A program made the position numbers and the translations under genes. From positions 30,762-94,761 of the forward strand of contig JAIQFG010000007.1 in the NCBI GenBank assembly GCA_020073375.1: DNA of 64,000 bases, read 5' to 3'. Source of the stretch: Terriglobia bacterium (GTDB taxonomy: Bacteria; Acidobacteriota; Terriglobia; Acidiferrales; UBA7541). The notes below the pieces were generated by a model. It had not been told where the DNA came from, ran no database searches, and was given only the letters and a program-made list of their open reading frames with translations. Positions 1 through 64,000 of this stretch are shown here, one piece after another (positions within the stretch are counted from its first letter, which is position 1; each line of letters begins with the position of its first letter).

Positions 1-356
1 GCCAGAAGCTCCGCCGCGTCCCACGGCCGCGAAACGGCGTCGTCGGCTCCCAGGTCCAGGCCGAAAGCGCGGTTGTCCGCGCCCGCACCCACCAGCACAA
101 TCACGCGCACCGCGGCCGTGAGGGCGGAGCCGCGGATCGTAGCCAGCATTTCCCGCGCGCTCATCGAGCCTGAGCCCAGCAAGTCCGTATCCACCAAGAG
201 CAATTCCGCCCCCGTGTGCTGCAGTGCATCGAGGCTTTCGCGCGCCGTGGAAAAAACGGAGACTTCAAAGCCTCCCCCTTCCATGATGGCGGCCAGGGAA
301 GTTCGGCTCGCTTCATCCGCCTCGACGATTATTATTTTTTCTCGAGTATCATCCAT
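1..356 (-). CDS. Response-regulator receiver domain protein, N-terminal part (3' end lies beyond window start)
   Basis: Absent from the ORF track because it has no stop inside the window. Reverse-strand reading from ATG at 356 gives MDDTREKIIIVEADEASRTSLAAIMEGGGFEVSVFSTARESLDALQ...ELLLVDTDLLGSGSMSAREML...VIVLVGAG...LGADDAVSRPW. This is a CheY-like pattern with an acidic pocket and a phospho-acceptor Asp. The usual K-P is R-P here. Confidence 0.65.
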   Translation of the reverse strand, partial: MDDTREKIIIVEADEASRTSLAAIMEGGGFEVSVFSTARESLDALQHTGAELLLVDTDLLGSGSMSAREMLATIRGSALTAAVRVIVLVGAGADNRAFGLDLGADDAVSRPWDAAELL

Positions 357-528
357 GGATTTCCCCAGCCGCCGGAGACATCAGTCAATATCAAGGTAAA
401 GCCCAACCGCAGCATTCGGGATTTCCGCCTCGGCCCGAACTCGCGCATCGTACTCTCGCTTTGCCCTTCGCACAACGATCTGCATCCGTGATCGGGCGTC
501 ACTAGATCCGCTTCAATCCAAGCGAATA

Positions 529-1488
529 TCACGAACTGCCGATCAGAATTCCAATCGCGAACACCAGGACGCCGCCGACGACCACCTGGAATGCCGAAGA
601 AAGCAGCGGAGTATCCATGTACCGGTGGCGGACATAGCTGATGATGGCCAGTTCGATGGCGACTACGATCACCGCAGCGGCAAAAGCGACGTTGAAACTC
701 CCGATCAGGAAGGGAAGCGTATGCCCGATGCCTCCCGCCGCCGTCATCAGCCCGGTGACCAGGCCGCGCACCACGGGGCGGCCGCGCCCGGTGAGCGAGC
801 CATCATCGGACAGCGCCTCGGCAAAAGCCATGGAGATTCCCGCACCCAGCGAAGCGGCCGCGCCCACCAGAAATGCGTCCCGGCTATGGTGCGTGGCGAA
901 GGCCGCCGCAAAAATCGGCGCCAGCGTCGACACCGAGCCGTCCATCAAACCAGCCAGCCCCGGCTGAACCACCTGCAGCACAAAAAGCCGTCGCCCGGAT
1001 TTTTCTTCTTCCGCGCGCGCTCCCTGATCGAGATGCTTCTCTTCCAGTGATTCGGCAAACTTGGAATGCTGCCGCTCGATTTCCGCCAGGTCGCCGAGCA
1101 GTTTTCTGGTGGCAGCATCCGACACCTTGTGCAGCGCGTGCTCGTAGAAACGCCTCGTTTCCAGCTCCATGGCCTCCACTTGTTTGCGAACGGCACTGAG
1201 TCCGAGCGGCCGCACCAGCCACACGGGGCGGCGGTCAATGAAGCCCTTGACGTCCTGCCGGCGGATGAGCGGGATATGATCGCCGAACCGCTGGCGGTGC
1301 ATGTCAATGAGCGCCTGGCGGTGCCGCGATTCCTCGGCCTGCATCTCTTCAAATATTTTTGCCGTCGAGGGATAGGAATCGCGAAGCCCTTCCGCAAAAT
1401 CCGCGTAGACGCGGCTGTCTTCTTCCTCAAGTTGTATGGCGAGCGCAAGAATTTCCCGCTCGGTCAGATCCTTGAATCTCTTTGCCAT
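529..1488 (-). CDS. mbfA: Ferritin-like + VIT1/CCC1-domain membrane iron transporter (MbfA-like)
   Basis: ORF 529..1503. ATG at 1488 (MAKRFKDL) is preferred because GGGGGAGA lies 5 nt upstream. The N-terminal half carries ferritin/erythrin-like E-x-x-H motifs ([15 protein letters not shown]). The C-terminal half is a multi-TM VIT1/CCC1-type region ([21 protein letters not shown]...[11 protein letters not shown]). MbfA iron exporters have the same two-domain layout. Confidence 0.75.
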
Positions 1489-1540
1489 GCTTGTCTCCCC
1501 CAACGAAAAGAACCATTATATCCGCACGGAGTCCGGTTTC

Positions 1541-1626
1541 TTGTAGGACAGACACTCTTGTCTGTCCGGTTTTCTGATCGGCCAGAAGAATCCAAACCGG
1601 ACAGACAAGTGCGTCTGTCCTACAAC
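1541..1626. repeat. Two 22-bp hairpin palindromes forming one ~85-bp inverted repeat (REP-like element or operator)
   Basis: GGACAGAC-actctt-GTCTGTCC at 1546-1567 and GGACAGAC-aagtgc-GTCTGTCC at 1599-1620. The flanks (ttgtag.../...ctacaa and ccggttt/aaaccgg) extend the pair into a larger inverted repeat. An extra GGACAGAC half-site lies at 1787-1794. Confidence 0.8.
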
Positions 1627-1822
1627 GATCTTGTCGCGCCTCGGACAATGTATTGTAGGCGAGGATACTTAATGCTAGACTCCCGCCACTTAAGTAATAA
1701 CAATGCAATTCGGGTGATGAAACCATGAATCCGATTGGCCGAGTGGCCCGTTCGATTTACTTGGTAGCACTGGCTGGGCATGTCCCGGACAGACGTTCCT
1801 TATATAAAGGAGAGTTCACCGC

Positions 1823-2932
1823 ATGAAACGATTCCGCATTGTGATTTCGCTTTCCGTGCTTGCAGTAGCGATTGTCGTGGGCGCGCTCGTGCTCCTGCCG
1901 CGGCGAACCGAAGGGCAGGGGCTCGCCGGAAGTCCGGAGCAACAGGCCGCACAAGCTGCACTTGAGGCCAACTATCCAAAACTGCAGATCAACGATCAAT
2001 ATCTGCATCTCAGCATTCCCGGCCAGACCATGGGCCAGACCACCGGCGTGGCCCTGAATTCCAAAGGCCACATGTTCGTCTACACCCGCACGCAGAACCA
2101 GGGCGTCGCGCGCGGCGGCAAGGCTGCCATGCTCTTTGAATTCGACGACAAGTACAAATTCGTCAAGGAGTGGGGCCCCAACAATTACGCCGAAGCATTT
2201 GCGCACGCCGTCCGCGTCGACAAGGACGATAACGTCTGGCAGGTGGACGAGGGCTCCGGCATGATCGTCAAGTACAACCCCGAAGCACAGCACATCTTCT
2301 GGCTCGGCCGCACCCCGGAAGCGATCGACTACCTGGAACGCAATCTTGAAGTCCTGCACTTCACCGCTCCCGCGAACCAACCCTCCAGGAATATCCACCC
2401 AACCGGCAGGATGGGCGATTTCGACCGCGAAACCGACGTTGCCTGGGACACGATGGGCAACATTTTTGTTTCCGACGGCTACGGCAACTCGCGTGTCGTC
2501 AAGATTTCGCCCGATGGCCATTGGCTGAAGGCAGTGGGAACCTGGGGCCATGACCAGGATCAGTTCGCCACTCCGCACAGCATCGCTGCGGACGCCCAAA
2601 ACAATATCTACGTCGCCGACCGCGGCAACCGCCGCATCCAGGTGTATGACGACAACCTCACCTATGAGAAAACCATCACCGGAGTTGGCGCGCCCTGGGA
2701 TCTCTGCGTCAGCGAAGGGTCGCCGCAATACTTGTTCAGCGGGGACGGCGCCTCGGGCAAAATCTTCAAGATGGATATGACTGGGAAAGTGGTCGGCATG
2801 TTCCAGACCGGTCAGGACCATGGCGAGGAAAACACCGGCGATTTGGTGCACGCGCTGGATTGCCGCAGTCCCAACACCGTCTACGTCGGCTCCGCCACGA
2901 TGTGGGATGTCCAGAAGGTCACGATCAAGTAA
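1823..2932 (+). CDS. Secreted NHL-repeat beta-propeller protein
   Basis: ATG preceded by AAGGAGAG. Signal/anchor MKRFRIVISLSVLAVAIVVGALVLL. Blade motifs GNIFVSDGYGNSRVVK and NNIYVADRGNRRIQVY are typical of NHL repeats. Confidence 0.8.
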   Translation: MKRFRIVISLSVLAVAIVVGALVLLPRRTEGQGLAGSPEQQAAQAALEANYPKLQINDQYLHLSIPGQTMGQTTGVALNSKGHMFVYTRTQNQGVARGGKAAMLFEFDDKYKFVKEWGPNNYAEAFAHAVRVDKDDNVWQVDEGSGMIVKYNPEAQHIFWLGRTPEAIDYLERNLEVLHFTAPANQPSRNIHPTGRMGDFDRETDVAWDTMGNIFVSDGYGNSRVVKISPDGHWLKAVGTWGHDQDQFATPHSIAADAQNNIYVADRGNRRIQVYDDNLTYEKTITGVGAPWDLCVSEGSPQYLFSGDGASGKIFKMDMTGKVVGMFQTGQDHGEENTGDLVHALDCRSPNTVYVGSATMWDVQKVTIK

Positions 2933-2956
2933 GATTTTCAGAACCTGAAACAAAAT

Positions 2957-2993
2957 GGGGCTCGAAGCATTGCTTCGAGCCCCTTTCCTTTTA
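2957..2993. terminator. Bidirectional rho-independent terminator between convergent genes
   Basis: GGGGCTCGAAGC-att-GCTTCGAGCCCC (2957-2983), followed by TTTCCTTTT on + and ATTTTGTTTC on -. It lies between stops at 2932 (+) and 3066 (-). Confidence 0.75.
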
Positions 2994-3065
2994 CTTTGCG
3001 GGTTCCAGCATAACTTTTTGGCTGACGTGCTGCTCCACTGCCGCCCGCTGTCCCATCGTCACGTC

Positions 3066-6000
3066 TTATTGAACTGTCATCGTCGCTGTTGCTTTCGATA
3101 CAATACTGCCGCTGGTCCCGGTGATGGTGAGGGTGAAGGTTCTCTTCCTTGTACTCGAAGTTGTAGTCACCGTGAGCGTGGAAGTCCCTGAGACGGCCAC
3201 CGAGGTTGGATTGAATACGGCCTTGGCGCCGCTAGGCACACCGCTGATGGTGAAGGTCTCGGTTCCCGTGAATCCAGCGCCCGCTTTCGTCGTGACCGTA
3301 TAGACGGCGGCCGTTCCTGCGGTGATCGTCTCGGCGGTTGGCGAAACGGCCACGGTAAACGTCCCGGTCAGGACCAGAGTTGCTGCCACCGAATGAACCT
3401 CGCTGCCGTCTGTACCCGTAATCGTAAGGGGGTAGGTCCCCACGGGAGAGGATGGGGTGGTGGCCACGGTCAAGGTTGTCGTGCCGCTGGTCGTTCTCGT
3501 TGCGGGACTGAAGCTGGCCGTGGCTCCCGGCGGTAGGCCAGTAACGCTGAAGGCGACCGTTCCGGAAAATCCGGTCTTCGTTGTCATGCTGGCGGAGTAC
3601 GTCGTGCTCTTTCCCTGCACAATGGTGCGCGACGCGGGCGTCTCCGTCATCGTGAACGTGGCCGCCGGCGAATTCACCACCAATGTCGAGGTCGCGCTGT
3701 GGGTCAGCGCTCCGCTCGTGCCCGTAATCGTCAGCGTGTAGGTGCCTGTCGGCGTGGTTCCCAGCGTGGTGATGCTAAGTGTGGAGGTTCCCGACCCCGT
3801 AACCGAAGTGGGGTTGAACGTCCCGGCCGCTCCGGCCGGCAATCCAGTCACGCTGAGTGAAACCGCCCCGCTAAAACCATTCACGGCCGTAACCGTTTGT
3901 GTGTACGAAGTGCCGGCGCCTTGCACCACGGCTTGCGAGCCGGGCGACGAAGCCAGAGTGAAGTCCGGCACCGGCACCGCATTCACCACCAGCGCCGAGG
4001 TTGCACTGTGCGTCAGCGCTCCGCTGGTCCCGGTAATCGTCAGTGTGTTTGTGCCGGTCGGTGTTGTTGCCAGCGTCGTTACCGATAGCGTCGATGTCCC
4101 GGAACCCGTGATGGAAGGGGGATTGAACGTTCCGGTCGCATCGGCCGGCAAACCGGTCACACCGAGTGAAACCGCTCCGTTGAAACCGTTCACGGCCGTA
4201 ACCGTTTGTGTGTACGTCGTGCCCGCGCCTTGCACCAACGACTGCGTCGACGGCGAAGAAGTCATGCTGAAATCGGGCGTGACCGTCGCGCTTACCATGA
4301 GTGTAATTGTCGTGGTATGGGTTAGCGTCCCGCTCGCGCCGGTAATCGTCAGCGTGTACGTGCCCGTTGGTGTCGTTGCCGCCGTTGAAACCGTCAGCGC
4401 CGAGGTTCCCGATCCCGTAATGCTGGATGGGCTGAAGGATGCGGTCGCGGCCGTGGGCAACCCGCTCACGCTGAGCGCCACCGCTCCGCTGAACCCGTTC
4501 GCTGCGGCCACGGCCGGCGAATACTCCGCGCTCCCTCCTTGCGCCACACTCTGTGACCCGGGCGCTGCCCCCAATGCGAAGTCAGCGGAGGGCGACGTGC
4601 CGCCGTAGACCTGTTGAATTTCGGACGCCGACAGAGCGCGGTTGTATAACTGCAAGTCGTCCATCTGGCCGCCGGAGAACGACGAGGTGCCGGCGCGCGA
4701 AAAGATATAGAGGGGATAAGTACCGAATTTTCCGGAATTATTGCTGTTGTAACTCTGCGACAGCGCGGTCTGCAGAACGCCGTCGATATAAAGGTTCACT
4801 TCACTGGCCGCCGCCTGGGTCATGTCATAGACGACCGCCAGATGATGCCAGACGCCCGACGTGGGCTGCGCAAAGCACTTGATGTTGTACCCAGTGTTGC
4901 CGTCGATACCGATTTCCATGGCTGTGACGCCGCAATCCGGGGCCTCGTCCGGGAAGAAGGCGAAGACGTCGCCGTAATTGTTGTAGTTGTCGCTGAATTC
5001 AAACAGTGTGTCGCCATTGGTGCCGCCGCTGCTGTAGGTCCGGTTGACCCATGCCGCGACGGTCACCGCGCTGGTCGCGCTCAGATTGATGGAAGCCGTC
5101 TTTGCATATTGATTCGTGTTATTCGCCGAAATCGCGTTCCCGATCTTGCCCGGCACCCAGGTCACGCCGTTAAACAGCGTGGTCGTGTAACCGCTGCCCG
5201 AGGAATCGGCCGCTGTCGTTCCCGAGCCCGCGTCGAACGTCCAATGGCCCACCAATCCGGACAAAGCGCCCGTAACGGTCAAAGTCACCGACCCGCTGAT
5301 GCCTCCGGCAGCGGCCTTGATCGTTGTGCTTCCCGGCGCGACCCCCGTCGCCAGGCCCGCGGCGGTGATCGTGGCCGCAGCCGGAGCCGATGACGTCCAA
5401 GTAACCGCGCCCGTGACATCTTGCGCGCTTGAATCGCTATAGATTCCGGTCGCGATGTACTGCTGCGAGCCGCCGGCGGTGATCGAGGAGTTTCCAGGTG
5501 TCAGCGCAATGGAGACGAGCGTTGGCCCGCTTGAGCTGAGCACCAGAAGATTCGCGGTCGAACTGTGAGTCAAGCTTCCGCTGGTTCCCGTGATGGTGAT
5601 TGTGTATCCGCCCGTGGTTGCCGTGCCGGACGCCGAAAGATTCAGCGCGGTCGACCCGGACCCCGTGACCGAAGCGGGGTTGAATGCTCCGGTCACTCCG
5701 GCCGGCAGGCCACTGACGCTGAACGCGATCGAGCCGCTGAACCCGCCCAGGCTCGCGGACGTGGTCGTGAAGCTGGTGCTGTTGCCCTGAATCACGTTTT
5801 GCGATCCGGGCGAGGTGGATATCGAAAAGTCAACCGGGGCGTTAACAACCAGCGATACGGTGGTTGTATGGGCCAGTGCGCCGCTGGTGCCTGAAATCGT
5901 CAGCGTAAACGTTCCGGTAGGCGTCGTCGCCAAAGTCGTGATGTTCAGTGTGGAGGTTCCTGACCCGCTGATGGACGTCGGGCTGAACGATGCCGAGGCC

Positions 6001-7910
6001 CCGGTAGGAAGGCCGCTGACACTCAGGGCAACCGTGGCGGTAAACCCAGTCCCCGGCGTGACGGTGGTCGTATAGGAAGTGCCGCCGCCCTGGGGAACCG
6101 GCTGGGAGGCCGGCGTGGCAGACAACGAAAAATTCGGTGTCACGGTAATGGTTCGCGTCGGCGGGTTGGGGTCGCTCAGGCCATTGTTGTCGGTCACCGT
6201 CAGCGAAGCCACATCCGTCCCCACAGCCGAGAATGTCACGGGGCCGGGATTTTGCACGCTGCTTGTGCCGGGAGTTCCGCCGGGAAATACCCAGGAATAG
6301 CCGGTAATCGAGCCGTTGGGATTAGGGTCCGTTCCCGTACCCGCGAACGTGACGGATTGCCCCGCGCCGATCGTCACATTGCCGGCCGGGCTGGTGATCG
6401 ACCCCGTGGGAGGCTGCAGCGACCCCGTCACCGGCAATTGCACAAACCTTGCCACCGAGGGCACGCCCGAGGAATTCACCAGGAACAGCATGTAGTATCC
6501 GGGCGGCGCGATGTTGCTGTTCGGCGGCCCGGTAATGTTAAGAACCCCGCTTCCGGCCGTGAACGACAAACCCACCAGGCGTTGGTCCATGTTGAACGCG
6601 TGTGTGTCCGCACCCGTCTTCACCAGGACGACGGAAGCGATGCTCGCCGCGTCCGGGGTCTGCACCTGGAAGGCGCTCGCATAATTCATAGTGCTGGAGC
6701 TGACGCTTGCAATGGATGGCCGCGTCGCCGGGATCACCTGACCGCTCCCATTCGTTGTGAACAGGTACGCCGGAGAATAGATTTCCATGCTCGGCTCATA
6801 ATTGCCGCGCGAAGGATTGCTGCCCGCAACCCAGACGGTGGCATCCGGCAGCAGCAGCGCAACCGAGTGGTATAGCCGCGCGTGGTTGCTGGTGCCTGCG
6901 GCGCTGAAGCTTCCGTTCGCGCCGGCGTTCGGATCGTAAAGGTCGGCGTTCAGGGCGGCCGTGCCGCTATCCTCATCGTTGGTGGATCCGCCCAGTGCGA
7001 GCACTTTGCCCGTAGGCAGCATCACGGCGCTCATTTCAATCCGGGGATGCGACATCGAAGGGCCGTTTACCCATTTCGGGCTGCTCGCGGAAAGGTCGAT
7101 GAGTTCGGTTGTCGCCGTCGCGGGGTTTGCCCCGCCCATGATCATGACCACGGGTTTGTATCCGTTTGCAGGGATAAGCGGGAGCAGCACGGAACTGCCG
7201 TAGGTCCGCGTCCCGCCAAAGTTCGTCGTCGCCACGCTCGTCGTCCAGGTATTGGTCGAAGGATCAAAGATATTGGAAACGGGGCTGGACCCCGAATCGA
7301 AAACCTTGCCGCTGGGCAATAGATGAAGCCACGGGTACAGTGGCGGAGTGAACGGAGCGGCATAAGCGGGGCTCCATCCCGACGAAATACTGTAAATCTC
7401 CACAGTCGAATTGGTATTCCCCGTGTCGCCCAGCCCGGAAAACGTCATGATCCGGCCGTCGCCCAGCTCGACCACGGATGGATACCAGCGCCCGTGCGCC
7501 ATGTTCTGCAGGTCGGTAAATTGCTGCGTGGCGGGATTGAAGGCCGCGGACTTGCGCGACCCGAAAAAGGGATCGTACTGGATCGTCCCGCCATTGACGA
7601 ACACCCGCCCGTCGGGCAGGCTCACGGTTCCGTTGCACCACATGTCCCAGGTCAGTGTTTGCTGCGTGATGGTTCCGGCCTGGGGATCCCAAACCGACGC
7701 CAGGTAGTTGGTGTTCCCGGCAACCCATCCGGAACCCGATACCACCAGGACTTTTCCGGTGTTCAGCAAGGCCGCATGGACCGGATTCATCGGCATCTGG
7801 TACGGCAGCGTCACCCACTGGCCAACCACGTTTGCCTGCGCCCGCGACGAAGAGACCCAGAGAAACGGCACGAGAAAGACCAACGCAATTCGCGGAAATA
7901 GCCGCTTCAT
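3066..7910 (-). CDS. Giant secreted galactose/glyoxal-oxidase-like (radical copper oxidase-type) protein with PKD, Big_2, LamG and seven Ig-like repeat domains
   Basis: ORF 3066..7922. ATG 7910 (MKRLFPRIALVFLV) is preferred, with GGAGA 5 nt upstream. Signal peptide present. The N-terminal ~500 aa has Kelch-like blades plus W-C-N-G, R-W-Y-P-S, Y-H-S and T-H-A-F-N motifs. Then come a PKD-like domain (TGTDPNPNGSITGYSW) and 2 Ig-like repeats. Next are a Big_2-like domain (LVSIALTPGNSSITAGGSQQY) and a LamG/ConA-like domain (WHHLAVVYD...LYIDGVL...MDDLQLYNRALS). Five more Ig-like repeats follow. Confidence 0.85.
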   Translation of the reverse strand: MKRLFPRIALVFLVPFLWVSSSRAQANVVGQWVTLPYQMPMNPVHAALLNTGKVLVVSGSGWVAGNTNYLASVWDPQAGTITQQTLTWDMWCNGTVSLPDGRVFVNGGTIQYDPFFGSRKSAAFNPATQQFTDLQNMAHGRWYPSVVELGDGRIMTFSGLGDTGNTNSTVEIYSISSGWSPAYAAPFTPPLYPWLHLLPSGKVFDSGSSPVSNIFDPSTNTWTTSVATTNFGGTRTYGSSVLLPLIPANGYKPVVMIMGGANPATATTELIDLSASSPKWVNGPSMSHPRIEMSAVMLPTGKVLALGGSTNDEDSGTAALNADLYDPNAGANGSFSAAGTSNHARLYHSVALLLPDATVWVAGSNPSRGNYEPSMEIYSPAYLFTTNGSGQVIPATRPSIASVSSSTMNYASAFQVQTPDAASIASVVLVKTGADTHAFNMDQRLVGLSFTAGSGVLNITGPPNSNIAPPGYYMLFLVNSSGVPSVARFVQLPVTGSLQPPTGSITSPAGNVTIGAGQSVTFAGTGTDPNPNGSITGYSWVFPGGTPGTSSVQNPGPVTFSAVGTDVASLTVTDNNGLSDPNPPTRTITVTPNFSLSATPASQPVPQGGGTSYTTTVTPGTGFTATVALSVSGLPTGASASFSPTSISGSGTSTLNITTLATTPTGTFTLTISGTSGALAHTTTVSLVVNAPVDFSISTSPGSQNVIQGNSTSFTTTSASLGGFSGSIAFSVSGLPAGVTGAFNPASVTGSGSTALNLSASGTATTGGYTITITGTSGSLTHSSTANLLVLSSSGPTLVSIALTPGNSSITAGGSQQYIATGIYSDSSAQDVTGAVTWTSSAPAAATITAAGLATGVAPGSTTIKAAAGGISGSVTLTVTGALSGLVGHWTFDAGSGTTAADSSGSGYTTTLFNGVTWVPGKIGNAISANNTNQYAKTASINLSATSAVTVAAWVNRTYSSGGTNGDTLFEFSDNYNNYGDVFAFFPDEAPDCGVTAMEIGIDGNTGYNIKCFAQPTSGVWHHLAVVYDMTQAAASEVNLYIDGVLQTALSQSYNSNNSGKFGTYPLYIFSRAGTSSFSGGQMDDLQLYNRALSASEIQQVYGGTSPSADFALGAAPGSQSVAQGGSAEYSPAVAAANGFSGAVALSVSGLPTAATASFSPSSITGSGTSALTVSTAATTPTGTYTLTITGASGTLTHTTTITLMVSATVTPDFSMTSSPSTQSLVQGAGTTYTQTVTAVNGFNGAVSLGVTGLPADATGTFNPPSITGSGTSTLSVTTLATTPTGTNTLTITGTSGALTHSATSALVVNAVPVPDFTLASSPGSQAVVQGAGTSYTQTVTAVNGFSGAVSLSVTGLPAGAAGTFNPTSVTGSGTSTLSITTLGTTPTGTYTLTITGTSGALTHSATSTLVVNSPAATFTMTETPASRTIVQGKSTTYSASMTTKTGFSGTVAFSVTGLPPGATASFSPATRTTSGTTTLTVATTPSSPVGTYPLTITGTDGSEVHSVAATLVLTGTFTVAVSPTAETITAGTAAVYTVTTKAGAGFTGTETFTISGVPSGAKAVFNPTSVAVSGTSTLTVTTTSSTRKRTFTLTITGTSGSIVSKATATMTVQ
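3069..4590. repeat. Five tandem ~0.3-kb coding repeats (Ig-like modules) at the 3' end of the giant gene
   Basis: Protein units of ~100 aa recur with the pattern F(S/T)(L/M)...P.SQ.V.QG...Y...VT...GF.G.V.LSV.GLP.GA...F.P.S..GSGTSTL...T...TP.GTYTLTITGTSG.L.HS. At DNA level the 28-nt string ttcacggccgtaaccgtttgtgtgtacg occurs at both 3880 and 4189. Confidence 0.85.
5537..6134. repeat. Two further copies of the same Ig-like coding repeat, upstream of the Big_2/LamG segment
   Basis: The units NFSLSATPASQPVPQGGGTSYTTTVTPGTGF... and DFSISTSPGSQNVIQGNSTSFTTTSASLGGF... share the repeat consensus of 3069-4590. Confidence 0.8.
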
Positions 7911-8480
7911 CTTTGTCTCCAACGAAAGGAAAAACGGACCCGATAACTGCCCCTGAATTCCGAGCCCCCCGAACTATCCCCTGAAAGCTGTCCAGAAGGT
8001 GCGCCGTCTGTTCCCGGCGCGAACAAAATTAGTTGAAAGCGAGAGCCGCAATTGGATCATTCACGGCACACAACTCCCCCCGCCCCATTTCCATGCGCGC
8101 AATTGGACTGCCATTGATTCAGAGATTCTCATGTAAGTTTATTGCCCACTTATCTTTAGGTTAGAAGGTGTGCACGAATGTGGATAAGTAAATTTGCAAG
8201 ACGGAGGTCGCGAAAGAGGAAATCCGCGTCAGAAAATGCGCAGCAATAGTTACAATTCTGAAATTCAATTTTGCGTCCTTTGCGGCCGTACATTGGTATA
8301 GATTGGCGGCATCTGCTGAACGGTCGTTCTTCTCCGGCCGACAGTCCCCAACCCTGGTTGCACCTAATTCCAGGCCGTTCCCCGACGTTCGCCCTTGGAC
8401 TTGACGGGGCGCCTGGTGTATGGTCTTGGCCGAATGCAAAACCAAATTCGGAAATTCCATTGATCGTGGAGGGATTTGGC

Positions 8481-9788
8481 ATGAGATGGAAATGTGTCTT
8501 CTGGATGCTCTGCGGAATATTTGCGGCTGCGACAACGCTCCGGTCGCAGGACCAGTCCGTCGCCGTTCGGGCCGGGCATTTGTTCGACGCCAAGACTGGC
8601 CAAATGCTTACAGACCAGGTCGTCCTGATCAAGGGCGACCGGATCACCGATGTCGGCCCCGCCGCACGAGTTACAATTCCTGCCGGCGCCACGGTGATTG
8701 ACCTGAGCAAGGCCACCGTCCTCCCAGGGATGATCGACGCGCATGTGCATCTCACGCGCCAGATCGATTCCATCCCCTACCAGACCCTGGAGGGGCTGCA
8801 ATCCGCGCAGACCGCGATGAATGCCGGTTTCACAACGCTGGTCGACTTCGGAGGCCGCGGAAATTACGACACGATCGACATCCGCGACGCAATTGACAAC
8901 GGCATTGTTCAGGGCCCGCGCCTGCAAGTGTCGGGACCTCCCATCGATCCCAGGGCTGCCAATCCAGTTACGCCGCCCACGATGATTCTGGAAGGCGGCA
9001 TGCCCAACGACTTCGGCGTGAATTCGCCCTCGGAAGCCATCGGAGCGGTGCGCAAGCTGAGGCAATATGGCGTCGACTGGATCAAGATTTACGGCACGCA
9101 GGATTTTGTCGGCGGCCGCAACGGCTACCGCGTCTTCCGGCCGGACGGCACGATGGTCAATATCCCCTCGTTAACCTTGCCGGAAATTCAGGCCATCGTG
9201 GATGAGGCGCACCGCAGCGGCTTGAAAGTCGGATGCCACGTCTATGGCGGGGAAGCCATGCACAGTTGCATCGCCGCCGGCGTGGACCTGACGATGCACG
9301 TGCCGGAACTCGATGACGAGTCCGTGAAAATGCTGGTCCAGAAAAAACTTCCCCTGCAATTCACCATCGACGATATTCGCAACCTGGAAAAGACGGATTT
9401 GAAAATCACGGGCGGAAAAATGAGCCGCCTGATCCTCACGGAAGCCGCCTATAAGAAAGCCATGGCGGCTGGCATACCGCTGCCTTTCGGAAGCGGCGTC
9501 ACCGTGCCGCTGGATGAAAACATTTTGATGTCCAACGGCAAGCAGGCCAATCAGTTTGCTTTCTTTGTGAAATGGGGGATGAGCCCGGCGCAGGCTTTGC
9601 AGACCGCTTTCACCGTGGCCGCCGGCGTTCTCAACTACGGCTGGGCGGATCGCGTGGGTACGCTGGAAAAAGGAAAGTTTGCCGACCTGATCGCCGTGTC
9701 GGGCAATCCGCTCACGGACATTACCGAGATGGAGCGTGTCAAATTCGTGATGAAGGGCGGAGCGGTTGTGCGAAATGACCTGAAATAA
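8481..9788 (+). CDS. Secreted amidohydrolase-family metallo-hydrolase
   Basis: ORF 8271..9788. ATG 8481 is preferred: it has GGAGGG upstream and gives the signal peptide MRWKCVFWMLCGIFAAATTLRSQ. It has the H-x-H metal motif VLPGMIDAHVHL and an overall amidohydrolase pattern. Confidence 0.8.
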   Translation: MRWKCVFWMLCGIFAAATTLRSQDQSVAVRAGHLFDAKTGQMLTDQVVLIKGDRITDVGPAARVTIPAGATVIDLSKATVLPGMIDAHVHLTRQIDSIPYQTLEGLQSAQTAMNAGFTTLVDFGGRGNYDTIDIRDAIDNGIVQGPRLQVSGPPIDPRAANPVTPPTMILEGGMPNDFGVNSPSEAIGAVRKLRQYGVDWIKIYGTQDFVGGRNGYRVFRPDGTMVNIPSLTLPEIQAIVDEAHRSGLKVGCHVYGGEAMHSCIAAGVDLTMHVPELDDESVKMLVQKKLPLQFTIDDIRNLEKTDLKITGGKMSRLILTEAAYKKAMAAGIPLPFGSGVTVPLDENILMSNGKQANQFAFFVKWGMSPAQALQTAFTVAAGVLNYGWADRVGTLEKGKFADLIAVSGNPLTDITEMERVKFVMKGGAVVRNDLK

Positions 9789-9847
9789 TTCGGTCCGATG
9801 GAGCCGCATTGCCGGAGCATCGCGCCGGAGATTGGCCGCGCTAAGAA

Positions 9848-11338
9848 ATGGCACCGACCACATTCATGAACAGACCTCCTATTGGACACGTCGATCTGCA
9901 AGAGATGGCCAGGCAAGAGATGCTGGCGAACGGCTTTGAGCCGGAATTTTCTCCCCCGGTTCAGCAGCAACTGGGGGAATTGAACGCCCATCCTCCTCAA
10001 GTTGCGCCCAGTGGGGCCATCCGCGATTTGCGCGATCTGCTCTGGTCCTCCATCGACAACGATACTTCGCGGGACCTTGACCAGATTGAATTCGCCGAAC
10101 GCCTGCCAAACGGCGAAACAAGAATCCTCGTGGGCATCGCCGACGTGGATACCTTCGTCCCAAAGACCTCTCCCATTGATTTGCACGCCGGAAAAGAGAC
10201 GACAACCGTCTACACGGGCGTCAGGAATTTCCCCATGCTGCCCGAGCAGCTTTCCACCGGCACAAGCTCGTTGCTGGAGGCCGCCGACAAGCTGAGCATC
10301 GTGATCGAGTTTGTCGTGGGCACGAACGGAATCGTCCATTCCGGCGACATCTACAAAGCCATTGTCCGGAACAAGGCACAGCTTACCTACAACGCCGTGG
10401 GCGCCTGGCTTGAGAATATGAGCGGACCGCCGGGCAAAGTCGCTGCTTCCCCGCAACTTCAAGCGCAGCTCAGGATTCAGGATGAGGCCGCGCAGGCATT
10501 GAAGAACGAGCGGTACCGCCACGGGGCGCTGAACATCGAGACCATCGAGATTCACCCCTTGATCCTGAACGAAAGAATCGTGGACGTCGTGAAGCAGGAG
10601 AAGAGCCGCGCCACCGAACTGATCGAGGATTTCATGATCGCCGCCAACGAAGTCGTGGCGCGCATGCTCGAGACCAACAAAGTGTCGTCCATCCGGCGCG
10701 TGGTGAAAACCCCGGAACGCTGGCCACGAATTGTGGAGCTGGCGGCGAAGTTGGGCGGCCGGCTTCCCGCCGTTCCCGATTCCAAAGCGCTCAATGACTT
10801 CCTGGTCCAGCGCAAGGCCGCCGATCCCGATCACTTTCCCGACTTGTCGCTCGCGGTCATCAAGCTGATGGGACCCGGCGAGTATGTCCTCGAGCGCCCC
10901 GGAGATCCGGAGCAAGGACACTTTGGTCTGGCTGTTCAGGACTACACCCACTCCACGGCGCCCAACCGCCGCTTCGCCGATCTTGTGACGCAAAGGCTGA
11001 TCAAAGCCCTCCTTGCAAGCCAGCCTGCTCCATACTCCGACGATGAACTCGGCGCCATCGCGCTCAATTGCACGTCCAAAGAAGACGCAGCGCGAAAAGT
11101 AGAAAGGGAAATGTCAAAACGCATCGCCGCGGTCGCGATGAGCAGCAGAATCGGCGAAGTGTTCGATGCCATCGTTACGGGAGTGAATCAGCACGGAACA
11201 TTCGTCCGCGTTTTGAAACCCGCCATAGAAGGCTTGCTGGCGCAGGGGCAGCAGGGCGCGGACGTTGGTGACAAGTTGCGTGTAAAACTGATTCGCACGG
11301 ACGTCCAGCGGGGATATATCGACTTCGCCCGCGACTGA
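9848..11338 (+). CDS. RNB-domain exoribonuclease (RNase II/R family) with C-terminal S1-like domain
   Basis: RNB catalytic-domain motifs: DNDTSRDLDQ, VYTGVRNFPMLPE, LIEDFMIAANE and HFGLAVQDYTHSTAPNRRFADL. S1-like tail GEVFDAIVTGVNQHGTFVRV. Confidence 0.8.
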   Translation: MAPTTFMNRPPIGHVDLQEMARQEMLANGFEPEFSPPVQQQLGELNAHPPQVAPSGAIRDLRDLLWSSIDNDTSRDLDQIEFAERLPNGETRILVGIADVDTFVPKTSPIDLHAGKETTTVYTGVRNFPMLPEQLSTGTSSLLEAADKLSIVIEFVVGTNGIVHSGDIYKAIVRNKAQLTYNAVGAWLENMSGPPGKVAASPQLQAQLRIQDEAAQALKNERYRHGALNIETIEIHPLILNERIVDVVKQEKSRATELIEDFMIAANEVVARMLETNKVSSIRRVVKTPERWPRIVELAAKLGGRLPAVPDSKALNDFLVQRKAADPDHFPDLSLAVIKLMGPGEYVLERPGDPEQGHFGLAVQDYTHSTAPNRRFADLVTQRLIKALLASQPAPYSDDELGAIALNCTSKEDAARKVEREMSKRIAAVAMSSRIGEVFDAIVTGVNQHGTFVRVLKPAIEGLLAQGQQGADVGDKLRVKLIRTDVQRGYIDFARD

Positions 11339-11355
11339 GCGCGCCTGCTGCGCCC

Positions 11356-11384
11356 TTGACACTCCTCGTACTCTTAGCGATTAT
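11356..11384 (+). promoter_or_regulatory. Candidate sigma70-type promoter
   Basis: TTGACA (11356-11361), 17-nt spacer, GATTAT (11379-11384), ~35 nt upstream of ATG 11418. Confidence 0.3.
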
Positions 11385-11417
11385 CATGCCGGTTTTTTTG
11401 AACGAGGGAGTGTGCCC

Positions 11418-12728
11418 ATGTTTGAAAAGGCAGGCGCCAGGACGATCACCAATCCTTCGCGGCGCGATTTTCTGACGGCGGCTGCGGCAGGGCTTGGCGG
11501 ACTGGCGATCGCGCAAACCACGCCTGCGCGTCCCGATATCGTCCGAACCGATTTTTCAACGCTTGCGCCGTACGGCAACGGCACCCTTCCCGCCGGCATC
11601 CGTTCGCGCCAGATCCCGAATGTGAATGGCCTGACCGTGCACATCCTGGAAGCGGGTTACGAAACGCCGGGCCGGCCGGCTGTCTTGCTGTTACATGGAT
11701 TCCCCGAGCTTGCTTATAGCTGGCGCAAAGTGATGCCGGCTCTGGCGGCCGCCGGGTATCACGTGATCGCCCCCGATCAGCGCGGTTACGGCCGCACCAT
11801 CGGCTGGGACGATTCCTACGACGCCGACCAGGACCCGTTTCGCATTCTGAACATGACCCGGGACGCCATCGGCCTGGTCTACGCGCTTGGCTATCGCTCG
11901 GTTGCGATGGTGGTCGGACACGATGCCGGAGCGCCAGTCGCGTGCTGGTCAGCGCTCATCCGCCCCGATATTTTCCGTTCGATCACCATCATGAGCTCGC
12001 CGTTTGAAGGCGCGCCCTCATTGCCCTTCGACACGGCAAACGGCGCACCCCTGCCGCGCCCGGCAGTCACCGATGACGAGCTGGATGCCGAGCTGGCCAA
12101 GCTCAACCCGCCGCGAAAATACTATCAGAACTATCAGCGCACCCGCGGCGCCAGCGACGACATGCTTCATGCGCCGCAAGGCCTGCACGCCTTCTTCCGC
12201 GCCTATTACTTTTACAAGAGCGCCGACTACAAAGGGAACAACCCCCATCCTCTGAAAGCGCGCACCGCCGAGGAGATGGCGCAAATTCCGAACTACTATG
12301 TGATGGAGAAGGACAAGGGCATGGCGGCGACCGTAGCGCCGGTCATGCCGCCCGCGGATTACATTGCGAAATGCAAATGGCTGACCGAAGCCGAGGTCGA
12401 TGTGTATGTGACCGAATACGGCAGGACTGGTTTCACAGGCGCGCTGCAGGGCTATCGCGTGCGGCGAGGATCCGATCCCAGAAGCATCGCTGAGATGCAG
12501 ACGTTTTCGGGCCGCACCATAGATGTGCCCTCCCAGTACATCGATGGGAAAAGCGATTGGGGCAGCTATCAAACCCCGGGTGCAATCGACAAGATGCGCA
12601 ATAGCGCCTGCACGCACATGGCCGGATTCCATTTTCTCGATGGCGCCGGACATTGGGTGCAGCAGGAACAGCCGGAACAAGTGAACGCATTGCTCGTTCA
12701 ATTCCTGCGCGATTACGCAAAGCCCTGA
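11418..12728 (+). CDS. Tat-signal alpha/beta hydrolase, epoxide-hydrolase-like
   Basis: ORF 11412..12728. ATG 11418 is preferred (GAGGGAG 7 nt upstream). Twin-arginine signal SRRDFLTAAAAGLGG. It has an H-G-F-P oxyanion motif (LLLHGFPELAYSW) and a G-H-D-A-G nucleophile elbow, as in epoxide hydrolase/dehalogenase-type enzymes. Confidence 0.75.
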   Translation: MFEKAGARTITNPSRRDFLTAAAAGLGGLAIAQTTPARPDIVRTDFSTLAPYGNGTLPAGIRSRQIPNVNGLTVHILEAGYETPGRPAVLLLHGFPELAYSWRKVMPALAAAGYHVIAPDQRGYGRTIGWDDSYDADQDPFRILNMTRDAIGLVYALGYRSVAMVVGHDAGAPVACWSALIRPDIFRSITIMSSPFEGAPSLPFDTANGAPLPRPAVTDDELDAELAKLNPPRKYYQNYQRTRGASDDMLHAPQGLHAFFRAYYFYKSADYKGNNPHPLKARTAEEMAQIPNYYVMEKDKGMAATVAPVMPPADYIAKCKWLTEAEVDVYVTEYGRTGFTGALQGYRVRRGSDPRSIAEMQTFSGRTIDVPSQYIDGKSDWGSYQTPGAIDKMRNSACTHMAGFHFLDGAGHWVQQEQPEQVNALLVQFLRDYAKP

Positions 12729-12867
12729 CCGCATACCCCCTCGCGCGTCGGCCAAACAATACGTTCGCGCTCAACCCGTGAGACTTCCATCAAATACAAG
12801 AGAAATCCATACGACACAGTTAAAGCCGCGGGAATTTCGGAGCCAGGCCATTTCCGAATCATTCCTG

Positions 12868-12897
12868 TTGACACTCCGGATCGTTGGGCGGTAACTT
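12868..12897 (+). promoter_or_regulatory. Candidate sigma70-type promoter
   Basis: TTGACA (12868-12873), 18-nt spacer, TAACTT (12892-12897), ~95 nt upstream of ATG 12992. Confidence 0.3.
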
Positions 12898-12991
12898 CCG
12901 CTACAGACTAGGTGATTTCTTCGACATTTCCCGGGGCATTTTACGGCACGCAGCCGGTTTTCCGCGCGCGATCTAATTTTGGAGGCGTATC

Positions 12992-15283
12992 ATGAAATCA
13001 GAACGGAGCTTGCGGATCGGGCTCGCTTTACTGCTGGTGTGTTTGGTTGCTGTTTGCATCGGCCAAGTGGAAGCCAGACAGGCGCGGCATGCTGAAAATT
13101 CAGTTCAGATCAACTCCAACGATATTGGTGGTGTTGTCGCCAGCTCGAAAGGCCCCGAAGCGGGCGTCTGGGTGATTGCGGAGACCACTGATCTTCCCAC
13201 CAAGCTCGTCAAGATCGTCGTCACCGACGATCAAGGGCGATACCTGCTTCCCGAATTGCCGAAAGCCTCCTATCAGGTATGGGTGCGCGGATACGGCCTT
13301 GTGGATTCCGAGGCTGTGCAAGCGGCGCCTGGCAAGCCGCTCAACCTCACCGCGGTAATTGCGCCGACCGCGAAGGACGCCGCGAAATATTACCCGGCTG
13401 TGTATTGGCTTTCGCTTATCAAGGTGCCGGACAAGAGCGAATTCCCCATGAAGCCCACGCCCATGCCTCCGTTCAAGGGAGAAACAGCTAAGGCGGCGCC
13501 GGCCGCGCCGAATGCGATTATGCCGATTGCTCAGCGCGAAGGCGGCGCCAGACCCAACCAACAGGCAGTGCCGAATGAGGAAGCGCTTGCGCTGCGCCCC
13601 ATCACCACGCAGGAGCAATGGATCGACGTCATGAAACAGGGTTGCCAGCAATGCCATCAGCTTGGCGACTTCTTCACGCGCGATCTCTCGCACCTGGCGC
13701 GATTCGGTTTCAAATCGCCCGAGGAAGCATGGTCCACGCGCATCCACTTCGGTCAGGCCGGCGCCGACCGAATGAGCGGCACGCTCCCTCGTTTCGTCGA
13801 CCAGCAGCGCGCCATCAAAATGTTCACGGACTGGAGCGACAGGATTGCGGCGGGCGAGCTGCCGCCCACACCCCCGCGGCCGGAGGGCATCGAGCGCAAT
13901 CTGGTCATCACCATGTGGGATTGGGGAAAACCCTCAGGGCACCCTCATGACGAGATCAGCACCGATAAGCGCCATCCGTCCGTGAACGCAAACGGACTGG
14001 TCTACGGCGCCGATTACAACGATGATGACCTGTTGTGGGTCGATCCGGTCAAAAATACCGCCGGCGCCATCCGGGTTCCGACCGTAGCGGACCGCTCGAC
14101 CATGAAACCGACGTGGCCCAAGAATATTTCCGCGCCGTCGCCATTCTACGGAAACGAAATTCTATGGAACGGCGTCGGGGGACCGCACAACCCGATGATG
14201 GATGAAAAGGGAAGGGTGTGGGTCACGTCCAATGTTCGCCCGGCAGAAAATCCGGATTTCTGCAAGGCCGGATCGAGTTCGCCGTTTGCGCAATATTTCC
14301 CGTTGAACACGGCAGGCAAGCACGCCGCCGTCTATGATCCCGAAACCAAGCGATTCGTTCCCATCGATACCTGCTTCAACACGCACCATCTCCAATTCGG
14401 TTACGACAAAGATGACACTCTGTTCTTCAGCGGGCCTGGCGGCCAGGCTTTCGGCTGGCTCAATACGCGGGTCTTTGATGAAACCGGAGACGCGAAGAAG
14501 GCGGAGGGATGGTGCCCTGCATATCTCGATACCAACGGCGACGGCAAAATTGATCCCGCAGTGGACAAGCGAATCCCCGTGAACGGCTACGGTGCAATCG
14601 TGAATCCAAAGGACGGCTCGATCTGGTTTGCCACCACCAATCCTACTCCCGGACATCTGCTCCGCATGACGCTCGGCTCAAACCCGCCCGCCACCTGCAT
14701 GGCGGAGGTCTACGAACCTCCATTTTATAATCCGAAGGCCCCCGGCATCTCCGGCTACGCGCCGCGCGGGGTTGATATCGACCGCGACGGCGTGATCTGG
14801 ACCGCGCTTTCCGGCAGCGGCCAGCTGGCGAGTTTTGACCGCAGCAAATGCAAAGTCCTGAATGGCCCAACCGCGACCGGACAGCAATGCCCGGAAGGTT
14901 GGACCGTGTATACCGCGCCCGGCCCCAAGATGAGGGGCGTGACGGACAATAGCAGCGCCGATTTCGAGTATTACAACTGGGTGGACCAGTTCAACACGCT
15001 CGGCTTGGGAGAGAACATCCCCATCGTGACCGGCACAAGTTCGGATTCACTGCAAGCGTTCAACCCCAAAACCAAAAAATGGACGGTCTTGCGCGTGCCC
15101 TATCCGATGGGCTTCTTCTCCAGAGGAATGGACGGCCGGATCGATAATCCAAACACCGGTTGGAAAGGCCGCGGAATCTGGGCGACCTACGGCGGCGATA
15201 TGACCTGGCACATTGAAGGCGGCGCCGGCACGAAAAATAAAGTCGTCAAATTCCAGTTGCGCCCAAGTCCTCTGGCTGACTAA
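12992..15283 (+). CDS. Secreted CarboxypepD_reg-like domain protein with one CXXCH motif and a propeller-like C-terminal region
   Basis: GGAGG upstream of the ATG. Signal peptide. The N-terminal GGVVASSKGPEAGVWVIAETTDLPTKLVKIVVTDDQGRYLLPELPKASYQVWV resembles a carboxypeptidase-regulatory fold. MKQGCQQCHQLG lies at ~13643-13657. The long C-terminal part is rich in G/D/W turn motifs. Confidence 0.7.
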   Translation: MKSERSLRIGLALLLVCLVAVCIGQVEARQARHAENSVQINSNDIGGVVASSKGPEAGVWVIAETTDLPTKLVKIVVTDDQGRYLLPELPKASYQVWVRGYGLVDSEAVQAAPGKPLNLTAVIAPTAKDAAKYYPAVYWLSLIKVPDKSEFPMKPTPMPPFKGETAKAAPAAPNAIMPIAQREGGARPNQQAVPNEEALALRPITTQEQWIDVMKQGCQQCHQLGDFFTRDLSHLARFGFKSPEEAWSTRIHFGQAGADRMSGTLPRFVDQQRAIKMFTDWSDRIAAGELPPTPPRPEGIERNLVITMWDWGKPSGHPHDEISTDKRHPSVNANGLVYGADYNDDDLLWVDPVKNTAGAIRVPTVADRSTMKPTWPKNISAPSPFYGNEILWNGVGGPHNPMMDEKGRVWVTSNVRPAENPDFCKAGSSSPFAQYFPLNTAGKHAAVYDPETKRFVPIDTCFNTHHLQFGYDKDDTLFFSGPGGQAFGWLNTRVFDETGDAKKAEGWCPAYLDTNGDGKIDPAVDKRIPVNGYGAIVNPKDGSIWFATTNPTPGHLLRMTLGSNPPATCMAEVYEPPFYNPKAPGISGYAPRGVDIDRDGVIWTALSGSGQLASFDRSKCKVLNGPTATGQQCPEGWTVYTAPGPKMRGVTDNSSADFEYYNWVDQFNTLGLGENIPIVTGTSSDSLQAFNPKTKKWTVLRVPYPMGFFSRGMDGRIDNPNTGWKGRGIWATYGGDMTWHIEGGAGTKNKVVKFQLRPSPLAD

Positions 15284-15380
15284 AACAGCGGCTTGCGAGA
15301 CTCCTCTTGCGACGAATGGAAACGTCGGTCATTCCCAAACGGCCGCGGCTCGTAGTGAGGGTTTACCCAATGGAGGAAAC

Positions 15381-16388
15381 TTGAGAATCCCGGTGATTGG
15401 TTTGATGGTTCTGTGTGTAGCTGCCGCTGTCCCTTATGCCCGGAGCCAGAACAATTCGCGGCCGACAATCGCAAACGAACAGGACTTCCGCCGCGCGATG
15501 AAGGAGCTCTCAAATTGGGGACGATGGGGCGCGGACGACGAACTCGGCGCCGCAAATCTGATCACGCCCGAGAAGCGGAAACAGGCCCTCGCCCTGGCCA
15601 AGGAGGGCGTGCCCATTTCCCTCGCGCATGACATTGCCCAGGAAGTGACCGCCGATGCGCCCTTTATTCTGGAGAGAACTCTAAACGATGTTACCGACTC
15701 GGGCACCACGGATCGATACCAGTACACAGGGACGTATCATGGCGTGGTCCACAGCCATATGGACGCCGTTGATTGTCACGTCATGTACGAAGGCAAGGGA
15801 TACAACGGCCGTGCGATGGAGGACATTAAAGCGGCGGGCGGCTGCCCGAAGGGAAATATCACCGCGATGAAAGACGGCGTCGTAACGCGCGCCATCCTGT
15901 TTGACGCCACGCGCCTGCCCGGAAAAGCCTCTCCCGAGGGCTGGCTCGAACCAGGAACGCCCGTCCACCGGGAAGACCTGGAAGCCCTGGAAAAGATCGA
16001 GCACGTAAAAGTCGCGCCCGGCGACATCATTCTTCTATACACGGGCCGCTGGAAGCGGCGCGCCGCCAAGGGACCGTGGAGCAGGGAAACCGGTTTCGCC
16101 GGCTATCATGCCGATGTCGCGTACTTCCTGAAAGAACGCGGGGTCTCTTTCATCGGAAGCGACGGCCCGACCGACACGATGCCCTCGGGCTTTCCCGCGC
16201 CTATCCGGATCCCGCTTCATCAGTTGGCGCTGGCCTCGATGGGCATCAGCATTTTCGACAATCTTGATTTTGAGAGAGCCGTCGATCATGCCCGGCAGTT
16301 GAACCGCTACGAGTTCCTGTTTACGGCCGCCCCGCTGCGGGTCGCGCTGGGAACGGGCTCGCCGCTGAATCCTCTGGCAATTTTCTGA
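15381..16388 (+). CDS. Secreted cyclase-family (kynurenine-formamidase-like) protein
   Basis: ORF 15213..16388 overlaps the upstream gene. More plausible starts are TTG 15381 (GGAGGA just upstream; gives LRIPVIGLMVLCVAAAVPYARSQ) or ATG 15405. NWGRWGADDELGAANLIT and HSHMDA motifs fit the putative-cyclase family. Confidence 0.7.
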   Translation: MRIPVIGLMVLCVAAAVPYARSQNNSRPTIANEQDFRRAMKELSNWGRWGADDELGAANLITPEKRKQALALAKEGVPISLAHDIAQEVTADAPFILERTLNDVTDSGTTDRYQYTGTYHGVVHSHMDAVDCHVMYEGKGYNGRAMEDIKAAGGCPKGNITAMKDGVVTRAILFDATRLPGKASPEGWLEPGTPVHREDLEALEKIEHVKVAPGDIILLYTGRWKRRAAKGPWSRETGFAGYHADVAYFLKERGVSFIGSDGPTDTMPSGFPAPIRIPLHQLALASMGISIFDNLDFERAVDHARQLNRYEFLFTAAPLRVALGTGSPLNPLAIF

Positions 16389-16489
16389 ACCGGCAAGGAT
16401 TTGGACCTGGGGGAAATCTGTAACGTGCTATTGCCGGAAAAGCCGGATCAATCGTGGCGTCCATGGGGCGAGTTAATGCGCGTTGTTGT

Positions 16490-17383
16490 TCAGGCCTTGC
16501 CCGCCTGTTGGTAAAACGCGAGCACATTCGTCACGCATTCCTCGGCATTCGCTACCGCCACATGGTAGGCGTCGCTTGTTAATACCAACAGCCTGGAATT
16601 CGGAATTTTCGGCTGGTAACGAAGAACCGTTTCCACCGTTTGCAATGCGCTTTGATCGGAGGTGATGATCAGCGTGCGGGCGGAGATACGCGGAAGCAAG
16701 TCCTCGACATTGATCGCAGCAAGCAATGTTTCCATTTGCCGTTTTGTTTCAGGGCGCATGTCCTCCCTCAACTTGTCAAAATATGCGATTTCTTCTGAAG
16801 TGGCTGCCGAGCCAAGCCTAAGTTGCTGGGAGTTATTTTCGGTCTTGGGGCTCAGCGCGTTAAACGGGCCGCTCGCCACCACCACCGTGCGTGTGCGCTG
16901 CGGATAGCTCGCTGCAAACTGCATCGCAATCGCCCCTCCGGTCTTCGCGCCCACGATGTGCGCGGACTGGATTCCCATCGCGTCAAGAAAATCCGCCAAA
17001 AACTTCGCGAAACCCGCGAGAGACCATTCAAAATTAGCAGGCGCGGTGGAACCTCCGAATCCAGGCAGATCGGGCCGAAACAGCCGGTAGCGCTGTGCCA
17101 TGCGCGGCACCCAGCCGTACCAGATTGCACTCGTTTCCAAATTGCCGTGCAGGAAAATTACTGGGTCGGAGTTCAACCAGGGCGCGCCCAGCCAGTCTTC
17201 TTTGTAGTAAGCGGAAATTCCGGATTTGAGCAAGATGGTGGACCCGCCTCGTTCCCTGGTTTGCTCGGGTATCGCTGCTCCCTCCGCATTAAGCCCCATG
17301 CCTTCCGAAAGTGCAGGGAGTCCGGCAACCGCAAGCCCCCACTTCATCAGCCCTCTCCTGCTCGGTTTCGATAATGAGTTCAC
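16490..17383 (-). CDS. Tat-signal alpha/beta-hydrolase-fold protein with atypical nucleophile elbow
   Basis: SRRGLMKWGLAVAGLPAL signal and a VIFLHGNLETSAIW oxyanion region. The elbow reads HIVGAKTGGAIAM, so Lys sits where Ser is expected. The C-terminal SDAYHV His is retained. Confidence 0.75.
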   Translation of the reverse strand: MNSLSKPSRRGLMKWGLAVAGLPALSEGMGLNAEGAAIPEQTRERGGSTILLKSGISAYYKEDWLGAPWLNSDPVIFLHGNLETSAIWYGWVPRMAQRYRLFRPDLPGFGGSTAPANFEWSLAGFAKFLADFLDAMGIQSAHIVGAKTGGAIAMQFAASYPQRTRTVVVASGPFNALSPKTENNSQQLRLGSAATSEEIAYFDKLREDMRPETKRQMETLLAAINVEDLLPRISARTLIITSDQSALQTVETVLRYQPKIPNSRLLVLTSDAYHVAVANAEECVTNVLAFYQQAGKA

Positions 17384-18001
17384 GATGCTCGCTCCTTTCC
17401 TTATGCTGGATTGCGAATAGCGCGAAATACCGACATCTCAGAGGATCGCTTTCACGATCGCTCAGCGAATTGGACCGCCCTCGGCGATTGTCACCACACT
17501 ATAAATCACGACGCCAGCGGCCGAAACCCTCGTTGAAAGGAGCAGTACCGGCCAACACGCCGTCGCGAAACGATGGAAGATTCGCAATCCGGACTCCTTG
17601 GAATTTGGCGCTGTAATATCGCTAAAGCATTGATGCGCGCATTCTACATCGTTTCGATTTCAATAGGGTGCCCATTGCAGAACGTGGGCGCTGATGCGCT
17701 TGCCCCGAACTGTCTCAACGGCAACTTGACCTGACTTTATGTGCCGGACGAGTGGATAGGTTTACAATATTACGCGGCGGCTCACCGGGCGCATTCTGCG
17801 AGGGATTGCGCCGTTACCATCGCCAGCAGTATTTATGAGCCAAAGACCGCAACCGATTACGGCGCCGGACAGCCTCCGCACTCAAAAATCCGGCTGGAGC
17901 ATTGCACGCTAAACGGTTTGGGAGTACGTTAACGGTCGGCCAAAAGTCAAAACGGAAAATCCAGATATACAGTTCTCGATTCAGTGTGCCGGGGAGCCGA
18001 T

Positions 18002-19081
18002 ATGAATTCAATTATGCGTCGCACGTTCTTTTTTGTTTGCGTCAATCTGCTTTTGCCTCTTGCCATCTGTGCTCAAGGATACGGGCATTGGGTGACAACC
18101 ACGAAGTTCGCGCCGCTTCCGGAGCCCTCCGAGGAGTATTGGAGCGCCACCGCGAATGGGAAGTTCTACCTGTTTGGCGGCACCGCTGTGGGAACTGGCA
18201 GCCAACGCACGGGTCTGCCGCGGCGTGTACTCGAATACGATCCCGCCACCGACAAATGGACTTCAAAAAAGCAAATGCCGTATGCCGCGGACCACATGAC
18301 CGTCGCCGAATATCGCGGCAAGATCTACCTGTTTGGCGGGGCCGGCGCCGCGAACCCAGGGGCCGTTGGCCCCGGCAATCTACAACTCAATGACACTTGG
18401 GAATATGACCCTGCCAATGATTCCTGGAAAGAGCTCGCGCCCATGCCAACCCGGCGAAGCGCAGGGGCGGCGGTCGCAGCCGGTGACAAAATCTATGTGC
18501 TCGGCGGAAGCGGGCTGGGGCCGGGGGCGTCCAATCCCCCCACGGCGGAGAACATGCTCGTGTTGGGCACGAACGAAGTCTTCGACCCTGCGACCGGCAA
18601 GTGGGAAACCAGGCGCATCATGCCGACGCCGCGAAATCATCCGGCCATCGGCACGGTGAACGGGAAAATCTATGTGATCGGCGGCCGCATCGGCGGCGCC
18701 AACGTTGCAAATCTCATTTCAAGCCCGACGGACGTGGTGGAAGAGTACGATCCGGCTACCGACCGCTGGCGGGGAATGACCAAAATGCCCACGGCGCGCA
18801 GCGGGCATGGTTGGGCGACGTATCAGAACCGGATCTACGTGGCGGGTGGCGAGATGCGCGATCATCATATGGATGCGATATTTCGCGACGTGGAAGCCTT
18901 TGATCCCGCGACAAACGAATGGTTCCAGCTCCCTTCGATGCCCACTGCGCGTCACGGCGTCAATGCGGCAGTGTTGGGTAACCAACTCCACCTGATTGGC
19001 GGGCACATCGCATTTGACGGGGCAGCCGAACACGACGCCGATACCGGAGTCCATGAAGTATTTGAGTTCAGCGGAAAGTAG
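18002..19081 (+). CDS. Secreted Kelch-repeat beta-propeller protein
   Basis: ORF 17984..19081, with ATG 18002 giving MNSIMRRTFFFVCVNLLLPLAICAQ. It has six repeats of the type GKIYLFGG / DKIYVLGG / GKIYVIGG / NRIYVAGG / NQLHLIGG, each followed by W..L..MP..R. Confidence 0.8.
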   Translation: MNSIMRRTFFFVCVNLLLPLAICAQGYGHWVTTTKFAPLPEPSEEYWSATANGKFYLFGGTAVGTGSQRTGLPRRVLEYDPATDKWTSKKQMPYAADHMTVAEYRGKIYLFGGAGAANPGAVGPGNLQLNDTWEYDPANDSWKELAPMPTRRSAGAAVAAGDKIYVLGGSGLGPGASNPPTAENMLVLGTNEVFDPATGKWETRRIMPTPRNHPAIGTVNGKIYVIGGRIGGANVANLISSPTDVVEEYDPATDRWRGMTKMPTARSGHGWATYQNRIYVAGGEMRDHHMDAIFRDVEAFDPATNEWFQLPSMPTARHGVNAAVLGNQLHLIGGHIAFDGAAEHDADTGVHEVFEFSGK

Positions 19082-19405
19082 ATTGCCCCGGGGGTCGGTC
19101 TCCGCAAGTATTCGATAGATAAGGTTTTCGGCTTACCCGGATTCCCGGAACCTGCGGATTCCTTCCGATACTCGGGACATTGGAATCTAGAGCACGATCC
19201 GATGCAAGTGACTTTCGGCCCACCGTTCCCCGCCTGTCCGCTGGCGTTTGGCCTTGTTTCGCATTTCGAGAAGCTCGTATATCTCTTTATAAATCAATAA
19301 TATAGCTGTAACTAATTGCGAAAGGTACGTCCGTACTGCCAGTCCGTTACCTCCGTGCCATTGGCCCGCCCCTTCCGCCGGCAGAAACTGTTGGGGTCCC
19401 CAACT

Positions 19406-21796
19406 ATGCGTACCGCAGACGAAATCGACGAGCTATTAAAGGCACGAGCTGAGATTGATGAGAAGCTTCGGCGGCACAAGAATGCCTTGACCGTGTTGTT
19501 TACCGACGTGGTGGGGTCGACCGGGTTCTTTGAGCGCAACGGCGATACGGCCGGGCTGGTAATGATCCATCGCCATGATGAACTCGCCGCGCGAGTCATC
19601 AAACAACATGACGGCAAACTGGTTAAGACGATCGGGGATTCCGCCATGGCCGAATTTCCGAATCCGGGGTCGGCTGTGCGCGCCGCCGTGGAAATCGAAC
19701 GCCAGTTTCTAAAGTTGAATTTGACATTGCCGGAGGAGCAGCGCATTGAGGTTCGCATTGGCGTGCATACCGGCGTAGGTTTCCGGAAGGGGAATGACTT
19801 ATTTGGGGATGTGGTCAACGTAACCGCCCGCATCGTGAAGCGCACCGCCCCTGCTCAAATTCTCATCTCCCGCGCGACTTATGAAGCCATATCCGAGGAA
19901 ACCGACCTGCACTGCCGATGGCTGAACCGGCTGACGATCGACGGGCGGACGGAAAAGGAAGACATCTTCGAAGTCGTCTGGACTGACGAACAATCACAAT
20001 ACGACCTGCAGGACAGACGGGCCGGCTCATCCGCAATCCCGGCGCGTTACCAGGCACTATCCCAGATCGGGACCGGCGGGAGCGGCATTGTTTATAAAGC
20101 TCGCGACCTCGAAACCGGCGAAATCGTGGCACTGAAGATTCTTAAGCCCGAGATTGCCTCCGACCCCAGTGTCCAGGAAAATCTCAAGAGAGAGCTGTGC
20201 CTGGCTCGCAAAATTACCCACAAGAATGTTTGCCGGATTCATGAATTCAGCCGGTCGAACGGGATAGCCTACACTTCCATGGAGCTTGTCGAAGGCGAGT
20301 CCCTCTCCTCCCGGTTATATCGCCTCGGACAGTTGCCTCTGAACGAAGCGCTGGAGATTACGCAGCAAATTTGCGCCGGTCTCCGCGAAGCGCATGCGCA
20401 GGGAATTGTGCACCGGGACCTGAAGCCGGCCAATATCATGTTGGACCGGAACGGTATAGTGAAGATCATGGACTTCGGCATCGCCCGCATGGTTCAGCGC
20501 GATGGCCCCATGACGGGCACGATTGTCGGCACACCGGCGTACATGGCGCCCGAGCAGGCTGACGTCAAACCTGTGAGTTCCTGCACCGACATCTATGCGC
20601 TGGGGTTGGTGTTCTACGAAATGATCACAGGGACCGCCGCCTTCGCCGGGGACACCCCCGTCGCTGTCGCCTTGAAGCAGATTCGAGAGTACCCGAAGCG
20701 GCCAAGCGAACTTGTGCAGAAAGTTTCACGCGCCATCGATGCCGTGATCATGAAGTGTCTGCAAAAGGATCCTGCGAAGCGCTTTCAGTCGGTGGACGAA
20801 TTTGAAATAGCCCTGGTGAGGGCCTCGAAGGCCAGACGCATCAGCCCTTGGGAAATCGCCATCAACCGGGGACTCGGGCGATCGGAATTTGAGATTCGCA
20901 ACCGTTTGCGGCAAGGATTTGAAAAGGCGAAAGAGATTTTACGGCGGCAAGATTGGGGTTCTCTGGCGAGTATCCTGAAGGACCCTGCGGCGAGGCTCGG
21001 TATTACGGGACTGGTCGGGGCCTTGACTGTATCTCTGTTTTTCGTGGGATGGAAGCCCCGTACGAGCAATGCGCAGAACGTCCATGTTTTCAGCCAGAAT
21101 TCTCCCTCGTCTTCCGTTGCGGTCGGCAGCGCCAATCCTGATTTCCGATTCCTTGGGGCGCAGAATTCGATGGACCCGATCACATCGCGTGAGGTTGACC
21201 TGAATCAGGATTCCAGGACCGCCAGTGGCGTGACGCCCGTGTCCGATCCCGCATTGCCGAATGACAATCCTGCATTGCAGCCCGCTCCACCGCCGCCAGT
21301 CTCTCCAAAGCCGTCGCGAGTTGCGAAAAGCGTGAAATCGCCAGTTCGCATGGACGAGAAGAAGGGCCATTCGGACGAACAACATTCGGTGCAATTGCAG
21401 GCGCCCGCAACCCCGCCGCAGCCGGAGAGCCCGATTTCAGTGGAGGCCTCCAGATTTGCAGCTCAGGAGCCCGCGGCAGATTCACCACAGCCCCTCGCTA
21501 TTTCCGGCACGGCCAACGAACCCGCAATCGCGGCAAGCCGCCCAAAGGCCGGCGAACAGGCGGCCAAGGCGCCCGAATTGTATGTCGAGGTGGGGGCGTT
21601 TAAGGATGAGACCTGGGCAAATAACGCGGTGGACAAATTAACCCAGCTTGGATTTCACGCCATGGTCATTCACAAAAATCTCTTGTGGTCGCAGTCCTAT
21701 CACGTCCAAGTCGGCCCTTACACAAACCAAAAAGACATCGCGGTCGCGCAGCAAAGTCTCACTGCGCAAGGTTTCAAAGCACACCCCGTAAAGTAA
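19406..21796 (+). CDS. Fusion protein: class III nucleotidyl cyclase domain + Hanks-type Ser/Thr kinase + TM segment + Pro-rich linker + SPOR domain
   Basis: ORF 19316..21796, ATG 19406 (MRTADEIDELL). Cyclase motifs: LFTDVVGSTGFF, KTIGDSAMAEF, RIGVHTG and GDVVNVTARI. Kinase motifs: IGTGGSGIVYKA, VALKIL, HRDLKPANIML, DFGIAR and GTPAYMAPEQ. TM segment GITGLVGALTVSLFFVGW. SPOR-like tail LYVEVGAFKDETWANNAVDKLTQLGFHAMV...YHVQVGPY from ~21570. Confidence 0.85.
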   Translation: MRTADEIDELLKARAEIDEKLRRHKNALTVLFTDVVGSTGFFERNGDTAGLVMIHRHDELAARVIKQHDGKLVKTIGDSAMAEFPNPGSAVRAAVEIERQFLKLNLTLPEEQRIEVRIGVHTGVGFRKGNDLFGDVVNVTARIVKRTAPAQILISRATYEAISEETDLHCRWLNRLTIDGRTEKEDIFEVVWTDEQSQYDLQDRRAGSSAIPARYQALSQIGTGGSGIVYKARDLETGEIVALKILKPEIASDPSVQENLKRELCLARKITHKNVCRIHEFSRSNGIAYTSMELVEGESLSSRLYRLGQLPLNEALEITQQICAGLREAHAQGIVHRDLKPANIMLDRNGIVKIMDFGIARMVQRDGPMTGTIVGTPAYMAPEQADVKPVSSCTDIYALGLVFYEMITGTAAFAGDTPVAVALKQIREYPKRPSELVQKVSRAIDAVIMKCLQKDPAKRFQSVDEFEIALVRASKARRISPWEIAINRGLGRSEFEIRNRLRQGFEKAKEILRRQDWGSLASILKDPAARLGITGLVGALTVSLFFVGWKPRTSNAQNVHVFSQNSPSSSVAVGSANPDFRFLGAQNSMDPITSREVDLNQDSRTASGVTPVSDPALPNDNPALQPAPPPPVSPKPSRVAKSVKSPVRMDEKKGHSDEQHSVQLQAPATPPQPESPISVEASRFAAQEPAADSPQPLAISGTANEPAIAASRPKAGEQAAKAPELYVEVGAFKDETWANNAVDKLTQLGFHAMVIHKNLLWSQSYHVQVGPYTNQKDIAVAQQSLTAQGFKAHPVK

Positions 21797-22054
21797 TCCC
21801 CTGCAACTCGACTCGACGCGAACCGGCCATCTCATGGAAGGGCCTGGGAATCCGAAACCCGCTCCCGGTGCTTGTAGTCGCATTGGCGTGCGGTCGTCAT
21901 CTGGATTTTGTGCGGACCGCGCGCTGCTCCCAATTGGTTGTTTCCTTTCGTGGCAGCCGGCGCGTTGGCCGAAGTCGGACCCCCCTCTCCCTGCGCCCTG
22001 GAATCGGCGACCGCAACCGGACATTCCTCATAAATGCATTGGGGCGATCACATC

Positions 22055-22083
22055 TTGACAGGCAGGCTCGATGCGGCCAACAT
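22055..22083 (+). promoter_or_regulatory. Candidate sigma70-type promoter
   Basis: TTGACA (22055-22060), 17-nt spacer, CAACAT (22078-22083), ~30 nt upstream of ATG 22116. Confidence 0.3.
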
Positions 22084-22115
22084 CCCATCTGCAACGGAAG
22101 CCAGGGGGGACTGCA

Positions 22116-23303
22116 ATGTGGAACCGCCGTCAATTTCTTTCAGCCGCCGCGGCCGCGAGCGCGGCGCTATTCACGCGAGGAGCGAGAACGTTCGCGGCGA
22201 GCTATGATCTGATCATCAGGGGCGGGCGTGTGATCGATCCATCCGTCCGGCTCGATGCGATTCGCGACGTGGCGATTTCGGCGGGCCGCATCGCGGCCGT
22301 CGAAGCCGCGATTCCGGGCGACGCACCTGACACGATCGACGCGCGGGGCAAGCTCGTCGTTCCCGGCCTTCTTGATATTCACACCCATGCCGGACGTTCC
22401 ACCGCCGCCCCGGAACTTGTCCTGAAAGACGGCGTGACCGGGTGGATCGACGCAGGATCGCAAGGCGCCGATCATATCGGCGAGACGATCGCCGTCGCGC
22501 AGTCGTCTCCCCAGCAGGGGCGTGTGCTGATCAACATCGGGCGCGCCGGCATCTTGCCCGAAGGCGACACGATGGATCTGAAGCGCGCCGACGTCGAAGC
22601 GGCGCGCGACGCGATTGCCAAGAATCGGGAATTCATTGCTGGCGTCAAGGCGCGGTTGTCCCGGGATGTCGCGGGCGAAAACGATTACGAAGTGCTTCGG
22701 CGCGCGCAGGAAGTAGCCAGCTCATTCGGCCTGCCGGTGATGATTCATATGGGGCAGACGATTTCGCCGTTTGCCAGGCTGGTCGACCTGTTGAAGCGAG
22801 GCGACATCGTCACCCACATGTTTGCGCCGCCGCCCAACAGCATCATCGACGACACCGGCCACATTTTGCCTGAAGTGCTGGCGGCGCGGCGACGCGGCGT
22901 CTGGTTCGACGTCGGCAACGGGCAAACCGGACACATGCGGTGGGACACCATTGCGGCGATCATGAGAACCGGTTTCTGGCCCGATACCTTCTCCACCGAC
23001 TGGACGGCAAACAGCCATGAGACCGGGGTCATCGACCTTCCGAACTGCATGTCGAAGCTGTTCGGTTACGGCATGACGCTGGATGAAGCGATCGCAAGAG
23101 CCACCGTCAATGCGGCGCGTATTTTCCCGGTGTTCAACGATCGGGGAACTTTGAACGTGGGCGCGCCCGCCGATGTGGCTGTGCTGGAACTGCGCAAGGG
23201 AAATTTCGAATTTCTCGACAACTTTAAGAACAAAATCACCGGCCATCAGCGGCTCTTCCCGAGTGCGACCGTGCTCGCCGGCAAGCGAGTCCCGCGCGTC
23301 TAG
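22116..23303 (+). CDS. Tat-signal amidohydrolase (dihydroorotase/deacetylase-like)
   Basis: ORF 22071..23303. ATG 22116 is preceded by GGGGGGA. Signal MWNRRQFLSAAAAASAALFT. Also LIIRGGRVIDPS...VVPGLLDIHTHAG (H-x-H). Confidence 0.75.
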   Translation: MWNRRQFLSAAAAASAALFTRGARTFAASYDLIIRGGRVIDPSVRLDAIRDVAISAGRIAAVEAAIPGDAPDTIDARGKLVVPGLLDIHTHAGRSTAAPELVLKDGVTGWIDAGSQGADHIGETIAVAQSSPQQGRVLINIGRAGILPEGDTMDLKRADVEAARDAIAKNREFIAGVKARLSRDVAGENDYEVLRRAQEVASSFGLPVMIHMGQTISPFARLVDLLKRGDIVTHMFAPPPNSIIDDTGHILPEVLAARRRGVWFDVGNGQTGHMRWDTIAAIMRTGFWPDTFSTDWTANSHETGVIDLPNCMSKLFGYGMTLDEAIARATVNAARIFPVFNDRGTLNVGAPADVAVLELRKGNFEFLDNFKNKITGHQRLFPSATVLAGKRVPRV

Positions 23304-23397
23304 CGGAAACCATCTCTTGCCATTTGCCTTCTGTATGGAAGGCTCATACGGTCAAATCGCTGATCCAGGTCCGGAAAGGAGGATTCAAATAAACTTC

Positions 23398-24537
23398 ATG
23401 TCGAATCTGGGAAAGAGCCTGATGTCTGGGACTGCCGCGCTATTTATCACGCTATGTTTGAGTGCCGGCCCTATTTCTCCAACCGCCTCGGCACAAGTCG
23501 CGCCGCCGCTGTTCAAAGTCGATCCGTATTGGCCCAAGGAATTGCCCAACAATTGGGTCATGGGCCAGGTCGGCGGAATGAGCGTCGACAGCCAGAATCA
23601 TATTTGGGTTTTGCAGCGCCCTGGAAGCAACACGCCGGATGAGATCAGCGCGGACCCCAGTTCCCCCCGGCATGCCATGTGCTGTTTTCCCGCGCCGCCT
23701 GTCCTCGAATTTGACGCGGAAGGGAACCTCTTAAAATCCTGGGGCGGTCCCGGCACGGGATACGATTGGCCGACTGTGGAACATGGGATTTATGTCGACA
23801 AGGCGGGAAATGTCTGGATAGGCGGCAACGGTCCGACCGATCGCCAGGTATTGAAGTTCACCAATGATGGAAAATTTCTCAAGCAGTTGGGCCATCCATC
23901 CAAAGAACCGGTGAACAGCGCCGATACGACGATCCTTGGGCGTCCCGCCGGGCTGGAAATCGATGAGGCCGCCCGCGAGCTCTACATCTCGGATGGATAC
24001 ATCAACAAGCGCGTGATCGTCTACGATACGGACACCTTGGCATTCAAGCGCATGTGGGGCGCATACGGGAATGCCACGAACGACGCCGATCCCGGACCGT
24101 ACAAGGGCAAAGGAAACGCTCCCGTTGATCCGCAGTTCCGGTCCCCGGTCCATTGTGCTCACATCTCGGTCGACGGACTTGCTTACGTTTGCGATCGCGG
24201 CAATGATCGAGTGCAAGTATTTACCAAGCAGGGAAAATTCTTGAAGGAATTCTTCGTGCATCCGGAAACTCTGGAGCCCGGAACCGTTTGTGACATTGTC
24301 TTTTCGCATGATCCGGGACAGGAATATATCTTAGTGGCAGATGACACGGATAACGTGATCTGGACGCTGCGCCGCAGCGACGGAACTGTCATGGGTATGT
24401 TCGGACACAACGGCCGCAATGCGGGACAGTTTCACGCCATCCATCAACTGGTTTCGGATTCCTTCGGAAATTTGTACGAGGGGGAAGTAGAAACCGGTAA
24501 GCGCGTTCAGAAGTTTGTGCTTATTGAAGGAAAATAG
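23398..24537 (+). CDS. Secreted NHL-repeat propeller (paralog of 45514..46761)
   Basis: ORF 23173..24537, ATG 23398 (MSNLGKSLMSGTAALFITLCL). Shares FKVDPYWPKELPNNWVMGQVGGMSVDSQNHIWVLQRPG, RELYISDGYINKRVIVYD and LAYVCDRGNDRVQVF with the 45514 gene. Confidence 0.8.
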   Translation: MSNLGKSLMSGTAALFITLCLSAGPISPTASAQVAPPLFKVDPYWPKELPNNWVMGQVGGMSVDSQNHIWVLQRPGSNTPDEISADPSSPRHAMCCFPAPPVLEFDAEGNLLKSWGGPGTGYDWPTVEHGIYVDKAGNVWIGGNGPTDRQVLKFTNDGKFLKQLGHPSKEPVNSADTTILGRPAGLEIDEAARELYISDGYINKRVIVYDTDTLAFKRMWGAYGNATNDADPGPYKGKGNAPVDPQFRSPVHCAHISVDGLAYVCDRGNDRVQVFTKQGKFLKEFFVHPETLEPGTVCDIVFSHDPGQEYILVADDTDNVIWTLRRSDGTVMGMFGHNGRNAGQFHAIHQLVSDSFGNLYEGEVETGKRVQKFVLIEGK

Positions 24538-24659
24538 GGTTGAACGGAACCTGGGAATGAACTCAGTAGGCACAGCAATGCACGGGCTGCATTCGCAATC
24601 GGGAAGCGAAGGGTAGAGCACGGTGCGCCACATCGAAACAAAAGGACCGCACGCCACCA

Positions 24660-24725
24660 TAAAATCGGAAGCGGTGATTCTTTGTCTCCGAGATCAGGGA
24701 ATCTTGATGTCGAACTGGAACTGCG
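24660..24725. repeat. Short third copy of the ~185-nt repeat family
   Basis: CGGAAGCGGTGATTCTTTGTCTCCGAGATCAGGGAATCTTGATGTCGAACTGG (24666-24718) matches the 5' part of the units at 29711 and 32913. It lies between convergent stops at 24537 and 24755. Confidence 0.5.
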
Positions 24726-24754
24726 GAAGTTGCCCGTGATTCCTAGAGTTTGAC

Positions 24755-27100
24755 CTAGCCAGAGCTACTACCTTTGGCCTTCAGGGCTTTGAGCAGGCGC
24801 TGCGGAGTGAACGGCACTTCGCGTAGACGCACCCCAACCGCATCGAAGATTGCATTCGCGATAGCGCCAGGGACGGGAACAATAGATGGCTCGCCGGCGC
24901 CAAGGGCCGGATTCTCCGGCCGGTTAATCAGAACGATATCGACTTCCGGGATGTCCTTGAACCGGATGACGGGATAGCTATTCCAATCAAGACTCTTCAC
25001 TCCACCGGCATCGAATTTCACTTCTTCCATCAATGCGCGGCTGGTGCCCTGAATGACGTTCCCTTCGATCTGAAACTTCAGTCCATCCGGGTTGATGATC
25101 AGACCACAGTCGTGCGCGATGGTCATTCGTTTGACGGTGACGCTGCCTGTCGTCCTGTCCACTTCCACTTCAGCGACGGCAGCGATCAAAGTGCCGCCGC
25201 GAATTGCCAGTGCCACGCCTCTGCCCGAGGCCTTTGGGCCCATTGCCGTCTCTGTAGCGGACGATTGTTCTTTCCATCCGGCTTTCTTGGCCGCTGCGAG
25301 CAGGACTTCCGCGGCGCGTGGATTGCCCGTCAGGTGCTGCAACCGGAACTGAACCGCATCCACGCGCAGAGCTGCGGCAATTTCGTCCACAAAAGACTCG
25401 CTCGCGAAAAACCCTGCGGGTTCTCCGGGAGAGCGCAGGGGATTGGTTCGGAGCGGGGTTGGTTCGTCCTGCGGCCAATCCACGTAAGAGCCCACTACTT
25501 TCTGGCTGTCGAAATCGTAGATCTGCTCGATGGCGCCGCCGCCAACCGGGTTTCCCGGGAGCGGTGCCGTGGATTTCTGTCCGATTTGCCTTTCGCCCAA
25601 TTGTGGTGTGCCCTGCGCCTCGGTCCAGGGAAAAGTGCGGCCGACGAAGTCCCACGCGATGATGTGTCCTTGAGCATCCACCGCGGCGCGAGCAGTCATT
25701 AATTGCTGTGGCCCTTTGGGTTCCCAGGCGTGCTCGTCGGCGCGCATCCATTGGACACGTACCGGCTTGCCAACCGCTCGCGACATCAGCACGGCGTCCT
25801 CCGCCGCATCGTCCGACGTAAGGCGTCCGTAGCAGCCGGAACCTTCGACGAAATTCACCTCCACATTTCTTTTGGGGAATCCCAGCATTGACGCAACGCG
25901 GTCGCGCGTGGTGAAAGGGCCTTGTGAGCCCGTCCAGATCGTCACTTTGTCTCGACGAAAATCCGCTACGGCGCAAGAGGGTCCCATCATGCCGTGGTTC
26001 TGGAATGGCCAGTGGTAGGTGGCTTGAAATGTTTTGCTGGCCGCGGAAATTGCCGCGTCCGCGTTCCCTTTGTCAGCGATGACCGTGTCCACAAAACTTT
26101 TTGTGTTGGTCAGATATGCGTCCACCTCACCCGCTCCGGCGGGCATCTTCGCTGTGGGTGCGGACCACGTGACCTTGAGCGCTCGTGATGCCTGGATGGC
26201 GGCCCATTCGGTTTCAGCGACCACTCCCACGAAGCTTCCTTCCTGCACGACTTTCACGATGCCGGGAATGCCAGTAATAAAGGATTCGTCCACGCTCACG
26301 GGTTTCGAAAGCACAGTCGCGGGACGCACGACGCGCCCATGCAGCATGCCGGGCAGGCGGAAATCGGGCGTATATTGGAATTCTGCGGTCAGCTTTTGCA
26401 GCAGGTCCACGCGAGGTTCCGACTGGCCAACGACTTTGTACTGCTTGTAATTCTTGACGCGGGATTCGGGCGCGACGTCTAACCCCGCTTGAATTCCCTT
26501 TGCCGTGACCTTCAAGTTGAAGCGTTTCCCTCCAAGCAGCTCCCCGTAGGAAACTTTCCTCGCCGGGCTCCCATCCACGCTGACAACGCCTTCGGCGACC
26601 ACGAGTTGTTCGGCAGGCGCTTCCAGGCGCGCCGCCGCGAGCTTCAACAATTCCGCGCGTCCCGCCGCGGCCGCGTGCCGCAGTTGCGGACCGGCGCGCA
26701 TGATGGTGTTGCTTCCCGCCGTGCGCCCTTGATCCACTGTTTTCGCTGTGTCGCCCATCGCCATGCGGATCTGGTCAAACCTCACATCAAGCTCGTCCGC
26801 AGCAATCTGCGCCAGCGCGGTCTCGACGCCGGTGCCGAGATCCACCTTGCCGGTGAAAACCGTGACGCTGCCGTCCTGCATCACCGCCAGCCAGGAATCG
26901 AGCGAAGTTGGGTCGAGATAATCCGGATTGTTGTAAGGATTCGAGCCCGGGGGCGTGGGCAGACTTACAACTTGTTGCGCAAGCGCACGGACGGGCGGCC
27001 CGAACAAGCTGAAGCTTACGACAAGCGCGCCTGAGTTTTTCAGAAGCTCTCTACGGGAGATCGCGTGCGTCCTCATTTTCGCTCTCCTGGAAATGTTCAT
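24755..27100 (-). CDS. Molybdopterin-binding subunit of the xanthine dehydrogenase/aldehyde oxidase family (IorB-like), Tat signal
   Basis: ISRRELLKNSGALVVSFSL twin-arginine signal. Size ~780 aa. Motifs GTGVETALAQIAADEL, GGCYGR-type SGCYGRL and GAGEPSIVPVPGAIANAIFDA are typical of Mo-pterin large subunits. Confidence 0.85.
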   Translation of the reverse strand: MNISRRAKMRTHAISRRELLKNSGALVVSFSLFGPPVRALAQQVVSLPTPPGSNPYNNPDYLDPTSLDSWLAVMQDGSVTVFTGKVDLGTGVETALAQIAADELDVRFDQIRMAMGDTAKTVDQGRTAGSNTIMRAGPQLRHAAAAGRAELLKLAAARLEAPAEQLVVAEGVVSVDGSPARKVSYGELLGGKRFNLKVTAKGIQAGLDVAPESRVKNYKQYKVVGQSEPRVDLLQKLTAEFQYTPDFRLPGMLHGRVVRPATVLSKPVSVDESFITGIPGIVKVVQEGSFVGVVAETEWAAIQASRALKVTWSAPTAKMPAGAGEVDAYLTNTKSFVDTVIADKGNADAAISAASKTFQATYHWPFQNHGMMGPSCAVADFRRDKVTIWTGSQGPFTTRDRVASMLGFPKRNVEVNFVEGSGCYGRLTSDDAAEDAVLMSRAVGKPVRVQWMRADEHAWEPKGPQQLMTARAAVDAQGHIIAWDFVGRTFPWTEAQGTPQLGERQIGQKSTAPLPGNPVGGGAIEQIYDFDSQKVVGSYVDWPQDEPTPLRTNPLRSPGEPAGFFASESFVDEIAAALRVDAVQFRLQHLTGNPRAAEVLLAAAKKAGWKEQSSATETAMGPKASGRGVALAIRGGTLIAAVAEVEVDRTTGSVTVKRMTIAHDCGLIINPDGLKFQIEGNVIQGTSRALMEEVKFDAGGVKSLDWNSYPVIRFKDIPEVDIVLINRPENPALGAGEPSIVPVPGAIANAIFDAVGVRLREVPFTPQRLLKALKAKGSSSG

Positions 27101-27302
27101 GCGTTCGCGGTCGATTTCGCGGCCCTGGCCGCTTATTTTCGTGATGCAACCACAATGCCACCCCGCTGCAGGTACGGTGCCTTCTGTCTGCTTCCAGACC
27201 GCCGGCGGGGATCGATCATGGCCCGCAGATTGTCAAAGCCGTCGGCGGTGATAAATCACGCGGTCACCAATTCCCATAGCGCGGTTTCCGCCCCAACCTT
27301 AG

Positions 27303-28751
27303 TCATTCCCGTGCCCCGCACAACATCCGTAAAAAAGGAAGCTTCGCGTTGACGCAAGTATTGCAGCACGCGTGCGCGTATGCACTCAGGCCCTCGTTGT
27401 TTTTTCCAGCGGCGCTCGATTCTCGCGGTAGCGGCACAATCCCCATCCAGAACAAATTGCGGTGACCCACGTTAAGGTCATACTTGCGTGCGAAATCGAG
27501 TTTCCCGTCGCTTCGCACGCGGAATACGGCCAAGCTGGCCGGAAGGGTGCTCACCCCTTCCTTGTCGTGCACGGAGAGCTGGATCATGTTGCCCGCTACG
27601 AGAATTCTGCCGCTCGGGTCGAGGGCGAAGGTGCGCGGGTGAATTCCGTGCGTATCAATATTCTGGATTAGCGTTGGTTCGCCGGTCTCCTGGTTGATCG
27701 CGAAAACGGCGATACTGTTCTCTCCGCCAGCGAAAACGGGCTTCCCCTCGAAATCCACGGTGCCGCTGGCCCGGTTAGCCAAGTACACGAATCTGCCGTT
27801 AGGATGCATGTGGATTGTGCCCAATTCCTGCCCCAGCCGCATGTTGCCGGGATCAACCAAGGTGTCCTTGGCAAACAAAGGATTCCTGCTCAGTGTCCCA
27901 TCCTTCAGTTTCTCGTAAACCTCGAGTTTGTTTTGGCGCTCCAGCGAAACAAATACCCACCGTCGGGACGGGTGAAAATCCAGATGCCGAACTTGAAAAT
28001 TGAAGCCCCCTGCTGGAGCGATCGAAAGGCGATTCGTCAGCGCGCCGTCTTTGTAATCGAATAGTTTTAGCGCGCCCGGGTCTTCCGGCTTGGTGGGAGT
28101 TGGCCCATTACCCCGGGTCACGAGAATCACCATTTCGTTGGAAGGATCTACACGGACCTGATGCCCGTAAATTCCCACGTCCAGCGGTTGCCGTTGTTTT
28201 ACTTGCGAACCAACGGTCCCATCCGGTTCGATTCGATGAACCGTTACGCCGCTAGGATCGTTATATGCGGTGAGCACATGCGTGCCAGGAATGTCAGTGG
28301 TCACATGAATCGGGCGTGATGGCAGCGATGCGGGCTGACCGTGGGGAACCAAGGCCCCAGAGGCCGGATCGATCCGGAACGCGGTCAGACCATGTTGGTT
28401 GCCGCTCGGCGCGGCGCTGCCTGGAGGGAGATTGCTAGGGCCACCATTGCTCCATGCTACATAAAGGTACCGCTTGGTGGGATGAAGCGATGCTTCCTGA
28501 ACATTTGCCGGAAGAATGACGGAACCTCGCTTAACCAGGGCCGCACCATCCAGGTCCATGTCATATTGCGTGAGTTCGGTTCCTACAGCTGCGTACAGCA
28601 CCACTTTACCCGATCCCACTGTTTTGCCAGCTGACTTGCTATCAAAACTAGTTTGACTTTGACCAATCGCTGCCACAAGCGAACTGAAAGCTGCGATCTT
28701 GAGGAGGGATAGCCTCCAGCCCCGGCGCGTAGATGGGATGTTCATCATCAA
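27303..28751 (-). CDS. Secreted lactonase-type 7-bladed beta-propeller protein
   Basis: Signal peptide MMMNIPSTRRGWRLSLLKIAAFSSLVAAIG. Repeated beta-strand blades with motifs such as HPNGRFVYLANR and DPSGRILVAGN, as in 6-phosphogluconolactonase-like (lactonase) propellers. The last ~40 aa look like a non-conserved read-through tail. Confidence 0.7.
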   Translation of the reverse strand: MMMNIPSTRRGWRLSLLKIAAFSSLVAAIGQSQTSFDSKSAGKTVGSGKVVLYAAVGTELTQYDMDLDGAALVKRGSVILPANVQEASLHPTKRYLYVAWSNGGPSNLPPGSAAPSGNQHGLTAFRIDPASGALVPHGQPASLPSRPIHVTTDIPGTHVLTAYNDPSGVTVHRIEPDGTVGSQVKQRQPLDVGIYGHQVRVDPSNEMVILVTRGNGPTPTKPEDPGALKLFDYKDGALTNRLSIAPAGGFNFQVRHLDFHPSRRWVFVSLERQNKLEVYEKLKDGTLSRNPLFAKDTLVDPGNMRLGQELGTIHMHPNGRFVYLANRASGTVDFEGKPVFAGGENSIAVFAINQETGEPTLIQNIDTHGIHPRTFALDPSGRILVAGNMIQLSVHDKEGVSTLPASLAVFRVRSDGKLDFARKYDLNVGHRNLFWMGIVPLPRESSAAGKNNEGLSAYAHACCNTCVNAKLPFLRMLCGARE

Positions 28752-28782
28752 TCCTCCCGTAATTCTGAAGGCTCTCGCATTG

Positions 28783-28899
28783 TTAGATCACAGCGAAATG
28801 CTGATGCAGCTTGAGGTCTTCGGCTTCCTACACTACACCCATCCCGCCGCCACCAAGCTGAGAGAGAATACGATATTGCGAAATGGTTTTGCCGATCAT
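28783..28899 (-). pseudogene. Remnant of a Ser/Thr protein kinase 5' end with an in-frame stop
   Basis: The minus strand from ATG 28899 reads MIGKTISQYRILSQLGGGGMGVV*EAEDLKLHQHFAVI*. This is the glycine loop and start of subdomain II of a Hanks kinase. TAG at 28828-28830 replaces the expected Tyr codon. Only 39 codons remain before the lactonase gene start. Confidence 0.6.
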
Positions 28900-29010
28900 A
28901 GCGAGATCATTTTATCCATTGCAGGCGTGCCCTTTGATGCCTCACTTGAGTAAGAGCGTGCCCTGGCGCCCAGCAGAAATACCCGGTGGGCAATGAATGA
29001 TCTCCACCGC

Positions 29011-29499
29011 TTATTCCACCCGCGCGAAGGAGTTGATATTTACATCTGGCGTAGTGGTGTGGACAATGAGCTCCAGCCTGTCACCATCGAGTATCAAATC
29101 CCTGACTATGTCCTTGCCCACGCTTTCCGGATTCAAACTGCCTTCAAGGTGATGCGTCACCGTGGGGGGTACGCTTTTTTCGTTGACCGAATACGTCCCG
29201 AAGTAGGCATCGTAAGCCAGCGAAGAGTGGCTATTAGGGCGATGAAGCCCCATGAATTGAACCGCCATGTGCCCCGTTCGATCGTACATGATATAGCCGA
29301 CGGGATATTCTGGTCCGTATGCGGGGTCGGGGTTCGAAGTTCCGTCCGCGTGCTTGACGACTCGTGAAACGAGTCTCCACGTGCCAACGAGTTGATCTTT
29401 GGCGGATGGCGCGGGGGCGGCGACCGTTGTTGCGCCCACGAAGCCCCACAAGGTTGACCCGACCAACACTACTATAAGAATTGCAGAGGGAATTTTCAT
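29011..29499 (-). CDS. Secreted lipocalin-like domain protein
   Basis: Signal peptide MKIPSAILIVVLVGSTLWG. LVGTWRLVS...YIMYDRTGHMAVQ...YFGTYSV fits the lipocalin-like beta-barrel family pattern. Confidence 0.6.
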   Translation of the reverse strand: MKIPSAILIVVLVGSTLWGFVGATTVAAPAPSAKDQLVGTWRLVSRVVKHADGTSNPDPAYGPEYPVGYIMYDRTGHMAVQFMGLHRPNSHSSLAYDAYFGTYSVNEKSVPPTVTHHLEGSLNPESVGKDIVRDLILDGDRLELIVHTTTPDVNINSFARVE

Positions 29500-29710
29500 C
29501 TTTCACTCCCGATCATTGCTTGTCCACAGCGTCTCACCACCTGCGGAATGGTACGACGACTCCTCCCGACCGAGCGAGGGATTTCTGATTCCAGGGATCG
29601 GGTGGCAGCTATTCCAATCTCTTCAATGGCAGCGAGAAAGTGCTGAGCTGGGACAATATTCTTTGGTTTGACCCCTCCGTTCTTCCGCCGTAGAAAATAC
29701 ACTCATTTGC

Positions 29711-29899
29711 GGAAAGGGGCTCGTTGATTCCTTGTTCCTGATATCGGGAATTCTTGATGTCAAACTGGGTTGGCAGCGGTTGCGCTTTGCGCTTTCTTCG
29801 CCGACCCTCAAGTTGATTCAGTGCTCGGTCAAGACCTCACGCCCGGCCGGTGAGGTTTCGGCTGCGATATGCAGAACCGTCCGTGTGATGCCTTCCTTG
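29711..29899. repeat. ~185-nt repeat, copy 1 (abuts the IS630 end)
   Basis: Aligns in the same orientation with 32913-33099 at roughly three-quarters identity with small indels. No reading frame is conserved. Confidence 0.6.
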
Positions 29900-29921
29900 C
29901 TGATTCCCGCATAATATAGGG

Positions 29922-30464
29922 TCATTCTGACCACAAGGAAGCCTGTTTCCAGAAGGCGGTAATGAGGGTGGGGCGGCGGCGCATGTTGCGAAGTGCGCGG
30001 CGGGCTCCGTGTTTCAACTCGGCGAAGTCCTTGGGGCAGGCGTTGGGAAGTTTGTGGTGCTTGGCGTGGCCCCAGATGTATTCGGTGGGATTCAGTTCCG
30101 GAGCGTAGGCGGGCAGGTACTGGATGCGGATGCGGACGTTCTGCGAGGCCACGAACTCCTGTACCAGCCTGCTGCGATGCGCGGGCAGCCGGTCCCACAC
30201 CAACAGCAGCTTCCCGGGAATGTGCCGCAGCAGGTGTTTGAGAAATGCCACCACTTGCGGCGCGCGGATCGCTCCGGGATACAACCGGAAGTAGAAATTC
30301 CGCAGCGTGATGCCCGCGATGACCGAAAGCGTCTTCCAGTTAAAGTGATATTGCAGCACCGGCGTGTGGCCTCGTCGCGACCAGGTGCGGCAGCGGTGCG
30401 GTCGCTGGCTCAGTCCACTCTCGTCGAGAAAGACGACCGTTCGCCGCTCTTTTTGGGCTTTTTT
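29922..30464 (-). CDS. IS630 transposase OrfB (DDE domain), reached by -1 frameshift on an A8 run
   Basis: A -1 slip on AAAAAAAA (T-run 30459-30466 on +) joins ...WPDIKKK to AQKERRTVVFLDESGLSQRPHRCRTWSRRGHTPVLQYHFNWK... All three catalytic motifs are present: VVFLDESG, LLLVWDRLPAHRS and YAPELNPTEYIW. Confidence 0.8.
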   Translation of the reverse strand, partial: KKAQKERRTVVFLDESGLSQRPHRCRTWSRRGHTPVLQYHFNWKTLSVIAGITLRNFYFRLYPGAIRAPQVVAFLKHLLRHIPGKLLLVWDRLPAHRSRLVQEFVASQNVRIRIQYLPAYAPELNPTEYIWGHAKHHKLPNACPKDFAELKHGARRALRNMRRRPTLITAFWKQASLWSE

Positions 30465-30937
30465 TTAATGTCCGGCCAAGCGACCTTCTTCCAATGGCGG
30501 ATGGCTCGCTCGTTGCGTTCCAGCGCCCGGCCCACGGGCCGCTGGCAGCTCCAGCCCAGCGATACCAGCAGCTTCCACACGTGGCCCGGATGATAGCGCA
30601 CGCCAAATTCCCGTTCGATCAGATGCGCCACGCGCTCCGAACTCCACAAGCTGGTGTCGTAGCCCAGCCGCTCGGGGCCAGCCAGCAGCCGTTGTTCGAG
30701 CGCGGTCTTCTGCCGCTCGGTTAAGCGCGGCTTGCGTCCGGCGCGACCGGCCTGGCGCAAAGCGCGCTCGCCGCTGTGGCGATCCAGGGCCGCCCAGCGC
30801 GCCACGCTTTGGCGCACGACGCGCAGCCGCCGCGCCACTTCGGATTGGTTCAGCCCTTGCCGCAACAGCCGCAAGGCCTGGAACCTTCGCCGTTCCAGAG
30901 CATCGAAATCGCGTTTCACTCCAGCAGGGTTTCCCAT
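30410..30937 (-). CDS. IS630 transposase OrfA (HTH DNA-binding part)
   Basis: MGNPAGVKRDFDALERRRFQALRLLRQGLNQSEVARRLRVVRQSVARW...LWSSERVAHLIEREFGVRYHPGHVWKLL. These are helix-turn-helix and winged-helix motifs of IS630/Tc1-type transposases. Confidence 0.85.
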   Translation of the reverse strand: MGNPAGVKRDFDALERRRFQALRLLRQGLNQSEVARRLRVVRQSVARWAALDRHSGERALRQAGRAGRKPRLTERQKTALEQRLLAGPERLGYDTSLWSSERVAHLIEREFGVRYHPGHVWKLLVSLGWSCQRPVGRALERNERAIRHWKKVAWPDIKKKPKKSGERSSFSTRVD

Positions 30938-31083
30938 ACCAGGTTAGATGCACGATACCCTGAGAAGTGTCGCTCTATTATGCTATATTCAATAGGATAG
31001 TGGTTACCCCGGGAAAGACTCGCGACAATTGAAATGACTCTTCAAGCTATACTGAGCGGATTGAGCAGACCCTAAAGGAAAAT

Positions 31084-31269
31084 CTATCTTGTCGGTAGCA
31101 TTGGTCCCCTATGAGTCACAGGGCGGACATGGGTGTGCTCTTGCTGGATCATTAGAAGGGCACCACGCGAGATCCTATCTACCGCATCCGACCCGCAGGT
31201 GCTACACCGACCGTGGATGTCTAACTCAATTTGCATCAGGCAGCTGACACATAACCACTGTTTGTTCAT
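31084..31269 (-). CDS. Small zinc-ribbon protein (61 aa), hypothetical
   Basis: GGGGGA SD 4 nt upstream of the ATG. Two CxxC pairs (CVSC...CSTCG). Confidence 0.5.
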   Translation of the reverse strand: MNKQWLCVSCLMQIELDIHGRCSTCGSDAVDRISRGALLMIQQEHTHVRPVTHRGPMLPTR

Positions 31270-31411
31270 AGGTTCCCCCGATCTTCCAGCTAGGAACAGT
31301 GCACACAGCGGGCCCGATCAAGCTTCTAAATATTTAACACAACGCTCTGCTGCTTCTTATTCCGACAACAAGACCTCACAGCACTTGACTGCGGCTTTGG
31401 AGATCATAAAT

Positions 31412-31879
31412 CTAGTTTTCTGGCTTCCCTTGGCGGCCCGACAAACGATGTCGTAGCCTCCCAAGACTCCGGTTCAAGAAATGTCCGCGCTCAAGAAACG
31501 GCAGGAGTAGCGGGCATCGCCTTCCTAGATTGGCACGCGCTCGTCTGATTCGAGGGTCCAATCTGAAGTAAATCAACCCTCTATCAAGAACCGCAATTGC
31601 GTCGTCACGCCGTCCTGCAGATACGTAGACCTCCGCCAAGTTCAAAAAGAGCTGCGCTTCACTGCGTCTCAAAGCAACGGCCTTCTCACACAGTTCCACG
31701 GCAGCGGCCCACTTCCGTTGGGCGCGGGCAACAGACACCCCAAGAAAGGAAAGATAATAAGGATTTTGTTGTTCCAACTCGGCAGCGTGCCGCAGGTATT
31801 CAAGGGCCTTGGCTGAATGCCCGTTTCGCAAGAGGGTAATTCCATGTTTGAACTCGGCAAGAGCAGAATCTTCCGCCAT
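31412..31879 (-). CDS. TPR-repeat protein (155 aa)
   Basis: GGAAGGGA SD upstream of the ATG. TPR-like helices (GHSAKALEYLRHAAELEQQNPYYLSFLGVSVA..., EAQLFLNLAEVYVSAGRRDDAIAVLDRGL). Confidence 0.65.
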   Translation of the reverse strand: MAEDSALAEFKHGITLLRNGHSAKALEYLRHAAELEQQNPYYLSFLGVSVARAQRKWAAAVELCEKAVALRRSEAQLFLNLAEVYVSAGRRDDAIAVLDRGLIYFRLDPRIRRARANLGRRCPLLLPFLERGHFLNRSLGRLRHRLSGRQGKPEN

Positions 31880-32038
31880 TGTCCCTTCCTGTCCTTCTAC
31901 CGGTCAGTTTCAAGATAATGACGACCAATGAGCCTTAGAATTAGGTTCAATTTACGCAACCTTATTATGGTAATTCTACTGGTCTAGAGGACAGGGTTGT
32001 TGGGTTTGATTCAAAGGGGAATGATCTTGAAAGAGGAA

Positions 32039-32075
32039 GGTCCCGGGTTCGTCAGGGGGATGCAAACCCGGGACC
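32039..32075 (-). terminator. Hairpin terminator candidate downstream of the 69-aa gene
   Basis: Perfect 11-bp arms GGTCCCGGGTT / AACCCGGGACC with a 15-nt loop. On the minus strand it is followed by TTCCTCTTTC. Confidence 0.5.
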
Positions 32076-32335
32076 GGGGGTGAGATAGAAGAAGGTTCGA
32101 AGTAAATTCGCTTTTTCTTGGAACTAAACTACTGACCGGGCTACTCAGCCGCAAAACCGGCTCAATTTGTGGCATGAAAACAATCTCTGCTCAAGACAAT
32201 CTTCCGGTGTTCCATGTTCGAGGCTGGCCTGTTCGCACAGCAGTCTCATTTGCTCGCGGGTTAAACCGAGCAGAACTTTGGCGCGATCTCCGCCAATTTG
32301 TTTTCGATCCGGCCCGTTGGTCGTAGAAGCTCTGC

Positions 32336-32545
32336 CTAATTCACCAGAACATCAGCCCAGTTGTCCAGCTCAATGGCGAGAACCATGTGCTTGTAGATGT
32401 CTATGTCCCAGCCCTCTCCAACTCGAAGGCGCACCATGCAATCCGATTCCCCAACAATCACACCACGCAGCGGCACGCGCAATTCCTCAGCCGCCACCTC
32501 CAGAGTCACCGATTGCCCTATCCACAAAGCATAAGCTCCTTGCAT
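32336..32545 (-). CDS. Hypothetical 69-aa protein
   Basis: GGGGGAGA SD 5 nt upstream of the ATG. No motif recognised (MQGAYALWIGQSVTLEVAAEELRVPLRGVIVGESDCMVRLRV...). Confidence 0.5.
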   Translation of the reverse strand: MQGAYALWIGQSVTLEVAAEELRVPLRGVIVGESDCMVRLRVGEGWDIDIYKHMVLAIELDNWADVLVN

Positions 32546-32912
32546 GGTGTCTCCCCCTCACGTCTCTCACTGACACGTGCACATCGATGACCAGTCTTGG
32601 CAACGGTAGGTTGATTTTCGATCAGAACTGCACGTCACTGTAGATAGGGGAATTAGCACGCACATTAAAGCCCGGTGCTTGTTTTAACGGGTCGATTTGT
32701 GTGCTCGATGGAAGATGATGGCCAAAGAATGTCACAAATGCATGTCGCAAATTGTCAGAACAGCAGTTCTGCTGCCTGGATTTTGAAAACGAGTGAAACT
32801 CTGACTGATTTCATGCACCAATACAAATTCTCGGTGCTTCCCGGGGTTAGAACTAAACGTACATTGGATTTTCATCCTGAACCCCTTCATACGGTCCATG
32901 AAATTACCCCAC

Positions 32913-33099
32913 GGAAGCGGAATCGTTAATTCCTTGCCCCGAGATCGGGAAATCTTGACGTCCAACTGGGGCGGCGGCGGGTGCCCTTTGCGTGTTCTCC
33001 AACCGCCATCGAGTTGAGTCAGCGCCCGGTCAAGAGCTCACCCCCGCCAGTTCGGTTTCGGCTGCGATATGCAAAACCGTCCAAATAATGTCTTCCTTG
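32913..33099. repeat. ~185-nt repeat, copy 2
   Basis: Shares these blocks with copy 1: ATCGGGAA.TCTTGA.GTC.AACTGG, CGGTCAAGA.CTCAC, GGTTTCGGCTGCGATATGCA.AACCGTCC and CTTCCTTG. Confidence 0.6.
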
Positions 33100-33517
33100 T
33101 AGACCTCAACAACAGCATGTGAGCATTTCCCTATAGGGATAACTTGCAGATTGCACGCGGTTTGTCTGAGTTCGTTTTGCAAAATTGTGTGGTGAACCTA
33201 TTGGCGCGGTGGTCTGTGTGCGTGGACAAAAGTCCGTCTCTCCGAATGGCCCGACGGCTGGGGCGCGCTGAAATCAGAGCGGCACCCAACATTCGCAGTT
33301 TCTCGCCGTCTTGAGGTTGGTGGCGACAGCCAGAAGAACGCAACGCAATAAAATAACTGGAATTCCGACAAAGAAAGGCTTCTCAGCGCGCAGGCGGAAT
33401 AGCCCGCCAAAGTTGTACCCGGGCCATGTCTTCTTTTCTACTTGGCCGGAATTAATCAAATATAAATTTAATATTCTCAACAAATCTCAGGGCGTGCATT
33501 CTAGAGCGCTTCAAGCG

Positions 33518-34654
33518 TCAATTGTTTTGCCCGGGTCTTGCTCTGTAAGTCTTGGTGAAACCGTTTCTGGCGTTTGTGACCGTAAAGGAGCCATCCATTT
33601 GCGCCGAGACCTTAACCCAATATGCCGTTCCGTTGTGCGCTGGAGGTGGCGGCACGCCGGGCCCCGGTTGCGGAGCGGGCATGGGAGCCACGGGCATGGT
33701 GTCCTGCTGGTCGTCAATAGTGTTGGCGATGAACATTCCGGGCGCAGTGTACTCCTGGCCGCTGAGTAAGGAGAAGTGAAGCTGCCATAGATCCTCAAGA
33801 CCCGGAGCGGAATAAATAATCTTCATCGCGCTAGGTTGCCCACCCTTGCGAGTGCCGTTATTTAGGATGGCCACGCGAGGTTGGATTGCATGCACAAGCA
33901 CATCCGAATTCGACATGGGCTGCCCATGATGTGAGACGACCCAAAGATCAAAGGTCCCAATGCGATTGACCGGGCACATCATGTTGAATTCTTTATTCCA
34001 GGTCAGGTCACCCAAATGTGCAACCCGAAACTTCCCAAAGGTGACGACGCTTCCGACAGACATAGTGTTCTCAACGCCGCCATCATCATTCTTATCTTTG
34101 GGCTTGAAGTCCGCGCAGTATGGGTTCGGTTTACCCGCGCCAGGGAGAGACTCGGTGATCACCTCTCCCGCGGAGCTGACCAGACGCCAGTCCAGACCAG
34201 TAACGGGGAGCTTGTCCCCCGGTTTTGCGACCATATGCTTTGCCTTGCCGTAAAGCTCGGGATATGTTGTCTGCAGAAACGCATCGGCAATTGCGTTGGG
34301 CTGAACATTTGGGCCATGGTCGATGAACTTCTGGATTGGAATACGCCCGGCGAATTCTGCCATACCTCCAAAATGGTCGCCATGCCAATGCGTGGTAATC
34401 AGGTTGTCGATCTGCGTGAGGCCGGCATCTTTGACGGCGGCCATAATTCGGCTCGCATCTCTTGCCGCCGCCGGGCCGCCGTTTCCCGTGTCGATAAGAA
34501 CGGATTCGCCCGACGGTGCGACGAATAAAGTGGCGTTGCCACCCTCCACGTCCATCACGTAGATGTCCAATGTCTTGCGTGTTTGCGCTTGTACTGTCGG
34601 AAGGGCCCCGGCGAGACAGAGACTCAATAGAAACGCGATTGATAAGCGCATCAC
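33518..34654 (-). CDS. Secreted metallo-beta-lactamase-fold hydrolase
   Basis: Signal peptide MMRLSIAFLLSLCLAGALPTVQA. LIDTGNGG and the H-x-H-x-D-H motif in ITTHWHGDHFGG. Confidence 0.8.
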   Translation of the reverse strand: MMRLSIAFLLSLCLAGALPTVQAQTRKTLDIYVMDVEGGNATLFVAPSGESVLIDTGNGGPAAARDASRIMAAVKDAGLTQIDNLITTHWHGDHFGGMAEFAGRIPIQKFIDHGPNVQPNAIADAFLQTTYPELYGKAKHMVAKPGDKLPVTGLDWRLVSSAGEVITESLPGAGKPNPYCADFKPKDKNDDGGVENTMSVGSVVTFGKFRVAHLGDLTWNKEFNMMCPVNRIGTFDLWVVSHHGQPMSNSDVLVHAIQPRVAILNNGTRKGGQPSAMKIIYSAPGLEDLWQLHFSLLSGQEYTAPGMFIANTIDDQQDTMPVAPMPAPQPGPGVPPPPAHNGTAYWVKVSAQMDGSFTVTNARNGFTKTYRARPGQNN

Positions 34655-34836
34655 AACTCCTCGGGCCAGGCTACGGCCCCTGTCGAACTATCGGCATCGG
34701 AAGACTCTTACGATTTCCAATAAGTAAAAACATCGAGATCAACGCTTAAACTCGATTCCGCCCCAAGCGTTCTTGACGACATCTCAGAAATGCACCCGCG
34801 CTCCACGTCGCAGGATTCGGTTCGCATTTCTTGCGT

Positions 34837-35352
34837 TTACTTCGGCGCAACGATGGGAACCGCCGCTCCGGCAGCAGGTCTCCACTTCCCGTTCTCCTTC
34901 ACAAACAGCCGGAGGAAGGTGACTTCCGACGTGAAGGTGACCTTGCCATTGGCATCGACGCTCTTGAAACGCGTGTGATCCGTCGCCATTGCGAAGTTTC
35001 CGTAGACTGCCATTAACTTAAAATTGTCCGGATAAGGTCCGACGCCGGGAACGTGTGTAGGTATCCCCGCGGTTTGCGAAGCGACCATCTCTGCTTTGGT
35101 AGAAATCTTTCCAGTCGCACCGACCTCGAAAAACTGGTCGGCCCAATACTTGCTGCGGAATTCCACGCAATCCTTAATGTCCTTATGATAGGGACCGGCG
35201 CCGGAACTGCACAGCCACTGCTGATCGGCGTCCCAGAGTATTTTTTCCAAATCGGCCCACTTTTTGCCGCCTTTCTTCATGGTTTCTTGTCCAAGAGCCA
35301 ATGAGGATGCGGTCATGAGAGACGCCAGAAGTAATACACGAAATGTTGTCAT
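34837..35352 (-). CDS. Secreted NTF2-like (DUF4440-type) protein, family copy 0
   Basis: Signal peptide. WADLEKILWDADQQWLCSSGAGPYHKDIKDCVEFRSKYWADQFFEV...FKLMAVYGNFAMATDHTRFK...LRLFVKENGKWRPA is the same consensus as the six plus-strand paralogs. Confidence 0.8.
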   Translation of the reverse strand: MTTFRVLLLASLMTASSLALGQETMKKGGKKWADLEKILWDADQQWLCSSGAGPYHKDIKDCVEFRSKYWADQFFEVGATGKISTKAEMVASQTAGIPTHVPGVGPYPDNFKLMAVYGNFAMATDHTRFKSVDANGKVTFTSEVTFLRLFVKENGKWRPAAGAAVPIVAPK

Positions 35353-35645
35353 TGAACCCTCCGCGTGCAGTTGCCTGCTTTTTACTACGTCTTGCGCGCA
35401 AGGTCAACACTCGTGCTCCGGGCGGACAAGCTTCTGGCTTTTGAAAACTCGCAACCTCATTCGGCGCGGACAACCATTTCGCTACTTCAATTCGCGGCCT
35501 ATGCTTCGTCCGCAACTCGAAATAGAGCTAAGCCGACGAAAGCTTCCTGAAGCGAATATTCCTAAAGAGCCACCAAGCACGAATGTCACGAGGATTGACT
35601 ACGGCACTTCCGAGTGCTACTTTTCAGGACAATCGGAGAGTCGGA

Positions 35646-37430
35646 ATGTCCACTTCTGAACTATCGTTGCAAACTCTACCCGGTGGAATTGCACTCGACG
35701 GCCGCACGGGAGAAGTGCTGAAAAACGGATTCAAGATCAACCTGCCCGAACAATTGTTTCGTCTCCTGGCTCTCTTAGGAGCGCGTGTGGGTGACATTGT
35801 GACACGGGAAGAGATTCGAAGGAGCCTTTGGTCTGAGAACCTCGTCAATAACGTAGATGACAGTATCAATACGGCTATCAGAAGGTTGCGGCAATACCTG
35901 GAAGGCATGGTCGGGGCCCCTCTGCTTATCGAGACGGTGCCCGGGCGCGGGTATCGCTTTGTTGAGCCGGGGGCGAAGCCGAATACAATTCCGTCACTTC
36001 GCGAAAACGCGCCTGAGCTGGGGAGATGCCGCTTGGCTGCTTTGCCATTCGACCATTTGTCAGGCAATTCCGAAAAAAAATACTTCGCCGACAGTCTGAC
36101 GGATGCCGTGATTACGGCGCTCGCCAAAATCCCGGCACTCTCCGTCAAGCCGCGATGCCTTGTGATGGGCTACAAGCAATTGCGTATGGGACTTGCCGCG
36201 ACGGGCAGAAAACTAAAAGTGGACGCGGTGCTGCAGGGTTCGGTCGCGTATTTTGACGGCCGGTTGCGCGTAACAGTTCAACTCCTTCGCGTCGCGACAG
36301 AAGAGCACCTGTGGGCGGAGAGCTATATTTTTAGCTCCGGTGACATCCTGGACTTCCAAATGGATGTGGCCGGCAGGATTTCTACGCACGTGGCCGCCAA
36401 ATTGGTTCCGACCCGGGAAAGCCGGCCATCGTATGTCCCGCCGATACCCATCGCCCACGACGCGCATCTAAAGGCGCACCAAACGTTTAACGCCTTTACC
36501 AACGAAGGATTCTGGAATGCGCGCCGGTATTGGAAGGAAGCCATCCATCACGATCCCGATTATGCCCAGGCTTTCGCCGGCCTGGCCGAGTCCTACAACA
36601 TGCTGGGCATGACAGGGCTATTGCATGCGAAGGATGCCCTGGGTGAAGCGCAAGAAGCGGCAAAAAGAGCCATGGAGATTGACGATTCCCTGACCGAAGC
36701 CCACGCTGCGCTGGCCCACACGTATATGGTGGAATGGAATTGGAAGGCTGCTGCCCAGGAGTTCAGGCAAGCCCTGCAGCTGGACCCAAATTTAACGGTA
36801 GGGAACCCTTGCCACTACGTCGAATTCCTGATGGCTGCAGGCGAGCCGGACGAAGCCATCAAAGAGATCGAGCGAATCCGGTCGGCTCGACCGCTCGCAA
36901 ATTTTCTGGGCAACATAGTCGGATGGGCCTACTACGGAAACCGGAACTATGACCGGGCGCTTCGACAACACCATAACATTCTGAAGGACGACCCGAAATT
37001 TGGTTTGACTCACGTGATGCTTGGATTGGACTACGCCCAAAAGAAGCGATATCGAACTGCAATCGAACATTGTGGCAAGGTCACCTCCAGCGGCGGAACA
37101 CGGATTGCCCTCAACACATTGGGATACATTTATGCGGCGGCAGGCGAGAAACACTGCGCAAAGGAAATTCTAAGAGAATTAAAGCGGCTGCTTCGAACCG
37201 ACTACGCTTCCTGTTACGCCTGCGCTGCCATCTACGCCGGAATGGGCGAGGTGGATTTGGCGTTCGACTTTCTCAACCGAGCCTGCGAAGTCCATGATCC
37301 CGGATTGCTCTGGCTCAAATGGGACCCGCAACTGGACAACCTCCGGTTTGATCCGCGTTTCCAAGGTTTGTTGAATCGAATGGGGCTGCAGGCGGCCCTA
37401 CCCAACGGACGCCCCGTAGCTACCGTGTGA
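35646..37430 (+). CDS. Transcriptional regulator: OmpR/CadC-type winged helix + TolB-like region + TPR repeats
   Basis: ORF 35583..37430, ATG 35646 preferred. REEIRRSLWSENLVNNVDDSINTAIRRLRQYL...IETVPGRGYRF (trans_reg_C-type wHTH). RLAALPFDHLSGNSEKKYFADSLTDAVITAL. C-terminal TPR helices. Confidence 0.8.
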   Translation: MSTSELSLQTLPGGIALDGRTGEVLKNGFKINLPEQLFRLLALLGARVGDIVTREEIRRSLWSENLVNNVDDSINTAIRRLRQYLEGMVGAPLLIETVPGRGYRFVEPGAKPNTIPSLRENAPELGRCRLAALPFDHLSGNSEKKYFADSLTDAVITALAKIPALSVKPRCLVMGYKQLRMGLAATGRKLKVDAVLQGSVAYFDGRLRVTVQLLRVATEEHLWAESYIFSSGDILDFQMDVAGRISTHVAAKLVPTRESRPSYVPPIPIAHDAHLKAHQTFNAFTNEGFWNARRYWKEAIHHDPDYAQAFAGLAESYNMLGMTGLLHAKDALGEAQEAAKRAMEIDDSLTEAHAALAHTYMVEWNWKAAAQEFRQALQLDPNLTVGNPCHYVEFLMAAGEPDEAIKEIERIRSARPLANFLGNIVGWAYYGNRNYDRALRQHHNILKDDPKFGLTHVMLGLDYAQKKRYRTAIEHCGKVTSSGGTRIALNTLGYIYAAAGEKHCAKEILRELKRLLRTDYASCYACAAIYAGMGEVDLAFDFLNRACEVHDPGLLWLKWDPQLDNLRFDPRFQGLLNRMGLQAALPNGRPVATV

Positions 37431-37828
37431 GTGAGAGGAATAGGCTGCTTTTCCAAGTTTGACGGAAAGACAGGTGGTCAGGTTCTTCGTGAGTGGTTGG
37501 TGCGTATGATCAGCGGGACGGGCAATTCGGAATATCTATTCTCTCGCCAATTGTGTAGCGTTCAAGGATAATCCATCGATTTTCAGCTCACCGCGATGTT
37601 TTGACCGCGCATTCGCTTGAATTTCATTTTGCTACGCGCTCATCGCAAGTCCTTCATATATTTGGCTGATAGCCATTGTCAGTTTTTTTTTATCCGTAAA
37701 TCAGGCGTTTTTATTTGACTTCGGCTTCCCCTAAGCCGAAAGTCCCCCCATCAACTGCGCGTCCACGCCGCGTCGGGGTAGTCGCGGCCCAATACCACAA
37801 GGCAAGCAAGTCAGTCTCTTAGCCAGGC

Positions 37829-37852
37829 ACGAGTGAAACTGACGAGTGAAAC
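37829..37852 (+). promoter_or_regulatory. 11-bp direct repeat upstream of the TonB receptor gene (candidate wHTH operator)
   Basis: ACGAGTGAAAC at 37829-37839 and again at 37842-37852, ~95 nt upstream of ATG 37946. Confidence 0.35.
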
Positions 37853-37945
37853 AAGAACACGACACTAGTTCAAGCAGGGAATTCCAGGCGAGGAAGCTGA
37901 TTTAGGTTGGGGGTGGCGCAGATCAGGAAGATCGGAGGCGAGGTT

Positions 37946-40900
37946 ATGAATTTTCTCTCGTATAGGAAATGGGTGTGGGCACTCAAACTCTTGATGTTCG
38001 CGGCGTTCCTCACTTTTTGTGTAGCACCACGTTTGTCCGCGCAAGTCACGGGAGGAACCATTTCGGGCACCGTTACCGATGCGTCGGGCGGGGCAATTCC
38101 CATGGTGGAAATCTCCATTCTCAATACGGCCACAGGCGTGGTCTCGACGGCTACGACGAGCGCCGAGGGCTTTTATTCGGTGCCGAACCTCTTGCCCGGG
38201 CCTTATCAGGTCACTGCCAAGAATGCAGGTTTTTCCACCGCGATCGTGAACGGCGTCACCTTGACCGTCGGCGCGCAACAAGCAGTGAACATCTCATTGA
38301 AAGTGGGAGAAACCTCGCAACAGGTGGAAGTGAGCGCATCCGCGGTTACGATCGACCTGGTGTCATCATCCATCAGCGCCGTGGTAACTGGGCCGACGGT
38401 TCGCGAATTGCCGCTAAACGGCCGTTCCTGGACGGACCTGGCGCAACTTCAACCGGGCCTCAACAACGTTACCACTCAGCCGCCTGCGACTTCCACGGAC
38501 CGGGCGTCGCGTGGTTGGGGAGCGATCTTGTCCATCTCCGGAGGGCGCGGCACATCGAATAATTATCGCCTCAACGGAATCAGCCTCAACGACTCCTTTA
38601 ACGCAGCGCCGGGCAGCTTTACGACCGGGAATCTGGGCGTGGATGCCATTGGCGAGTTTTCCGTATTAACGGGGAATTTTTCCGCTGAATATGGGAAGTC
38701 TTCAGGCGGGGTGATCAACGCCATCACCCGATCGGGGACCAATGAAATTCATGGGACTATTTTTGAGTTCATGCGCAACAAAGTTCTTGATGCCAAGGAC
38801 TTCTTTGTTGCGCCTGGCAAACCCATCCCGCCTTTCGTCCGAAATCAGTTTGGGGCCGCGGCAGGAGGTCCCATCCAGAAGGACAAGATGTTCGTTTTTG
38901 CCAATTACGAGGGATTACGCGAAGCTTTGTCCGGCGCGAAAACCATTAAAGTGCCCTCGGCTACGGCGCGCCAGGGCCGGCTATGCTCGGGTACCCCGGC
39001 AGCAAACGATCATTGCGCCACGACCACGCCAATCCCGTTAATACAACCTGTTGGCGGCCCGGTGTTAACCAGTCTTCCTGGCTTACCCTATGTGAATTTG
39101 TGGCCATCGCCCACTACGCTTATCTGCCCCACAGGTTATGCGCCCTGTGCCCCAAACTCGGGTAACACCGGTACAACCTCCGTCGTGCTCCCGGGACGCA
39201 CAAGCGAGAATTACTTTACGGTTCGAGTGGATCGAAAGTTCGGTTCGAATGACAGTCTGTTCGGCACGTACGTGCGCGACCGCCAGTCTCAAGGTGCGCA
39301 AGACAACCTGTCCGCGCTGGCTACCAGACGGCAGATGTTCCGGCAGACCTACACCGTAGAAGAAAGCCACGTGATCTCGCCAGCCATCATCAACGTCTTC
39401 CGGGTAGGTTTCCACCGGCAAGGCATCGATAATCCCAGCGGCGCAGATGCACTGAACCCGATTGCGGGGGACACCACGTTGGGGCTTTTGCCCAACCAGA
39501 GTATTGGGAGAATCGAGGTCCCTGGACTTGAAACCTTTGCCGGGGGAACTGCCCTCTATCAGCCGAATACGATTATCTGGAACTCGTATCAGGTGTATGA
39601 CGACCTCTTTATTACCAGGGGTATTCACGCCATTAAATTTGGAGTTGCCCTGGAAAAAGACCAGCGGAACACGAAAGGCCCCGGTGGATTTGCCGGCGGC
39701 AGGTCTATTTTTTCCAACTTTACCAACTTCATGCAGGGCAGTCCGAGTTCCCTGATCTTCAATGCAGGAGGCGGGGATCTCTCGGGCCATTTGAGTCAGT
39801 GGGTATATGGGGCATACGTGCAAGACGACATCCACCTGACGCCGCGCCTTACGTTGAACGCTGGGTTGCGCTACGAGTATGCGACGACCGTACACTCTAA
39901 GGGTACGGGATCGATCTCGAGTCTTCAGTGTCTCTCCTGCGAATTTCCGATCATCGATAGCCCGATCACTGCAAACCCCGTATTGGCCGCGCTGGTGGCG
40001 GCAGCGAACCCGAATCAAGTCTACGGGCCCATCATTCATCCATCCCGCTGGAACTGGGCGCCGCGCGTTGGTCTTGCGTGGGACCCGTTTGGCAATGGAA
40101 AAACTGCCATACGCGCCGCCTATGGGATCTACGACGTCCTTATCCAATTCCCCAATTACGGCAGCGCCCTTGCCAGCACCTGGCCGGGCCTGCAGTCCAA
40201 TAACAGCGGCACAGTCCCGGCGGCGTCCTGGCCAAAGGGTGGGGGCTTTGCTGGCGGCAATCCATTGGATCCGGCCGTGCTGAATACGAAGCGTGTCGAT
40301 TTCACGGAACAAAATCCTCCAACGAGCTACGCGATGCAATGGAACCTCAACATCCAACAGGAAATTACCAATACCCTGTCGGTCCAGGTCGGTTACGTGG
40401 GGACAAGGACCATCCACAACGTAAATCAAATGAATGACGGCAACATGCGATTACCAAATCTGGTGTCGGGACAACCCCTGTGGCCGTGCGGGCCCGGCGC
40501 CATCGTCGTGGTCAACCCCCAAGCCGATTGCCCATTATTCGCCAGCACACCCCCGAGCAATTTGCACGTTGGTCGAATGCCGATGCAAAACTATAACTCG
40601 AACGCCCTCTACGATGGCTTGCAAGTGGGCGTCACAAAAAATGTGAGCCATGGCCTGATGGTTAAGGGGTCTTACACCTTTTCCAAGAACATCGACACAG
40701 GTTCCGGGGCAGGCATAACCGACCCTTATGTTAATGCATTGGTAAACACCGTGTACTATTGGGATCCGGGACTGCGGCGCGCCCGGGCGGACACGGACAT
40801 GAGGCATAACCTGGTGATCAGCTATACCTACAACTTTCCCGACCCATCGGCAGACGTGGCCGGAGGGGTCTTGAAAGCCGTTGCCGGCGGCTGGCAGACG

Positions 40901-41413
40901 GGAGCGATCATCACAGCCCAGACCGGCCTGCCGTTTACGCCCCGAGTCGGTGGAAATGGGGCGGACTCCGTCGGCATGGGCGGCACGGATGCGATCAATT
41001 GGCCGGATCTTGCTAAGGGTTGTTCAAAATCAGACCTCGTCAACCATTCCGGCGACAGGCTCAATTACATCAATACCGCCTGCTATGCGTTTCCCGGAAC
41101 GGTTTCATACAATGGCAGCACCTGGCTGCGCACCGGCAACCTGGGTCGCAATTCAATCAACGGCCCGGGGCTGATGACCGTCAACTTCTCCCTGTTCAAG
41201 AACAACTACATCCACAGAATCTCGGAGACGGCGAATCTGCAGTTCCGATTCGAAGCCTTCAACGTCTTTAACCGTCCCAATTTCCTGGCGCCGGTCCCGG
41301 ATGACGAGCAACTCTTTGAAGCGACCGGTGGAGCAATTGCCGGCGCGGGCCGAATACAGGAAACGACAACCACAGCGCGGCAATTGCAGTTTGCGTTGAA
41401 GTTGATTTTTTAA
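37946..41413 (+). CDS. Oar-type TonB-dependent receptor with CarboxypepD_reg-like N-terminal domain
   Basis: ORF 37907..41413, ATG 37946 (GGAGG upstream; signal ...CVAPRLSAQ). GTISGTVTDASGGAIPMVEISILNTATG...YSVPNLLPGPYQV. Plug-like VRELPLNGRSWTDLAQLQPG. Long barrel region. Terminal RQLQFALKLIF. Confidence 0.85.
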   Translation: MNFLSYRKWVWALKLLMFAAFLTFCVAPRLSAQVTGGTISGTVTDASGGAIPMVEISILNTATGVVSTATTSAEGFYSVPNLLPGPYQVTAKNAGFSTAIVNGVTLTVGAQQAVNISLKVGETSQQVEVSASAVTIDLVSSSISAVVTGPTVRELPLNGRSWTDLAQLQPGLNNVTTQPPATSTDRASRGWGAILSISGGRGTSNNYRLNGISLNDSFNAAPGSFTTGNLGVDAIGEFSVLTGNFSAEYGKSSGGVINAITRSGTNEIHGTIFEFMRNKVLDAKDFFVAPGKPIPPFVRNQFGAAAGGPIQKDKMFVFANYEGLREALSGAKTIKVPSATARQGRLCSGTPAANDHCATTTPIPLIQPVGGPVLTSLPGLPYVNLWPSPTTLICPTGYAPCAPNSGNTGTTSVVLPGRTSENYFTVRVDRKFGSNDSLFGTYVRDRQSQGAQDNLSALATRRQMFRQTYTVEESHVISPAIINVFRVGFHRQGIDNPSGADALNPIAGDTTLGLLPNQSIGRIEVPGLETFAGGTALYQPNTIIWNSYQVYDDLFITRGIHAIKFGVALEKDQRNTKGPGGFAGGRSIFSNFTNFMQGSPSSLIFNAGGGDLSGHLSQWVYGAYVQDDIHLTPRLTLNAGLRYEYATTVHSKGTGSISSLQCLSCEFPIIDSPITANPVLAALVAAANPNQVYGPIIHPSRWNWAPRVGLAWDPFGNGKTAIRAAYGIYDVLIQFPNYGSALASTWPGLQSNNSGTVPAASWPKGGGFAGGNPLDPAVLNTKRVDFTEQNPPTSYAMQWNLNIQQEITNTLSVQVGYVGTRTIHNVNQMNDGNMRLPNLVSGQPLWPCGPGAIVVVNPQADCPLFASTPPSNLHVGRMPMQNYNSNALYDGLQVGVTKNVSHGLMVKGSYTFSKNIDTGSGAGITDPYVNALVNTVYYWDPGLRRARADTDMRHNLVISYTYNFPDPSADVAGGVLKAVAGGWQTGAIITAQTGLPFTPRVGGNGADSVGMGGTDAINWPDLAKGCSKSDLVNHSGDRLNYINTACYAFPGTVSYNGSTWLRTGNLGRNSINGPGLMTVNFSLFKNNYIHRISETANLQFRFEAFNVFNRPNFLAPVPDDEQLFEATGGAIAGAGRIQETTTTARQLQFALKLIF

Positions 41414-41436
41414 GCTTCGCATTCGCTTTGCGGGTA

Positions 41437-41465
41437 GCGAGGGAGGACATCGCGTCCTTCCTCGC
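41437..41465 (+). terminator. Hairpin (attenuator/terminator candidate) after the receptor gene
   Basis: GCGAGGGAGGA-catcgcg-TCCTTCCTCGC, an 11-bp stem with one G-U. Only a short TT follows. Confidence 0.4.
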
Positions 41466-41506
41466 TTCGGTATTGGCAAGTCAATTTGTCTGGATGGAGT
41501 TCCGAT

Positions 41507-42466
41507 ATGAAAATGTCATGGGCGCTGATTCTAATTCTGTTCGCAGGCTGTGGGCCGGCCGGCAACGCGCCGCCGGCGGCGACTCAAACGGCGAGCAACG
41601 ACAACGCGGATTTGGAGAAAGTGCTTGAGGACGTCAATCACCAATGGCTGTGCAGCGGACCCTATCAGAAACCATATAAAGATTGTGTCGAATTTCGTAG
41701 TAAGTACTGGGTCGATCAATTCTTTGAGGTTGTATCCACTGGGGACCTGTTGAACAAGGAAGAGATGGTTGCCACACAAACGGCCGCTATTCCGTCCAAC
41801 CCGGCGCCGGGGACCGGACCATATCCCGACGCGTTCAAATTGAGGGCGGTGTACGGCGACTTCGCGATGGCCACGGATCATACGAATTTCAAGACTGCCG
41901 ACAAAAATGGGAAGCTCACCTTTACATCGAATTCCAAAGTGCTCAGGTTATTCGTAAAAGAGAATGGGGCCTGGAGACCTGCCGCGGCAGGGTTGGTCCC
42001 GATAATTTCTCCGCCGACTACTGCGCGTCCGAATAAGCATTCCGCTACTCCACACAAGAGTCCGGATGAGCAACTGGAAAAGGTACTCGCAGAGGCCGAT
42101 CGCGCCTGGATGGATTCCAGCGATCTAGACAAGAGGCTCGCCTATATCAATAAATTATTTACCGACCAGTGGTTCGAGATTCTCGGCTGGGACCCCACCA
42201 GAACTACTACTAAGTCCACGGTGTTAGAGGTCCTGCCGAAATTGGCTGGTACTAACAAGCCCGGTGAGGGCGTCGTTGCAGATCAATTTCAACTGCAAGC
42301 CGTTTTCGGAGACGTGGCGCTCGCGAGCGACCGCAGAACCAGAACTTGGACGGACGAAAAGGGCCACCTCGTGAAAACCCCTCACCGGACTCTCTTGGTT
42401 TTTGTGAAACAGAACGGTGAATGGAAATCCGCCGGGGCGTCGCTTACTCCAATCCTGACTCCGTAG
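41507..42466 (+). CDS. Lipoprotein with two tandem NTF2-like (DUF4440-type) domains, family copies 1 and 2
   Basis: ORF 41486..42466, with ATG 41507 giving MKMSWALILILFAGC (lipobox). Domain 1 has the Cys pair (HQWLCSGPYQKPYKDCVEF). Domain 2 (LEKVLAEADRAWMDSSD...LLVFVKQNGEWKSA) lacks it. Confidence 0.8.
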   Translation: MKMSWALILILFAGCGPAGNAPPAATQTASNDNADLEKVLEDVNHQWLCSGPYQKPYKDCVEFRSKYWVDQFFEVVSTGDLLNKEEMVATQTAAIPSNPAPGTGPYPDAFKLRAVYGDFAMATDHTNFKTADKNGKLTFTSNSKVLRLFVKENGAWRPAAAGLVPIISPPTTARPNKHSATPHKSPDEQLEKVLAEADRAWMDSSDLDKRLAYINKLFTDQWFEILGWDPTRTTTKSTVLEVLPKLAGTNKPGEGVVADQFQLQAVFGDVALASDRRTRTWTDEKGHLVKTPHRTLLVFVKQNGEWKSAGASLTPILTP

Positions 42467-42524
42467 GGGCGAATGAAACGGCCATCGAACGGCCGATTGA
42501 TTCTAAGGTGAGAGGAGTTTTCGG

Positions 42525-43037
42525 ATGAGATATGCAATTGTGCTTTCGCTGCTCGTGCTTTCGAGTTTTCCAGCGCCCGCCTTTTCTCAACAATCGATGA
42601 AAATGGGCGATAAGGACTGGGTCGCCCTGGAGAAAGTTCTGGATGACGTTAACAATCAGTGGCTGTGTGCCGGGAAGTATTACAAGGCCAAGAGGCAGGA
42701 TTGTGTGGATTTCAGGGCCAACTTTTGGCCCGATCAATTTTTCGAGGTAGGCCAAACCGGGAAGACTCAGACCAAGGCAGAGATGGTCGCATCGCAATCG
42801 GCCGCTGCTGCGAAGAGTCCGGACGTCGTCCGCGACACCGGACCTAATCCACAGGAATTCAAGCTGATGTCGGTCTATGGTGACATCGCGCTCGCGACGG
42901 ACCACACTGTATTCAAAACTGCCGACGCCAGCAGCAACGTATCGGTCACGTCAGAAGCCAATGTTCTTAGAATGTTTGTGAAGGAGAATGGGAAATGGAG
43001 GCCCGCGGGGGCAGTGCTGATACCGATCAAGAAATAA
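42525..43037 (+). CDS. Secreted NTF2-like (DUF4440-type) protein, copy 3
   Basis: GAGGAG SD. Signal peptide. WVALEKVLDDVNNQWLCAGKYYKAKRQDCVDFRANFWPDQFFEV...LRMFVKENGKWRPA. Confidence 0.8.
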   Translation: MRYAIVLSLLVLSSFPAPAFSQQSMKMGDKDWVALEKVLDDVNNQWLCAGKYYKAKRQDCVDFRANFWPDQFFEVGQTGKTQTKAEMVASQSAAAAKSPDVVRDTGPNPQEFKLMSVYGDIALATDHTVFKTADASSNVSVTSEANVLRMFVKENGKWRPAGAVLIPIKK

Positions 43038-43184
43038 ACTCGCGCCGGTCCTGACAATGCAATCAAGGCACTGTTTGTGAGGATCGAGTTGCAGTCGTCT
43101 ATCGCGAACTGGACTTATGCACCAGAATTCCAGTGTGCCTCACAGCAGAGAATCGATTCTTATCGGCCAAGGAGGAAGTGCCGT

Positions 43185-43673
43185 ATGAAATTCGCATGGG
43201 TGCTGATTCTGTGTGTTCTTGGAAGTTTTACTCTGCCGGTCCACGCTCAGGAGAAGGCCCCCAACAGCACGAGAAATGCGGCGTTGGAGAAGGAACTCTA
43301 CGCAGTTGAACTGAAATGGATGCAGGCGGAGCACGATAAGAAAATGAGCGGTCCGGATAGCATGGGAGAGTTGTGGATGGATGATTTCTTCGATGTGCTC
43401 TCTGGAGGACGCGTAGTCAATAAGCAAGAAATGATGGACATGATGGCCAAGGCGGATCCCAAGCCGGGAACCGGGGCCTTTCCAGTTGATTTCAAGATAC
43501 GCGCAATTTACGGCAACGTTGTATTGGCAACCGATCACACGACGATCAAGGGACTGGACGCCAACGGCAAAATCGTTCCCGTGAGAGAAATGAATGTGCT
43601 TCGGATGTTTGTAAAGGATAAGGGAAAGTGGAGAGTAGCTGGGGCAGGATTGGTGCCAGTCGCCGCGCCCTAG
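43185..43673 (+). CDS. Secreted NTF2-like (DUF4440-type) protein, copy 4 (divergent, Cys-less)
   Basis: ORF 43077..43673, ATG 43185 preceded by GGAGGA. ALEKELYAVELKWMQAEHD...FKIRAIYGNVVLATDHTTIKG...LRMFVKDKGKWRVA. Confidence 0.8.
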   Translation: MKFAWVLILCVLGSFTLPVHAQEKAPNSTRNAALEKELYAVELKWMQAEHDKKMSGPDSMGELWMDDFFDVLSGGRVVNKQEMMDMMAKADPKPGTGAFPVDFKIRAIYGNVVLATDHTTIKGLDANGKIVPVREMNVLRMFVKDKGKWRVAGAGLVPVAAP

Positions 43674-43757
43674 GTTGTAAAACCAGGTACGAAGTGCACT
43701 ACGACTGCACTGTGCCAGACATCAGCCTCATGTAGCCAAACCGAGAGGAGTTTCTGG

Positions 43758-44276
43758 ATGAGAAATGTTTTGATTGCGGTCTTAATTGCGCTTTCCGCCC
43801 TCTCCATTCCAGCCATGGCTCAAGAGAAAGTGACTAAGGGCGACAAGAACTGGGCCGCTTTGGAAAAAGTTCTCGATGACGTTAATAATCAGTGGCTATG
43901 TGCGGCGTCGTATCACAAGAACAAGGCACAAGAGTGCGTAAATTTCCGCGCCCAGTATTGGGCCGATGAATTTTTCGAGATCTATCCTTCAGGACAAATT
44001 CAAACCAAGGCAGAAATGGTTGCTTCGCAATCGGCCGGCGCCTCTGCTCACCCTGATTCCGCCCCCGGTACGGGGCCTAATCCGCAGGAATTCAAATTGA
44101 TGGCAGTGTACGGCAACGTTGCGCTGGCGACCGATCACACTATTTTTAAATCGATCGACTCCGGCGGAAACCTCGCGGTGACTTCGGAAGCGCGGGTTCT
44201 CAGGATATTCGTGAAGGAAAACGGGAAGTGGAGGCCTGCCTCGGCGGCATTGGTTGGTATCGAAAAGCCCAAATAG
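43758..44276 (+). CDS. Secreted NTF2-like (DUF4440-type) protein, copy 5
   Basis: GAGGAG SD. The upstream region resembles that of 42525. WAALEKVLDDVNNQWLCAASYHKNKAQECVNFRAQYWADEFFEI...LRIFVKENGKWRPA. Confidence 0.8.
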   Translation: MRNVLIAVLIALSALSIPAMAQEKVTKGDKNWAALEKVLDDVNNQWLCAASYHKNKAQECVNFRAQYWADEFFEIYPSGQIQTKAEMVASQSAGASAHPDSAPGTGPNPQEFKLMAVYGNVALATDHTIFKSIDSGGNLAVTSEARVLRIFVKENGKWRPASAALVGIEKPK

Positions 44277-44323
44277 GGCGAGGCAAGGCGGCCTTGGGAA
44301 CTCGAAGATAAGAGGTGATTAAG

Positions 44324-45361
44324 ATGGCGAGACGCTTGCTGATTGCGTTGTCAATCCTCACGTTTTTCTTGACCGTAGCTCACGGGCAGGACTGGAATTT
44401 TATTGCTCGACTAAATCCCGCTTTAGATGAAATTGTTCCCGCCGATGCGAAAGTAGAGAAACTGGCCGATAGTTTTGGCTTCCTCGAAGGGCCTGTTTGG
44501 GTCCGCAAGGGTGGGTACCTTCTTTTTAGCGATATCCCGGCAAATGTAATTTACAAGTGGAGTCCCAATGATGGAAAAGTCTCAATTTTCCTTCCCTACA
44601 GCGGGTTTACCGGGACAGACGACACGAATGTCGGCATGCAGCTTAACAATGGACGCGCAATGGTCACACTGCTTGGCTCCAATGCAGTGACAGTGGATCC
44701 GCAGGGGCGAATTGTTTATTGCGCTCACGGAGATCATCAGGTCGTGCGATTGGAGGCGGACGGTCGCCGTACGGTTTTGGCAAGTGAATTCGAGGGGAAA
44801 CGACTCAACAGTCCTAACGACCTCATTTACAAATCCGATGGAACTCTTTACTTTACTGATCCCCCAGCAGGTTTTCGCGACGGAGATAAAGACTCGAAGA
44901 AGGAATTGCCATTCACGGGGATATTCATGCTGAAGGGCGGCAAACTCCAATTGATCAGCAAAGATCTGCGGCCGAACGGTCTCGCCTTCTCGCCTGACGA
45001 AAAATATATATATCTGGTAGATGGAACAGACGGCAAGAAGGCCCTTCGCCGTTTCGAAATGCAGCCGGATGATACCCTCACCAACGGCCAACTTTTTGTT
45101 GACATGACCTCTGATAAGTCGCCGGGAGGGCCAGATGGCATAAAAGTGGATCAAAGAGGCAACGTCTATTCCACAGGTCCGGGGGGAGTGTGGATTATGG
45201 CGCCAGATGGAAAACACCTGGGAACGATCATGACTACCGAACTCCCAGCGAATCTGGCATTCGGTGAAACGGATAACAAAACTCTCTTTCTCACAGCTCG
45301 AACTGGGCTTTATCGGATTCGCCTGAAGATCCCGGGGATACCACCTCCGGGGAATTCTTGA
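44324..45361 (+). CDS. Secreted SMP-30/gluconolactonase/LRE-like beta-propeller
   Basis: ORF from GTG 44315; ATG 44324 (MARRLLIALSIL) preferred. LLFSDIPANVIYKW, SPNDLIYKSDGTLYFTDPP, RPNGLAFSPDEKYIYLVD, PDGIKVDQRGNVY and PANLAFGETDNKTLFLTA. Confidence 0.8.
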   Translation: MARRLLIALSILTFFLTVAHGQDWNFIARLNPALDEIVPADAKVEKLADSFGFLEGPVWVRKGGYLLFSDIPANVIYKWSPNDGKVSIFLPYSGFTGTDDTNVGMQLNNGRAMVTLLGSNAVTVDPQGRIVYCAHGDHQVVRLEADGRRTVLASEFEGKRLNSPNDLIYKSDGTLYFTDPPAGFRDGDKDSKKELPFTGIFMLKGGKLQLISKDLRPNGLAFSPDEKYIYLVDGTDGKKALRRFEMQPDDTLTNGQLFVDMTSDKSPGGPDGIKVDQRGNVYSTGPGGVWIMAPDGKHLGTIMTTELPANLAFGETDNKTLFLTARTGLYRIRLKIPGIPPPGNS

Positions 45362-45513
45362 TGATTTGGCAGGCGAGCGAACAGAATTGTCCAGAGGAGT
45401 GCTCGAAGTATATGCATTTTCGAAGGTATGCCTGGAACAATTAATTCTGCAAAACGTAGATAGTACTCCGATAGCAGAACCGAAATTGACGACATTGAAG
45501 GAGGAGCGGGCTC

Positions 45514-46761
45514 ATGAAGCGAAATCTATATGTTGGAGCGATATTTCTGGGGCTCTTGGCTGCGCTTGGAGTGGGATCGACTCTGCTTCAGAAGCGAGCC
45601 GCTGTCGAGGCCGCCGCGGTTCAGGCGCCGATGTTTGAAGTCGATCCGCTGTGGCCAAAGCCGTTGCCGAACCATTGGCTCATCGGAATGACCATCGGCG
45701 TGTCCGTTGACGCGCAGGACAACGTCTGGATCGTTCACCGCCAGGGTTCGCTGGAACCAGGCGAGCTGCACGCCGCCACGAACCCGCCGCTAGCTCAATG
45801 TTGCATGGCAGCTCCGCCGGTTCTGGAGTTTGATCCGGCGGGAAACCTGCTCCACCACTGGGGCGGACCCGGAAACGGCTACGATTGGCCGGATTCAAAC
45901 CACGGAATTACCATCGATTACAAAGGCAACGTCTGGATTGGCGGCAACGGCCGGGGCCGTCAGGCCGCACGGCCCGCGGGCGGAGCGCCCGACGAATCCG
46001 CAGCGTCCGCAACCCAGTCTTACCTCGACAATCAGGTTTTGAAATTTACGCAAGACGGCAACTTCCTGATGCAAATCGGCAAGCCCCACAGCAGCAAGGG
46101 CAGCAACGATATCGAAAATCTTCGTCTGCCTGCCAAAACGTTCATCGACAAGCAGACCAATGAAGTGTACGTCGCCGACGGTTACGGCAATCATCGCGTG
46201 ATCGTGTTCGACGCGGACACCGGCGCCTACAAGCGGCACTGGGGCGCCTATGGCCACAAGCCCGATGATACTGACCTCGGCAATTACAATCCGGATGCGC
46301 CGCCGGCCCAGCAGTTCCGCAACCCGGTGCATTGCGCCGATCTTTCGGTCGATCGCCTGGTGTATGTCTGTGATCGCGTGAACGACCGCATCCAGGTGTT
46401 CAAAACCGACGGAACCTTCGTAAAGGAAGGATTCATCGCCAAGCGCACGCTGGGCTCGGGTTCAGCGTGGGACATTGCGTTCTCCAAGGACCCACAGCAA
46501 AAATACATCTACCTGACCGATGGAGAGAACGATCGCATCCACATCCTGCTGCGCGATACGCTCGAAGTATTGACGACTTTCGGTGAGGGCGGACGCCAGC
46601 CGGGAGAATTCTACGGCCCGCACAGCATCGCCACCGATTCCAAAGGCAACATCTACGTAACGGAGACGTATCGCGGGCAGCGCGTTCAGAAATTCGTTTA
46701 CAAGGGATTGGGGCCGGTCACCAAGGAAGATCAAGGCGTTCTGTGGCCGACGAAGAAATAG
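45514..46761 (+). CDS. Secreted NHL-repeat propeller (paralog of 23398..24537)
   Basis: AGGAGG SD. MFEVDPLWPKPLPNHWLIGMTIGVSVDAQDNVWIVHRQG, NEVYVADGYGNHRVIVFD, LVYVCDRVNDRIQVF and GNIYVTETYRGQRVQKF. Confidence 0.8.
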   Translation: MKRNLYVGAIFLGLLAALGVGSTLLQKRAAVEAAAVQAPMFEVDPLWPKPLPNHWLIGMTIGVSVDAQDNVWIVHRQGSLEPGELHAATNPPLAQCCMAAPPVLEFDPAGNLLHHWGGPGNGYDWPDSNHGITIDYKGNVWIGGNGRGRQAARPAGGAPDESAASATQSYLDNQVLKFTQDGNFLMQIGKPHSSKGSNDIENLRLPAKTFIDKQTNEVYVADGYGNHRVIVFDADTGAYKRHWGAYGHKPDDTDLGNYNPDAPPAQQFRNPVHCADLSVDRLVYVCDRVNDRIQVFKTDGTFVKEGFIAKRTLGSGSAWDIAFSKDPQQKYIYLTDGENDRIHILLRDTLEVLTTFGEGGRQPGEFYGPHSIATDSKGNIYVTETYRGQRVQKFVYKGLGPVTKEDQGVLWPTKK

Positions 46762-46810
46762 GCAGGAATTCCGCCGGCTAAAGATTTCTAGTCCCATGGA
46801 GGATTTTGTA

Positions 46811-47323
46811 ATGACAAAATTTCGCGTGCTGTTTGTGGTGGCCCTGATGGCCGTGGCGTCGTTCGCCCACGCACAGGATTCGATGAAGAAGGGCGACAAG
46901 GCCTGGACGGATTTGGAAAAGCAACTCGCGGACGTCAACGACTATTGGGTCTGCGCCCACAAGTACCACAAGAATCACGCCCAGGATTGCGTCGACGCCA
47001 AAAATGCGATTTGGCCCGCTGCATTCTTTGAAATCAGCATGCAAGGGGAAGTCACCGACAAGCAAGAAATGGTGAAGCGGCAGACCGCGACCGCCACGGC
47101 TCATCCGGTTTCTCCCGGTGACGCCGGGCCAAATCCTCAGGACTTCAAGTTGATGGCGGTCTACGGGAACGTCGCACTCGCGACGGATCGCACCGTTTTC
47201 AAAGCCGCCGACGACAGCGGCAAGATATCGGTAAGGGACGAGGCAACGGTGCTCCGAATGTTCGTCAAGCTGAACGGCAAGTGGGTGCCTGCAGGCGCCG
47301 CACTAGTGCCCGTGAAACCGTAA
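46811..47323 (+). CDS. Secreted NTF2-like (DUF4440-type) protein, copy 6
   Basis: ORF 46796..47323, ATG 46811 preceded by GGAGGA. WTDLEKQLADVNDYWVCAHKYHKNHAQDCVDAKNAIWPAAFFEI...LRMFVKLNGKWVPA. Confidence 0.8.
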   Translation: MTKFRVLFVVALMAVASFAHAQDSMKKGDKAWTDLEKQLADVNDYWVCAHKYHKNHAQDCVDAKNAIWPAAFFEISMQGEVTDKQEMVKRQTATATAHPVSPGDAGPNPQDFKLMAVYGNVALATDRTVFKAADDSGKISVRDEATVLRMFVKLNGKWVPAGAALVPVKP

Positions 47324-47429
47324 TGGCGCTGGCCCCCGCCATGGCCTGGTCCTTGAATTGAGTTACTTTCGGGGCTAACACAATATTCCAACGTGGATTT
47401 GCGGGAACAATTGGCAGGGAGAAGATGCC

Positions 47430-48626
47430 ATGAACATGAGGAAATCGGCGGCGCTACTCTCGGCGCTGGCAGCAGTTCTTGTCGGCGTCTGGTTTAGATC
47501 GAACGCCCAGAATGGCGCTGTAGCCATTCCCCTGAAATCGGTCCCGACTTTTTCCACCGCCAACATCGGGCGCCAAGGCCATTTTTATGTGGGAGGCAAG
47601 TGGGTGGGGGAGCCTGGCAAGGAAACCATGGATGGTGCGATGTATGTTGAAGTATGGGTGCCGAAGGATATCGGACATCCCTATCCGATCGTGTTCGTAA
47701 CCGGCGGAGGGGGGCAAGGTGCGTATAGCATGATTCAAACGCCGGACGGGCGTCCGGGTTGGGCCTATGATTTCGTCAACCAAGGCTATACCGTGTATTT
47801 GATGGACTATCCAGGGACAGGGCGTTCGGCGTATGTTCCCGGAGTTGACGGCACGGTGACACCTCCACGTTCAGGTCCACTGATGGAGGAGGTCTGGTCG
47901 GGTGGCCGTCCGGCCGCAACTCCGCAGAGCAGTTGGCCTCAGGCAAAAAAGTATACCCAGTGGCCTAGCGATGCGCCGAATAAGGGGAAAATGGGCGACC
48001 CGGTGTTCGACTATTTCGCGAAGACCGAACTCCAGGCGGTGGCCAGTCCAAATAACGCACAGATTATTACAGACACTGTTGTGCAATTATTGGATCTGAT
48101 CGGCCAGCCAGTCGTCCTGATGGTCAACTCTGGGGTCGCATCTTCCGGATGGGTGGCCGCAGATGCCCGGCCGAAACTGGTCAAGGGCATCCTCGCTGTC
48201 GAACCTGTCGCCCCGCCAGTCGAGAACGCGGAGAGGGGATCGACAGGGCCGGGACGTCTTTGGGGCGTGACCTCTCTTCCGATCCATTACGATCCTCCCA
48301 TCAAGGAGCCATCCGAATTGCGGCCTGTTCGTGAAGAGAAAGCGGATGGGCCAGACCTCATTCCATGCTGGATTCAGCAGGAACCCGCACACAAGCTCGT
48401 AAACTTGCAGGGTATCCCTGTCCTCGAAGTGTCCGGGGAGGCAAGCTACCACCGTCCGTACTCCCATTGCGTAGCCAAGTGGCTCAATCAGGCAGGTGTA
48501 AAGACCACTTATGTGAGGCTCGAGGATGTTGGCCTATCAGGCAACGGCCATCAAATGATGTCCGAAAAGAACAGCGCTGGTATCTCGAAGTATTTCATGA
48601 GCTGGCTCGATAAGAACGTTCACTGA
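47430..48626 (+). CDS. Exported ~400-aa alpha/beta-hydrolase-fold protein, paralog 1 of 3
   Basis: Signal/anchor MNMRKSAALLSALAAVLVGVWF. VPTFSTANIGRQGHFYVGGKWVGEPGKETMDGAMYVEVWVPK, elbow-like LMVNSGVASSGW and C-terminal VGLSGNGHQMMSEKNSAGISKYFMSWLDKNVH. Confidence 0.8.
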   Translation: MNMRKSAALLSALAAVLVGVWFRSNAQNGAVAIPLKSVPTFSTANIGRQGHFYVGGKWVGEPGKETMDGAMYVEVWVPKDIGHPYPIVFVTGGGGQGAYSMIQTPDGRPGWAYDFVNQGYTVYLMDYPGTGRSAYVPGVDGTVTPPRSGPLMEEVWSGGRPAATPQSSWPQAKKYTQWPSDAPNKGKMGDPVFDYFAKTELQAVASPNNAQIITDTVVQLLDLIGQPVVLMVNSGVASSGWVAADARPKLVKGILAVEPVAPPVENAERGSTGPGRLWGVTSLPIHYDPPIKEPSELRPVREEKADGPDLIPCWIQQEPAHKLVNLQGIPVLEVSGEASYHRPYSHCVAKWLNQAGVKTTYVRLEDVGLSGNGHQMMSEKNSAGISKYFMSWLDKNVH

Positions 48627-48719
48627 GGAGATGACAAACATCTAAGACTCTCACCTGCAGCGGCTCAAAACGCGGTAGAGGGCAAGTAGTACAAGTCCAC
48701 TTCTTGGAGGCGACACTCA

Positions 48720-49316
48720 ATGATAAAGGTTCGCGTGGCGTTAATAATTGGGCTTATGGCCATTTCATGCATGGCCTCGGCTCAAGAAACTATGAAGAAA
48801 GGCGACAAAGCTTGGACAGAATTGGAAGCGACGCTTAGAGACGCTAATCTCAAATGGCTGTGCCAGGGGAAGTACTATAAGCCGAAAAGACAAGATTGCG
48901 TGGATTTGCGGGCCAAGTATTGGGACGATCAATTCTTCGAGATGAACCCGGGGGCCAGCGGCACGCAAACCAAAGCACAGATGGTCGAGGGGCAAACCGC
49001 GGGCGCCAAGACTTACCCAGACGTCGTGCGTGGTGAGGGACCGAATCCAACTGAGTTTACGTTAATGGCGGTCTACAACAACGGAACCTTCGCGATGGCG
49101 GTCGATCACACCTCATTCAAAATACGCTTGAACGCACAAGGACAACCTGACTTCGAACATGTGTCCCCAACTAATAAAACCGGCCACTGGTTCCTAGATG
49201 AAAGCGGCAAGCTGGCCGTGGTACGGGAAGTTACTTACGCCCGCGTATTTGTTAAGAAAAACGGGGAGTGGAGACCTGCGGTCGGTGCTTCATCTCCTCG
49301 TGCACCATCGAAGTAA
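48720..49316 (+). CDS. Secreted NTF2-like (DUF4440-type) protein, copy 7 (with ~25-aa insertion)
   Basis: GGAGG SD. WTELEATLRDANLKWLCQGKYYKPKRQDCVDLRAKYWDDQFFEM...FTLMAVYNNGTFAMAVDHTSFK + inserted IRLNAQGQPDFEHVSPTNKTGHWFLDESGK + YARVFVKKNGEWRPA. Confidence 0.8.
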   Translation: MIKVRVALIIGLMAISCMASAQETMKKGDKAWTELEATLRDANLKWLCQGKYYKPKRQDCVDLRAKYWDDQFFEMNPGASGTQTKAQMVEGQTAGAKTYPDVVRGEGPNPTEFTLMAVYNNGTFAMAVDHTSFKIRLNAQGQPDFEHVSPTNKTGHWFLDESGKLAVVREVTYARVFVKKNGEWRPAVGASSPRAPSK

Positions 49317-49475
49317 ATTCGAATTAAGCGAGGCGCATAACGTAAAATCCGGTATTGGTGTTTCTCTTGCTTATAAGGGGCAGTTTGCTCCGGTGGCAAT
49401 GGTTCGTCCCGTACCTGCTAGCGACTACCCATACGATGCAGTGCACCACTTACAGCGGCGCGGGACCGATCTTAG

Positions 49476-49835
49476 ATTCGCAGGATTGGGTATTTACAGC
49501 AGCTAAGGGAGGCGGAAGCTGCCCCGAGACCGCAAGCCAATGTGCCGAAGTTCGAGGTTGATCCTTTTTGGCCCAAGCCGCTCGGGAACATGTGGGTAAC
49601 GGGCGAAGTGGCCGGCACTTGCGTGGACGCTCAGGACCATGTGTTCATCGTGAATCGAAACAATTTGACACCGGACGAATTGAGAAATTCGCGGCCGTCA
49701 CCCGCGATCATCGAATTCGATCCCCAAGGCACTGTGGTCAATTCCTGGGGCGACAGGAAAATTCTCCCCACCGGAAGTCTCCATGGCTGCACGATCGGCG
49801 GCGAGGGTAGCAATTGGCGGGGACGATGCCATTAA
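49476..49835 (+). pseudogene. Truncated NHL-propeller gene (N-terminal third only, no signal peptide)
   Basis: LQQLREAEAAPRPQANVPKFEVDPFWPKPLGNMWVTGEVAGTCVDAQDHVFIVNRNN...IEFDPQGTVVNSWG...HGCTIGGEGSNW parallels residues ~25-135 of the 45514 protein. The frame is closed by TAG at 49473 upstream and stops at 49835. Confidence 0.65.
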
Positions 49836-49995
49836 TCCGGTCGGACGTGGCTACCCCTGAGGGCGCGGGAGCGAACGCACTCCCACCTGCCGCGAACTAG
49901 AATGCTTAGCATTTCGCGCTGTATTAGATCTCTTACGTATGGTTTGCACGGAATCTCAATATGAAAAATCAAGAGACACGAGGAAAGGGGATTTC

Positions 49996-51228
49996 ATGAC
50001 CTGGAAGAGACTGACCCCTGTACTCTCAGCGCTGGCTGTGGTTCTTGCGGGCGTCTGGTTTGCCATGAGATCTCATGCCGTCGGCGCTGTTCCCGGATCA
50101 TCGATCCCCACATTCTCCACTGCTGAAATCGGGAGGGAAGGGCATTTCTATGTAGGCGGCCATTACGTGGGCGAGCAGGGCAACGAAACGATGCACGGCG
50201 CCATGTACGTGGAAACGTGGGTACCCAAGAAAGTCCGGCATCCCTATCCGATCGTAATTATCGGCTTCAGTGTGGGACAGGACGAGTATGAATTTATGCA
50301 AACGCCTGACGGCCGGCCGGGCTGGGCATACGACTTTGTGAATCAGGGCTACACTATTTACATGATGGATTTTCCGGGGCTGGGGCGCGCGGGATTTATT
50401 CCCGGCGTGGACGGCGAGCCTACGCCCCAGCGCTCCACCAATCTGATCGAGGAGATCTGGACCGGCGGGCGATCACCCGCTTCGGAGTGGAGTAAAGAAC
50501 AGCATGTCCGCGAGAAGCGAGTACAAGAATTCGCAGACTGGCCGCAATGGAAAAAGGAAACGCAGTGGCCAGGGGAGTCGGGTAAAGGAAAAAAGGGCGA
50601 ACCGGCCTTCGACTACTACGCCAAAATGGAAGTGAACGGCGTGTCTAAGTTCGATTTGGAAGGCAAAGATACACGCGACGACCTCGTTCAGCTCCTGGAC
50701 ATGATCGGCACACCGGTCGTCCTGTTGCTCCACTCAGGTTCCGCGGTGGGTTGGCTGGTAGCGGACTCGCGGCCGCAACTCGTCAAAGCGATCATCGCGG
50801 CGGAACCGAACTCGCCTCCGATCATGAACGCAGAGCGGGGTGTGGCGGGGCCGGGAAATGTGTGGGGCTTGACGCGGACGTTCATTCACTATGATCCTCC
50901 AATCACTGAAGCTTCGGAATTGCTCCCTGTTCGCCAGGAGATAGCGGACGGCCCGGACCTTCTTCCGTGTTGGGTGCAGAGCGAACCCGCGCATAAGCTC
51001 GCCAATCTGAAGGCGATCCAAGTGTTGAACGTTACCGGGGAGGCGAGTTACCACCGCCCTTACGCTCACTGTGAAGCCAAGTGGCTCAATCAGGCGGGCG
51101 TAAAGACCACGTTTGTGAAACTCGAAGACGTTGGATTGTCCGGTAACGGGCACCAGATGATGTCGGAAAAGAACAGCGCGGAAATTGCGAGGTACTTCAT
51201 GGGCTGGCTCGACAAGAACGTCCAGTGA
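49996..51228 (+). CDS. Exported ~400-aa alpha/beta-hydrolase-fold protein, paralog 2 of 3
   Basis: ORF 49939..51228, ATG 49996 (MTWKRLTPVLSALAVVLAGVWF). IPTFSTAEIGREGHFYVGGHYVGEQGNETMHGAMYVETWVPK, LLLHSGSAVGW and VGLSGNGHQMMSEKNSAEIARYFMGWLDKNVQ. Confidence 0.8.
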   Translation: MTWKRLTPVLSALAVVLAGVWFAMRSHAVGAVPGSSIPTFSTAEIGREGHFYVGGHYVGEQGNETMHGAMYVETWVPKKVRHPYPIVIIGFSVGQDEYEFMQTPDGRPGWAYDFVNQGYTIYMMDFPGLGRAGFIPGVDGEPTPQRSTNLIEEIWTGGRSPASEWSKEQHVREKRVQEFADWPQWKKETQWPGESGKGKKGEPAFDYYAKMEVNGVSKFDLEGKDTRDDLVQLLDMIGTPVVLLLHSGSAVGWLVADSRPQLVKAIIAAEPNSPPIMNAERGVAGPGNVWGLTRTFIHYDPPITEASELLPVRQEIADGPDLLPCWVQSEPAHKLANLKAIQVLNVTGEASYHRPYAHCEAKWLNQAGVKTTFVKLEDVGLSGNGHQMMSEKNSAEIARYFMGWLDKNVQ

Positions 51229-51322
51229 GCGGGATGAACGTTCTATAGACTCGATGCAATCTCGCATCCTCCCAGCACGTGAAGAATTTGGAGAACGAAC
51301 GGATACCCCGAGAGGAGATGTC

Positions 51323-52552
51323 ATGAACAGAAAGACTTTGACGGTGGCACTCTCAGTAGTGGCTGGGGCTCTTGTCGTCGGCTACTTTGCAATGAGGTCG
51401 TATCCTGTCGGCGCTGCTCCTGGCGCATCGATTCCAACATTTTCCACCGCGGAGATTGGGCGCCAAGGCCACTTCTACATCGGCGGCAAATATGTTGGGG
51501 AGCCCGGCAACGAGACGATGCACGGCGCCATGTACGTGGAAACCTGGGTACCGAAAAACATCCGGCATCCCTATCCCGTCGTGTTCGTAACTGGAGGAGG
51601 CGGCCAGGGAGCTTACGCACTCATCCAGACCCCGGACGGACGGCCGGGCTGGGCATATGATTTTGTCAATCAGGGCTACACGGTGTACATGATGGATTAC
51701 CCGGGTAACGGTCGTTCGGCCTACGTTGTCGGCGTTGACGGCAAGGTCACGCCGCCTCGGTCGGGCCCGCTGATGGAAGAGGTCTGGTCCGCCGGGCGCT
51801 CCCCGGCATCGGAGTGGGCCAAACAGTTACATATTCAGGAACACCGGGACCAGGCCGGTGCGGAATGGCCGCAGTACAAGAAGCAAACGCAATGGCCCGG
51901 AGAGGGTCCGAACAAAGGCAAAATGGGCGATCCCGTTTTCGATTATTTCGCCAAGACCGAGCTCCAGAGCGCCGCAGTAGATCAGAACGTTACGGTGGAT
52001 TCCATCGAGCAACTGTTGGACGCCATCGCTCAGCCAGTGATCCTCGTCTTCCACTCCGGTACGGCATCCACTGGCTGGAGGGTGGCCGACGGCCGATCGC
52101 AGCTCGTGAAAGCCATCGTTGCGGCCGAGCCAGTTGGGCCGCCAGTTCAAAACGCGGAGCGTGGTTCATCCGGCCCAGGGCTGGTGTGGGGACTGAGCAA
52201 CGCTCCGTTACACTATGAGCCCGCGATCACGGATCCCGCGGCATTGAATCCCGTTCGCGAAGACAAGGCCGACGGGCCAGAATTGGTCCCTTGCTGGGTG
52301 CAGAAGGAACCCGCTCACAAGCTGACCAACCTGGCGAACATTCCCGTTCTCGATGTCGCGGGCGAGGGCAGCTATCATCGCCCGTGGGCACATTGCGTAG
52401 CCAAATGGCTCAATCAGGCTGGAGTCAAGACGACGTTCGTTGGGCTTGAGACAGTGGGACTCACCGGCAATGGCCACCAGTTCATGTCCGAAAAGAACAG
52501 CGCCGGAATCGCCAAGTTCTTCATGAGCTGGCTCGACAAAAACGTACACTGA
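51323..52552 (+). CDS. Exported ~400-aa alpha/beta-hydrolase-fold protein, paralog 3 of 3
   Basis: ORF 51185..52552, ATG 51323 preceded by GAGGAG (MNRKTLTVALSVVAGALVVGYF). IPTFSTAEIGRQGHFYIGGKYVGEPGNETMHGAMYVETWVPK, LVFHSGTASTGW and VGLTGNGHQFMSEKNSAGIAKFFMSWLDKNVH. Confidence 0.8.
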   Translation: MNRKTLTVALSVVAGALVVGYFAMRSYPVGAAPGASIPTFSTAEIGRQGHFYIGGKYVGEPGNETMHGAMYVETWVPKNIRHPYPVVFVTGGGGQGAYALIQTPDGRPGWAYDFVNQGYTVYMMDYPGNGRSAYVVGVDGKVTPPRSGPLMEEVWSAGRSPASEWAKQLHIQEHRDQAGAEWPQYKKQTQWPGEGPNKGKMGDPVFDYFAKTELQSAAVDQNVTVDSIEQLLDAIAQPVILVFHSGTASTGWRVADGRSQLVKAIVAAEPVGPPVQNAERGSSGPGLVWGLSNAPLHYEPAITDPAALNPVREDKADGPELVPCWVQKEPAHKLTNLANIPVLDVAGEGSYHRPWAHCVAKWLNQAGVKTTFVGLETVGLTGNGHQFMSEKNSAGIAKFFMSWLDKNVH

Positions 52553-52787
52553 GGCATGACAGGGTCGTCGGAGCGTAAGTATGGTGATTGTCAGTACCGG
52601 GAAGCTTTTAAGCGGATAAGTAAAGAGCGGGTCAGCGTATCGAGGGAATCTACGGAAGCGTAAACGGCAATGGAAGGCGCTCGGGGAGTGCTTCGTTGCG
52701 CAAGGCGTGAATTGTATATGGCAATATGCACCTGCCAAAGTAAAGTTCTGCCCGCGGCACAGAATATCGACGACAATCCAGATAGTT

Positions 52788-54839
52788 TTATTGCACAACA
52801 ACTCTCGCCCGAGTTGGTTGGAGAGCGGTCCTGGACTGAGCAGCGAGAAGGTGCAGCTTGACGCCAAGAGCTCTACGCGCGTCGATCATCGCCTGGGCAT
52901 TACCGTTAAATGTGTATGGATTGGTGATAAATGATTCGGCCGTTGTTCTGGCGAAAGTTGCATATCCTGCCTTATCCAAAGCGGCCAAGTACTCGTAGTC
53001 CTGCATTCCATCACGGATATGTTTGAGCCGGATACTGGGAAGAGGAATGGGGGACGTGCCTCCGATCTTCTCCGGGGTTCCTGGATACTCCAAAGTGCCA
53101 TCCCCGTTGCCACCAAAGATGTAGACGCTTTTCCAAGGGTCGGCCGAAGTCATGGGGTAGCCACAGGGAGTGCTCCAGCAGAAGTCGGTGAAATAGTAGA
53201 GTTCGGTCTCGATGCCATACAGGTATGCCAACCATTGGAAGACGCGATTACGGACGGCTGTGGCATCAATCATATAGCTACCGTATGTTTGGTTGGTGCC
53301 GCCCGGTTTTCCATTGTCACAGGTACTGGCTTCATCGCAAGACTGATACCACCAAAGGTGATGGCCTGGTGCGGCAAGCCATTTGTCGTATGTAGGTCTT
53401 TGATTTGTTCCGGATAAGCCGTCCATTTGATCAACGACAGGTGAAAGAATGTCAATTGAAGACAGCACGTCCTGGGCGGTTGCCTTGCGAATGCTTGTTG
53501 TGACCAGCGCCTGCATTGGGGGAACGACTGCGTGAGCCGCAGTTGCTTTGGGAATAATGTCAGCCCAACTGCAGTTCTCCGGCGGCTCATCGCATGTATA
53601 GTCATACAGCCTGGGCGTCCATCCCTGGCGCTGAAAGTTACTTGCCCACTGTTGTCGAGTCGCGTTCCCGCCACCGTTAAATTCAATGGTCGTTAATTGC
53701 GCGCCTGCCAGCATTGTCTTTGTGTTCGCGATTGTTCCGTTCAGGAGCGGGCCATAGAGGTTATTGAAAGAAGCCCAATGATTGTCGTACGGCGTGGTGA
53801 ACACGAGGTTCGCGAGAGACACGCGGTGGTCCAGAAACATTACAGCCTGATCCACGTGGGACAAATCAACGCCGGTGTCCCATTTCCCATGGGCTCCCGG
53901 GTAGGATCCGCAGTTGGTTTCGCTGCCATAGGCCTGAACGCATAGGCCATATCCCGTTAGCCTGAACGCTGATTTCAAAGTGGGTGTTGATGGAAGAGCA
54001 AAGTTCCATACTTCCAGCATGACAGGAAGCGTGGCAATCGTCTTGTCGCCGTCGGTAACGGTGACCGCCCCCAAGTAGTATCCGGACGGAGCATTGGCCG
54101 GAACCAGTACGTCAATCCAAGCACTCTGATTCCTGTGCGCGGCAATTGTAAACGGAAAGGCGTTCCGGGCCTGACGATAGTACGGGTCGATCGCAGGAAT
54201 GAGGATGTCGGGAGTGAGGCCGAGAGTTCCGCTGGCATTCGAGCGCGTGGTGATATTCATGTACGCTTCGCGGTACACAATGATGTTTGTGAGATGTGAG
54301 ATATGGGTGCCGGTTTGATTGTTCACGAGGTCGCTTACTGTGACGCCCAGCGATATCGGGGTATCTCCTGCTTGCACGTGGACCTGAAAATCACCGAACT
54401 CGTTCTTGGCCGCTGAAAGAATCGCCCAGTGAACTGCATCGGGAGATCCAGTATCTTGATGCACCTTTTGCATGGAATCGCTAACCCATACATTGCTGGG
54501 ATAATCGTGCGGATTGGTATTGATCTTGGGGCGATAGAAAGGGTCGAGAGGATCCGCATGGGCTGGGGAACTCTGGATCTGCGGTGCGTCTACCAAGGCC
54601 GCGCTCATCGTTGCTCGCGGAGGAAATGGAATTATCAACGGCAGAACCGTGGAGATGACTAGTAATCCGATGCTCAAAACGAGACCGCGCCAGAGCATAG
54701 CCCGCAACTGGTTGCTCCGCAGGAACAATCCCAGTAGGTAACTCAATGCGAAACTGAAAATCAGGAGGCCGGGGAATTGTATCCTCCAATTTGCGTGGGG
54801 TAAGTGGTAAGCGACAAACAATAGGAGTTGGCGAGGCAT
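52788..54839 (-). CDS. Membrane-anchored DUF4091/GH123-like glycoside-hydrolase-like protein
   Basis: N-terminal TM helices. The C-terminal HHLWWYQSCDE...YMIDATAVRNRVFQWLAYLYGIETELYY...GGNGDGTLEYPG...PSIRLKHIRDGMQDYEYL resembles the DUF4091 signature. The family call is tentative. Confidence 0.65.
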   Translation of the reverse strand: MPRQLLLFVAYHLPHANWRIQFPGLLIFSFALSYLLGLFLRSNQLRAMLWRGLVLSIGLLVISTVLPLIIPFPPRATMSAALVDAPQIQSSPAHADPLDPFYRPKINTNPHDYPSNVWVSDSMQKVHQDTGSPDAVHWAILSAAKNEFGDFQVHVQAGDTPISLGVTVSDLVNNQTGTHISHLTNIIVYREAYMNITTRSNASGTLGLTPDILIPAIDPYYRQARNAFPFTIAAHRNQSAWIDVLVPANAPSGYYLGAVTVTDGDKTIATLPVMLEVWNFALPSTPTLKSAFRLTGYGLCVQAYGSETNCGSYPGAHGKWDTGVDLSHVDQAVMFLDHRVSLANLVFTTPYDNHWASFNNLYGPLLNGTIANTKTMLAGAQLTTIEFNGGGNATRQQWASNFQRQGWTPRLYDYTCDEPPENCSWADIIPKATAAHAVVPPMQALVTTSIRKATAQDVLSSIDILSPVVDQMDGLSGTNQRPTYDKWLAAPGHHLWWYQSCDEASTCDNGKPGGTNQTYGSYMIDATAVRNRVFQWLAYLYGIETELYYFTDFCWSTPCGYPMTSADPWKSVYIFGGNGDGTLEYPGTPEKIGGTSPIPLPSIRLKHIRDGMQDYEYLAALDKAGYATFARTTAESFITNPYTFNGNAQAMIDARRALGVKLHLLAAQSRTALQPTRARVVVQ

Positions 54840-54908
54840 GACGTTCCGAGTGGCCGGCTTCAGGGAAAATCGGGACTTAGCCTAATGGATGGCTGCCCTG
54901 TTCATTAC

Positions 54909-56042
54909 TTACGGAATCAACGCGACACCGGGGCTTTTCAGAAAGCGAGCGATCTCATCGCCCGCTAAGTGATGTCCAGCAGCCGAGGGATGGACCGGAT
55001 CAACGCTGATTGATCGGTTGCGCAAAAATCGCTGGCCATCGTCCCCCGCTCGCATCGCTGGCAGTAAATCCAGCACTGGCACGCCGTAAGTAGCGCCGAT
55101 CTCTTGAATCCATCTCTGGGGTTGGCCGCGCAGTACCTCGGACCTGAAGTAGAGATGCAGCTGTTGGGCGTATAGCCGCAAAGCGCGCTCGGAGAGCTGG
55201 GGCTCCACCGGGAAGACTACGATCGCCAGCCGTTCCTTGTGGGCCTGAGCGAAATTCGCAATTCGCCGGATGTATCGATCCACTCCCTCGCGCGCCTTGT
55301 CCTGGGCAGGGGAGCGCGGCTCGATCGACAAGAAACCAAACCCTTCGTTGTCTTCCAGGTGGAGGATATCTAGCCTGTACAAAATTGATTTCGCGTGCAC
55401 GTAGAGAATGGTGTAAAGCGAGGAGTGCGTAAGGAAAAACCCATTGATGGAGCGAAAAACAGTCGGTTGGATATGAGGCTCTCTAGGTTCGGGATCGAGT
55501 TGCGGATCGATGTCGTTTAACGCCATGCAGACCACTAGAAGATCCGGGTGCATAGCTGGCGCATCATTTTCAATGAAGTGGGTGTAATACTCGAGGCCAG
55601 TAGCAGGAATGCCCGCGTTGATAACCTCATACCGCAAATTGGCGGGGGCAGACTCATTCAAATTCCGCTCCAGGACTTTAAGAAAAGTATCTTCAACGCG
55701 TACACCGTAGCCAAAGGTAATGGAGTCCCCGACTCCAATGATGCGAAACACACCGGGAGGCTTTTCAAGTGTCGTATCAGGGCCGCGCAAACCCAGATTA
55801 TTGATCGTCACGGGAACGCCAATATAGGAGTCTTGATGGGAGCTCGGGCGGAACGACCAAGCGGATCGGCGAAACGAACGGTCGTCGAACGAGGTAACCT
55901 GATAGTGCAACAACCGAAGCGCCAGTTCACCGACAGAGAGCGGCACCAGGATTCCAAGAAGTATCAGGCACCCGTTCAAAACCAGATTTCGCCATTTAAA
56001 CAATGGCTGCTTTCTAGAGCCATGCAAGGCAAGGGTATTCAT
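54909..56042 (-). CDS. SGNH/GDSL-family hydrolase (membrane-anchored)
   Basis: ORF 54909..56123. ATG 56042 avoids overlap with the upstream gene. FRIIGVGDSITFGYGV (GDS block) and SVDPVHPSAAGHHLAG (DxxH block). Confidence 0.75.
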   Translation of the reverse strand: MNTLALHGSRKQPLFKWRNLVLNGCLILLGILVPLSVGELALRLLHYQVTSFDDRSFRRSAWSFRPSSHQDSYIGVPVTINNLGLRGPDTTLEKPPGVFRIIGVGDSITFGYGVRVEDTFLKVLERNLNESAPANLRYEVINAGIPATGLEYYTHFIENDAPAMHPDLLVVCMALNDIDPQLDPEPREPHIQPTVFRSINGFFLTHSSLYTILYVHAKSILYRLDILHLEDNEGFGFLSIEPRSPAQDKAREGVDRYIRRIANFAQAHKERLAIVVFPVEPQLSERALRLYAQQLHLYFRSEVLRGQPQRWIQEIGATYGVPVLDLLPAMRAGDDGQRFLRNRSISVDPVHPSAAGHHLAGDEIARFLKSPGVALIP

Positions 56043-56050
56043 ACAGAGAC

Positions 56051-57886
56051 TCAGTCCATTTCCAGCGTAGAAGCGTAGTTGTTCGCCAGCTCTGGACGCT
56101 GTTCCCCTTTGCGGAGAAAGCAATTTCCGATTGCCAGCGCGTCAATCTGGGTACCCATAAAACATTGGAAGGCTTCTTCAGGTGTTCCGACGATCGGCTC
56201 ACCGCGAACATTGAAACTCGTATTGACCAGGACTGGACAGCCCGTGCGCTGCTTGAACGCCTTCAACAGTTGCGCATAGCGCGGGTTTGTTTCGGCGTGC
56301 ACGGTCTGAATGCGGGCCGAATAATCAACGTGCGTCACGGCCGGGATGGCGGAGCGCGGAACGTTAAGCTTGTCGATTCCAAAGCGCTTCTGGTCTTCAG
56401 TGGTCATCCGAGTCTGTTTGGACGGGGCGACTGCCGCGACTAGCAACATGTAGGGGCTATCCGCATCAAGATCGAACCAATCGGATACGTCCTCCCGTAA
56501 AACAGAAGGCGCGAATGGTCGAAACGACTCCCGATACTTGACTTTCAGGTTCAATACGGACTGCATGGAGGGCGAACGGGCGTCGGCCAGAATGGACCGG
56601 CCACCCAATGCACGTGGTCCGAACTCCATCCTGCCCTGAAACCAACCCAGGGCCTGTCCTGATTCCAGGGCGTTCACGCATTCCGTTATCAAGCAGTTAT
56701 CGCCAAGGACGTGAAAGACCGCCCCTGCCGCTTCGAGGCGCTGTTCTATTTCAATTTGCGAATGGTCCGGGCCCAAATAGGAGCCCCGCATCGCGTCCTC
56801 GGGACTGCTGAGTTCACGGTCGCGATCAAAATGAATATGATACGCTGCCAGCGCTGCCCCTAAAGCGCCACCCGCATCTCCCGAAGCCGGCTGAATCCAA
56901 ATCCCATCAAAATGTCCGTCGCGCATCACCTTGCCATTTGCAACGCAGTTCAAAGCGCAACCACCGGCCAAGCAAAGATTGCGAAGACCCGTTTCGCGAG
57001 ATGCGAAGCGGGTCATCCGCAACATGATCTCTTCGAGTACCACCTGGATGGAGGCGGCGATGTCCATGTGCTTTTGCGTCAACGATTCGCTAGGTTTGCG
57101 GGGCGGGCATCCGAAAAGCTCATCAAACTTGCTGTTCGTCATCGTAAGGCCCGCGCAATAGTTGAAGTACGATACGTCCAGCCGGAACGAACCATCGGAT
57201 TTCAGATCCAGCAGTTTGTCGAAGATTCGTTGTGCGTATTTGGGCTCGCCATAGGGGGCCAGCCCCATCAACTTGTATTCCCCGGAATTTACTTTAAATC
57301 CTGCGTGATATGTGAACGCGGAATAAAGCAAGCCAAGGGAATGCGGAAAATGCAGCTCTTTGACAATCTGCAGATTCTTGTTGTTGCCGATCGCGATCGA
57401 AGTTGTGGCCCATTCCCCGACGCCGTCCGTGGTCAGCACTGCCGCTTCCCCAAAGGGGGACGGGTAAAAGGCACTGGCCGCATGACTCAAATGATGTTCG
57501 GAAAAAAGTATTTTCTTATCCCACTTTGTGTGAGGCCGGAGCTTGGTCAGTTCACGATTCAGAAGCGAGCGCTGGAAGAGCTTTTCGCGAATCCAAAGCG
57601 GGATCGCCATCCTGAATGACTCTAGGCCGTTAGGGGCGAAGGCAAAATAGGTTTCCAGGAGCCGCTCAAATTTGATGAACGGTTTCTCGTAAAAGACCAC
57701 GTAATCCGGGCCGGGGCTGCCTTTCTTGCAGGCATCCATGCAGAACTGCACCGCGTTGCGCGGGAAGTCGGAATCGTGTTTCTTTCGGGTGAACCGCTCC
57801 TCCTGTGCCGCGGCGATGATCTTTCCGTCGCGGACAAGCGCTGCCGCGCTGTCATGATAGAAGGCCGAGATCCCAAGAATCTCCAT
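56051..57886 (-). CDS. Carbamoyltransferase (NodU/CmcH/SxtI family)
   Basis: ORF 56051..58051, with ATG 57886 giving MEILGISAFYHDSAAALVRDGKIIAAAQEERFTRKKHD, the canonical family N-terminus. C-terminal VNTSFNVRGEPIV. Confidence 0.85.
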   Translation of the reverse strand: MEILGISAFYHDSAAALVRDGKIIAAAQEERFTRKKHDSDFPRNAVQFCMDACKKGSPGPDYVVFYEKPFIKFERLLETYFAFAPNGLESFRMAIPLWIREKLFQRSLLNRELTKLRPHTKWDKKILFSEHHLSHAASAFYPSPFGEAAVLTTDGVGEWATTSIAIGNNKNLQIVKELHFPHSLGLLYSAFTYHAGFKVNSGEYKLMGLAPYGEPKYAQRIFDKLLDLKSDGSFRLDVSYFNYCAGLTMTNSKFDELFGCPPRKPSESLTQKHMDIAASIQVVLEEIMLRMTRFASRETGLRNLCLAGGCALNCVANGKVMRDGHFDGIWIQPASGDAGGALGAALAAYHIHFDRDRELSSPEDAMRGSYLGPDHSQIEIEQRLEAAGAVFHVLGDNCLITECVNALESGQALGWFQGRMEFGPRALGGRSILADARSPSMQSVLNLKVKYRESFRPFAPSVLREDVSDWFDLDADSPYMLLVAAVAPSKQTRMTTEDQKRFGIDKLNVPRSAIPAVTHVDYSARIQTVHAETNPRYAQLLKAFKQRTGCPVLVNTSFNVRGEPIVGTPEEAFQCFMGTQIDALAIGNCFLRKGEQRPELANNYASTLEMD

Positions 57887-57894
57887 GGTACTTG

Positions 57895-58047
57895 CTAGAA
57901 GAGCGAGTAGATGAACGGAGCTATGGCAGAGGTCTGCGCGAGAATCAGCAGCCCCCCGAGGATTAACAAGACGGCAAGCATTGGCAGGAGCCAGAATTTC
58001 TTTCGGACTCGCATAAAACCCCAAATTTCGCATAGAAACGTCATCAT
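57895..58047 (-). CDS. 50-aa membrane protein (DUF5989/SxtK-like), not in ORF track
   Basis: The minus strand from ATG 58047 reads MMTFLCEIWGFMRVRKKFWLLPMLAVLLILGGLLILAQTSAIAPFIYSLF*. It has a basic patch, one TM helix and a conserved-looking APFIYSLF end. The stop lies 8 nt before the carbamoyltransferase ATG. Confidence 0.7.
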   Translation of the reverse strand: MMTFLCEIWGFMRVRKKFWLLPMLAVLLILGGLLILAQTSAIAPFIYSLF

Positions 58048-58092
58048 TCACCTCACCGCTGGAATATTCCTGAACTCGAAACCTCTGGTTTC

Positions 58093-58509
58093 CTAGAACT
58101 GGTTGATCATGCTCGCTCGGGACGAATCGGATGGTTCCCGCGTGATCCAGTATGTGGATGCCGATGGATTAAGCTGCATATGGAGCGGGTCCTTCTTCCT
58201 CAACCGATTCAGCAGGCCCACAGGAACGAAGCATCCGTAGAATATGAGCCCCATCACAATCGGATTCACAACGCGACTGAGCAGCAACCCGATCTTTCCC
58301 GACAAAAGATTCGGCCTGTGAAGCGCTCGCGGCAAGAATAAGGAGAGAAGCAGCAGCACGCCAGCTAGAGCCATCGGCCAAACTCGGACCCCGCGAGCAT
58401 GTCGAAGAGGCGCCAGTGAAAAGAGAACCAGAAAAACCGTCCATACAAAACCGAACGTCCGGTCTGAGGACACCGTGATCACCGGCTTCCTGTTCAGATC
58501 TTCGTGCAT
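58093..58509 (-). CDS. SxtJ-like membrane protein
   Basis: ORF 58093..58635, ATG 58509 (MHEDLNRKPVITVSSDRTFGFVWTVFLVLFSL...). Two to three TM helices. It sits next to the small membrane protein and the carbamoyltransferase, as in sxtI/J/K-type modules. Confidence 0.65.
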   Translation of the reverse strand: MHEDLNRKPVITVSSDRTFGFVWTVFLVLFSLAPLRHARGVRVWPMALAGVLLLLSLFLPRALHRPNLLSGKIGLLLSRVVNPIVMGLIFYGCFVPVGLLNRLRKKDPLHMQLNPSASTYWITREPSDSSRASMINQF

Positions 58510-58659
58510 TGTTAGGCCTCTATCTGAATATGGGACCGGCCATCGAAGTCTTTGCCATGTTTTTCTCTCCAGACTTTGGCAATGGCTGGTTACTTGATTG
58601 GCCGCAAGAGAAGAACGGTGGGCTGCCATACGCAATTGTAATTGGGTATGCGGCGGGCA

Positions 58660-59754
58660 CTAGACGCTGCTCCGAAATTGGGCGGCCGGACCTTTCCCTG
58701 GGTCGGTGATCACGGTAGCGGTAATTTGCATTCTGGACGTGACCTCGTCCAATTCATCTCGGAACGCCGCAAACGACCTGCGCAGCGCCTCGGCGGTCGG
58801 CACCAACTGTTTCCACCCGATGGAGTGCAACTTCGAATTGTCAAACCGATTTCCACCCCACAGATTCCGCACCTTATAGGGGGTGAGGATCGCCGGCAAC
58901 TGGCCACGCGAGTACCTATGGTATTTCACGAGCATTCTTGAAAGTATTTGCATACCAAAGTAGGGCACCCGAACGGACTGAACATTTGCGACGCTCTTTT
59001 TGTAGGCACGTAGATATTCACGGCACGTTGGCAGGTCGTCGTCATGCACGTTGTAGACTTGACCCGCCCCATCGGGATGAGTGCCGGCAACTACCATGGC
59101 TTCCGCGCAATTTTCGACAAATGTCAAGGGAAGCGGATTGCCTCCTCCGACCTGCAACTGCCACCCGCCAATCGTCAGGCCAATTCGATCGGAAAAATGG
59201 CCGCTGCCTGGGCCGTAGATGACCCCTGGCCGCACTACTACTAGGTCGAAGTTATTCTGCCGCTGGTATGTCCAGAACAGTTCCTCTTGACGTAGTTTGG
59301 CGTGCGAGTAGGGATCGCGCCACTCAGGCCGAGGCTCGAGCGGAGTTTGTTCATCGACCTTTGCGCCCCGGCTAAGCCCCGCGACTCCATACACGCCGAA
59401 GGAACTTGCCAGGACGATGCGCATGGGCCTGCGATCGCCAATAGCCTCCAACAAATTTCTGGAACCAACTACGGAATCCAGAAAGAGATCGGCGGCAACG
59501 CCCTTCTTACGAGCGGCGAGATGGAAAATCAGCTCCGCACCGTCTACTGCCCGAGCAGCATCCTCTCGGTATTTCAAGTTTCCGACGCAATAATCTATGC
59601 TCGCGTGGGGATATCGTCTCGACAGCGCATCAAACTTGCGAATGTCCGTGCGCCGCCGCAAATTGCAACGGAGATCCGTATAGCCATGAGCCAGGAGACG
59701 CTCGACAACCGCCCCCCCAAGAAATCCTGCGGCGCCTGTAACGAGCAATTTCAT
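58660..59754 (-). CDS. NAD-dependent epimerase/dehydratase (SDR family)
   Basis: MKLLVTGAAGFLGGAVVERL Rossmann motif and YSHAKLRQE (YxxxK). ATGA overlap with the upstream gene stop at 59751. Confidence 0.8.
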   Translation of the reverse strand: MKLLVTGAAGFLGGAVVERLLAHGYTDLRCNLRRRTDIRKFDALSRRYPHASIDYCVGNLKYREDAARAVDGAELIFHLAARKKGVAADLFLDSVVGSRNLLEAIGDRRPMRIVLASSFGVYGVAGLSRGAKVDEQTPLEPRPEWRDPYSHAKLRQEELFWTYQRQNNFDLVVVRPGVIYGPGSGHFSDRIGLTIGGWQLQVGGGNPLPLTFVENCAEAMVVAGTHPDGAGQVYNVHDDDLPTCREYLRAYKKSVANVQSVRVPYFGMQILSRMLVKYHRYSRGQLPAILTPYKVRNLWGGNRFDNSKLHSIGWKQLVPTAEALRRSFAAFRDELDEVTSRMQITATVITDPGKGPAAQFRSSV

Positions 59755-60830
59755 ACCATGCTCACCGCATAGACCTGCGCGGAGATTTCATCCGTGATTT
59801 CCGACACGCGCAATATATCCGAGTATGCGATCGGAACTTGCGTTTCGTGCAGAATGCTGTCGTAAAACTGCGAGAGCAACCGGTTCAATCCCGCGAAATA
59901 ATGAGCCCGTGAACCCGCGAATTCCTGGACGTTGCGTGCCGCTTGCCGCACATTTTGCCAGCTGGATTGAAACGGGGGCAACAACCGGCCGAGAGCGCTC
60001 GGGACCGATTGTCTTCCTTCAACCAACATGGTCCGAAACGCGAAATCGACATGGGCGGTATTCTTGGTGCCATACACGCGCATGAAATGGCCAGCCGGCC
60101 GCGCATGTGAGCTGAACGTCACGTATGCCGATACGCGAGCGCCAAGAATCATCACGCGCAATTCGTCCATCACGCCATCCGTGTTGTCATCATTTGACTG
60201 CCGCCGGCGGTATGCGCGCGCGACAATCTCCAGGGGTTCGTCAGGAAGGAATGGCGTGACCTTGTTGATCGCGTGGTCGAGATTGTTCTGGAACAGCTTG
60301 CCCGGCAATCGATGCACCCAATGGCGGTCATCGGAGAGCAGTGCCTGGCCAAATCCGTCCGCCAGATCGTACCCGTAAAAGCTTTCGATATGCACCGGTT
60401 CTCCTAGTTGCCCCCGGGCAACGAACTCCTTAAGTGCCAGGGCCGGCGCTTCAAAGTTGTACCAATGGTTGATCGTCATTTTTCGCCCCGCCTGTTGAAC
60501 GCATTCGATCAGGCGCCTGCCGTCTTTCGCGTTCATCGCCAGCGGCTTCTCAAGAAAAACATGGCATCCGGATTGAGCCGCCTTTCGTGCCAGAGCAAGG
60601 TGCGAATCCGGAGGAGTGGCGATGTGAATTACGTCCAACCGTTGTTCCGAGAGCATGCGGTCAAAATCCGCGTACCAATGCGGGATGGAGTAGCGAAGTG
60701 CGATCTGTTCGGCAAGGATCGATTCCAGATCGCAAACCGCGACCAGACGGGCGCAGGAAATCTTCTGGATTTCCTCGGCGTGGCTGTCGGCGATTTTCCC
60801 GCAGCCGACTATGCCGATATTCAGGGTCAT
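59751..60830 (-). CDS. Gfo/Idh/MocA-family oxidoreductase
   Basis: ORF 59751..60872. ATG 60830 is preferred (GGGAGAA 4 nt upstream), giving MTLNIGIVGCGKIADSHAEE. EKPLA motif present. Confidence 0.8.
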   Translation of the reverse strand: MTLNIGIVGCGKIADSHAEEIQKISCARLVAVCDLESILAEQIALRYSIPHWYADFDRMLSEQRLDVIHIATPPDSHLALARKAAQSGCHVFLEKPLAMNAKDGRRLIECVQQAGRKMTINHWYNFEAPALALKEFVARGQLGEPVHIESFYGYDLADGFGQALLSDDRHWVHRLPGKLFQNNLDHAINKVTPFLPDEPLEIVARAYRRRQSNDDNTDGVMDELRVMILGARVSAYVTFSSHARPAGHFMRVYGTKNTAHVDFAFRTMLVEGRQSVPSALGRLLPPFQSSWQNVRQAARNVQEFAGSRAHYFAGLNRLLSQFYDSILHETQVPIAYSDILRVSEITDEISAQVYAVSMV

Positions 60831-60868
60831 TTGTTCTCCCAAAGCATGTTCCGGTGTCAACGAATCGC

Positions 60869-62368
60869 TCAAAAGCGGAGCCGGACAATTTCGTATATGA
60901 AGATGATTGCGAAGGCTTCGACCGCCAGTGTATAGGGCACCCAGCGAAGTGGGGCGGGCGATTCATCGCTATATTGGTGCAACGCGATAGTTGCAGTGGC
61001 CAGCCCCAGAACCAGGTACACGGTTGACTGGTAAGTACGCGAAAGAAACCAACCCGTCGCGATAAACGAAATCAGGGCCAGGCGTATGGCCACGACCCAT
61101 TGGGCAGGCACGGCGCACTCGATCGCAGTTTGATTTTCGGATGAAACATTTGTAGAGCCGAATGTCGCGTTTGAGTTCGCCGAATGCTTTTCAACAGCGC
61201 GCGAACGAGGTCTTGAGAAAGAGGGCTGTTCCTTCTGCGTGTCATCCGCCGCAGGAGCCAAGCCAACCTGCGCCTTTTCCCGTATCCGGATGATCGTATT
61301 CAAACCCATAACCGTGGTGACGATCAATGCGACCCAGAACGTGCACCCAACCGATCCAAGTTCCGCGAGGCACAAGACGAAAGAATTGTGAGCGGTGATG
61401 TCTGCGAAGTCGGCAAATTTGCCAAAGCCAACTCCGAAGAAAGGCGCACTCTTGAACATCTGCAGCCCGCTGGCCCAGAGCGAAAGCCTGTCCGCGCCTG
61501 CATCCACCGAGATCATGCGGCCGCCGGTAAAATTCAGGGCCAGCAGGCCGGTGCCGAGCAGAATCGTGATGATCACTGATGCGGTGGTCCCGATTTTCTT
61601 TCGGGCGATCATCCATGCAAGTATCACCAATCCGACCAGGGCGCCGCGCGAATGCGTCAGATAAATAGCCCACAGAAGCAAAACAGCGGGCGTTAATACA
61701 ATCAGCCAGTTGTGCGTCGACCGCCCGGGCCGCCAGGCGACAAACGTGAGGGGCAAAGCGACCAGAAGAATTTGAGCGAAATCATTGGGATCGCTCAGAA
61801 ACCCAGCTCCCCGGATGCGGACAAATTCGCCCACAACCAGCCGCTGGGAAAAAAGCGTCTGGCTTACCAGAAACGTCTCGCCGCGATATCCAAAATAGTA
61901 TCCGCACAACGCCTCGACAACAACCACCAGACAGGACGCAACAATGGCCAGCGAAAGCATCTTCAGCGCGCGCGTCGTCGTGACGTTCGCAACAATGAAG
62001 AAGAATACGACGGCGCTCGGCAGGAACGATTTCCAGCTCACAATCACTCCGCCAAACCATCCATTTGCGATTTCAGAAAGCCCTATGGCAACGATGAAAC
62101 CGAGCAACAGTAAGGTCTGCGTCGATGCTCTGAAGCACAAGGCGGTAAAAACCCCGCGTAAGGAAATGAGGAAAATAATTCCCCCGAGGATTGTAAGCGA
62201 GTGATAGTTGGCCCACTCATTTCCGAACTGCTCCGGAGAAATGATTGTCAGGAAAACAAAGACAACGGTGAGCAGGAGGCCTATGCCTCCATATCCTTCA
62301 CCCACGACATCTTGTCGTTCCCGGTCTGACCCAGGTTCATCCCACATGGCTGCTACTCGGCCATTCAT
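60869..62368 (-). CDS. O-antigen ligase/polymerase-family (Wzy_C-like) multi-TM protein
   Basis: ORF 60869..62476. Start is uncertain (ATG 62368 or 62347). About 10+ TM helices and an LTHSRGALVGL-type loop typical of the O-antigen ligase-like family. Confidence 0.7.
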   Translation of the reverse strand: MNGRVAAMWDEPGSDRERQDVVGEGYGGIGLLLTVVFVFLTIISPEQFGNEWANYHSLTILGGIIFLISLRGVFTALCFRASTQTLLLLGFIVAIGLSEIANGWFGGVIVSWKSFLPSAVVFFFIVANVTTTRALKMLSLAIVASCLVVVVEALCGYYFGYRGETFLVSQTLFSQRLVVGEFVRIRGAGFLSDPNDFAQILLVALPLTFVAWRPGRSTHNWLIVLTPAVLLLWAIYLTHSRGALVGLVILAWMIARKKIGTTASVIITILLGTGLLALNFTGGRMISVDAGADRLSLWASGLQMFKSAPFFGVGFGKFADFADITAHNSFVLCLAELGSVGCTFWVALIVTTVMGLNTIIRIREKAQVGLAPAADDTQKEQPSFSRPRSRAVEKHSANSNATFGSTNVSSENQTAIECAVPAQWVVAIRLALISFIATGWFLSRTYQSTVYLVLGLATATIALHQYSDESPAPLRWVPYTLAVEAFAIIFIYEIVRLRF

Positions 62369-62394
62369 GGGAGACACGGAAAGCGAGGGCCGCC

Positions 62395-63588
62395 TCAAAC
62401 GACTTCCCCTATTAGGCTGGAATTGCCAACAGCCGCGCAGCAAGCTTGATATGTTTCCCGGGCCACTTCGTCCCAACTTCGGCGGGAACTGTTGGCGATT
62501 TGTTCTTCATTCCAAGGGTGATCCAGAGCGCGGGACAGAGTTCGCGCAAGTTCCCGCGCGTTTTTCGGCGGCACCAGCATCCCACAATTTGGATTCAACA
62601 ATTCAGGTATGCCGCCCACGCTGCTGGCTACCACCGGCCGGCCGCACGAGATTGCTTCGATCACCACGTTCGGGCAACCTTCCGAATGGCTAGGCAAGCA
62701 GAGAACATTCGATGCCGCGAGCCATCGCGCAATTTCCTTCGGATTTGCGCTGCCCACGAATTGAACCAGGCCTTTGAGGTCCGGCCGGGAGGAACGTTGA
62801 AGCAATTCCGGCCCCATCGGGCCATCCCCAATGCAAACCAAGCGTAGACGTGGACGGGATGCCTTGAGTATTGCGGCGGCTTCCATCAGATCCCGCAATC
62901 CTTTCAAGGCAACGAGCCTTCCGACAAACACGACAACCTCGGCCCCAAGATCGATGCTCAATTCGAGACGAGCGGCAGCGCGGCTGGCGGGCCTGAAAAC
63001 CTCAAAATCACATCCATTGTGAATCGTGCGGCATTTCTCCGGCGGGGTGCCAAATCGAATTGCCCTTTCCCGAAGGGCGTTGCTGACTGTCACGACAAAC
63101 GACGCTTTCCTGAGCGTCTGCGCGACCAACTGCCCCACAACGTAACCGGGAATGCGGAGAATATCCGAGCCCAGTGCGCCAATCACCGCTGGAATCCCAA
63201 GATCCCTCGCCGCAGCGACAGCTCCAAACCCCTCGGGGTAAACGTTGTAGCCAATGACGAGGTCGGGCTGAAATTGTCGCAAGCGCCCGACCAGGGCGCG
63301 CCCGCAATTGTGACCGTTCAGCGGGCGAGTGATGACCGGCAGGGCCGTATATTGCAGATATTCCACCTTTACATCGGACATGCTGTGGGAGGGCTCGTTA
63401 TCGCGGTAGAGAAACGATCGCGGTTGCAAGAACCTATATCTAGGATACGCGGAATCGACACAAAACACGCGGACGTCCGCGATCCTGGCGAGCGCTTTTG
63501 TTATTTCATACACCGGACGGCCACGATTCGGCTGGCTGCTACTCGGAAAAAAATGAGTGGCAACGGCGATCTTGAGTTTGCGGGTCAT
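62395..63588 (-). CDS. Glycosyltransferase, GT4 (group 1) family
   Basis: MTRKLKIAVATHFFPSSSQPNRGRPVYE N-terminus. C-terminal LCLPSHSEGCPNVVIEAISCGRPVVAS (E-x7-E region). Confidence 0.8.
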   Translation of the reverse strand: MTRKLKIAVATHFFPSSSQPNRGRPVYEITKALARIADVRVFCVDSAYPRYRFLQPRSFLYRDNEPSHSMSDVKVEYLQYTALPVITRPLNGHNCGRALVGRLRQFQPDLVIGYNVYPEGFGAVAAARDLGIPAVIGALGSDILRIPGYVVGQLVAQTLRKASFVVTVSNALRERAIRFGTPPEKCRTIHNGCDFEVFRPASRAAARLELSIDLGAEVVVFVGRLVALKGLRDLMEAAAILKASRPRLRLVCIGDGPMGPELLQRSSRPDLKGLVQFVGSANPKEIARWLAASNVLCLPSHSEGCPNVVIEAISCGRPVVASSVGGIPELLNPNCGMLVPPKNARELARTLSRALDHPWNEEQIANSSRRSWDEVARETYQACCAAVGNSSLIGEVV

Positions 63589-63612
63589 CCGTTCACAAAG
63601 AGAAGCTGCCTC

Positions 63613-64000
63613 TCATCTCGTAATTTCGAGGGCAGGCGACCGGGACACGAGGAAATCGACCAGTCGCTCGTACCAGCGCCGGGCTGGTGTGGGTACCAAG
63701 GTAGAGAGCAACAGCAGACGTCGTCGATCTTCCTTCTGCCACAATTGCAAGGACCGGGCTGTTAATAGAAAAACAATGGCGCCCGCCGGGATGGCGGCGG
63801 CAAGCTTCATGAGAGGGCTCAAGGGGAGCGCCACAATCGCGAGTACGACAATAGCCATTGCCACGGTCGCCGCGGAAAGCCTCAACAGAACGGAGGTATC
63901 GAGCCTGACCGGGTAGCGGGTGAGGATATGCCTCCAAATGGCGACTACGGCAAACGATTGCGTGAGTCCATTGGCCAGGGCCGCGCCTGTTGCGCCGTAC
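63613..64000 (-). CDS. Polysaccharide-biosynthesis (Wzx/MOP-type flippase-like) protein, C-terminal part (5' end beyond window)
   Basis: The frame is open from 63999 down to the stop at 63613: YGATGAALANGLTQSFAVVAIWRHILTRYPVRLDTSVLLRLSAATVAMAIVVLAIVALPL... The TM-rich C-terminus is typical of flippases. Confidence 0.6.
   Translation of the reverse strand, partial: YGATGAALANGLTQSFAVVAIWRHILTRYPVRLDTSVLLRLSAATVAMAIVVLAIVALPLSPLMKLAAAIPAGAIVFLLTARSLQLWQKEDRRRLLLLSTLVPTPARRWYERLVDFLVSRSPALEITR

Follow-up and report, generated by a model that had tools for sequence, protein, structure and literature searches.

An envelope operon of an uncultured soil acidobacterium encoding a TonB-dependent transporter, eight small NTF2-like domains and exported esterase-, lactonase- and lyase-type enzymes

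In the window, the whole 64,000-nucleotide stretch of DNA analysed here, an uncultured soil acidobacterium was found to carry an envelope operon that combines a TonB-dependent transporter, eight small NTF2-fold domains and exported enzymes of esterase, lactonase and lyase type (Table 1). The window holds a rearranged copy of an envelope operon that is conserved and lineage-restricted, belonging to uncultured Terriglobia (Ca. Acidoferrales and related groups). This is most likely an uptake-and-breakdown locus whose NTF2 proteins bind a ligand or partner enzymes. An earlier note on this DNA had suggested an envelope pathway importing and processing a small compound, and that interpretation was partly supported; the receptor may be an importer, although export of protein by a transporter of the Oar type has also been described (PMC6434023). 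No described system of the same composition was found in the literature searched, in line with the note, which had recognised none. New here are the narrow domain family, its two classes, its transporter-linked lipoprotein form, the PAL-like NHL protein, the esterase-713/SulE-like esterases and an NHL pseudogene.

Table 1. Features of the locus, with positions in the window
Feature	Position	Strand	Evidence or remark
MBL-fold hydrolase, exported, HxHxDH motif (HWHGDH)	33518..34654	-	downstream of c0; Pfam Lactamase_B E 5e-13
c0, class-A NTF2-like (DUF4440), signal peptide	34837..35352	-	divergent from main operon; Pfam E 2e-7; family HMM E 2e-74
Regulator, winged-helix (OmpR/PhoB-type) and TPR repeats	35583..37430	+	Pfam Trans_reg_C E 1e-14 and TPR families
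Oar-type TonB-dependent transporter	37907..41413	+	Pfam OMP_b-brl_4 E 1e-166, CarboxypepD_reg E 4e-20, Plug E 2e-5
c1, lipoprotein, two NTF2-like domains, class A then subgroup b1	41507..42466	+	two HMM domains
c2, class-A NTF2-like, signal peptide	42525..43037	+	Pfam, family HMM, class assignment
c3, class-B NTF2-like (no Cys pair), signal peptide	43185..43673	+	Pfam, family HMM, class assignment
c4, class-A NTF2-like, signal peptide, copy modelled	43758..44276	+	AlphaFold pLDDT 90.4
SGL, SMP-30/gluconolactonase-like six-bladed propeller, exported	44315..45361	+	Pfam SGL E 1e-39
NHL six-bladed propeller, PAL-like, N-terminal signal or anchor	45514..46761	+	Pfam NHL; PDB PAL 3FVZ E 1.4e-8
c5, class-A NTF2-like, directly after NHL gene	46811..47323	+	family HMM, class assignment
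ABH1, exported serine esterase, esterase-713/SulE type	47430..48626	+	PDB 1QLW E 4e-14, 4Q34, SulE 8GOL/7Y0L
c6, class-A NTF2-like, 25-residue insertion	48720..49316	+	alignment, family HMM, class assignment
NHL propeller pseudogene remnant	49494..49823	+	blastx 39-42% identity, E 6e-18
ABH2, paralogous esterase	49996..51228	+	64% identity to ABH1
ABH3, paralogous esterase	51323..52552	+	70% identity to ABH1

The earlier note had counted eight copies of one domain in seven genes. When a family HMM built from alignment A2 was run against the six-frame translation of the whole window, exactly eight domains of approximately 140 residues were found in seven ORFs (full-sequence E 5e-58 to 4e-111), with no further family domains elsewhere in the window. 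The two domains of c1 span approximately 41507-42010 and 42059-42460. Pairwise identity among the mature domains was 31-69%, and the motif quoted in the note agreed with the consensus of alignment A1. Pfam DUF4440 (PF14534) matched all seven proteins, five above the gathering score and two, c5 and c6, below it at 16-17 bits. Judged by eye from the translations, every one of the seven proteins carries an export signal, a signal peptide of the A-x-A|Q type in six proteins and a lipobox (LFAG|C) in c1. A Foldseek search with the c4 model gave 263 matches at E<=1e-3; all the matches listed were NTF2-like, including a dioxygenase beta subunit and the hub domain of CaMKII. The fold of the family is NTF2-like, as had been proposed. 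The two domains of c1 were also predicted to pack confidently against each other (pLDDT 86.6, pTM 0.85).

The family is narrow, with 207 representatives at E<=1e-3 among 1.84e9, and includes tandem forms of two to four domains; 438 homologs of c4 were found. It splits into class A, with a Cys pair (disulfide class), and the Cys-free class B; each of the six subgroups keeps E36, W46, K84, D126, K153 and W158, even where identity falls to 25-30%. An alpha+beta cone, in which three helices are combined with a curved sheet of four to five strands, is common to the window family, the solved DUF4440 members (2R4I, 3GZR, 1TP6 and 3HX8) and the CaMKII hub (Foldseek probability 1.0, TM about 0.6-0.77 on target), but identity to any solved member is only 9-19%. 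In contrast to the DUF4440 structures, the window family has an export signal, the class-A Cys pair and the invariant E/K/D/K/W/W set. The four solved proteins come from structural genomics, and these nearest structures have no known function.

The neighbours named in the earlier note, a wHTH-TPR regulator, an Oar-type receptor, SGL and NHL propellers and three paralogous hydrolases, were all recovered by Pfam, as was the MBL gene beside c0 and co-directional with it. The regulator has no receiver domain, and its likely start is 35646. The gene set of the co-directional run stood as described, but its gaps are not uniformly short: 476 nt lie upstream of the receptor gene and 622 nt between c6 and the second hydrolase, the latter occupied by the truncated NHL pseudogene. 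A promoter and terminator scan gave nothing above chance, and the operon structure is therefore drawn from gene spacing and synteny alone. Pfam analysis of neighbouring genes gave neither an inner-membrane transporter nor a cytoplasmic enzyme in the operon; uptake by this locus alone would therefore end in the periplasm. An SDF symporter was found nearby in only two related loci. Many other exported propellers and hydrolases are encoded in the wider window.

The family was found in 61 genome loci, nearly all in Acidobacteriota MAGs and often several per genome. The association with an Oar-type receptor and the ~400-aa hydrolase, for which the note had suggested a survey, recurs in related genomes and extends to SGL, NHL and MBL. 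The order REG-TBDR-c1-c2-c3-SGL-NHL-c4-SGL-NHL-c5-ABH-MBL was found in loci L001 and L066, variants of it occurred in L002/L013, L003, L065 and L067, and the same gene set, strand and order occurred on at least seven contigs of Ca. Acidoferrales/Terriglobia at protein identities of 45-90%. Regulator orthologs (60-69% identity) lie upstream of the receptor in L001, L002, L065, L066 and L067. Since this canonical operon has been rearranged and has partly decayed in the window, the domain expansion there is mostly an inherited layout of six domains, to which two extra copies (c0 and c6) were added.

The best explanation overall, which we hold with as much doubt as confidence, is import by the transporter followed by periplasmic breakdown, with NTF2 proteins holding and passing on the intermediates. 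Some scarce organic compound would enter through the transporter in the outer membrane, with the tandem-NTF2 lipoprotein c1 as the transporter's capture or lid partner, and the compound would be dismantled in the periplasm by cleavage of ester, lactone and C-N bonds. The cone pockets of the soluble NTF2 proteins would hold a hydrophobic or labile substrate and its intermediates, each protein passing its ligand to the enzyme encoded beside it at approximately one NTF2 domain per enzyme. A universally conserved Asp, along with a Glu and pairs of Lys and Trp, may bind a chemical handle that all the ligands share or, alternatively, may perform a simple acid/base step. The enzyme set of the operon (SGL, PAL-like NHL, esterases and ComEC-type MBL) needs no ATP or NAD. 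A role as non-catalytic ligand binders that work alongside operon-linked hydrolases has been proposed for exported NTF2-like DUFs, and DUF4440 is known to co-occur with, and to be fused to, alpha/beta hydrolases (PMC3924330). The exported DUF3828, DUF3887 and DUF4878 (Eberhardt et al. 2013, PMC3924330) are likewise secreted or lipid-anchored, solo or tandem, and operon-linked to hydrolases; the window proteins belong to another Pfam family and another phylum, and they are accompanied, downstream of a TonB transporter, by propeller enzymes and esterases of the esterase-713 type, the roles being proposed in both cases.

It is the NHL propeller, and not the receptor, to which the family is most tightly linked. 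About 20 loci contained the core NTF2(B)-NHL-NTF2(A), two of them reached by a search with NHL alone, and an NTF2 gene lay within 300 nt on the same strand for 27 of 37 close NHL matches and 11 of 14 SGL matches. Orthologs of c3 (about 70-75% identity) precede an NHL gene in at least 12 loci, and orthologs of c5 (79-88% identity) follow an NHL of about 90% identity in at least 15. Domain-to-enzyme counts were 6:6 in L001, 4:4 in L014 and L020, and 2:2 in L008 and L010-L012, a 1:1 ratio that is only approximate, with frameshifted ORFs inflating some counts, and from which the window departs (eight domains, six enzymes).

The rough one-to-one ratio in complete operons, together with the fixed placing of class B before and class A after NHL, would also fit NTF2 proteins that are dedicated protein partners of the propellers and hydrolases and have no small-molecule role. 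They would then be structural subunits, chaperones in the periplasm, or inhibitors holding the enzymes inactive until these are required. We consider this unlikely, though it deserves serious attention. NTF2 folds are used for assembly in the Rieske dioxygenase beta subunit and the CaMKII hub, both of which have counterparts among the Foldseek neighbours; the tandem forms and the predicted packing of c1 point to a tendency to self-associate, and the c5-type partner is conserved at 79-88% beside an NHL conserved at 85-95%. Exported NTF2 domains are, moreover, usually held to be non-catalytic (PMC3924330). Against this reading, no fusion of an NTF2 domain to NHL, SGL or esterase was present among the homologs and representatives listed, and there is therefore no Rosetta-stone support for physical partnership; 73 of 132 NTF2 domains had no operon-type enzyme within 300 nt, and solitary copies of class B occurred in unrelated contexts (L036-L049). 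The retention in all subgroups of a putatively buried Asp/Glu/Lys/Trp set is also more typical of a ligand pocket.

The transporter, of Oar/SusC architecture, has an N-terminal CarboxypepD_reg domain, a plug and a large barrel, and no close solved relative of it was found. The c1 lipobox is kept in orthologs at 63% identity or more, and the lipobox two-domain form was found only directly after a transporter (six of six independent contigs), whereas two-domain relatives without a lipobox never were. In SusC/SusD and BtuB-BtuG, a large TonB transporter with an N-terminal CarboxypepD_reg-type domain is likewise followed directly by a lipoprotein gene and then by cargo-processing enzymes; the window lipoprotein, a candidate lid, is a tandem NTF2 fold, in contrast to the TPR-like helical SusD and the BtuG propeller. 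Lipoprotein lids other than SusD are known (bioRxiv 10.1101/2023.03.17.533168; PMC10404256), and none of the six lid families in Price et al. is NTF2-like (bioRxiv 10.1101/2023.03.17.533168). The transporter could instead release NTF2 proteins, enzymes or both to the surface or medium, where an environmental polymer or toxin would be degraded outside the cell. Myxococcus xanthus Oar, of the same transporter family and domain order but with no NTF2 or propeller genes linked to it, is required for secretion of the protease PopC (PMC6434023), the receptor matches the Oar-type barrel family along its full length, every cargo candidate appears by eye to be Sec-exported, and the lack of an inner-membrane permease or cytoplasmic catabolic enzyme is consistent with export. 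However, Oar is the one Oar-type transporter known to export while most TonB transporters import, a lipoprotein directly after the receptor suits the capture or lid logic of import systems (PMC10404256), and many loci without a transporter contain the core NTF2-NHL-NTF2 module. Export is improbable.

SGL matched PDB entries 3E5Z (E 6e-39) and 3DR2 (E 2e-34) and is close to exported gluconolactonases. NHL had at least 8000 homologs, the top 120 clusters at 85-95% identity, and its alignment with PAL, likewise a six-bladed NHL propeller, spanned the whole propeller at about 24% identity. The presumed zinc ligands of PAL and its presumed catalytic Tyr/Arg have aligned counterparts that are conserved in all NHL paralogs; one His is shifted by one position. 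By its sequence the NHL enzyme looks like a peptidyl-hydroxyglycine lyase (PAL), but the copper monooxygenase partner PHM is missing from the operon. The pseudogene matches residues about 22-166 of NHL proteins and keeps only the N-terminal ~120 residues before a stop. A periplasmic biosynthetic role, in which the genes would serve to produce or alter a metabolite of the envelope or one that is secreted, with no degradation, has its model in the late steps of scytonemin synthesis with the ScyD/E/F propellers. NHL resembles ScyF (80 bits) and SGL the ScyD/ScyE family (25 bits) in NCBIfam, but these scores are far under the respective curated thresholds, 350 and 80 bits. NTF2-fold cyclases and epoxide hydrolases do act in biosynthesis (e.g., Lsd19, 3RGA); however, no core biosynthetic genes (PKS, NRPS or ScyA-C equivalents) were found in the operon, and a TonB transporter with three esterases suits catabolism better, making this role very improbable. 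That locally duplicated paralogs merely happen to lie among unrelated exported proteins, as the abundance of such genes in this genome and the shuffled module order between genomes could suggest, is close to refuted by the synteny on at least seven contigs and by the recovery of NTF2 neighbours in NHL-anchored look-ups.

The breakdown proposed above would draw on the three ABH proteins, which are 64-70% identical to each other and appear from their alignments to be esterase-713/SulE-like with an intact Ser-Glu-His triad, corresponding to Ser206/Glu230/His298 of 1QLW. ABH2 retains the triad but has a divergent oxyanion loop. Alcaligenes esterase 713 (1QLW) and SulE, a herbicide esterase (7Y0L/8GOL; PMC10356948), are likewise exported alpha/beta-fold esterases, but they are only distantly similar (E 1e-12 to 4e-14), the window esterases have H/N-S-G-x-A as nucleophile motif compared to H-S-Q-S-G, and they carry an extra insertion of ~80 residues. 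The nearest NCBIfam and PDB relatives of the MBL protein are the ComEC MBL domain, and homologs at 45-49% identity recur in related loci.

A family profile run against the six-frame translation of the whole 64 kb recovered eight NTF2-like domains in seven ORFs (E = 5e-58 to 4e-111), matching the eight copies in seven genes counted earlier from the sequence, and no further family domain was found elsewhere in the window. The products of the seven ORFs (c0 to c6, of which c1 carries two domains, c1a and a second domain) aligned end to end in a multiple alignment, and identity between the mature domains ranged from 31% (second domain of c1) up to 69%. In a search with PF14534, c0 to c4 scored above the gathering score (E = 1e-10 to 2e-6), in agreement with the DUF4440 membership proposed before; c5 and c6 reached 16-17 bits against a gathering score of 25.2, yet they are 47-58% identical to passing members. 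The claim that every copy carries an export signal was also upheld; signals read by eye consisted of a hydrophobic stretch with an A-x-A↓Q end in six proteins and a lipobox (LFAG↓C) in c1. The start codons chosen in the earlier note at 41507, 43185 and 46811 were those that yield a proper N-terminal signal.

A word-indexed search found 438 relatives of c4 of 141-194 residues, almost all of them unnamed metagenome proteins. The family is a narrow DUF4440 branch and not DUF4440 at large, because an exhaustive profile search of 1.84 billion cluster representatives found only 207 at E ≤ 1e-3, with 30 at E ≤ 1e-30. The genome scan gave 61 loci, nearly all in MAGs, from Ca. Acidoferrales/Acidiferrales, other Terriglobia, subdivision 13 and Bryobacteraceae, and genomes with the family often held five or six loci each. 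When 132 domains from 64 sequences were clustered, two large classes were obtained: class A, with a conserved Cys pair (58 members, including c0, c1a, c2, c4, c5 and c6), and the Cys-free class B (41 members, including c3). The smaller clusters were b1 (second domain of c1), g1, g5 and g7. The class-A Cys pair probably forms a periplasmic disulfide from helix 1 to helix 2. Residues E36, W46, K84, D126, K153 and W158 (c4 numbering) were kept in all six groups, down to 25-30% identity. Lone class-B copies (homologous loci L036-L049) are flanked by genes for a two-component system, an M13 peptidase and a desaturase, and a Vgb-type propeller is encoded 8 kb away; this setting is uninformative for the window locus.

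The AlphaFold model of c4, predicted from a 60-sequence alignment (pLDDT 90.4, pTM 0.80), showed three helices and four long strands. In Foldseek searches of the PDB, c4 and c1 gave 263 and 266 matches at E ≤ 1e-3, respectively, and the top 50 listed for each were all NTF2-like. Since all listed matches were of this kind, the NTF2-like fold that had been supposed for the family is a secure assignment for the predicted models. The c4 matches included 2R4I, 3GZR, 1TP6, 3HX8, CaMKII hubs, PhzA/B and a dioxygenase beta subunit, and at 9-19% identity none of the solved relatives listed gave a functional clue. The two-domain protein c1 was modelled as two cones (pLDDT 86.6, pTM 0.85), and this pTM suggests a defined mutual orientation of the domains in the predicted model. 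The tandem-NTF2 proteins TcpC (3UB1), Lsd19 (3RGA) and OrfG matched c1 domain by domain only, with full-length TM scores of 0.2-0.3 (0.30 for the Foldseek match to Lsd19). Among HMMs of catalytic NTF2 families, the sole match was SnoaL_3 on the second domain of c1, at 20.9 bits and below the threshold of 22. The catalytic families considered were SnoaL cyclases, limonene epoxide hydrolase/Lsd19, ketosteroid isomerase and scytalone dehydratase. The window family has an invariant Asp of its own, a candidate pocket residue.

Pfam searches bore out the neighbours named in the earlier note: a Trans_reg_C plus TPR regulator, an Oar transporter, an SMP-30/gluconolactonase-like propeller (SGL), an NHL propeller (NHL), the hydrolases (ABH1 to ABH3, 64-70% identical mutually) and an MBL-fold protein (MBL) near c0. 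Among the short gaps claimed between these genes, the one after c6 measures 622 nt and is occupied by a truncated NHL pseudogene (see the table). The ORFs of all homologous loci were matched to the window proteins, and co-occurrence of the family with the receptor and hydrolases in related genomes, on which the earlier note had made its own proposal depend, was found to recur. The canonical order, best preserved in L066 and also present in L001, is regulator, transporter, c1, c2, c3, SGL, NHL, c4, SGL, NHL, c5, 400-aa hydrolase and MBL, and variants of it were found in L002/L013 (one contig), L003, L065 and L067. The window locus is a derived version of this operon. Compared with the canonical form it has one SGL and one NHL fewer and an NHL remnant after c6, three hydrolase paralogs and not one, and the c0-MBL pair on the other side of the regulator. 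The truncated pseudogene suggests that an NTF2-NHL module was lost recently. A scan for promoters and terminators between 34000 and 53500 gave counts equal to the shuffled expectation, and tRNA and Rfam scans of the 64-kb window gave no match.

Features of the locus and its flanks, by window position
Feature	Position	Strand	Description
Glyoxal-oxidase/galactose-oxidase-like protein	3066-7922	-	1618 aa, exported; Kelch, GO-like E-set, Laminin_G_3, Big_2
Kelch propeller	17984-19081	+	Separate from the preceding protein
Second NHL paralog	23173-24537	+	46% identical, same PAL-like residues; ~10 kb upstream of the locus
Molybdopterin hydroxylase subunit	24755-27100	-
7-bladed lactonase-type propeller	27303-28751	-
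Lipocalin-like protein	29011-29499	-
IS630-type transposase	29922-30937	-	Split: HTH ORF 30410-30937, DDE_3 ORF 29922-30359
Oar-type TonB receptor (transporter)	37907-41413
SGL	44315-45361
NHL	45514-46761
NHL pseudogene	49494-49823	+	N-terminal ~120 residues only, 39-42% identity to NHL proteins, ends in stop; c6-to-ABH2 gap
Downstream cluster	52788-58051	-	Distant GH123-like, GDSL lipase/acylhydrolase, carbamoyltransferase, then sugar-modifying genes

A core consisting of a class-B NTF2 gene, an NHL gene (~90% identical to that of the window) and a class-A NTF2 gene of the c5 type was found in about 20 loci. A second recurring string (transporter, SGL, SGL, g5, g7, NHL, B, NHL, A) was present in L014, L020, L021 and L034. 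Two look-ups on long contigs were seeded with NHL as a guard against circularity, and NTF2 genes again flanked NHL. For 27 of the 37 close NHL hits and for 11 of the 14 SGL hits, an NTF2 gene lay within 300 nt on the same strand, and NTF2 domains and enzymes in complete operons numbered 6:6, 4:4 and 2:2; these proximities and counts are approximate, since some ORFs are frameshifted and L002 overlaps L013. Three loci labelled Verrucomicrobiia or Saccharimonadales (L011, L021 and L055) contained the same module at ~90% NHL identity and were judged to be candidate mis-binned acidobacterial contigs.

Other genes were seen beside these modules. A protein of 540-570 aa with CarboxypepD_reg, a CxxCH haem motif and a Vgb-lyase-type propeller, absent from the window, often lies directly upstream of class-B NTF2 genes (L006, L008, L010-L012, L028 and L043; for example L008:6330-8051). 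HupE_UreJ_2 membrane proteins, of a Ni/Co-permease-like family, were found beside family members or the operon (L062:5277-6018 and L066:1484-2926); they may represent a candidate for the inner-membrane step or hint at a connection with metals. A conserved trio, consisting of an Amidohydro_2 enzyme, a 304-aa protein and a sodium:dicarboxylate symporter, adjoins the recurring operon genes in two genomes (L013:12333-15511 and L026:1-2462) and might take up a dicarboxylate-type product.

The transporter is of the Oar type, with all three defining features: CarboxypepD_reg (E = 4e-20), plug (E = 2e-5) and OMP_b-brl_4 (E = 1e-166, 838/838 profile positions) in Pfam. It was followed directly by the lipoprotein gene on six of six contigs, with a gap of 72-93 nt. 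Among c1 relatives at least 63% identical, nearly all carried L-x-[GSA]-C at the signal end, whereas remoter two-domain relatives had the ordinary A-x-A↓Q site. On all contigs examined (the window, L001, L002/L013, L065, L066 and L067) the lipobox form immediately followed the regulator and transporter, and the non-lipobox two-domain form was never found after the transporter on these contigs. The same gene logic, a CarboxypepD_reg transporter and then a lipoprotein, is shared by SusC/SusD and by the non-SusD lids of Bacteroides (PMC10404256; bioRxiv 10.1101/2023.03.17.533168). No homology of c1 to SusD was seen, Pfam giving only DUF4440 and SnoaL_3, and none of the lids in the Bacteroides non-SusD survey is NTF2-like (bioRxiv 10.1101/2023.03.17.533168; PMC10404256).

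The three hydrolases belong with the esterase 713/SulE family, as distant relatives of Alcaligenes esterase 713 (1QLW, E = 4e-14), SulE (7Y0L/8GOL, E = 3e-12; PMC10356948) and 4Q34, and have a Ser-Glu-His triad at the aligned positions. Equivalents of 1QLW Glu230 and His298 were conserved in all three paralogs, and the putative nucleophile Ser was aligned via 4Q34 and the paralog alignments (H/N-S-G-x-A). In ABH2 the oxyanion loop has diverged. SGL matched PF08450 (E = 1e-39), 3E5Z (E = 6e-39) and 3DR2 (E = 2e-34) in sequence searches and is close to exported gluconolactonases. In the MBL protein the HxHxDH motif is intact; ComEC MBL domains are the closest relatives of this protein, though the similarity is weak.

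For the NHL propeller over 8000 relatives were found, and each of the 120 best clusters was 85-95% identical to it. Such conservation is unusual: it holds for over 120 distinct clusters at 90% identity from many soil metagenomes, whereas the operon neighbours are much less conserved (approximately 57% for the receptor and 60% for the regulator), and an identical NHL protein was found on the ENA soil-metagenome contig ERZ27248265. Its PDB sequence matches were TRIM-type NHL domains and PAL (peptidyl-hydroxyglycine lyase; 3FVZ, E = 1.4e-8), and it matched a rat PAL sequence over the whole propeller (E = 8e-12). The active site of PAL has three His as zinc ligands together with a catalytic Tyr and Arg, and we take its key residues to be Arg533, His585, Tyr654, His690, Arg706 and His786. 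In the alignment these correspond to residues that all NHL paralogs share, His690 being displaced by one position. According to a review, PAL is a six-bladed enzyme that contains Zn. The likeness of NHL to PAL is a lead only. No PHM-type copper monooxygenase, the enzyme that would make the hydroxyglycine substrate, was found among the operon products or the scanned flanking ORFs of the window. A PQQ/lanthanide six-bladed dehydrogenase (bioRxiv 10.64898/2026.07.10.737718) was rejected for NHL and SGL, which had no GSDH-type Pfam match and no sGDH/PDH match in the PDB. Scytonemin ScyD/E/F proteins were likewise rejected by NCBIfam scores (79.8 bits against 350 for ScyF and 25.2 against a cut-off of 80 for the ScyE family).

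The operon enzymes all carry export signals and depend on neither ATP nor a nicotinamide cofactor, in keeping with work in the periplasm or outside the cell. The best-supported reading of the locus is a transporter-coupled envelope system that would import its substrate. The lipoprotein may aid capture at the outer membrane. Breakage of ester, lactone and C-N bonds would fall to the enzymes, whereas the NTF2 proteins would bind substrate or intermediates and hand them on, each working beside a neighbouring enzyme. Published work takes a similar view of exported NTF2-like DUFs, proposing that they bind ligands and act with operon-linked hydrolases (PMC3924330). In the main rival explanation, the NTF2 proteins associate with the enzymes as protein partners, be it as subunits, chaperones or inhibitors, and the near 1:1 NTF2:enzyme counts and fixed adjacency favor this. 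Against it, many copies have no adjacent enzyme, and a search of representatives for a Rosetta-stone fusion of NTF2 with a partner enzyme found none, the long matches being tandem NTF2 repeats and one cupin fusion. The second rival is by analogy, in that an Oar-type transporter exports PopC (PMC6434023) and the transporter of this locus may likewise serve export. Metabolite biosynthesis is unlikely, and so is chance co-location of genes whose order recurs among the loci. Siderophore esterase, phytate/phosphoester, polymorphic-toxin immunity and antibiotic inactivation functions were set aside for lack of a specific signal: there were no Fur/ECF-sigma elements and no toxin-delivery domains, and the enzymes carry Sec signals themselves.

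A narrower form of the transporter-coupled reading, which we consider rather improbable as a whole, is that uncultured soil Acidobacteria have a TonB utilisome of their own. In it a tandem-NTF2 lipoprotein would stand in for SusD, serving an Oar/SusC-type transporter as lid or capture partner, each periplasmic enzyme (PAL-like lyase, lactonase-like propeller, esterase and MBL) would have a cognate NTF2 hand-off protein, and the conserved PAL-like propeller (85-95%) would act as a lyase on a C-N or C-O bond of a substrate from soil. If true, a further family of lids would be established, exported NTF2 domains would gain a new role, and bacterial PAL homologs would have their first function. The component superfamilies are known, as are TonB transporter loci with a lipoprotein and exported enzymes, and exported NTF2 proteins linked to hydrolases. 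The literature searched does not describe this specific composition, a lipoprotein of NTF2 type at the place of a lid, classes A and B paired around a PAL-like propeller, or the confinement of such a system to abundant uncultured soil Acidobacteria.

In acid soils, Ca. Acidoferrales and related Terriglobia rank with the most abundant uncultured bacteria (PMC7980381), and the operon, conserved across many of their genomes, is made almost entirely of proteins without assigned function. If the transporter-coupled reading is right, the locus would be a substrate-utilisation system outside the Bacteroidota PUL model with a new family of transporter-associated lipoproteins, and would offer a first approach to what exported DUF4440 proteins and bacterial PAL-like propellers do. 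Breakdown of xenobiotics or plant metabolites is then a field in which the esterase-713/SulE relatives and the lactonase-like propeller could be relevant. If the NTF2 proteins are instead enzyme subunits or inhibitors, this would also be a new periplasmic use of the fold.

In the flanks of the locus, the split IS630 transposase is found upstream of the MBL gene, within 4 kb where few genes are encoded and G+C is lower (~0.52). The second NHL paralog adjoins the molybdopterin hydroxylase subunit, lactonase-type propeller and lipocalin-like genes. The downstream genes on the opposite strand look like a separate envelope-polysaccharide cluster. With its Kelch proteins and other propellers, the window is unusually rich in exported beta-propellers.

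Follow-up and report, generated by a model that had tools for sequence, protein, structure and literature searches.

The window analysed here is a 64,000-nucleotide stretch of the genome of a Terriglobia bacterium, an acidobacterium from soil, and all positions are given within it. Four adjacent genes in this window (41507-44276) belong to an exported DUF4440 (NTF2-like) protein family whose expansion is genus-restricted. Their setting appears to be a regulator/TonB-receptor operon that further encodes exported hydrolases of lactonase-like, NHL, metallo-beta-lactamase-fold (MBL) and carboxylesterase-like kinds. The features of the locus are as follows, and each DUF4440 protein is named below by the first coordinate of its gene.

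33518-34654, minus strand: exported metallo-beta-lactamase-fold hydrolase (PF00753, 49.8 bits)
34837-35352, minus strand: single-domain Cys-pair DUF4440 gene (PF14534, 31.8 bits)
35583-37430, plus strand: OmpR/CadC-type winged-helix and TPR regulator at the head of the locus (PF00486 and TPR families)
37907-41413, plus strand: TonB-dependent receptor with CarboxypepD_reg, Plug and OMP_b-brl_4 domains (PF25183, 557 bits; PF13620; PF07715)
41436-41466, plus strand: 13-bp G+C-rich hairpin just 3' of the receptor stop codon
41507-42466, plus strand: fused two-domain DUF4440/NTF2-like gene of a predicted lipoprotein (319 aa; two PF14534 stretches)
41507-41551, plus strand: signal peptide with lipobox L-F-A-G-C, read from the sequence (Cys15, codon 41549-41551, predicted to be lipidated)
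41606-42007, plus strand: domain 1 of the fused protein, Cys-pair type (PF14534; nested in the Cys clade)
42008-42064, plus strand: inter-domain linker of about 19 residues, Pro/Thr/Lys-rich (AF2)
42065-42466, plus strand: domain 2 of the fused protein, Cys-less, including the stop codon (SnoaL_3/DUF4440 match)
42525-43037, plus strand: single-domain Cys-pair DUF4440 gene (PF14534, 28.7 bits; orthologs in loci L001, L010, L087 and L090)
43185-43673, plus strand: single-domain Cys-less DUF4440 gene of the 43185-type clade (PF14534, 34.2 bits)
43758-44276, plus strand: single-domain Cys-pair DUF4440 gene (PF14534, 34.0 bits)
44315-45361, plus strand: exported SMP-30/gluconolactonase-type (SGL) beta-propeller (PF08450, 137 bits)
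45514-46761, plus strand: exported NHL-repeat beta-propeller (PF01436)
46811-47323, plus strand: single-domain Cys-pair DUF4440 gene, WVC variant, usually 3' of an NHL gene (alignment A1)
47430-48626, plus strand: exported carboxylesterase-like alpha/beta hydrolase (phmmer: esterase 1QLW, 4e-14; SulE 8GOL, 3e-12; PMC10356948)
48720-49316, plus strand: single-domain Cys-pair DUF4440 gene with an insert of about 25 residues (alignment A1, columns 143-165)

Five of the seven DUF4440 proteins score above the PF14534 gathering cut-off of 25.2 bits, the fused protein highest at 42.3 bits. The 46811 and 48720 proteins fall below it when taken alone (16.3 and 17.4 bits), yet they are clear paralogs with 49-56% identity to the 34837 protein (alignment A1). 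Paralogy inside the genome is significant at E = 1e-32 to 1e-72 and is not due to chance. About 19 domains of this type are encoded genome-wide, counting those of a second fused gene, and the family does not extend beyond one acidobacterial genus (Acidiferrales) and a neighbouring genus.

An AF2 model of the fused chain (pLDDT 87.8, pTM 0.86) predicts two NTF2 cones, each with a helix-helix-(strand)-helix arrangement followed by four long strands, as expected of the alpha+beta cone, in which N-terminal helices pack on a curved antiparallel sheet. Foldseek returned 238 PDB matches at E <= 1e-3, of which the best 50 listed were all NTF2-like; the closest were the structural-genomics NTF2-like structures 2R4I, 3HX8, 3FSD and 2CHC, together with CaMKII hub domains. 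The tandem VirB8-like OrfG was considered as a two-domain match and rejected (TM 0.22). A search of solved structures by sequence with the family profile gave zero matches at E <= 1, and an NCBIfam search assigned no family: the best score to TIGR02096 (ketosteroid isomerase-related), 15.4 bits against a cut-off of 97.1, came from the 43185 protein only. Pfam gave just DUF4440/SnoaL_3 and the predicted fold is NTF2-like, with neither a SusD/RagB profile nor a SusD/RagB fold found.

The fused gene has a GGAG 7 nt 5' of its ATG, and its product begins M-K-M-S-W-A-L-I-L-I-L-F-A-G-C. This N-terminus fits the pattern of a bacterial lipoprotein, in which a positively charged n-region and then a hydrophobic h-region precede [LVI..][ASTG..][GAS]-C, and the protein is therefore a putative substrate of signal peptidase II. 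Of 73 aligned fused homologs, 39 have a lipobox at this position; these amount to essentially one clade, and a Pro/Ala-rich tether comes after the lipobox. Residues 1-29 have pLDDT <50 in the AF2 model, which fits flexibility of that segment. In the same model, domain 1 comprises helices 30-47 and 57-67 and a curved sheet, and the linker (residues 168-187, pLDDT about 75) is without secondary structure. The open reading frame and Pfam both agree with the sequence-only reading of this DNA, in which the gene was described as a lipobox and two domain copies in one chain. The same reading had asked whether fused versions recur elsewhere, and had named an assembly or frameshift artefact as one outcome that would overturn it. 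Among 344 full-length homologs from independent metagenomes, the frame was checked in the best 120, and 118 of these carry both domains in one frame, which excludes such an artefact. A second fused paralog is encoded in the same genome. Thus, this is a real gene, and the fusion is widespread. Upstream of the fused gene, the intergenic region folds at -36.6 kcal/mol (z = -2.7), and the stem of its hairpin is kept in loci L001 and L010. A T tract is absent 3' of the stem, and the hairpin is not among the terminator-scan matches; over 41300-44400, scans for promoters and terminators did not exceed shuffled sequence in number of matches.

The 42525, 43185 and 43758 proteins each consist of a Sec-type signal ending A-x-A↓Q and one DUF4440 domain, in line with the proposal that three single-domain secreted paralogs directly follow the fused gene. 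Together with the lipobox, these signals support the earlier suggestion that the DUF4440 domains of the locus are exported. In the tree, fused domain 1 and fused domain 2 are each monophyletic. The 34837 protein is the closest single-domain relative of fused domain 1 and groups with its clade (support 82/92), fused domain 2 forms a clade of its own (100/99), and the 43185-type (99/95), 46811-type (100/100) and 48720-type (100/100) proteins are likewise recovered as clades.

Alignment A1 places the motif W-[LV]-C-x(10-13)-C-V in six of the eight domains of the locus (34837, domain 1 of 41507, 42525, 43758, 46811 and 48720), with a spacing of x10, x11 or x13 and with WVC rather than WLC in 46811. 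Mature domain 2 and the mature 43185 protein contain zero Cys, and Cys is absent in 118 of 118 homologs of fused domain 2. This is the distribution that the sequence-only reading had described; it had also called the two Cys-less domains the most divergent, and their identity to the others is indeed 32-46%, against 45-65% among the Cys-type domains. Both Cys are kept in 263 of 266 sequences (28/28, 115/118 and 120/120), with the motif in 120 of 120 metagenome homologs of the 43758 protein, and a single Cys was never seen. The Cys-pair domains form a clade of one origin (support 97/98), and the Cys state changes once on the tree, against a mean of 19 changes with shuffled labels (0 of 500 shuffles as low). 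More distant relatives also lack the Cys, and so the Cys-less state is probably ancestral. Subtype structure is thus real in the phylogeny, but it takes the form of three supported clades (Cys-pair, fused-domain-2 and 43185-type) rather than the two subtypes first proposed; an AU test of the two Cys-less clades as one clade gave p = 0.50.

In the AF2 model, Cys49 of domain 1 (41651-41653) lies two residues past helix 1 and Cys60 (41684-41686) in the first turn of helix 2. The pair therefore brackets the helix 1-helix 2 loop, where domain 2 has a 3-residue turn instead. Two DsbA-like genes were found in the genome; DsbB or VKOR was not found in this 94.7%-complete assembly. The two Cys are most probably joined in a disulfide, which would clamp the enlarged helix 1-helix 2 loop. 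The disulfide had been proposed from the letters of the sequence, and the present support for it is indirect, coming from one gain, joint retention and the modelled position of the two Cys. The accompanying idea that the subtypes may form heteromers is consistent with the pTM of the modelled two-domain chain, with the pairing of fused and 43185-type genes, and with a second heterotypic pair described below.

The paralogs are old and under purifying selection. In most pairs dS is either undefined or at saturation, and dN/dS, a check put forward earlier, was therefore read qualitatively, with dN far below dS (dN << dS); omega is about 0.04-0.10, similar to that of neighbouring genes, and both halves of the fused gene are under purifying selection. 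The leaders of 42525 and 43758 had been taken to point to gene duplication. They are alike over about 15 nt, covering the Shine-Dalgarno region and ATG-AGA, with no alignment further upstream. Because the likeness extends just to the ribosome-binding site and start codon, dS between the two genes is saturated at 2.3, and orthologs of each paralog are found separately in other genomes, the similarity is real but is no sign of recent duplication.

The whole locus is kept in L001, L010 and L087-L090, and in each of these the regulator is retained upstream of the receptor. A receptor gene lies directly upstream of the lipobox-type fused gene in seven of seven loci with context, and in none of the 17 Sec-type fused loci examined; this link is essentially one evolutionary event and therefore counts as a single observation. 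In ten loci, a 43185-type gene follows the fused gene within one or two genes. A second regulator-receptor-lactonase locus ends in another, always-adjacent heterotypic DUF4440 pair. The lipobox clade-receptor link, the fused/43185-type gene pair and the narrow taxonomic range of the family are newly described here. Many 34837-type genes, as well as the second fused orthogroup, sit outside receptor loci, the latter adjoining UbiD and extradiol-dioxygenase-like genes.

The closest solved relatives of the 44315-45361 protein are the gluconolactonases 3E5Z and 3DR2, and the NHL protein matches peptidylglycine amidating lyase 3FVZ weakly. The alpha/beta hydrolase (47430-48626) was without a match in the Pfam search and has paralogs at 49939-51228 and 51185-52552. 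Locus L087 contains a tannase/feruloyl-esterase gene. Homologs of the MBL gene (33518-34654) recur beside 43185-type and fused DUF4440 genes. Two-gene modules are also recurrent, in which an NHL gene is followed by a 46811-, 43758- or 48720-type gene or an MBL gene by a 43185-type gene, as is an SGL-SGL arrangement followed by a DUF4440 pair. However, 20 loci carry close orthologs of the NHL and MBL genes but no DUF4440 gene, and therefore these hydrolases do not need DUF4440 proteins.

The locus proteins share the predicted fold of DUF4440 (PF14534), three helices packed into a curved sheet, while forming a narrow subfamily distinguished by its derived Cys pair, heterotypic tandem fusion and lipobox. 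According to Eberhardt et al. (2013; PMC3924330), the secreted or lipid-anchored NTF2-like families DUF3828, DUF3887 and DUF4878 are proposed to bind small molecules, and DUF4440 and alpha/beta hydrolase domains occur together. Like these families, the locus proteins have a signal peptide or lipobox, an association with hydrolases and a putative cavity for small molecules; unlike them, they belong to another Pfam family, their hydrolase link is an operon rather than a domain fusion, and their tandem joins NTF2 to NTF2. They share the superfamily fold of ketosteroid isomerase, SnoaL and LinA, and the automatic JGI name of the homologs is of the same kind, but they have no significant sequence match and are exported, predicted to be of disulfide type and present as many paralogs. 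A likeness to SusD-type lipoproteins may be drawn from gene order alone: the fused gene is immediately 3' of the gene of a TonB-dependent receptor of CarboxypepD_reg type, the locus has its own regulator, and the lipobox occurs only where the receptor adjoins. SusD has no homology to the fused protein, being an all-helical TPR-like fold where the fused protein is NTF2-like. Literature searches for DUF4440 with TonB, or for NTF2-like lipoproteins with TonB-dependent transporters, returned nothing relevant.

The explanation we favour, at about an even chance, is that the DUF4440 proteins of the receptor operon are periplasmic or membrane-tethered small-molecule binders of an ester/lactone uptake locus. 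The Cys pair, gained once in one clade, would staple the helix 1-helix 2 loop, and one ancient fusion joined a Cys-type to a Cys-less domain. Where the fused gene directly follows the receptor, its Sec signal would have turned into a lipobox with a tether of some 20 residues behind it. Most likely, this anchored tandem protein and the soluble paralogs would bind, in the periplasm or at the outer membrane, a small hydrophobic or phenolic compound of the ester or lactone type within their cavities. They would retain this compound or hand it over between the receptor and the hydrolases encoded alongside, and a larger binding site may result from the pairing of unlike domains. The A-T-D-H motif is kept in most domains, a point against the binder reading.

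NTF2-like folds are enzymes as often as binders. It is possible, if somewhat doubtful, that the DUF4440 proteins are periplasmic enzymes (isomerases, dehydratases, cyclases or epoxide-hydrolase-like) acting on the receptor-imported compound, each paralog with a different substrate or step alongside the hydrolases. All eight domains share an Asp in the A-T-D-H strand, one Glu and two Lys without variation, and the His is present in most, although Arg replaces it in 46811 and domain 2. Foldseek matches include LinA dehydrochlorinase, the polyketide enzyme Aln2 and ring-hydroxylating dioxygenase beta subunits, but the structural matches are without exception generic (E about 1e-6, 10-20% identity), and no enzyme family stands out. 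Similarly, the label 'ketosteroid isomerase-like' given to homologs by JGI favours an enzyme, as does the wealth of catabolic enzymes in the locus; against it stand the low TIGR02096 score, the lack of a sequence match among solved structures and the presence of about 19 paralogous domains in this one genome, unusual for a single catalytic step.

A distinctly less probable role is that of protein partners (subunits, chaperones or inhibitors) of the adjoining hydrolases, with one DUF4440 type per enzyme type and the fused lipoprotein as a covalent heterodimer. Such a role would account for the recurrent two-gene and SGL-SGL modules, and the modelled pTM of 0.86 would imply a fixed arrangement of domains 1 and 2. 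However, 34837-type genes are often solitary, and the 20 loci with NHL orthologs (61-91% identity) but no DUF4440 neighbour include same-genus genomes and, in six cases, an NHL-MBL pair. An obligate DUF4440 partner of the NHL enzyme is weakened by these loci. The genome is a 176-contig metagenome-assembled genome, a source from which an artefactual fusion and a chance Cys pattern might be suspected; this reading is refuted by the in-frame homologs and the tree shuffles, with the second fused paralog and the selection on both halves also against it, and its probability is negligible.

A bolder version of the small-molecule-binder explanation, which we regard as a long shot, is that the tandem NTF2-like lipoprotein was recruited as the capture partner of a TonB transporter in a lineage lacking SusD, with the soluble paralogs, Cys-stapled and Cys-less, as heterodimeric carriers in the periplasm and with phenolic esters or lactones from plants, for example products of tannin breakdown, as cargo. 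If true, this would be an unrecognised type of receptor-linked binding-protein system. What has been documented here is a lineage-specific paralog expansion of a known domain family and not a new kind of system.

Acidobacteria are plentiful in acidic, polyphenol-rich soils and have a very large number of TonB-dependent receptors, for almost none of which the substrate or the accessory proteins are known. The conserved, putative operon brings together such a receptor, a tandem NTF2-like protein that is putatively tethered, its soluble paralogs and exported hydrolases of four kinds, and is thus a testable candidate for the uptake and hydrolysis of small esters or lactones. A binder role, if true, would provide the first physiological context for DUF4440.

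The gene downstream of the TonB-dependent receptor gene encodes a protein with two DUF4440 stretches, the second half of which also matches SnoaL_3 (Pfam). Sequence inspection places a GGAG 7 nt 5' of its ATG, and its predicted N-terminus runs from a K-containing n-region through a hydrophobic core to an L-F-A-G-C lipobox. The sequence-only reading had described a lipobox protein with two copies of the domain, followed by three single-domain secreted paralogs; the open reading frames, Pfam matches and predicted signals bear this out. All single-domain proteins begin with a predicted Sec signal ending in A-x-A, with Q as the next residue. Two of them fall below the Pfam cut-off, yet are obvious paralogs in the alignment of the eight domains.

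Genes of the locus, in window order
33518-34654 (-): metallo-beta-lactamase-fold (MBL) hydrolase
34837-35352 (-): one DUF4440 domain
35583-37430: winged-helix/TPR regulator
37907-41413: TonB-dependent receptor
41507-42466 (+): fused lipoprotein, 319 aa
42525-43037: one DUF4440 domain
43185-43673: one DUF4440 domain
43758-44276: one DUF4440 domain
44315-45361: SMP-30/gluconolactonase-type propeller
45514-46761: NHL propeller
46811-47323: DUF4440 paralog, below Pfam cut-off
47430-48626: carboxylesterase-like hydrolase
48720-49316: DUF4440 paralog, below Pfam cut-off
49542-49835: NHL gene stump
49939-51228: esterase paralog
51185-52552: esterase paralog

Intergenic gaps are 38-147 nt, and promoter and terminator scans of window positions 41300-44400 gave matches no commoner than in shuffled sequence. 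A 13-bp G+C-rich hairpin (41436-41466), with no T tract after it, lies directly 3' of the receptor stop codon; two related loci from other assemblies (L001 and L010) conserve the stem. The hairpin may stabilise the mRNA or act as an attenuator between the receptor gene and those that follow. The three esterase-like paralogs are exported proteins of ~400 aa with no Pfam match. The nearest solved relatives of the 47430 protein, to which the 51185-52552 copy is 71% identical, are carboxylesterase 1QLW and the sulfonylurea esterase SulE (8GOL), a herbicide esterase (PMC10356948). The stump, of 97 codons and without a signal peptide, lies between 48720 and the second esterase gene; it matches NHL protein residues 39-141 at 42% identity and is probably what is left of a deleted NHL gene.

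Both domains occur in one chain in 118 of the 120 best of 344 metagenome homologs of the fused protein, so that the fusion recurs elsewhere; an artefactual fused gene is excluded. In the domain tree, all first domains group together (99/93) inside the Cys clade, beside 34837-type single-domain proteins, and all second domains make up a separate clade (100/99) whose internal order broadly mirrors that of the first, a pattern that fits a single fusion event. Purifying selection acts on both halves, with omega ~0.04-0.10 where dS is defined, similar to the neighbouring NHL and receptor genes. By these comparisons, the fusion is both real and old.

A lipobox is present in 39 of 73 aligned fused homologs, limited to the orthogroup to which the window's own fused protein is closest. 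In essence they form a single clade, apart from two Sec-type proteins nested in it on long branches; the other fused proteins, among them the second copy in this genome, carry Sec signals. In each of the seven lipobox loci whose context could be read (the window, L001, L010, L087, L088, L089 and L090), the receptor gene lies directly upstream, an arrangement retained down to ~67% identity. The 17 Sec-type fused loci examined follow MBL or NHL genes, or occupy another neighbourhood (glyoxalase/extradiol-dioxygenase-like, LVIVD, MFS, UbiD). Because one evolutionary event is involved, the link between lipobox and receptor counts as a single observation.

A W-[LV]-C-x(10-13)-C-V pair occurs in six of the eight domains, as previously claimed. 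Mature domain 2 and the mature 43185 protein lack both Cys and, again as described, diverge most (32-46% identity to the other domains versus 45-65% among Cys-type domains). A phylogeny of 56 domains upholds the subtype structure, with three clades rather than the two proposed: Cys-pair (28 rows, support 97/98), domain-2 and 43185-type (99/95). The Cys state changes once on the whole tree, and more distant Cys-less relatives fall outside all three clades; Cys-less is thus probably ancestral and the Cys pair one gain. In the free tree, domain 2 joins the Cys clade with weak support (83/75), and domain 2 plus 43185-type as one clade is not rejected (AU test, p = 0.50). Stable orthogroups within the Cys clade (42525, 43758, 46811, 48720 with an insert, and 34837/domain 1) are each represented by orthologs in other genomes.

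Both Cys are present in 28/28 Cys-clade domains, 120/120 single-domain homologs and 115/118 first domains of fused homologs, the three exceptions lacking the whole motif; no single-Cys sequence was found among those counted. Second domains are Cys-less in 118/118. In a confident AF2 model of the fused protein (pLDDT 87.8, pTM 0.86), helix 1 of domain 1 extends to residue 47 and helix 2 begins at 57, so that Cys49 and Cys60 bracket a 10-residue excursion. The same helices in domain 2 are linked by a 3-residue turn, and the two Cys positions would therefore have to lie close together at the loop base. On this model, the disulfide proposed in the sequence-only reading is plausible. The genome encodes two DsbA-like (Thioredoxin_4) genes (C67:21063-21530 and C114:1356-1793, within open frames of ~330 aa); no DsbB/VKOR profile match was found in this 94.7%-complete assembly.

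Similar leaders of 42525 and 43758 had been taken to indicate gene duplication. The similarity exists, but comprises an 11-nt Shine-Dalgarno stretch (GAGAGGAGTTT), four further bases and codons 1 and 2 (ATG-AGA); further 5' there is none. GGAGG-type sites occur at the same spacing on other genes of the locus, and dS for the 42525/43758 pair is saturated, at 2.3. The duplication is ancient, and the leader likeness reflects translation-initiation constraint, not the scar of a recent duplication; as worded, the argument from the leaders fails. Overall, the sequence features had been seen correctly, as judged by open reading frames, Pfam and alignment, and the subtypes may form heteromers, as that reading had suggested.

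The entire gene arrangement is found again in L001, L010 and L087-L090, and related loci come from Candidatus Acidiferrales/Acidiferrum and other Terriglobia metagenome-assembled genomes. Recurring modules are NHL then a Cys-type DUF4440 gene, MBL then a 43185-type gene, and, in 10 loci, the fused gene then a 43185-type gene. Receptor orthologs are split into several frames in L010, L087, L088 and L089 (long-read metagenome assemblies), probably by indel errors rather than as pseudogenes, since flanking small genes are intact. The orthologous locus L087, which comes from a different metagenome, has a gene of the tannase/feruloyl-esterase family (PF07519; 539-2083) just 5' of the regulator, and a 42525-type DUF4440 gene precedes it. 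The window's genome (5.29 Mb, 176 contigs) holds ~19 family domains, counting the second fused gene. Two further loci are:

C134:79225-80160 (-), also L058:9407-17605: second fused orthogroup; Sec signal, no lipobox
C36 (L083:2963-10045): parallel locus with a second regulator/TonB-receptor series

Genes beside the second fused orthogroup encode a two-domain glyoxalase/extradiol-dioxygenase-like protein, an LVIVD propeller, an MFS transporter, an NHL protein and a decarboxylase of the UbiD family, a neighbourhood that suggests aromatic-acid metabolism. On C36, regulator and receptor precede a lactonase with a lipobox (…I-F-A-G-C), a second lactonase and two divergent Cys-less DUF4440 genes. 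Seven genomes have this a/b pair side by side, making heterotypic DUF4440 pairs beside receptor/lactonase genes a repeated theme in the genus.

Of 201 genomes sampled from the order, 9 give matches at E <= 1e-20 (the genome itself, 7/10 others of its genus and 1/2 of a second genus), and 400 others sampled across the phylum give none at E <= 1e-15; the subfamily is thus lineage-specific. It is common in soil metagenomes, with 344 fused-protein homologs and 438 of one single-domain protein. One contig labelled Candidatus Saccharimonadales (L012, DATHNC010000123.1) carries a fused gene nested deep in the Acidiferrales clade (branch length 0.008), and is most likely mis-binned rather than a case of transfer.

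Other secreted or lipid-anchored NTF2-like DUFs have been proposed as small-molecule binders cooperating with hydrolases (PMC3924330), a role that the fold, export signals and hydrolase-rich receptor operon seen here fit. A dedicated protein partnership with the hydrolases is weakened by 20 further loci in which NHL orthologs (61-91% identity) occur without any DUF4440 gene, six of them with the NHL-MBL pair, so that the hydrolases do not depend on DUF4440 proteins. The main rival reading is an enzymatic one, in view of the conserved D-H motif and of how often NTF2-like proteins act as enzymes. The favoured reading is that the DUF4440 proteins may serve as tethered and soluble binders of an imported ester/lactone-type compound, given the esterase/lactonase-like genes, the L087 tannase/feruloyl-esterase and the UbiD and dioxygenase-like genes next to the second fused orthogroup. 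Phenolic esters or lactones, hinted at by this hydrolase, tannase, UbiD and dioxygenase-like context, are a speculation as to compound class. The family itself is a known Pfam DUF; the subfamily described here is new and well delimited, and has a tandem lipoprotein among its forms.
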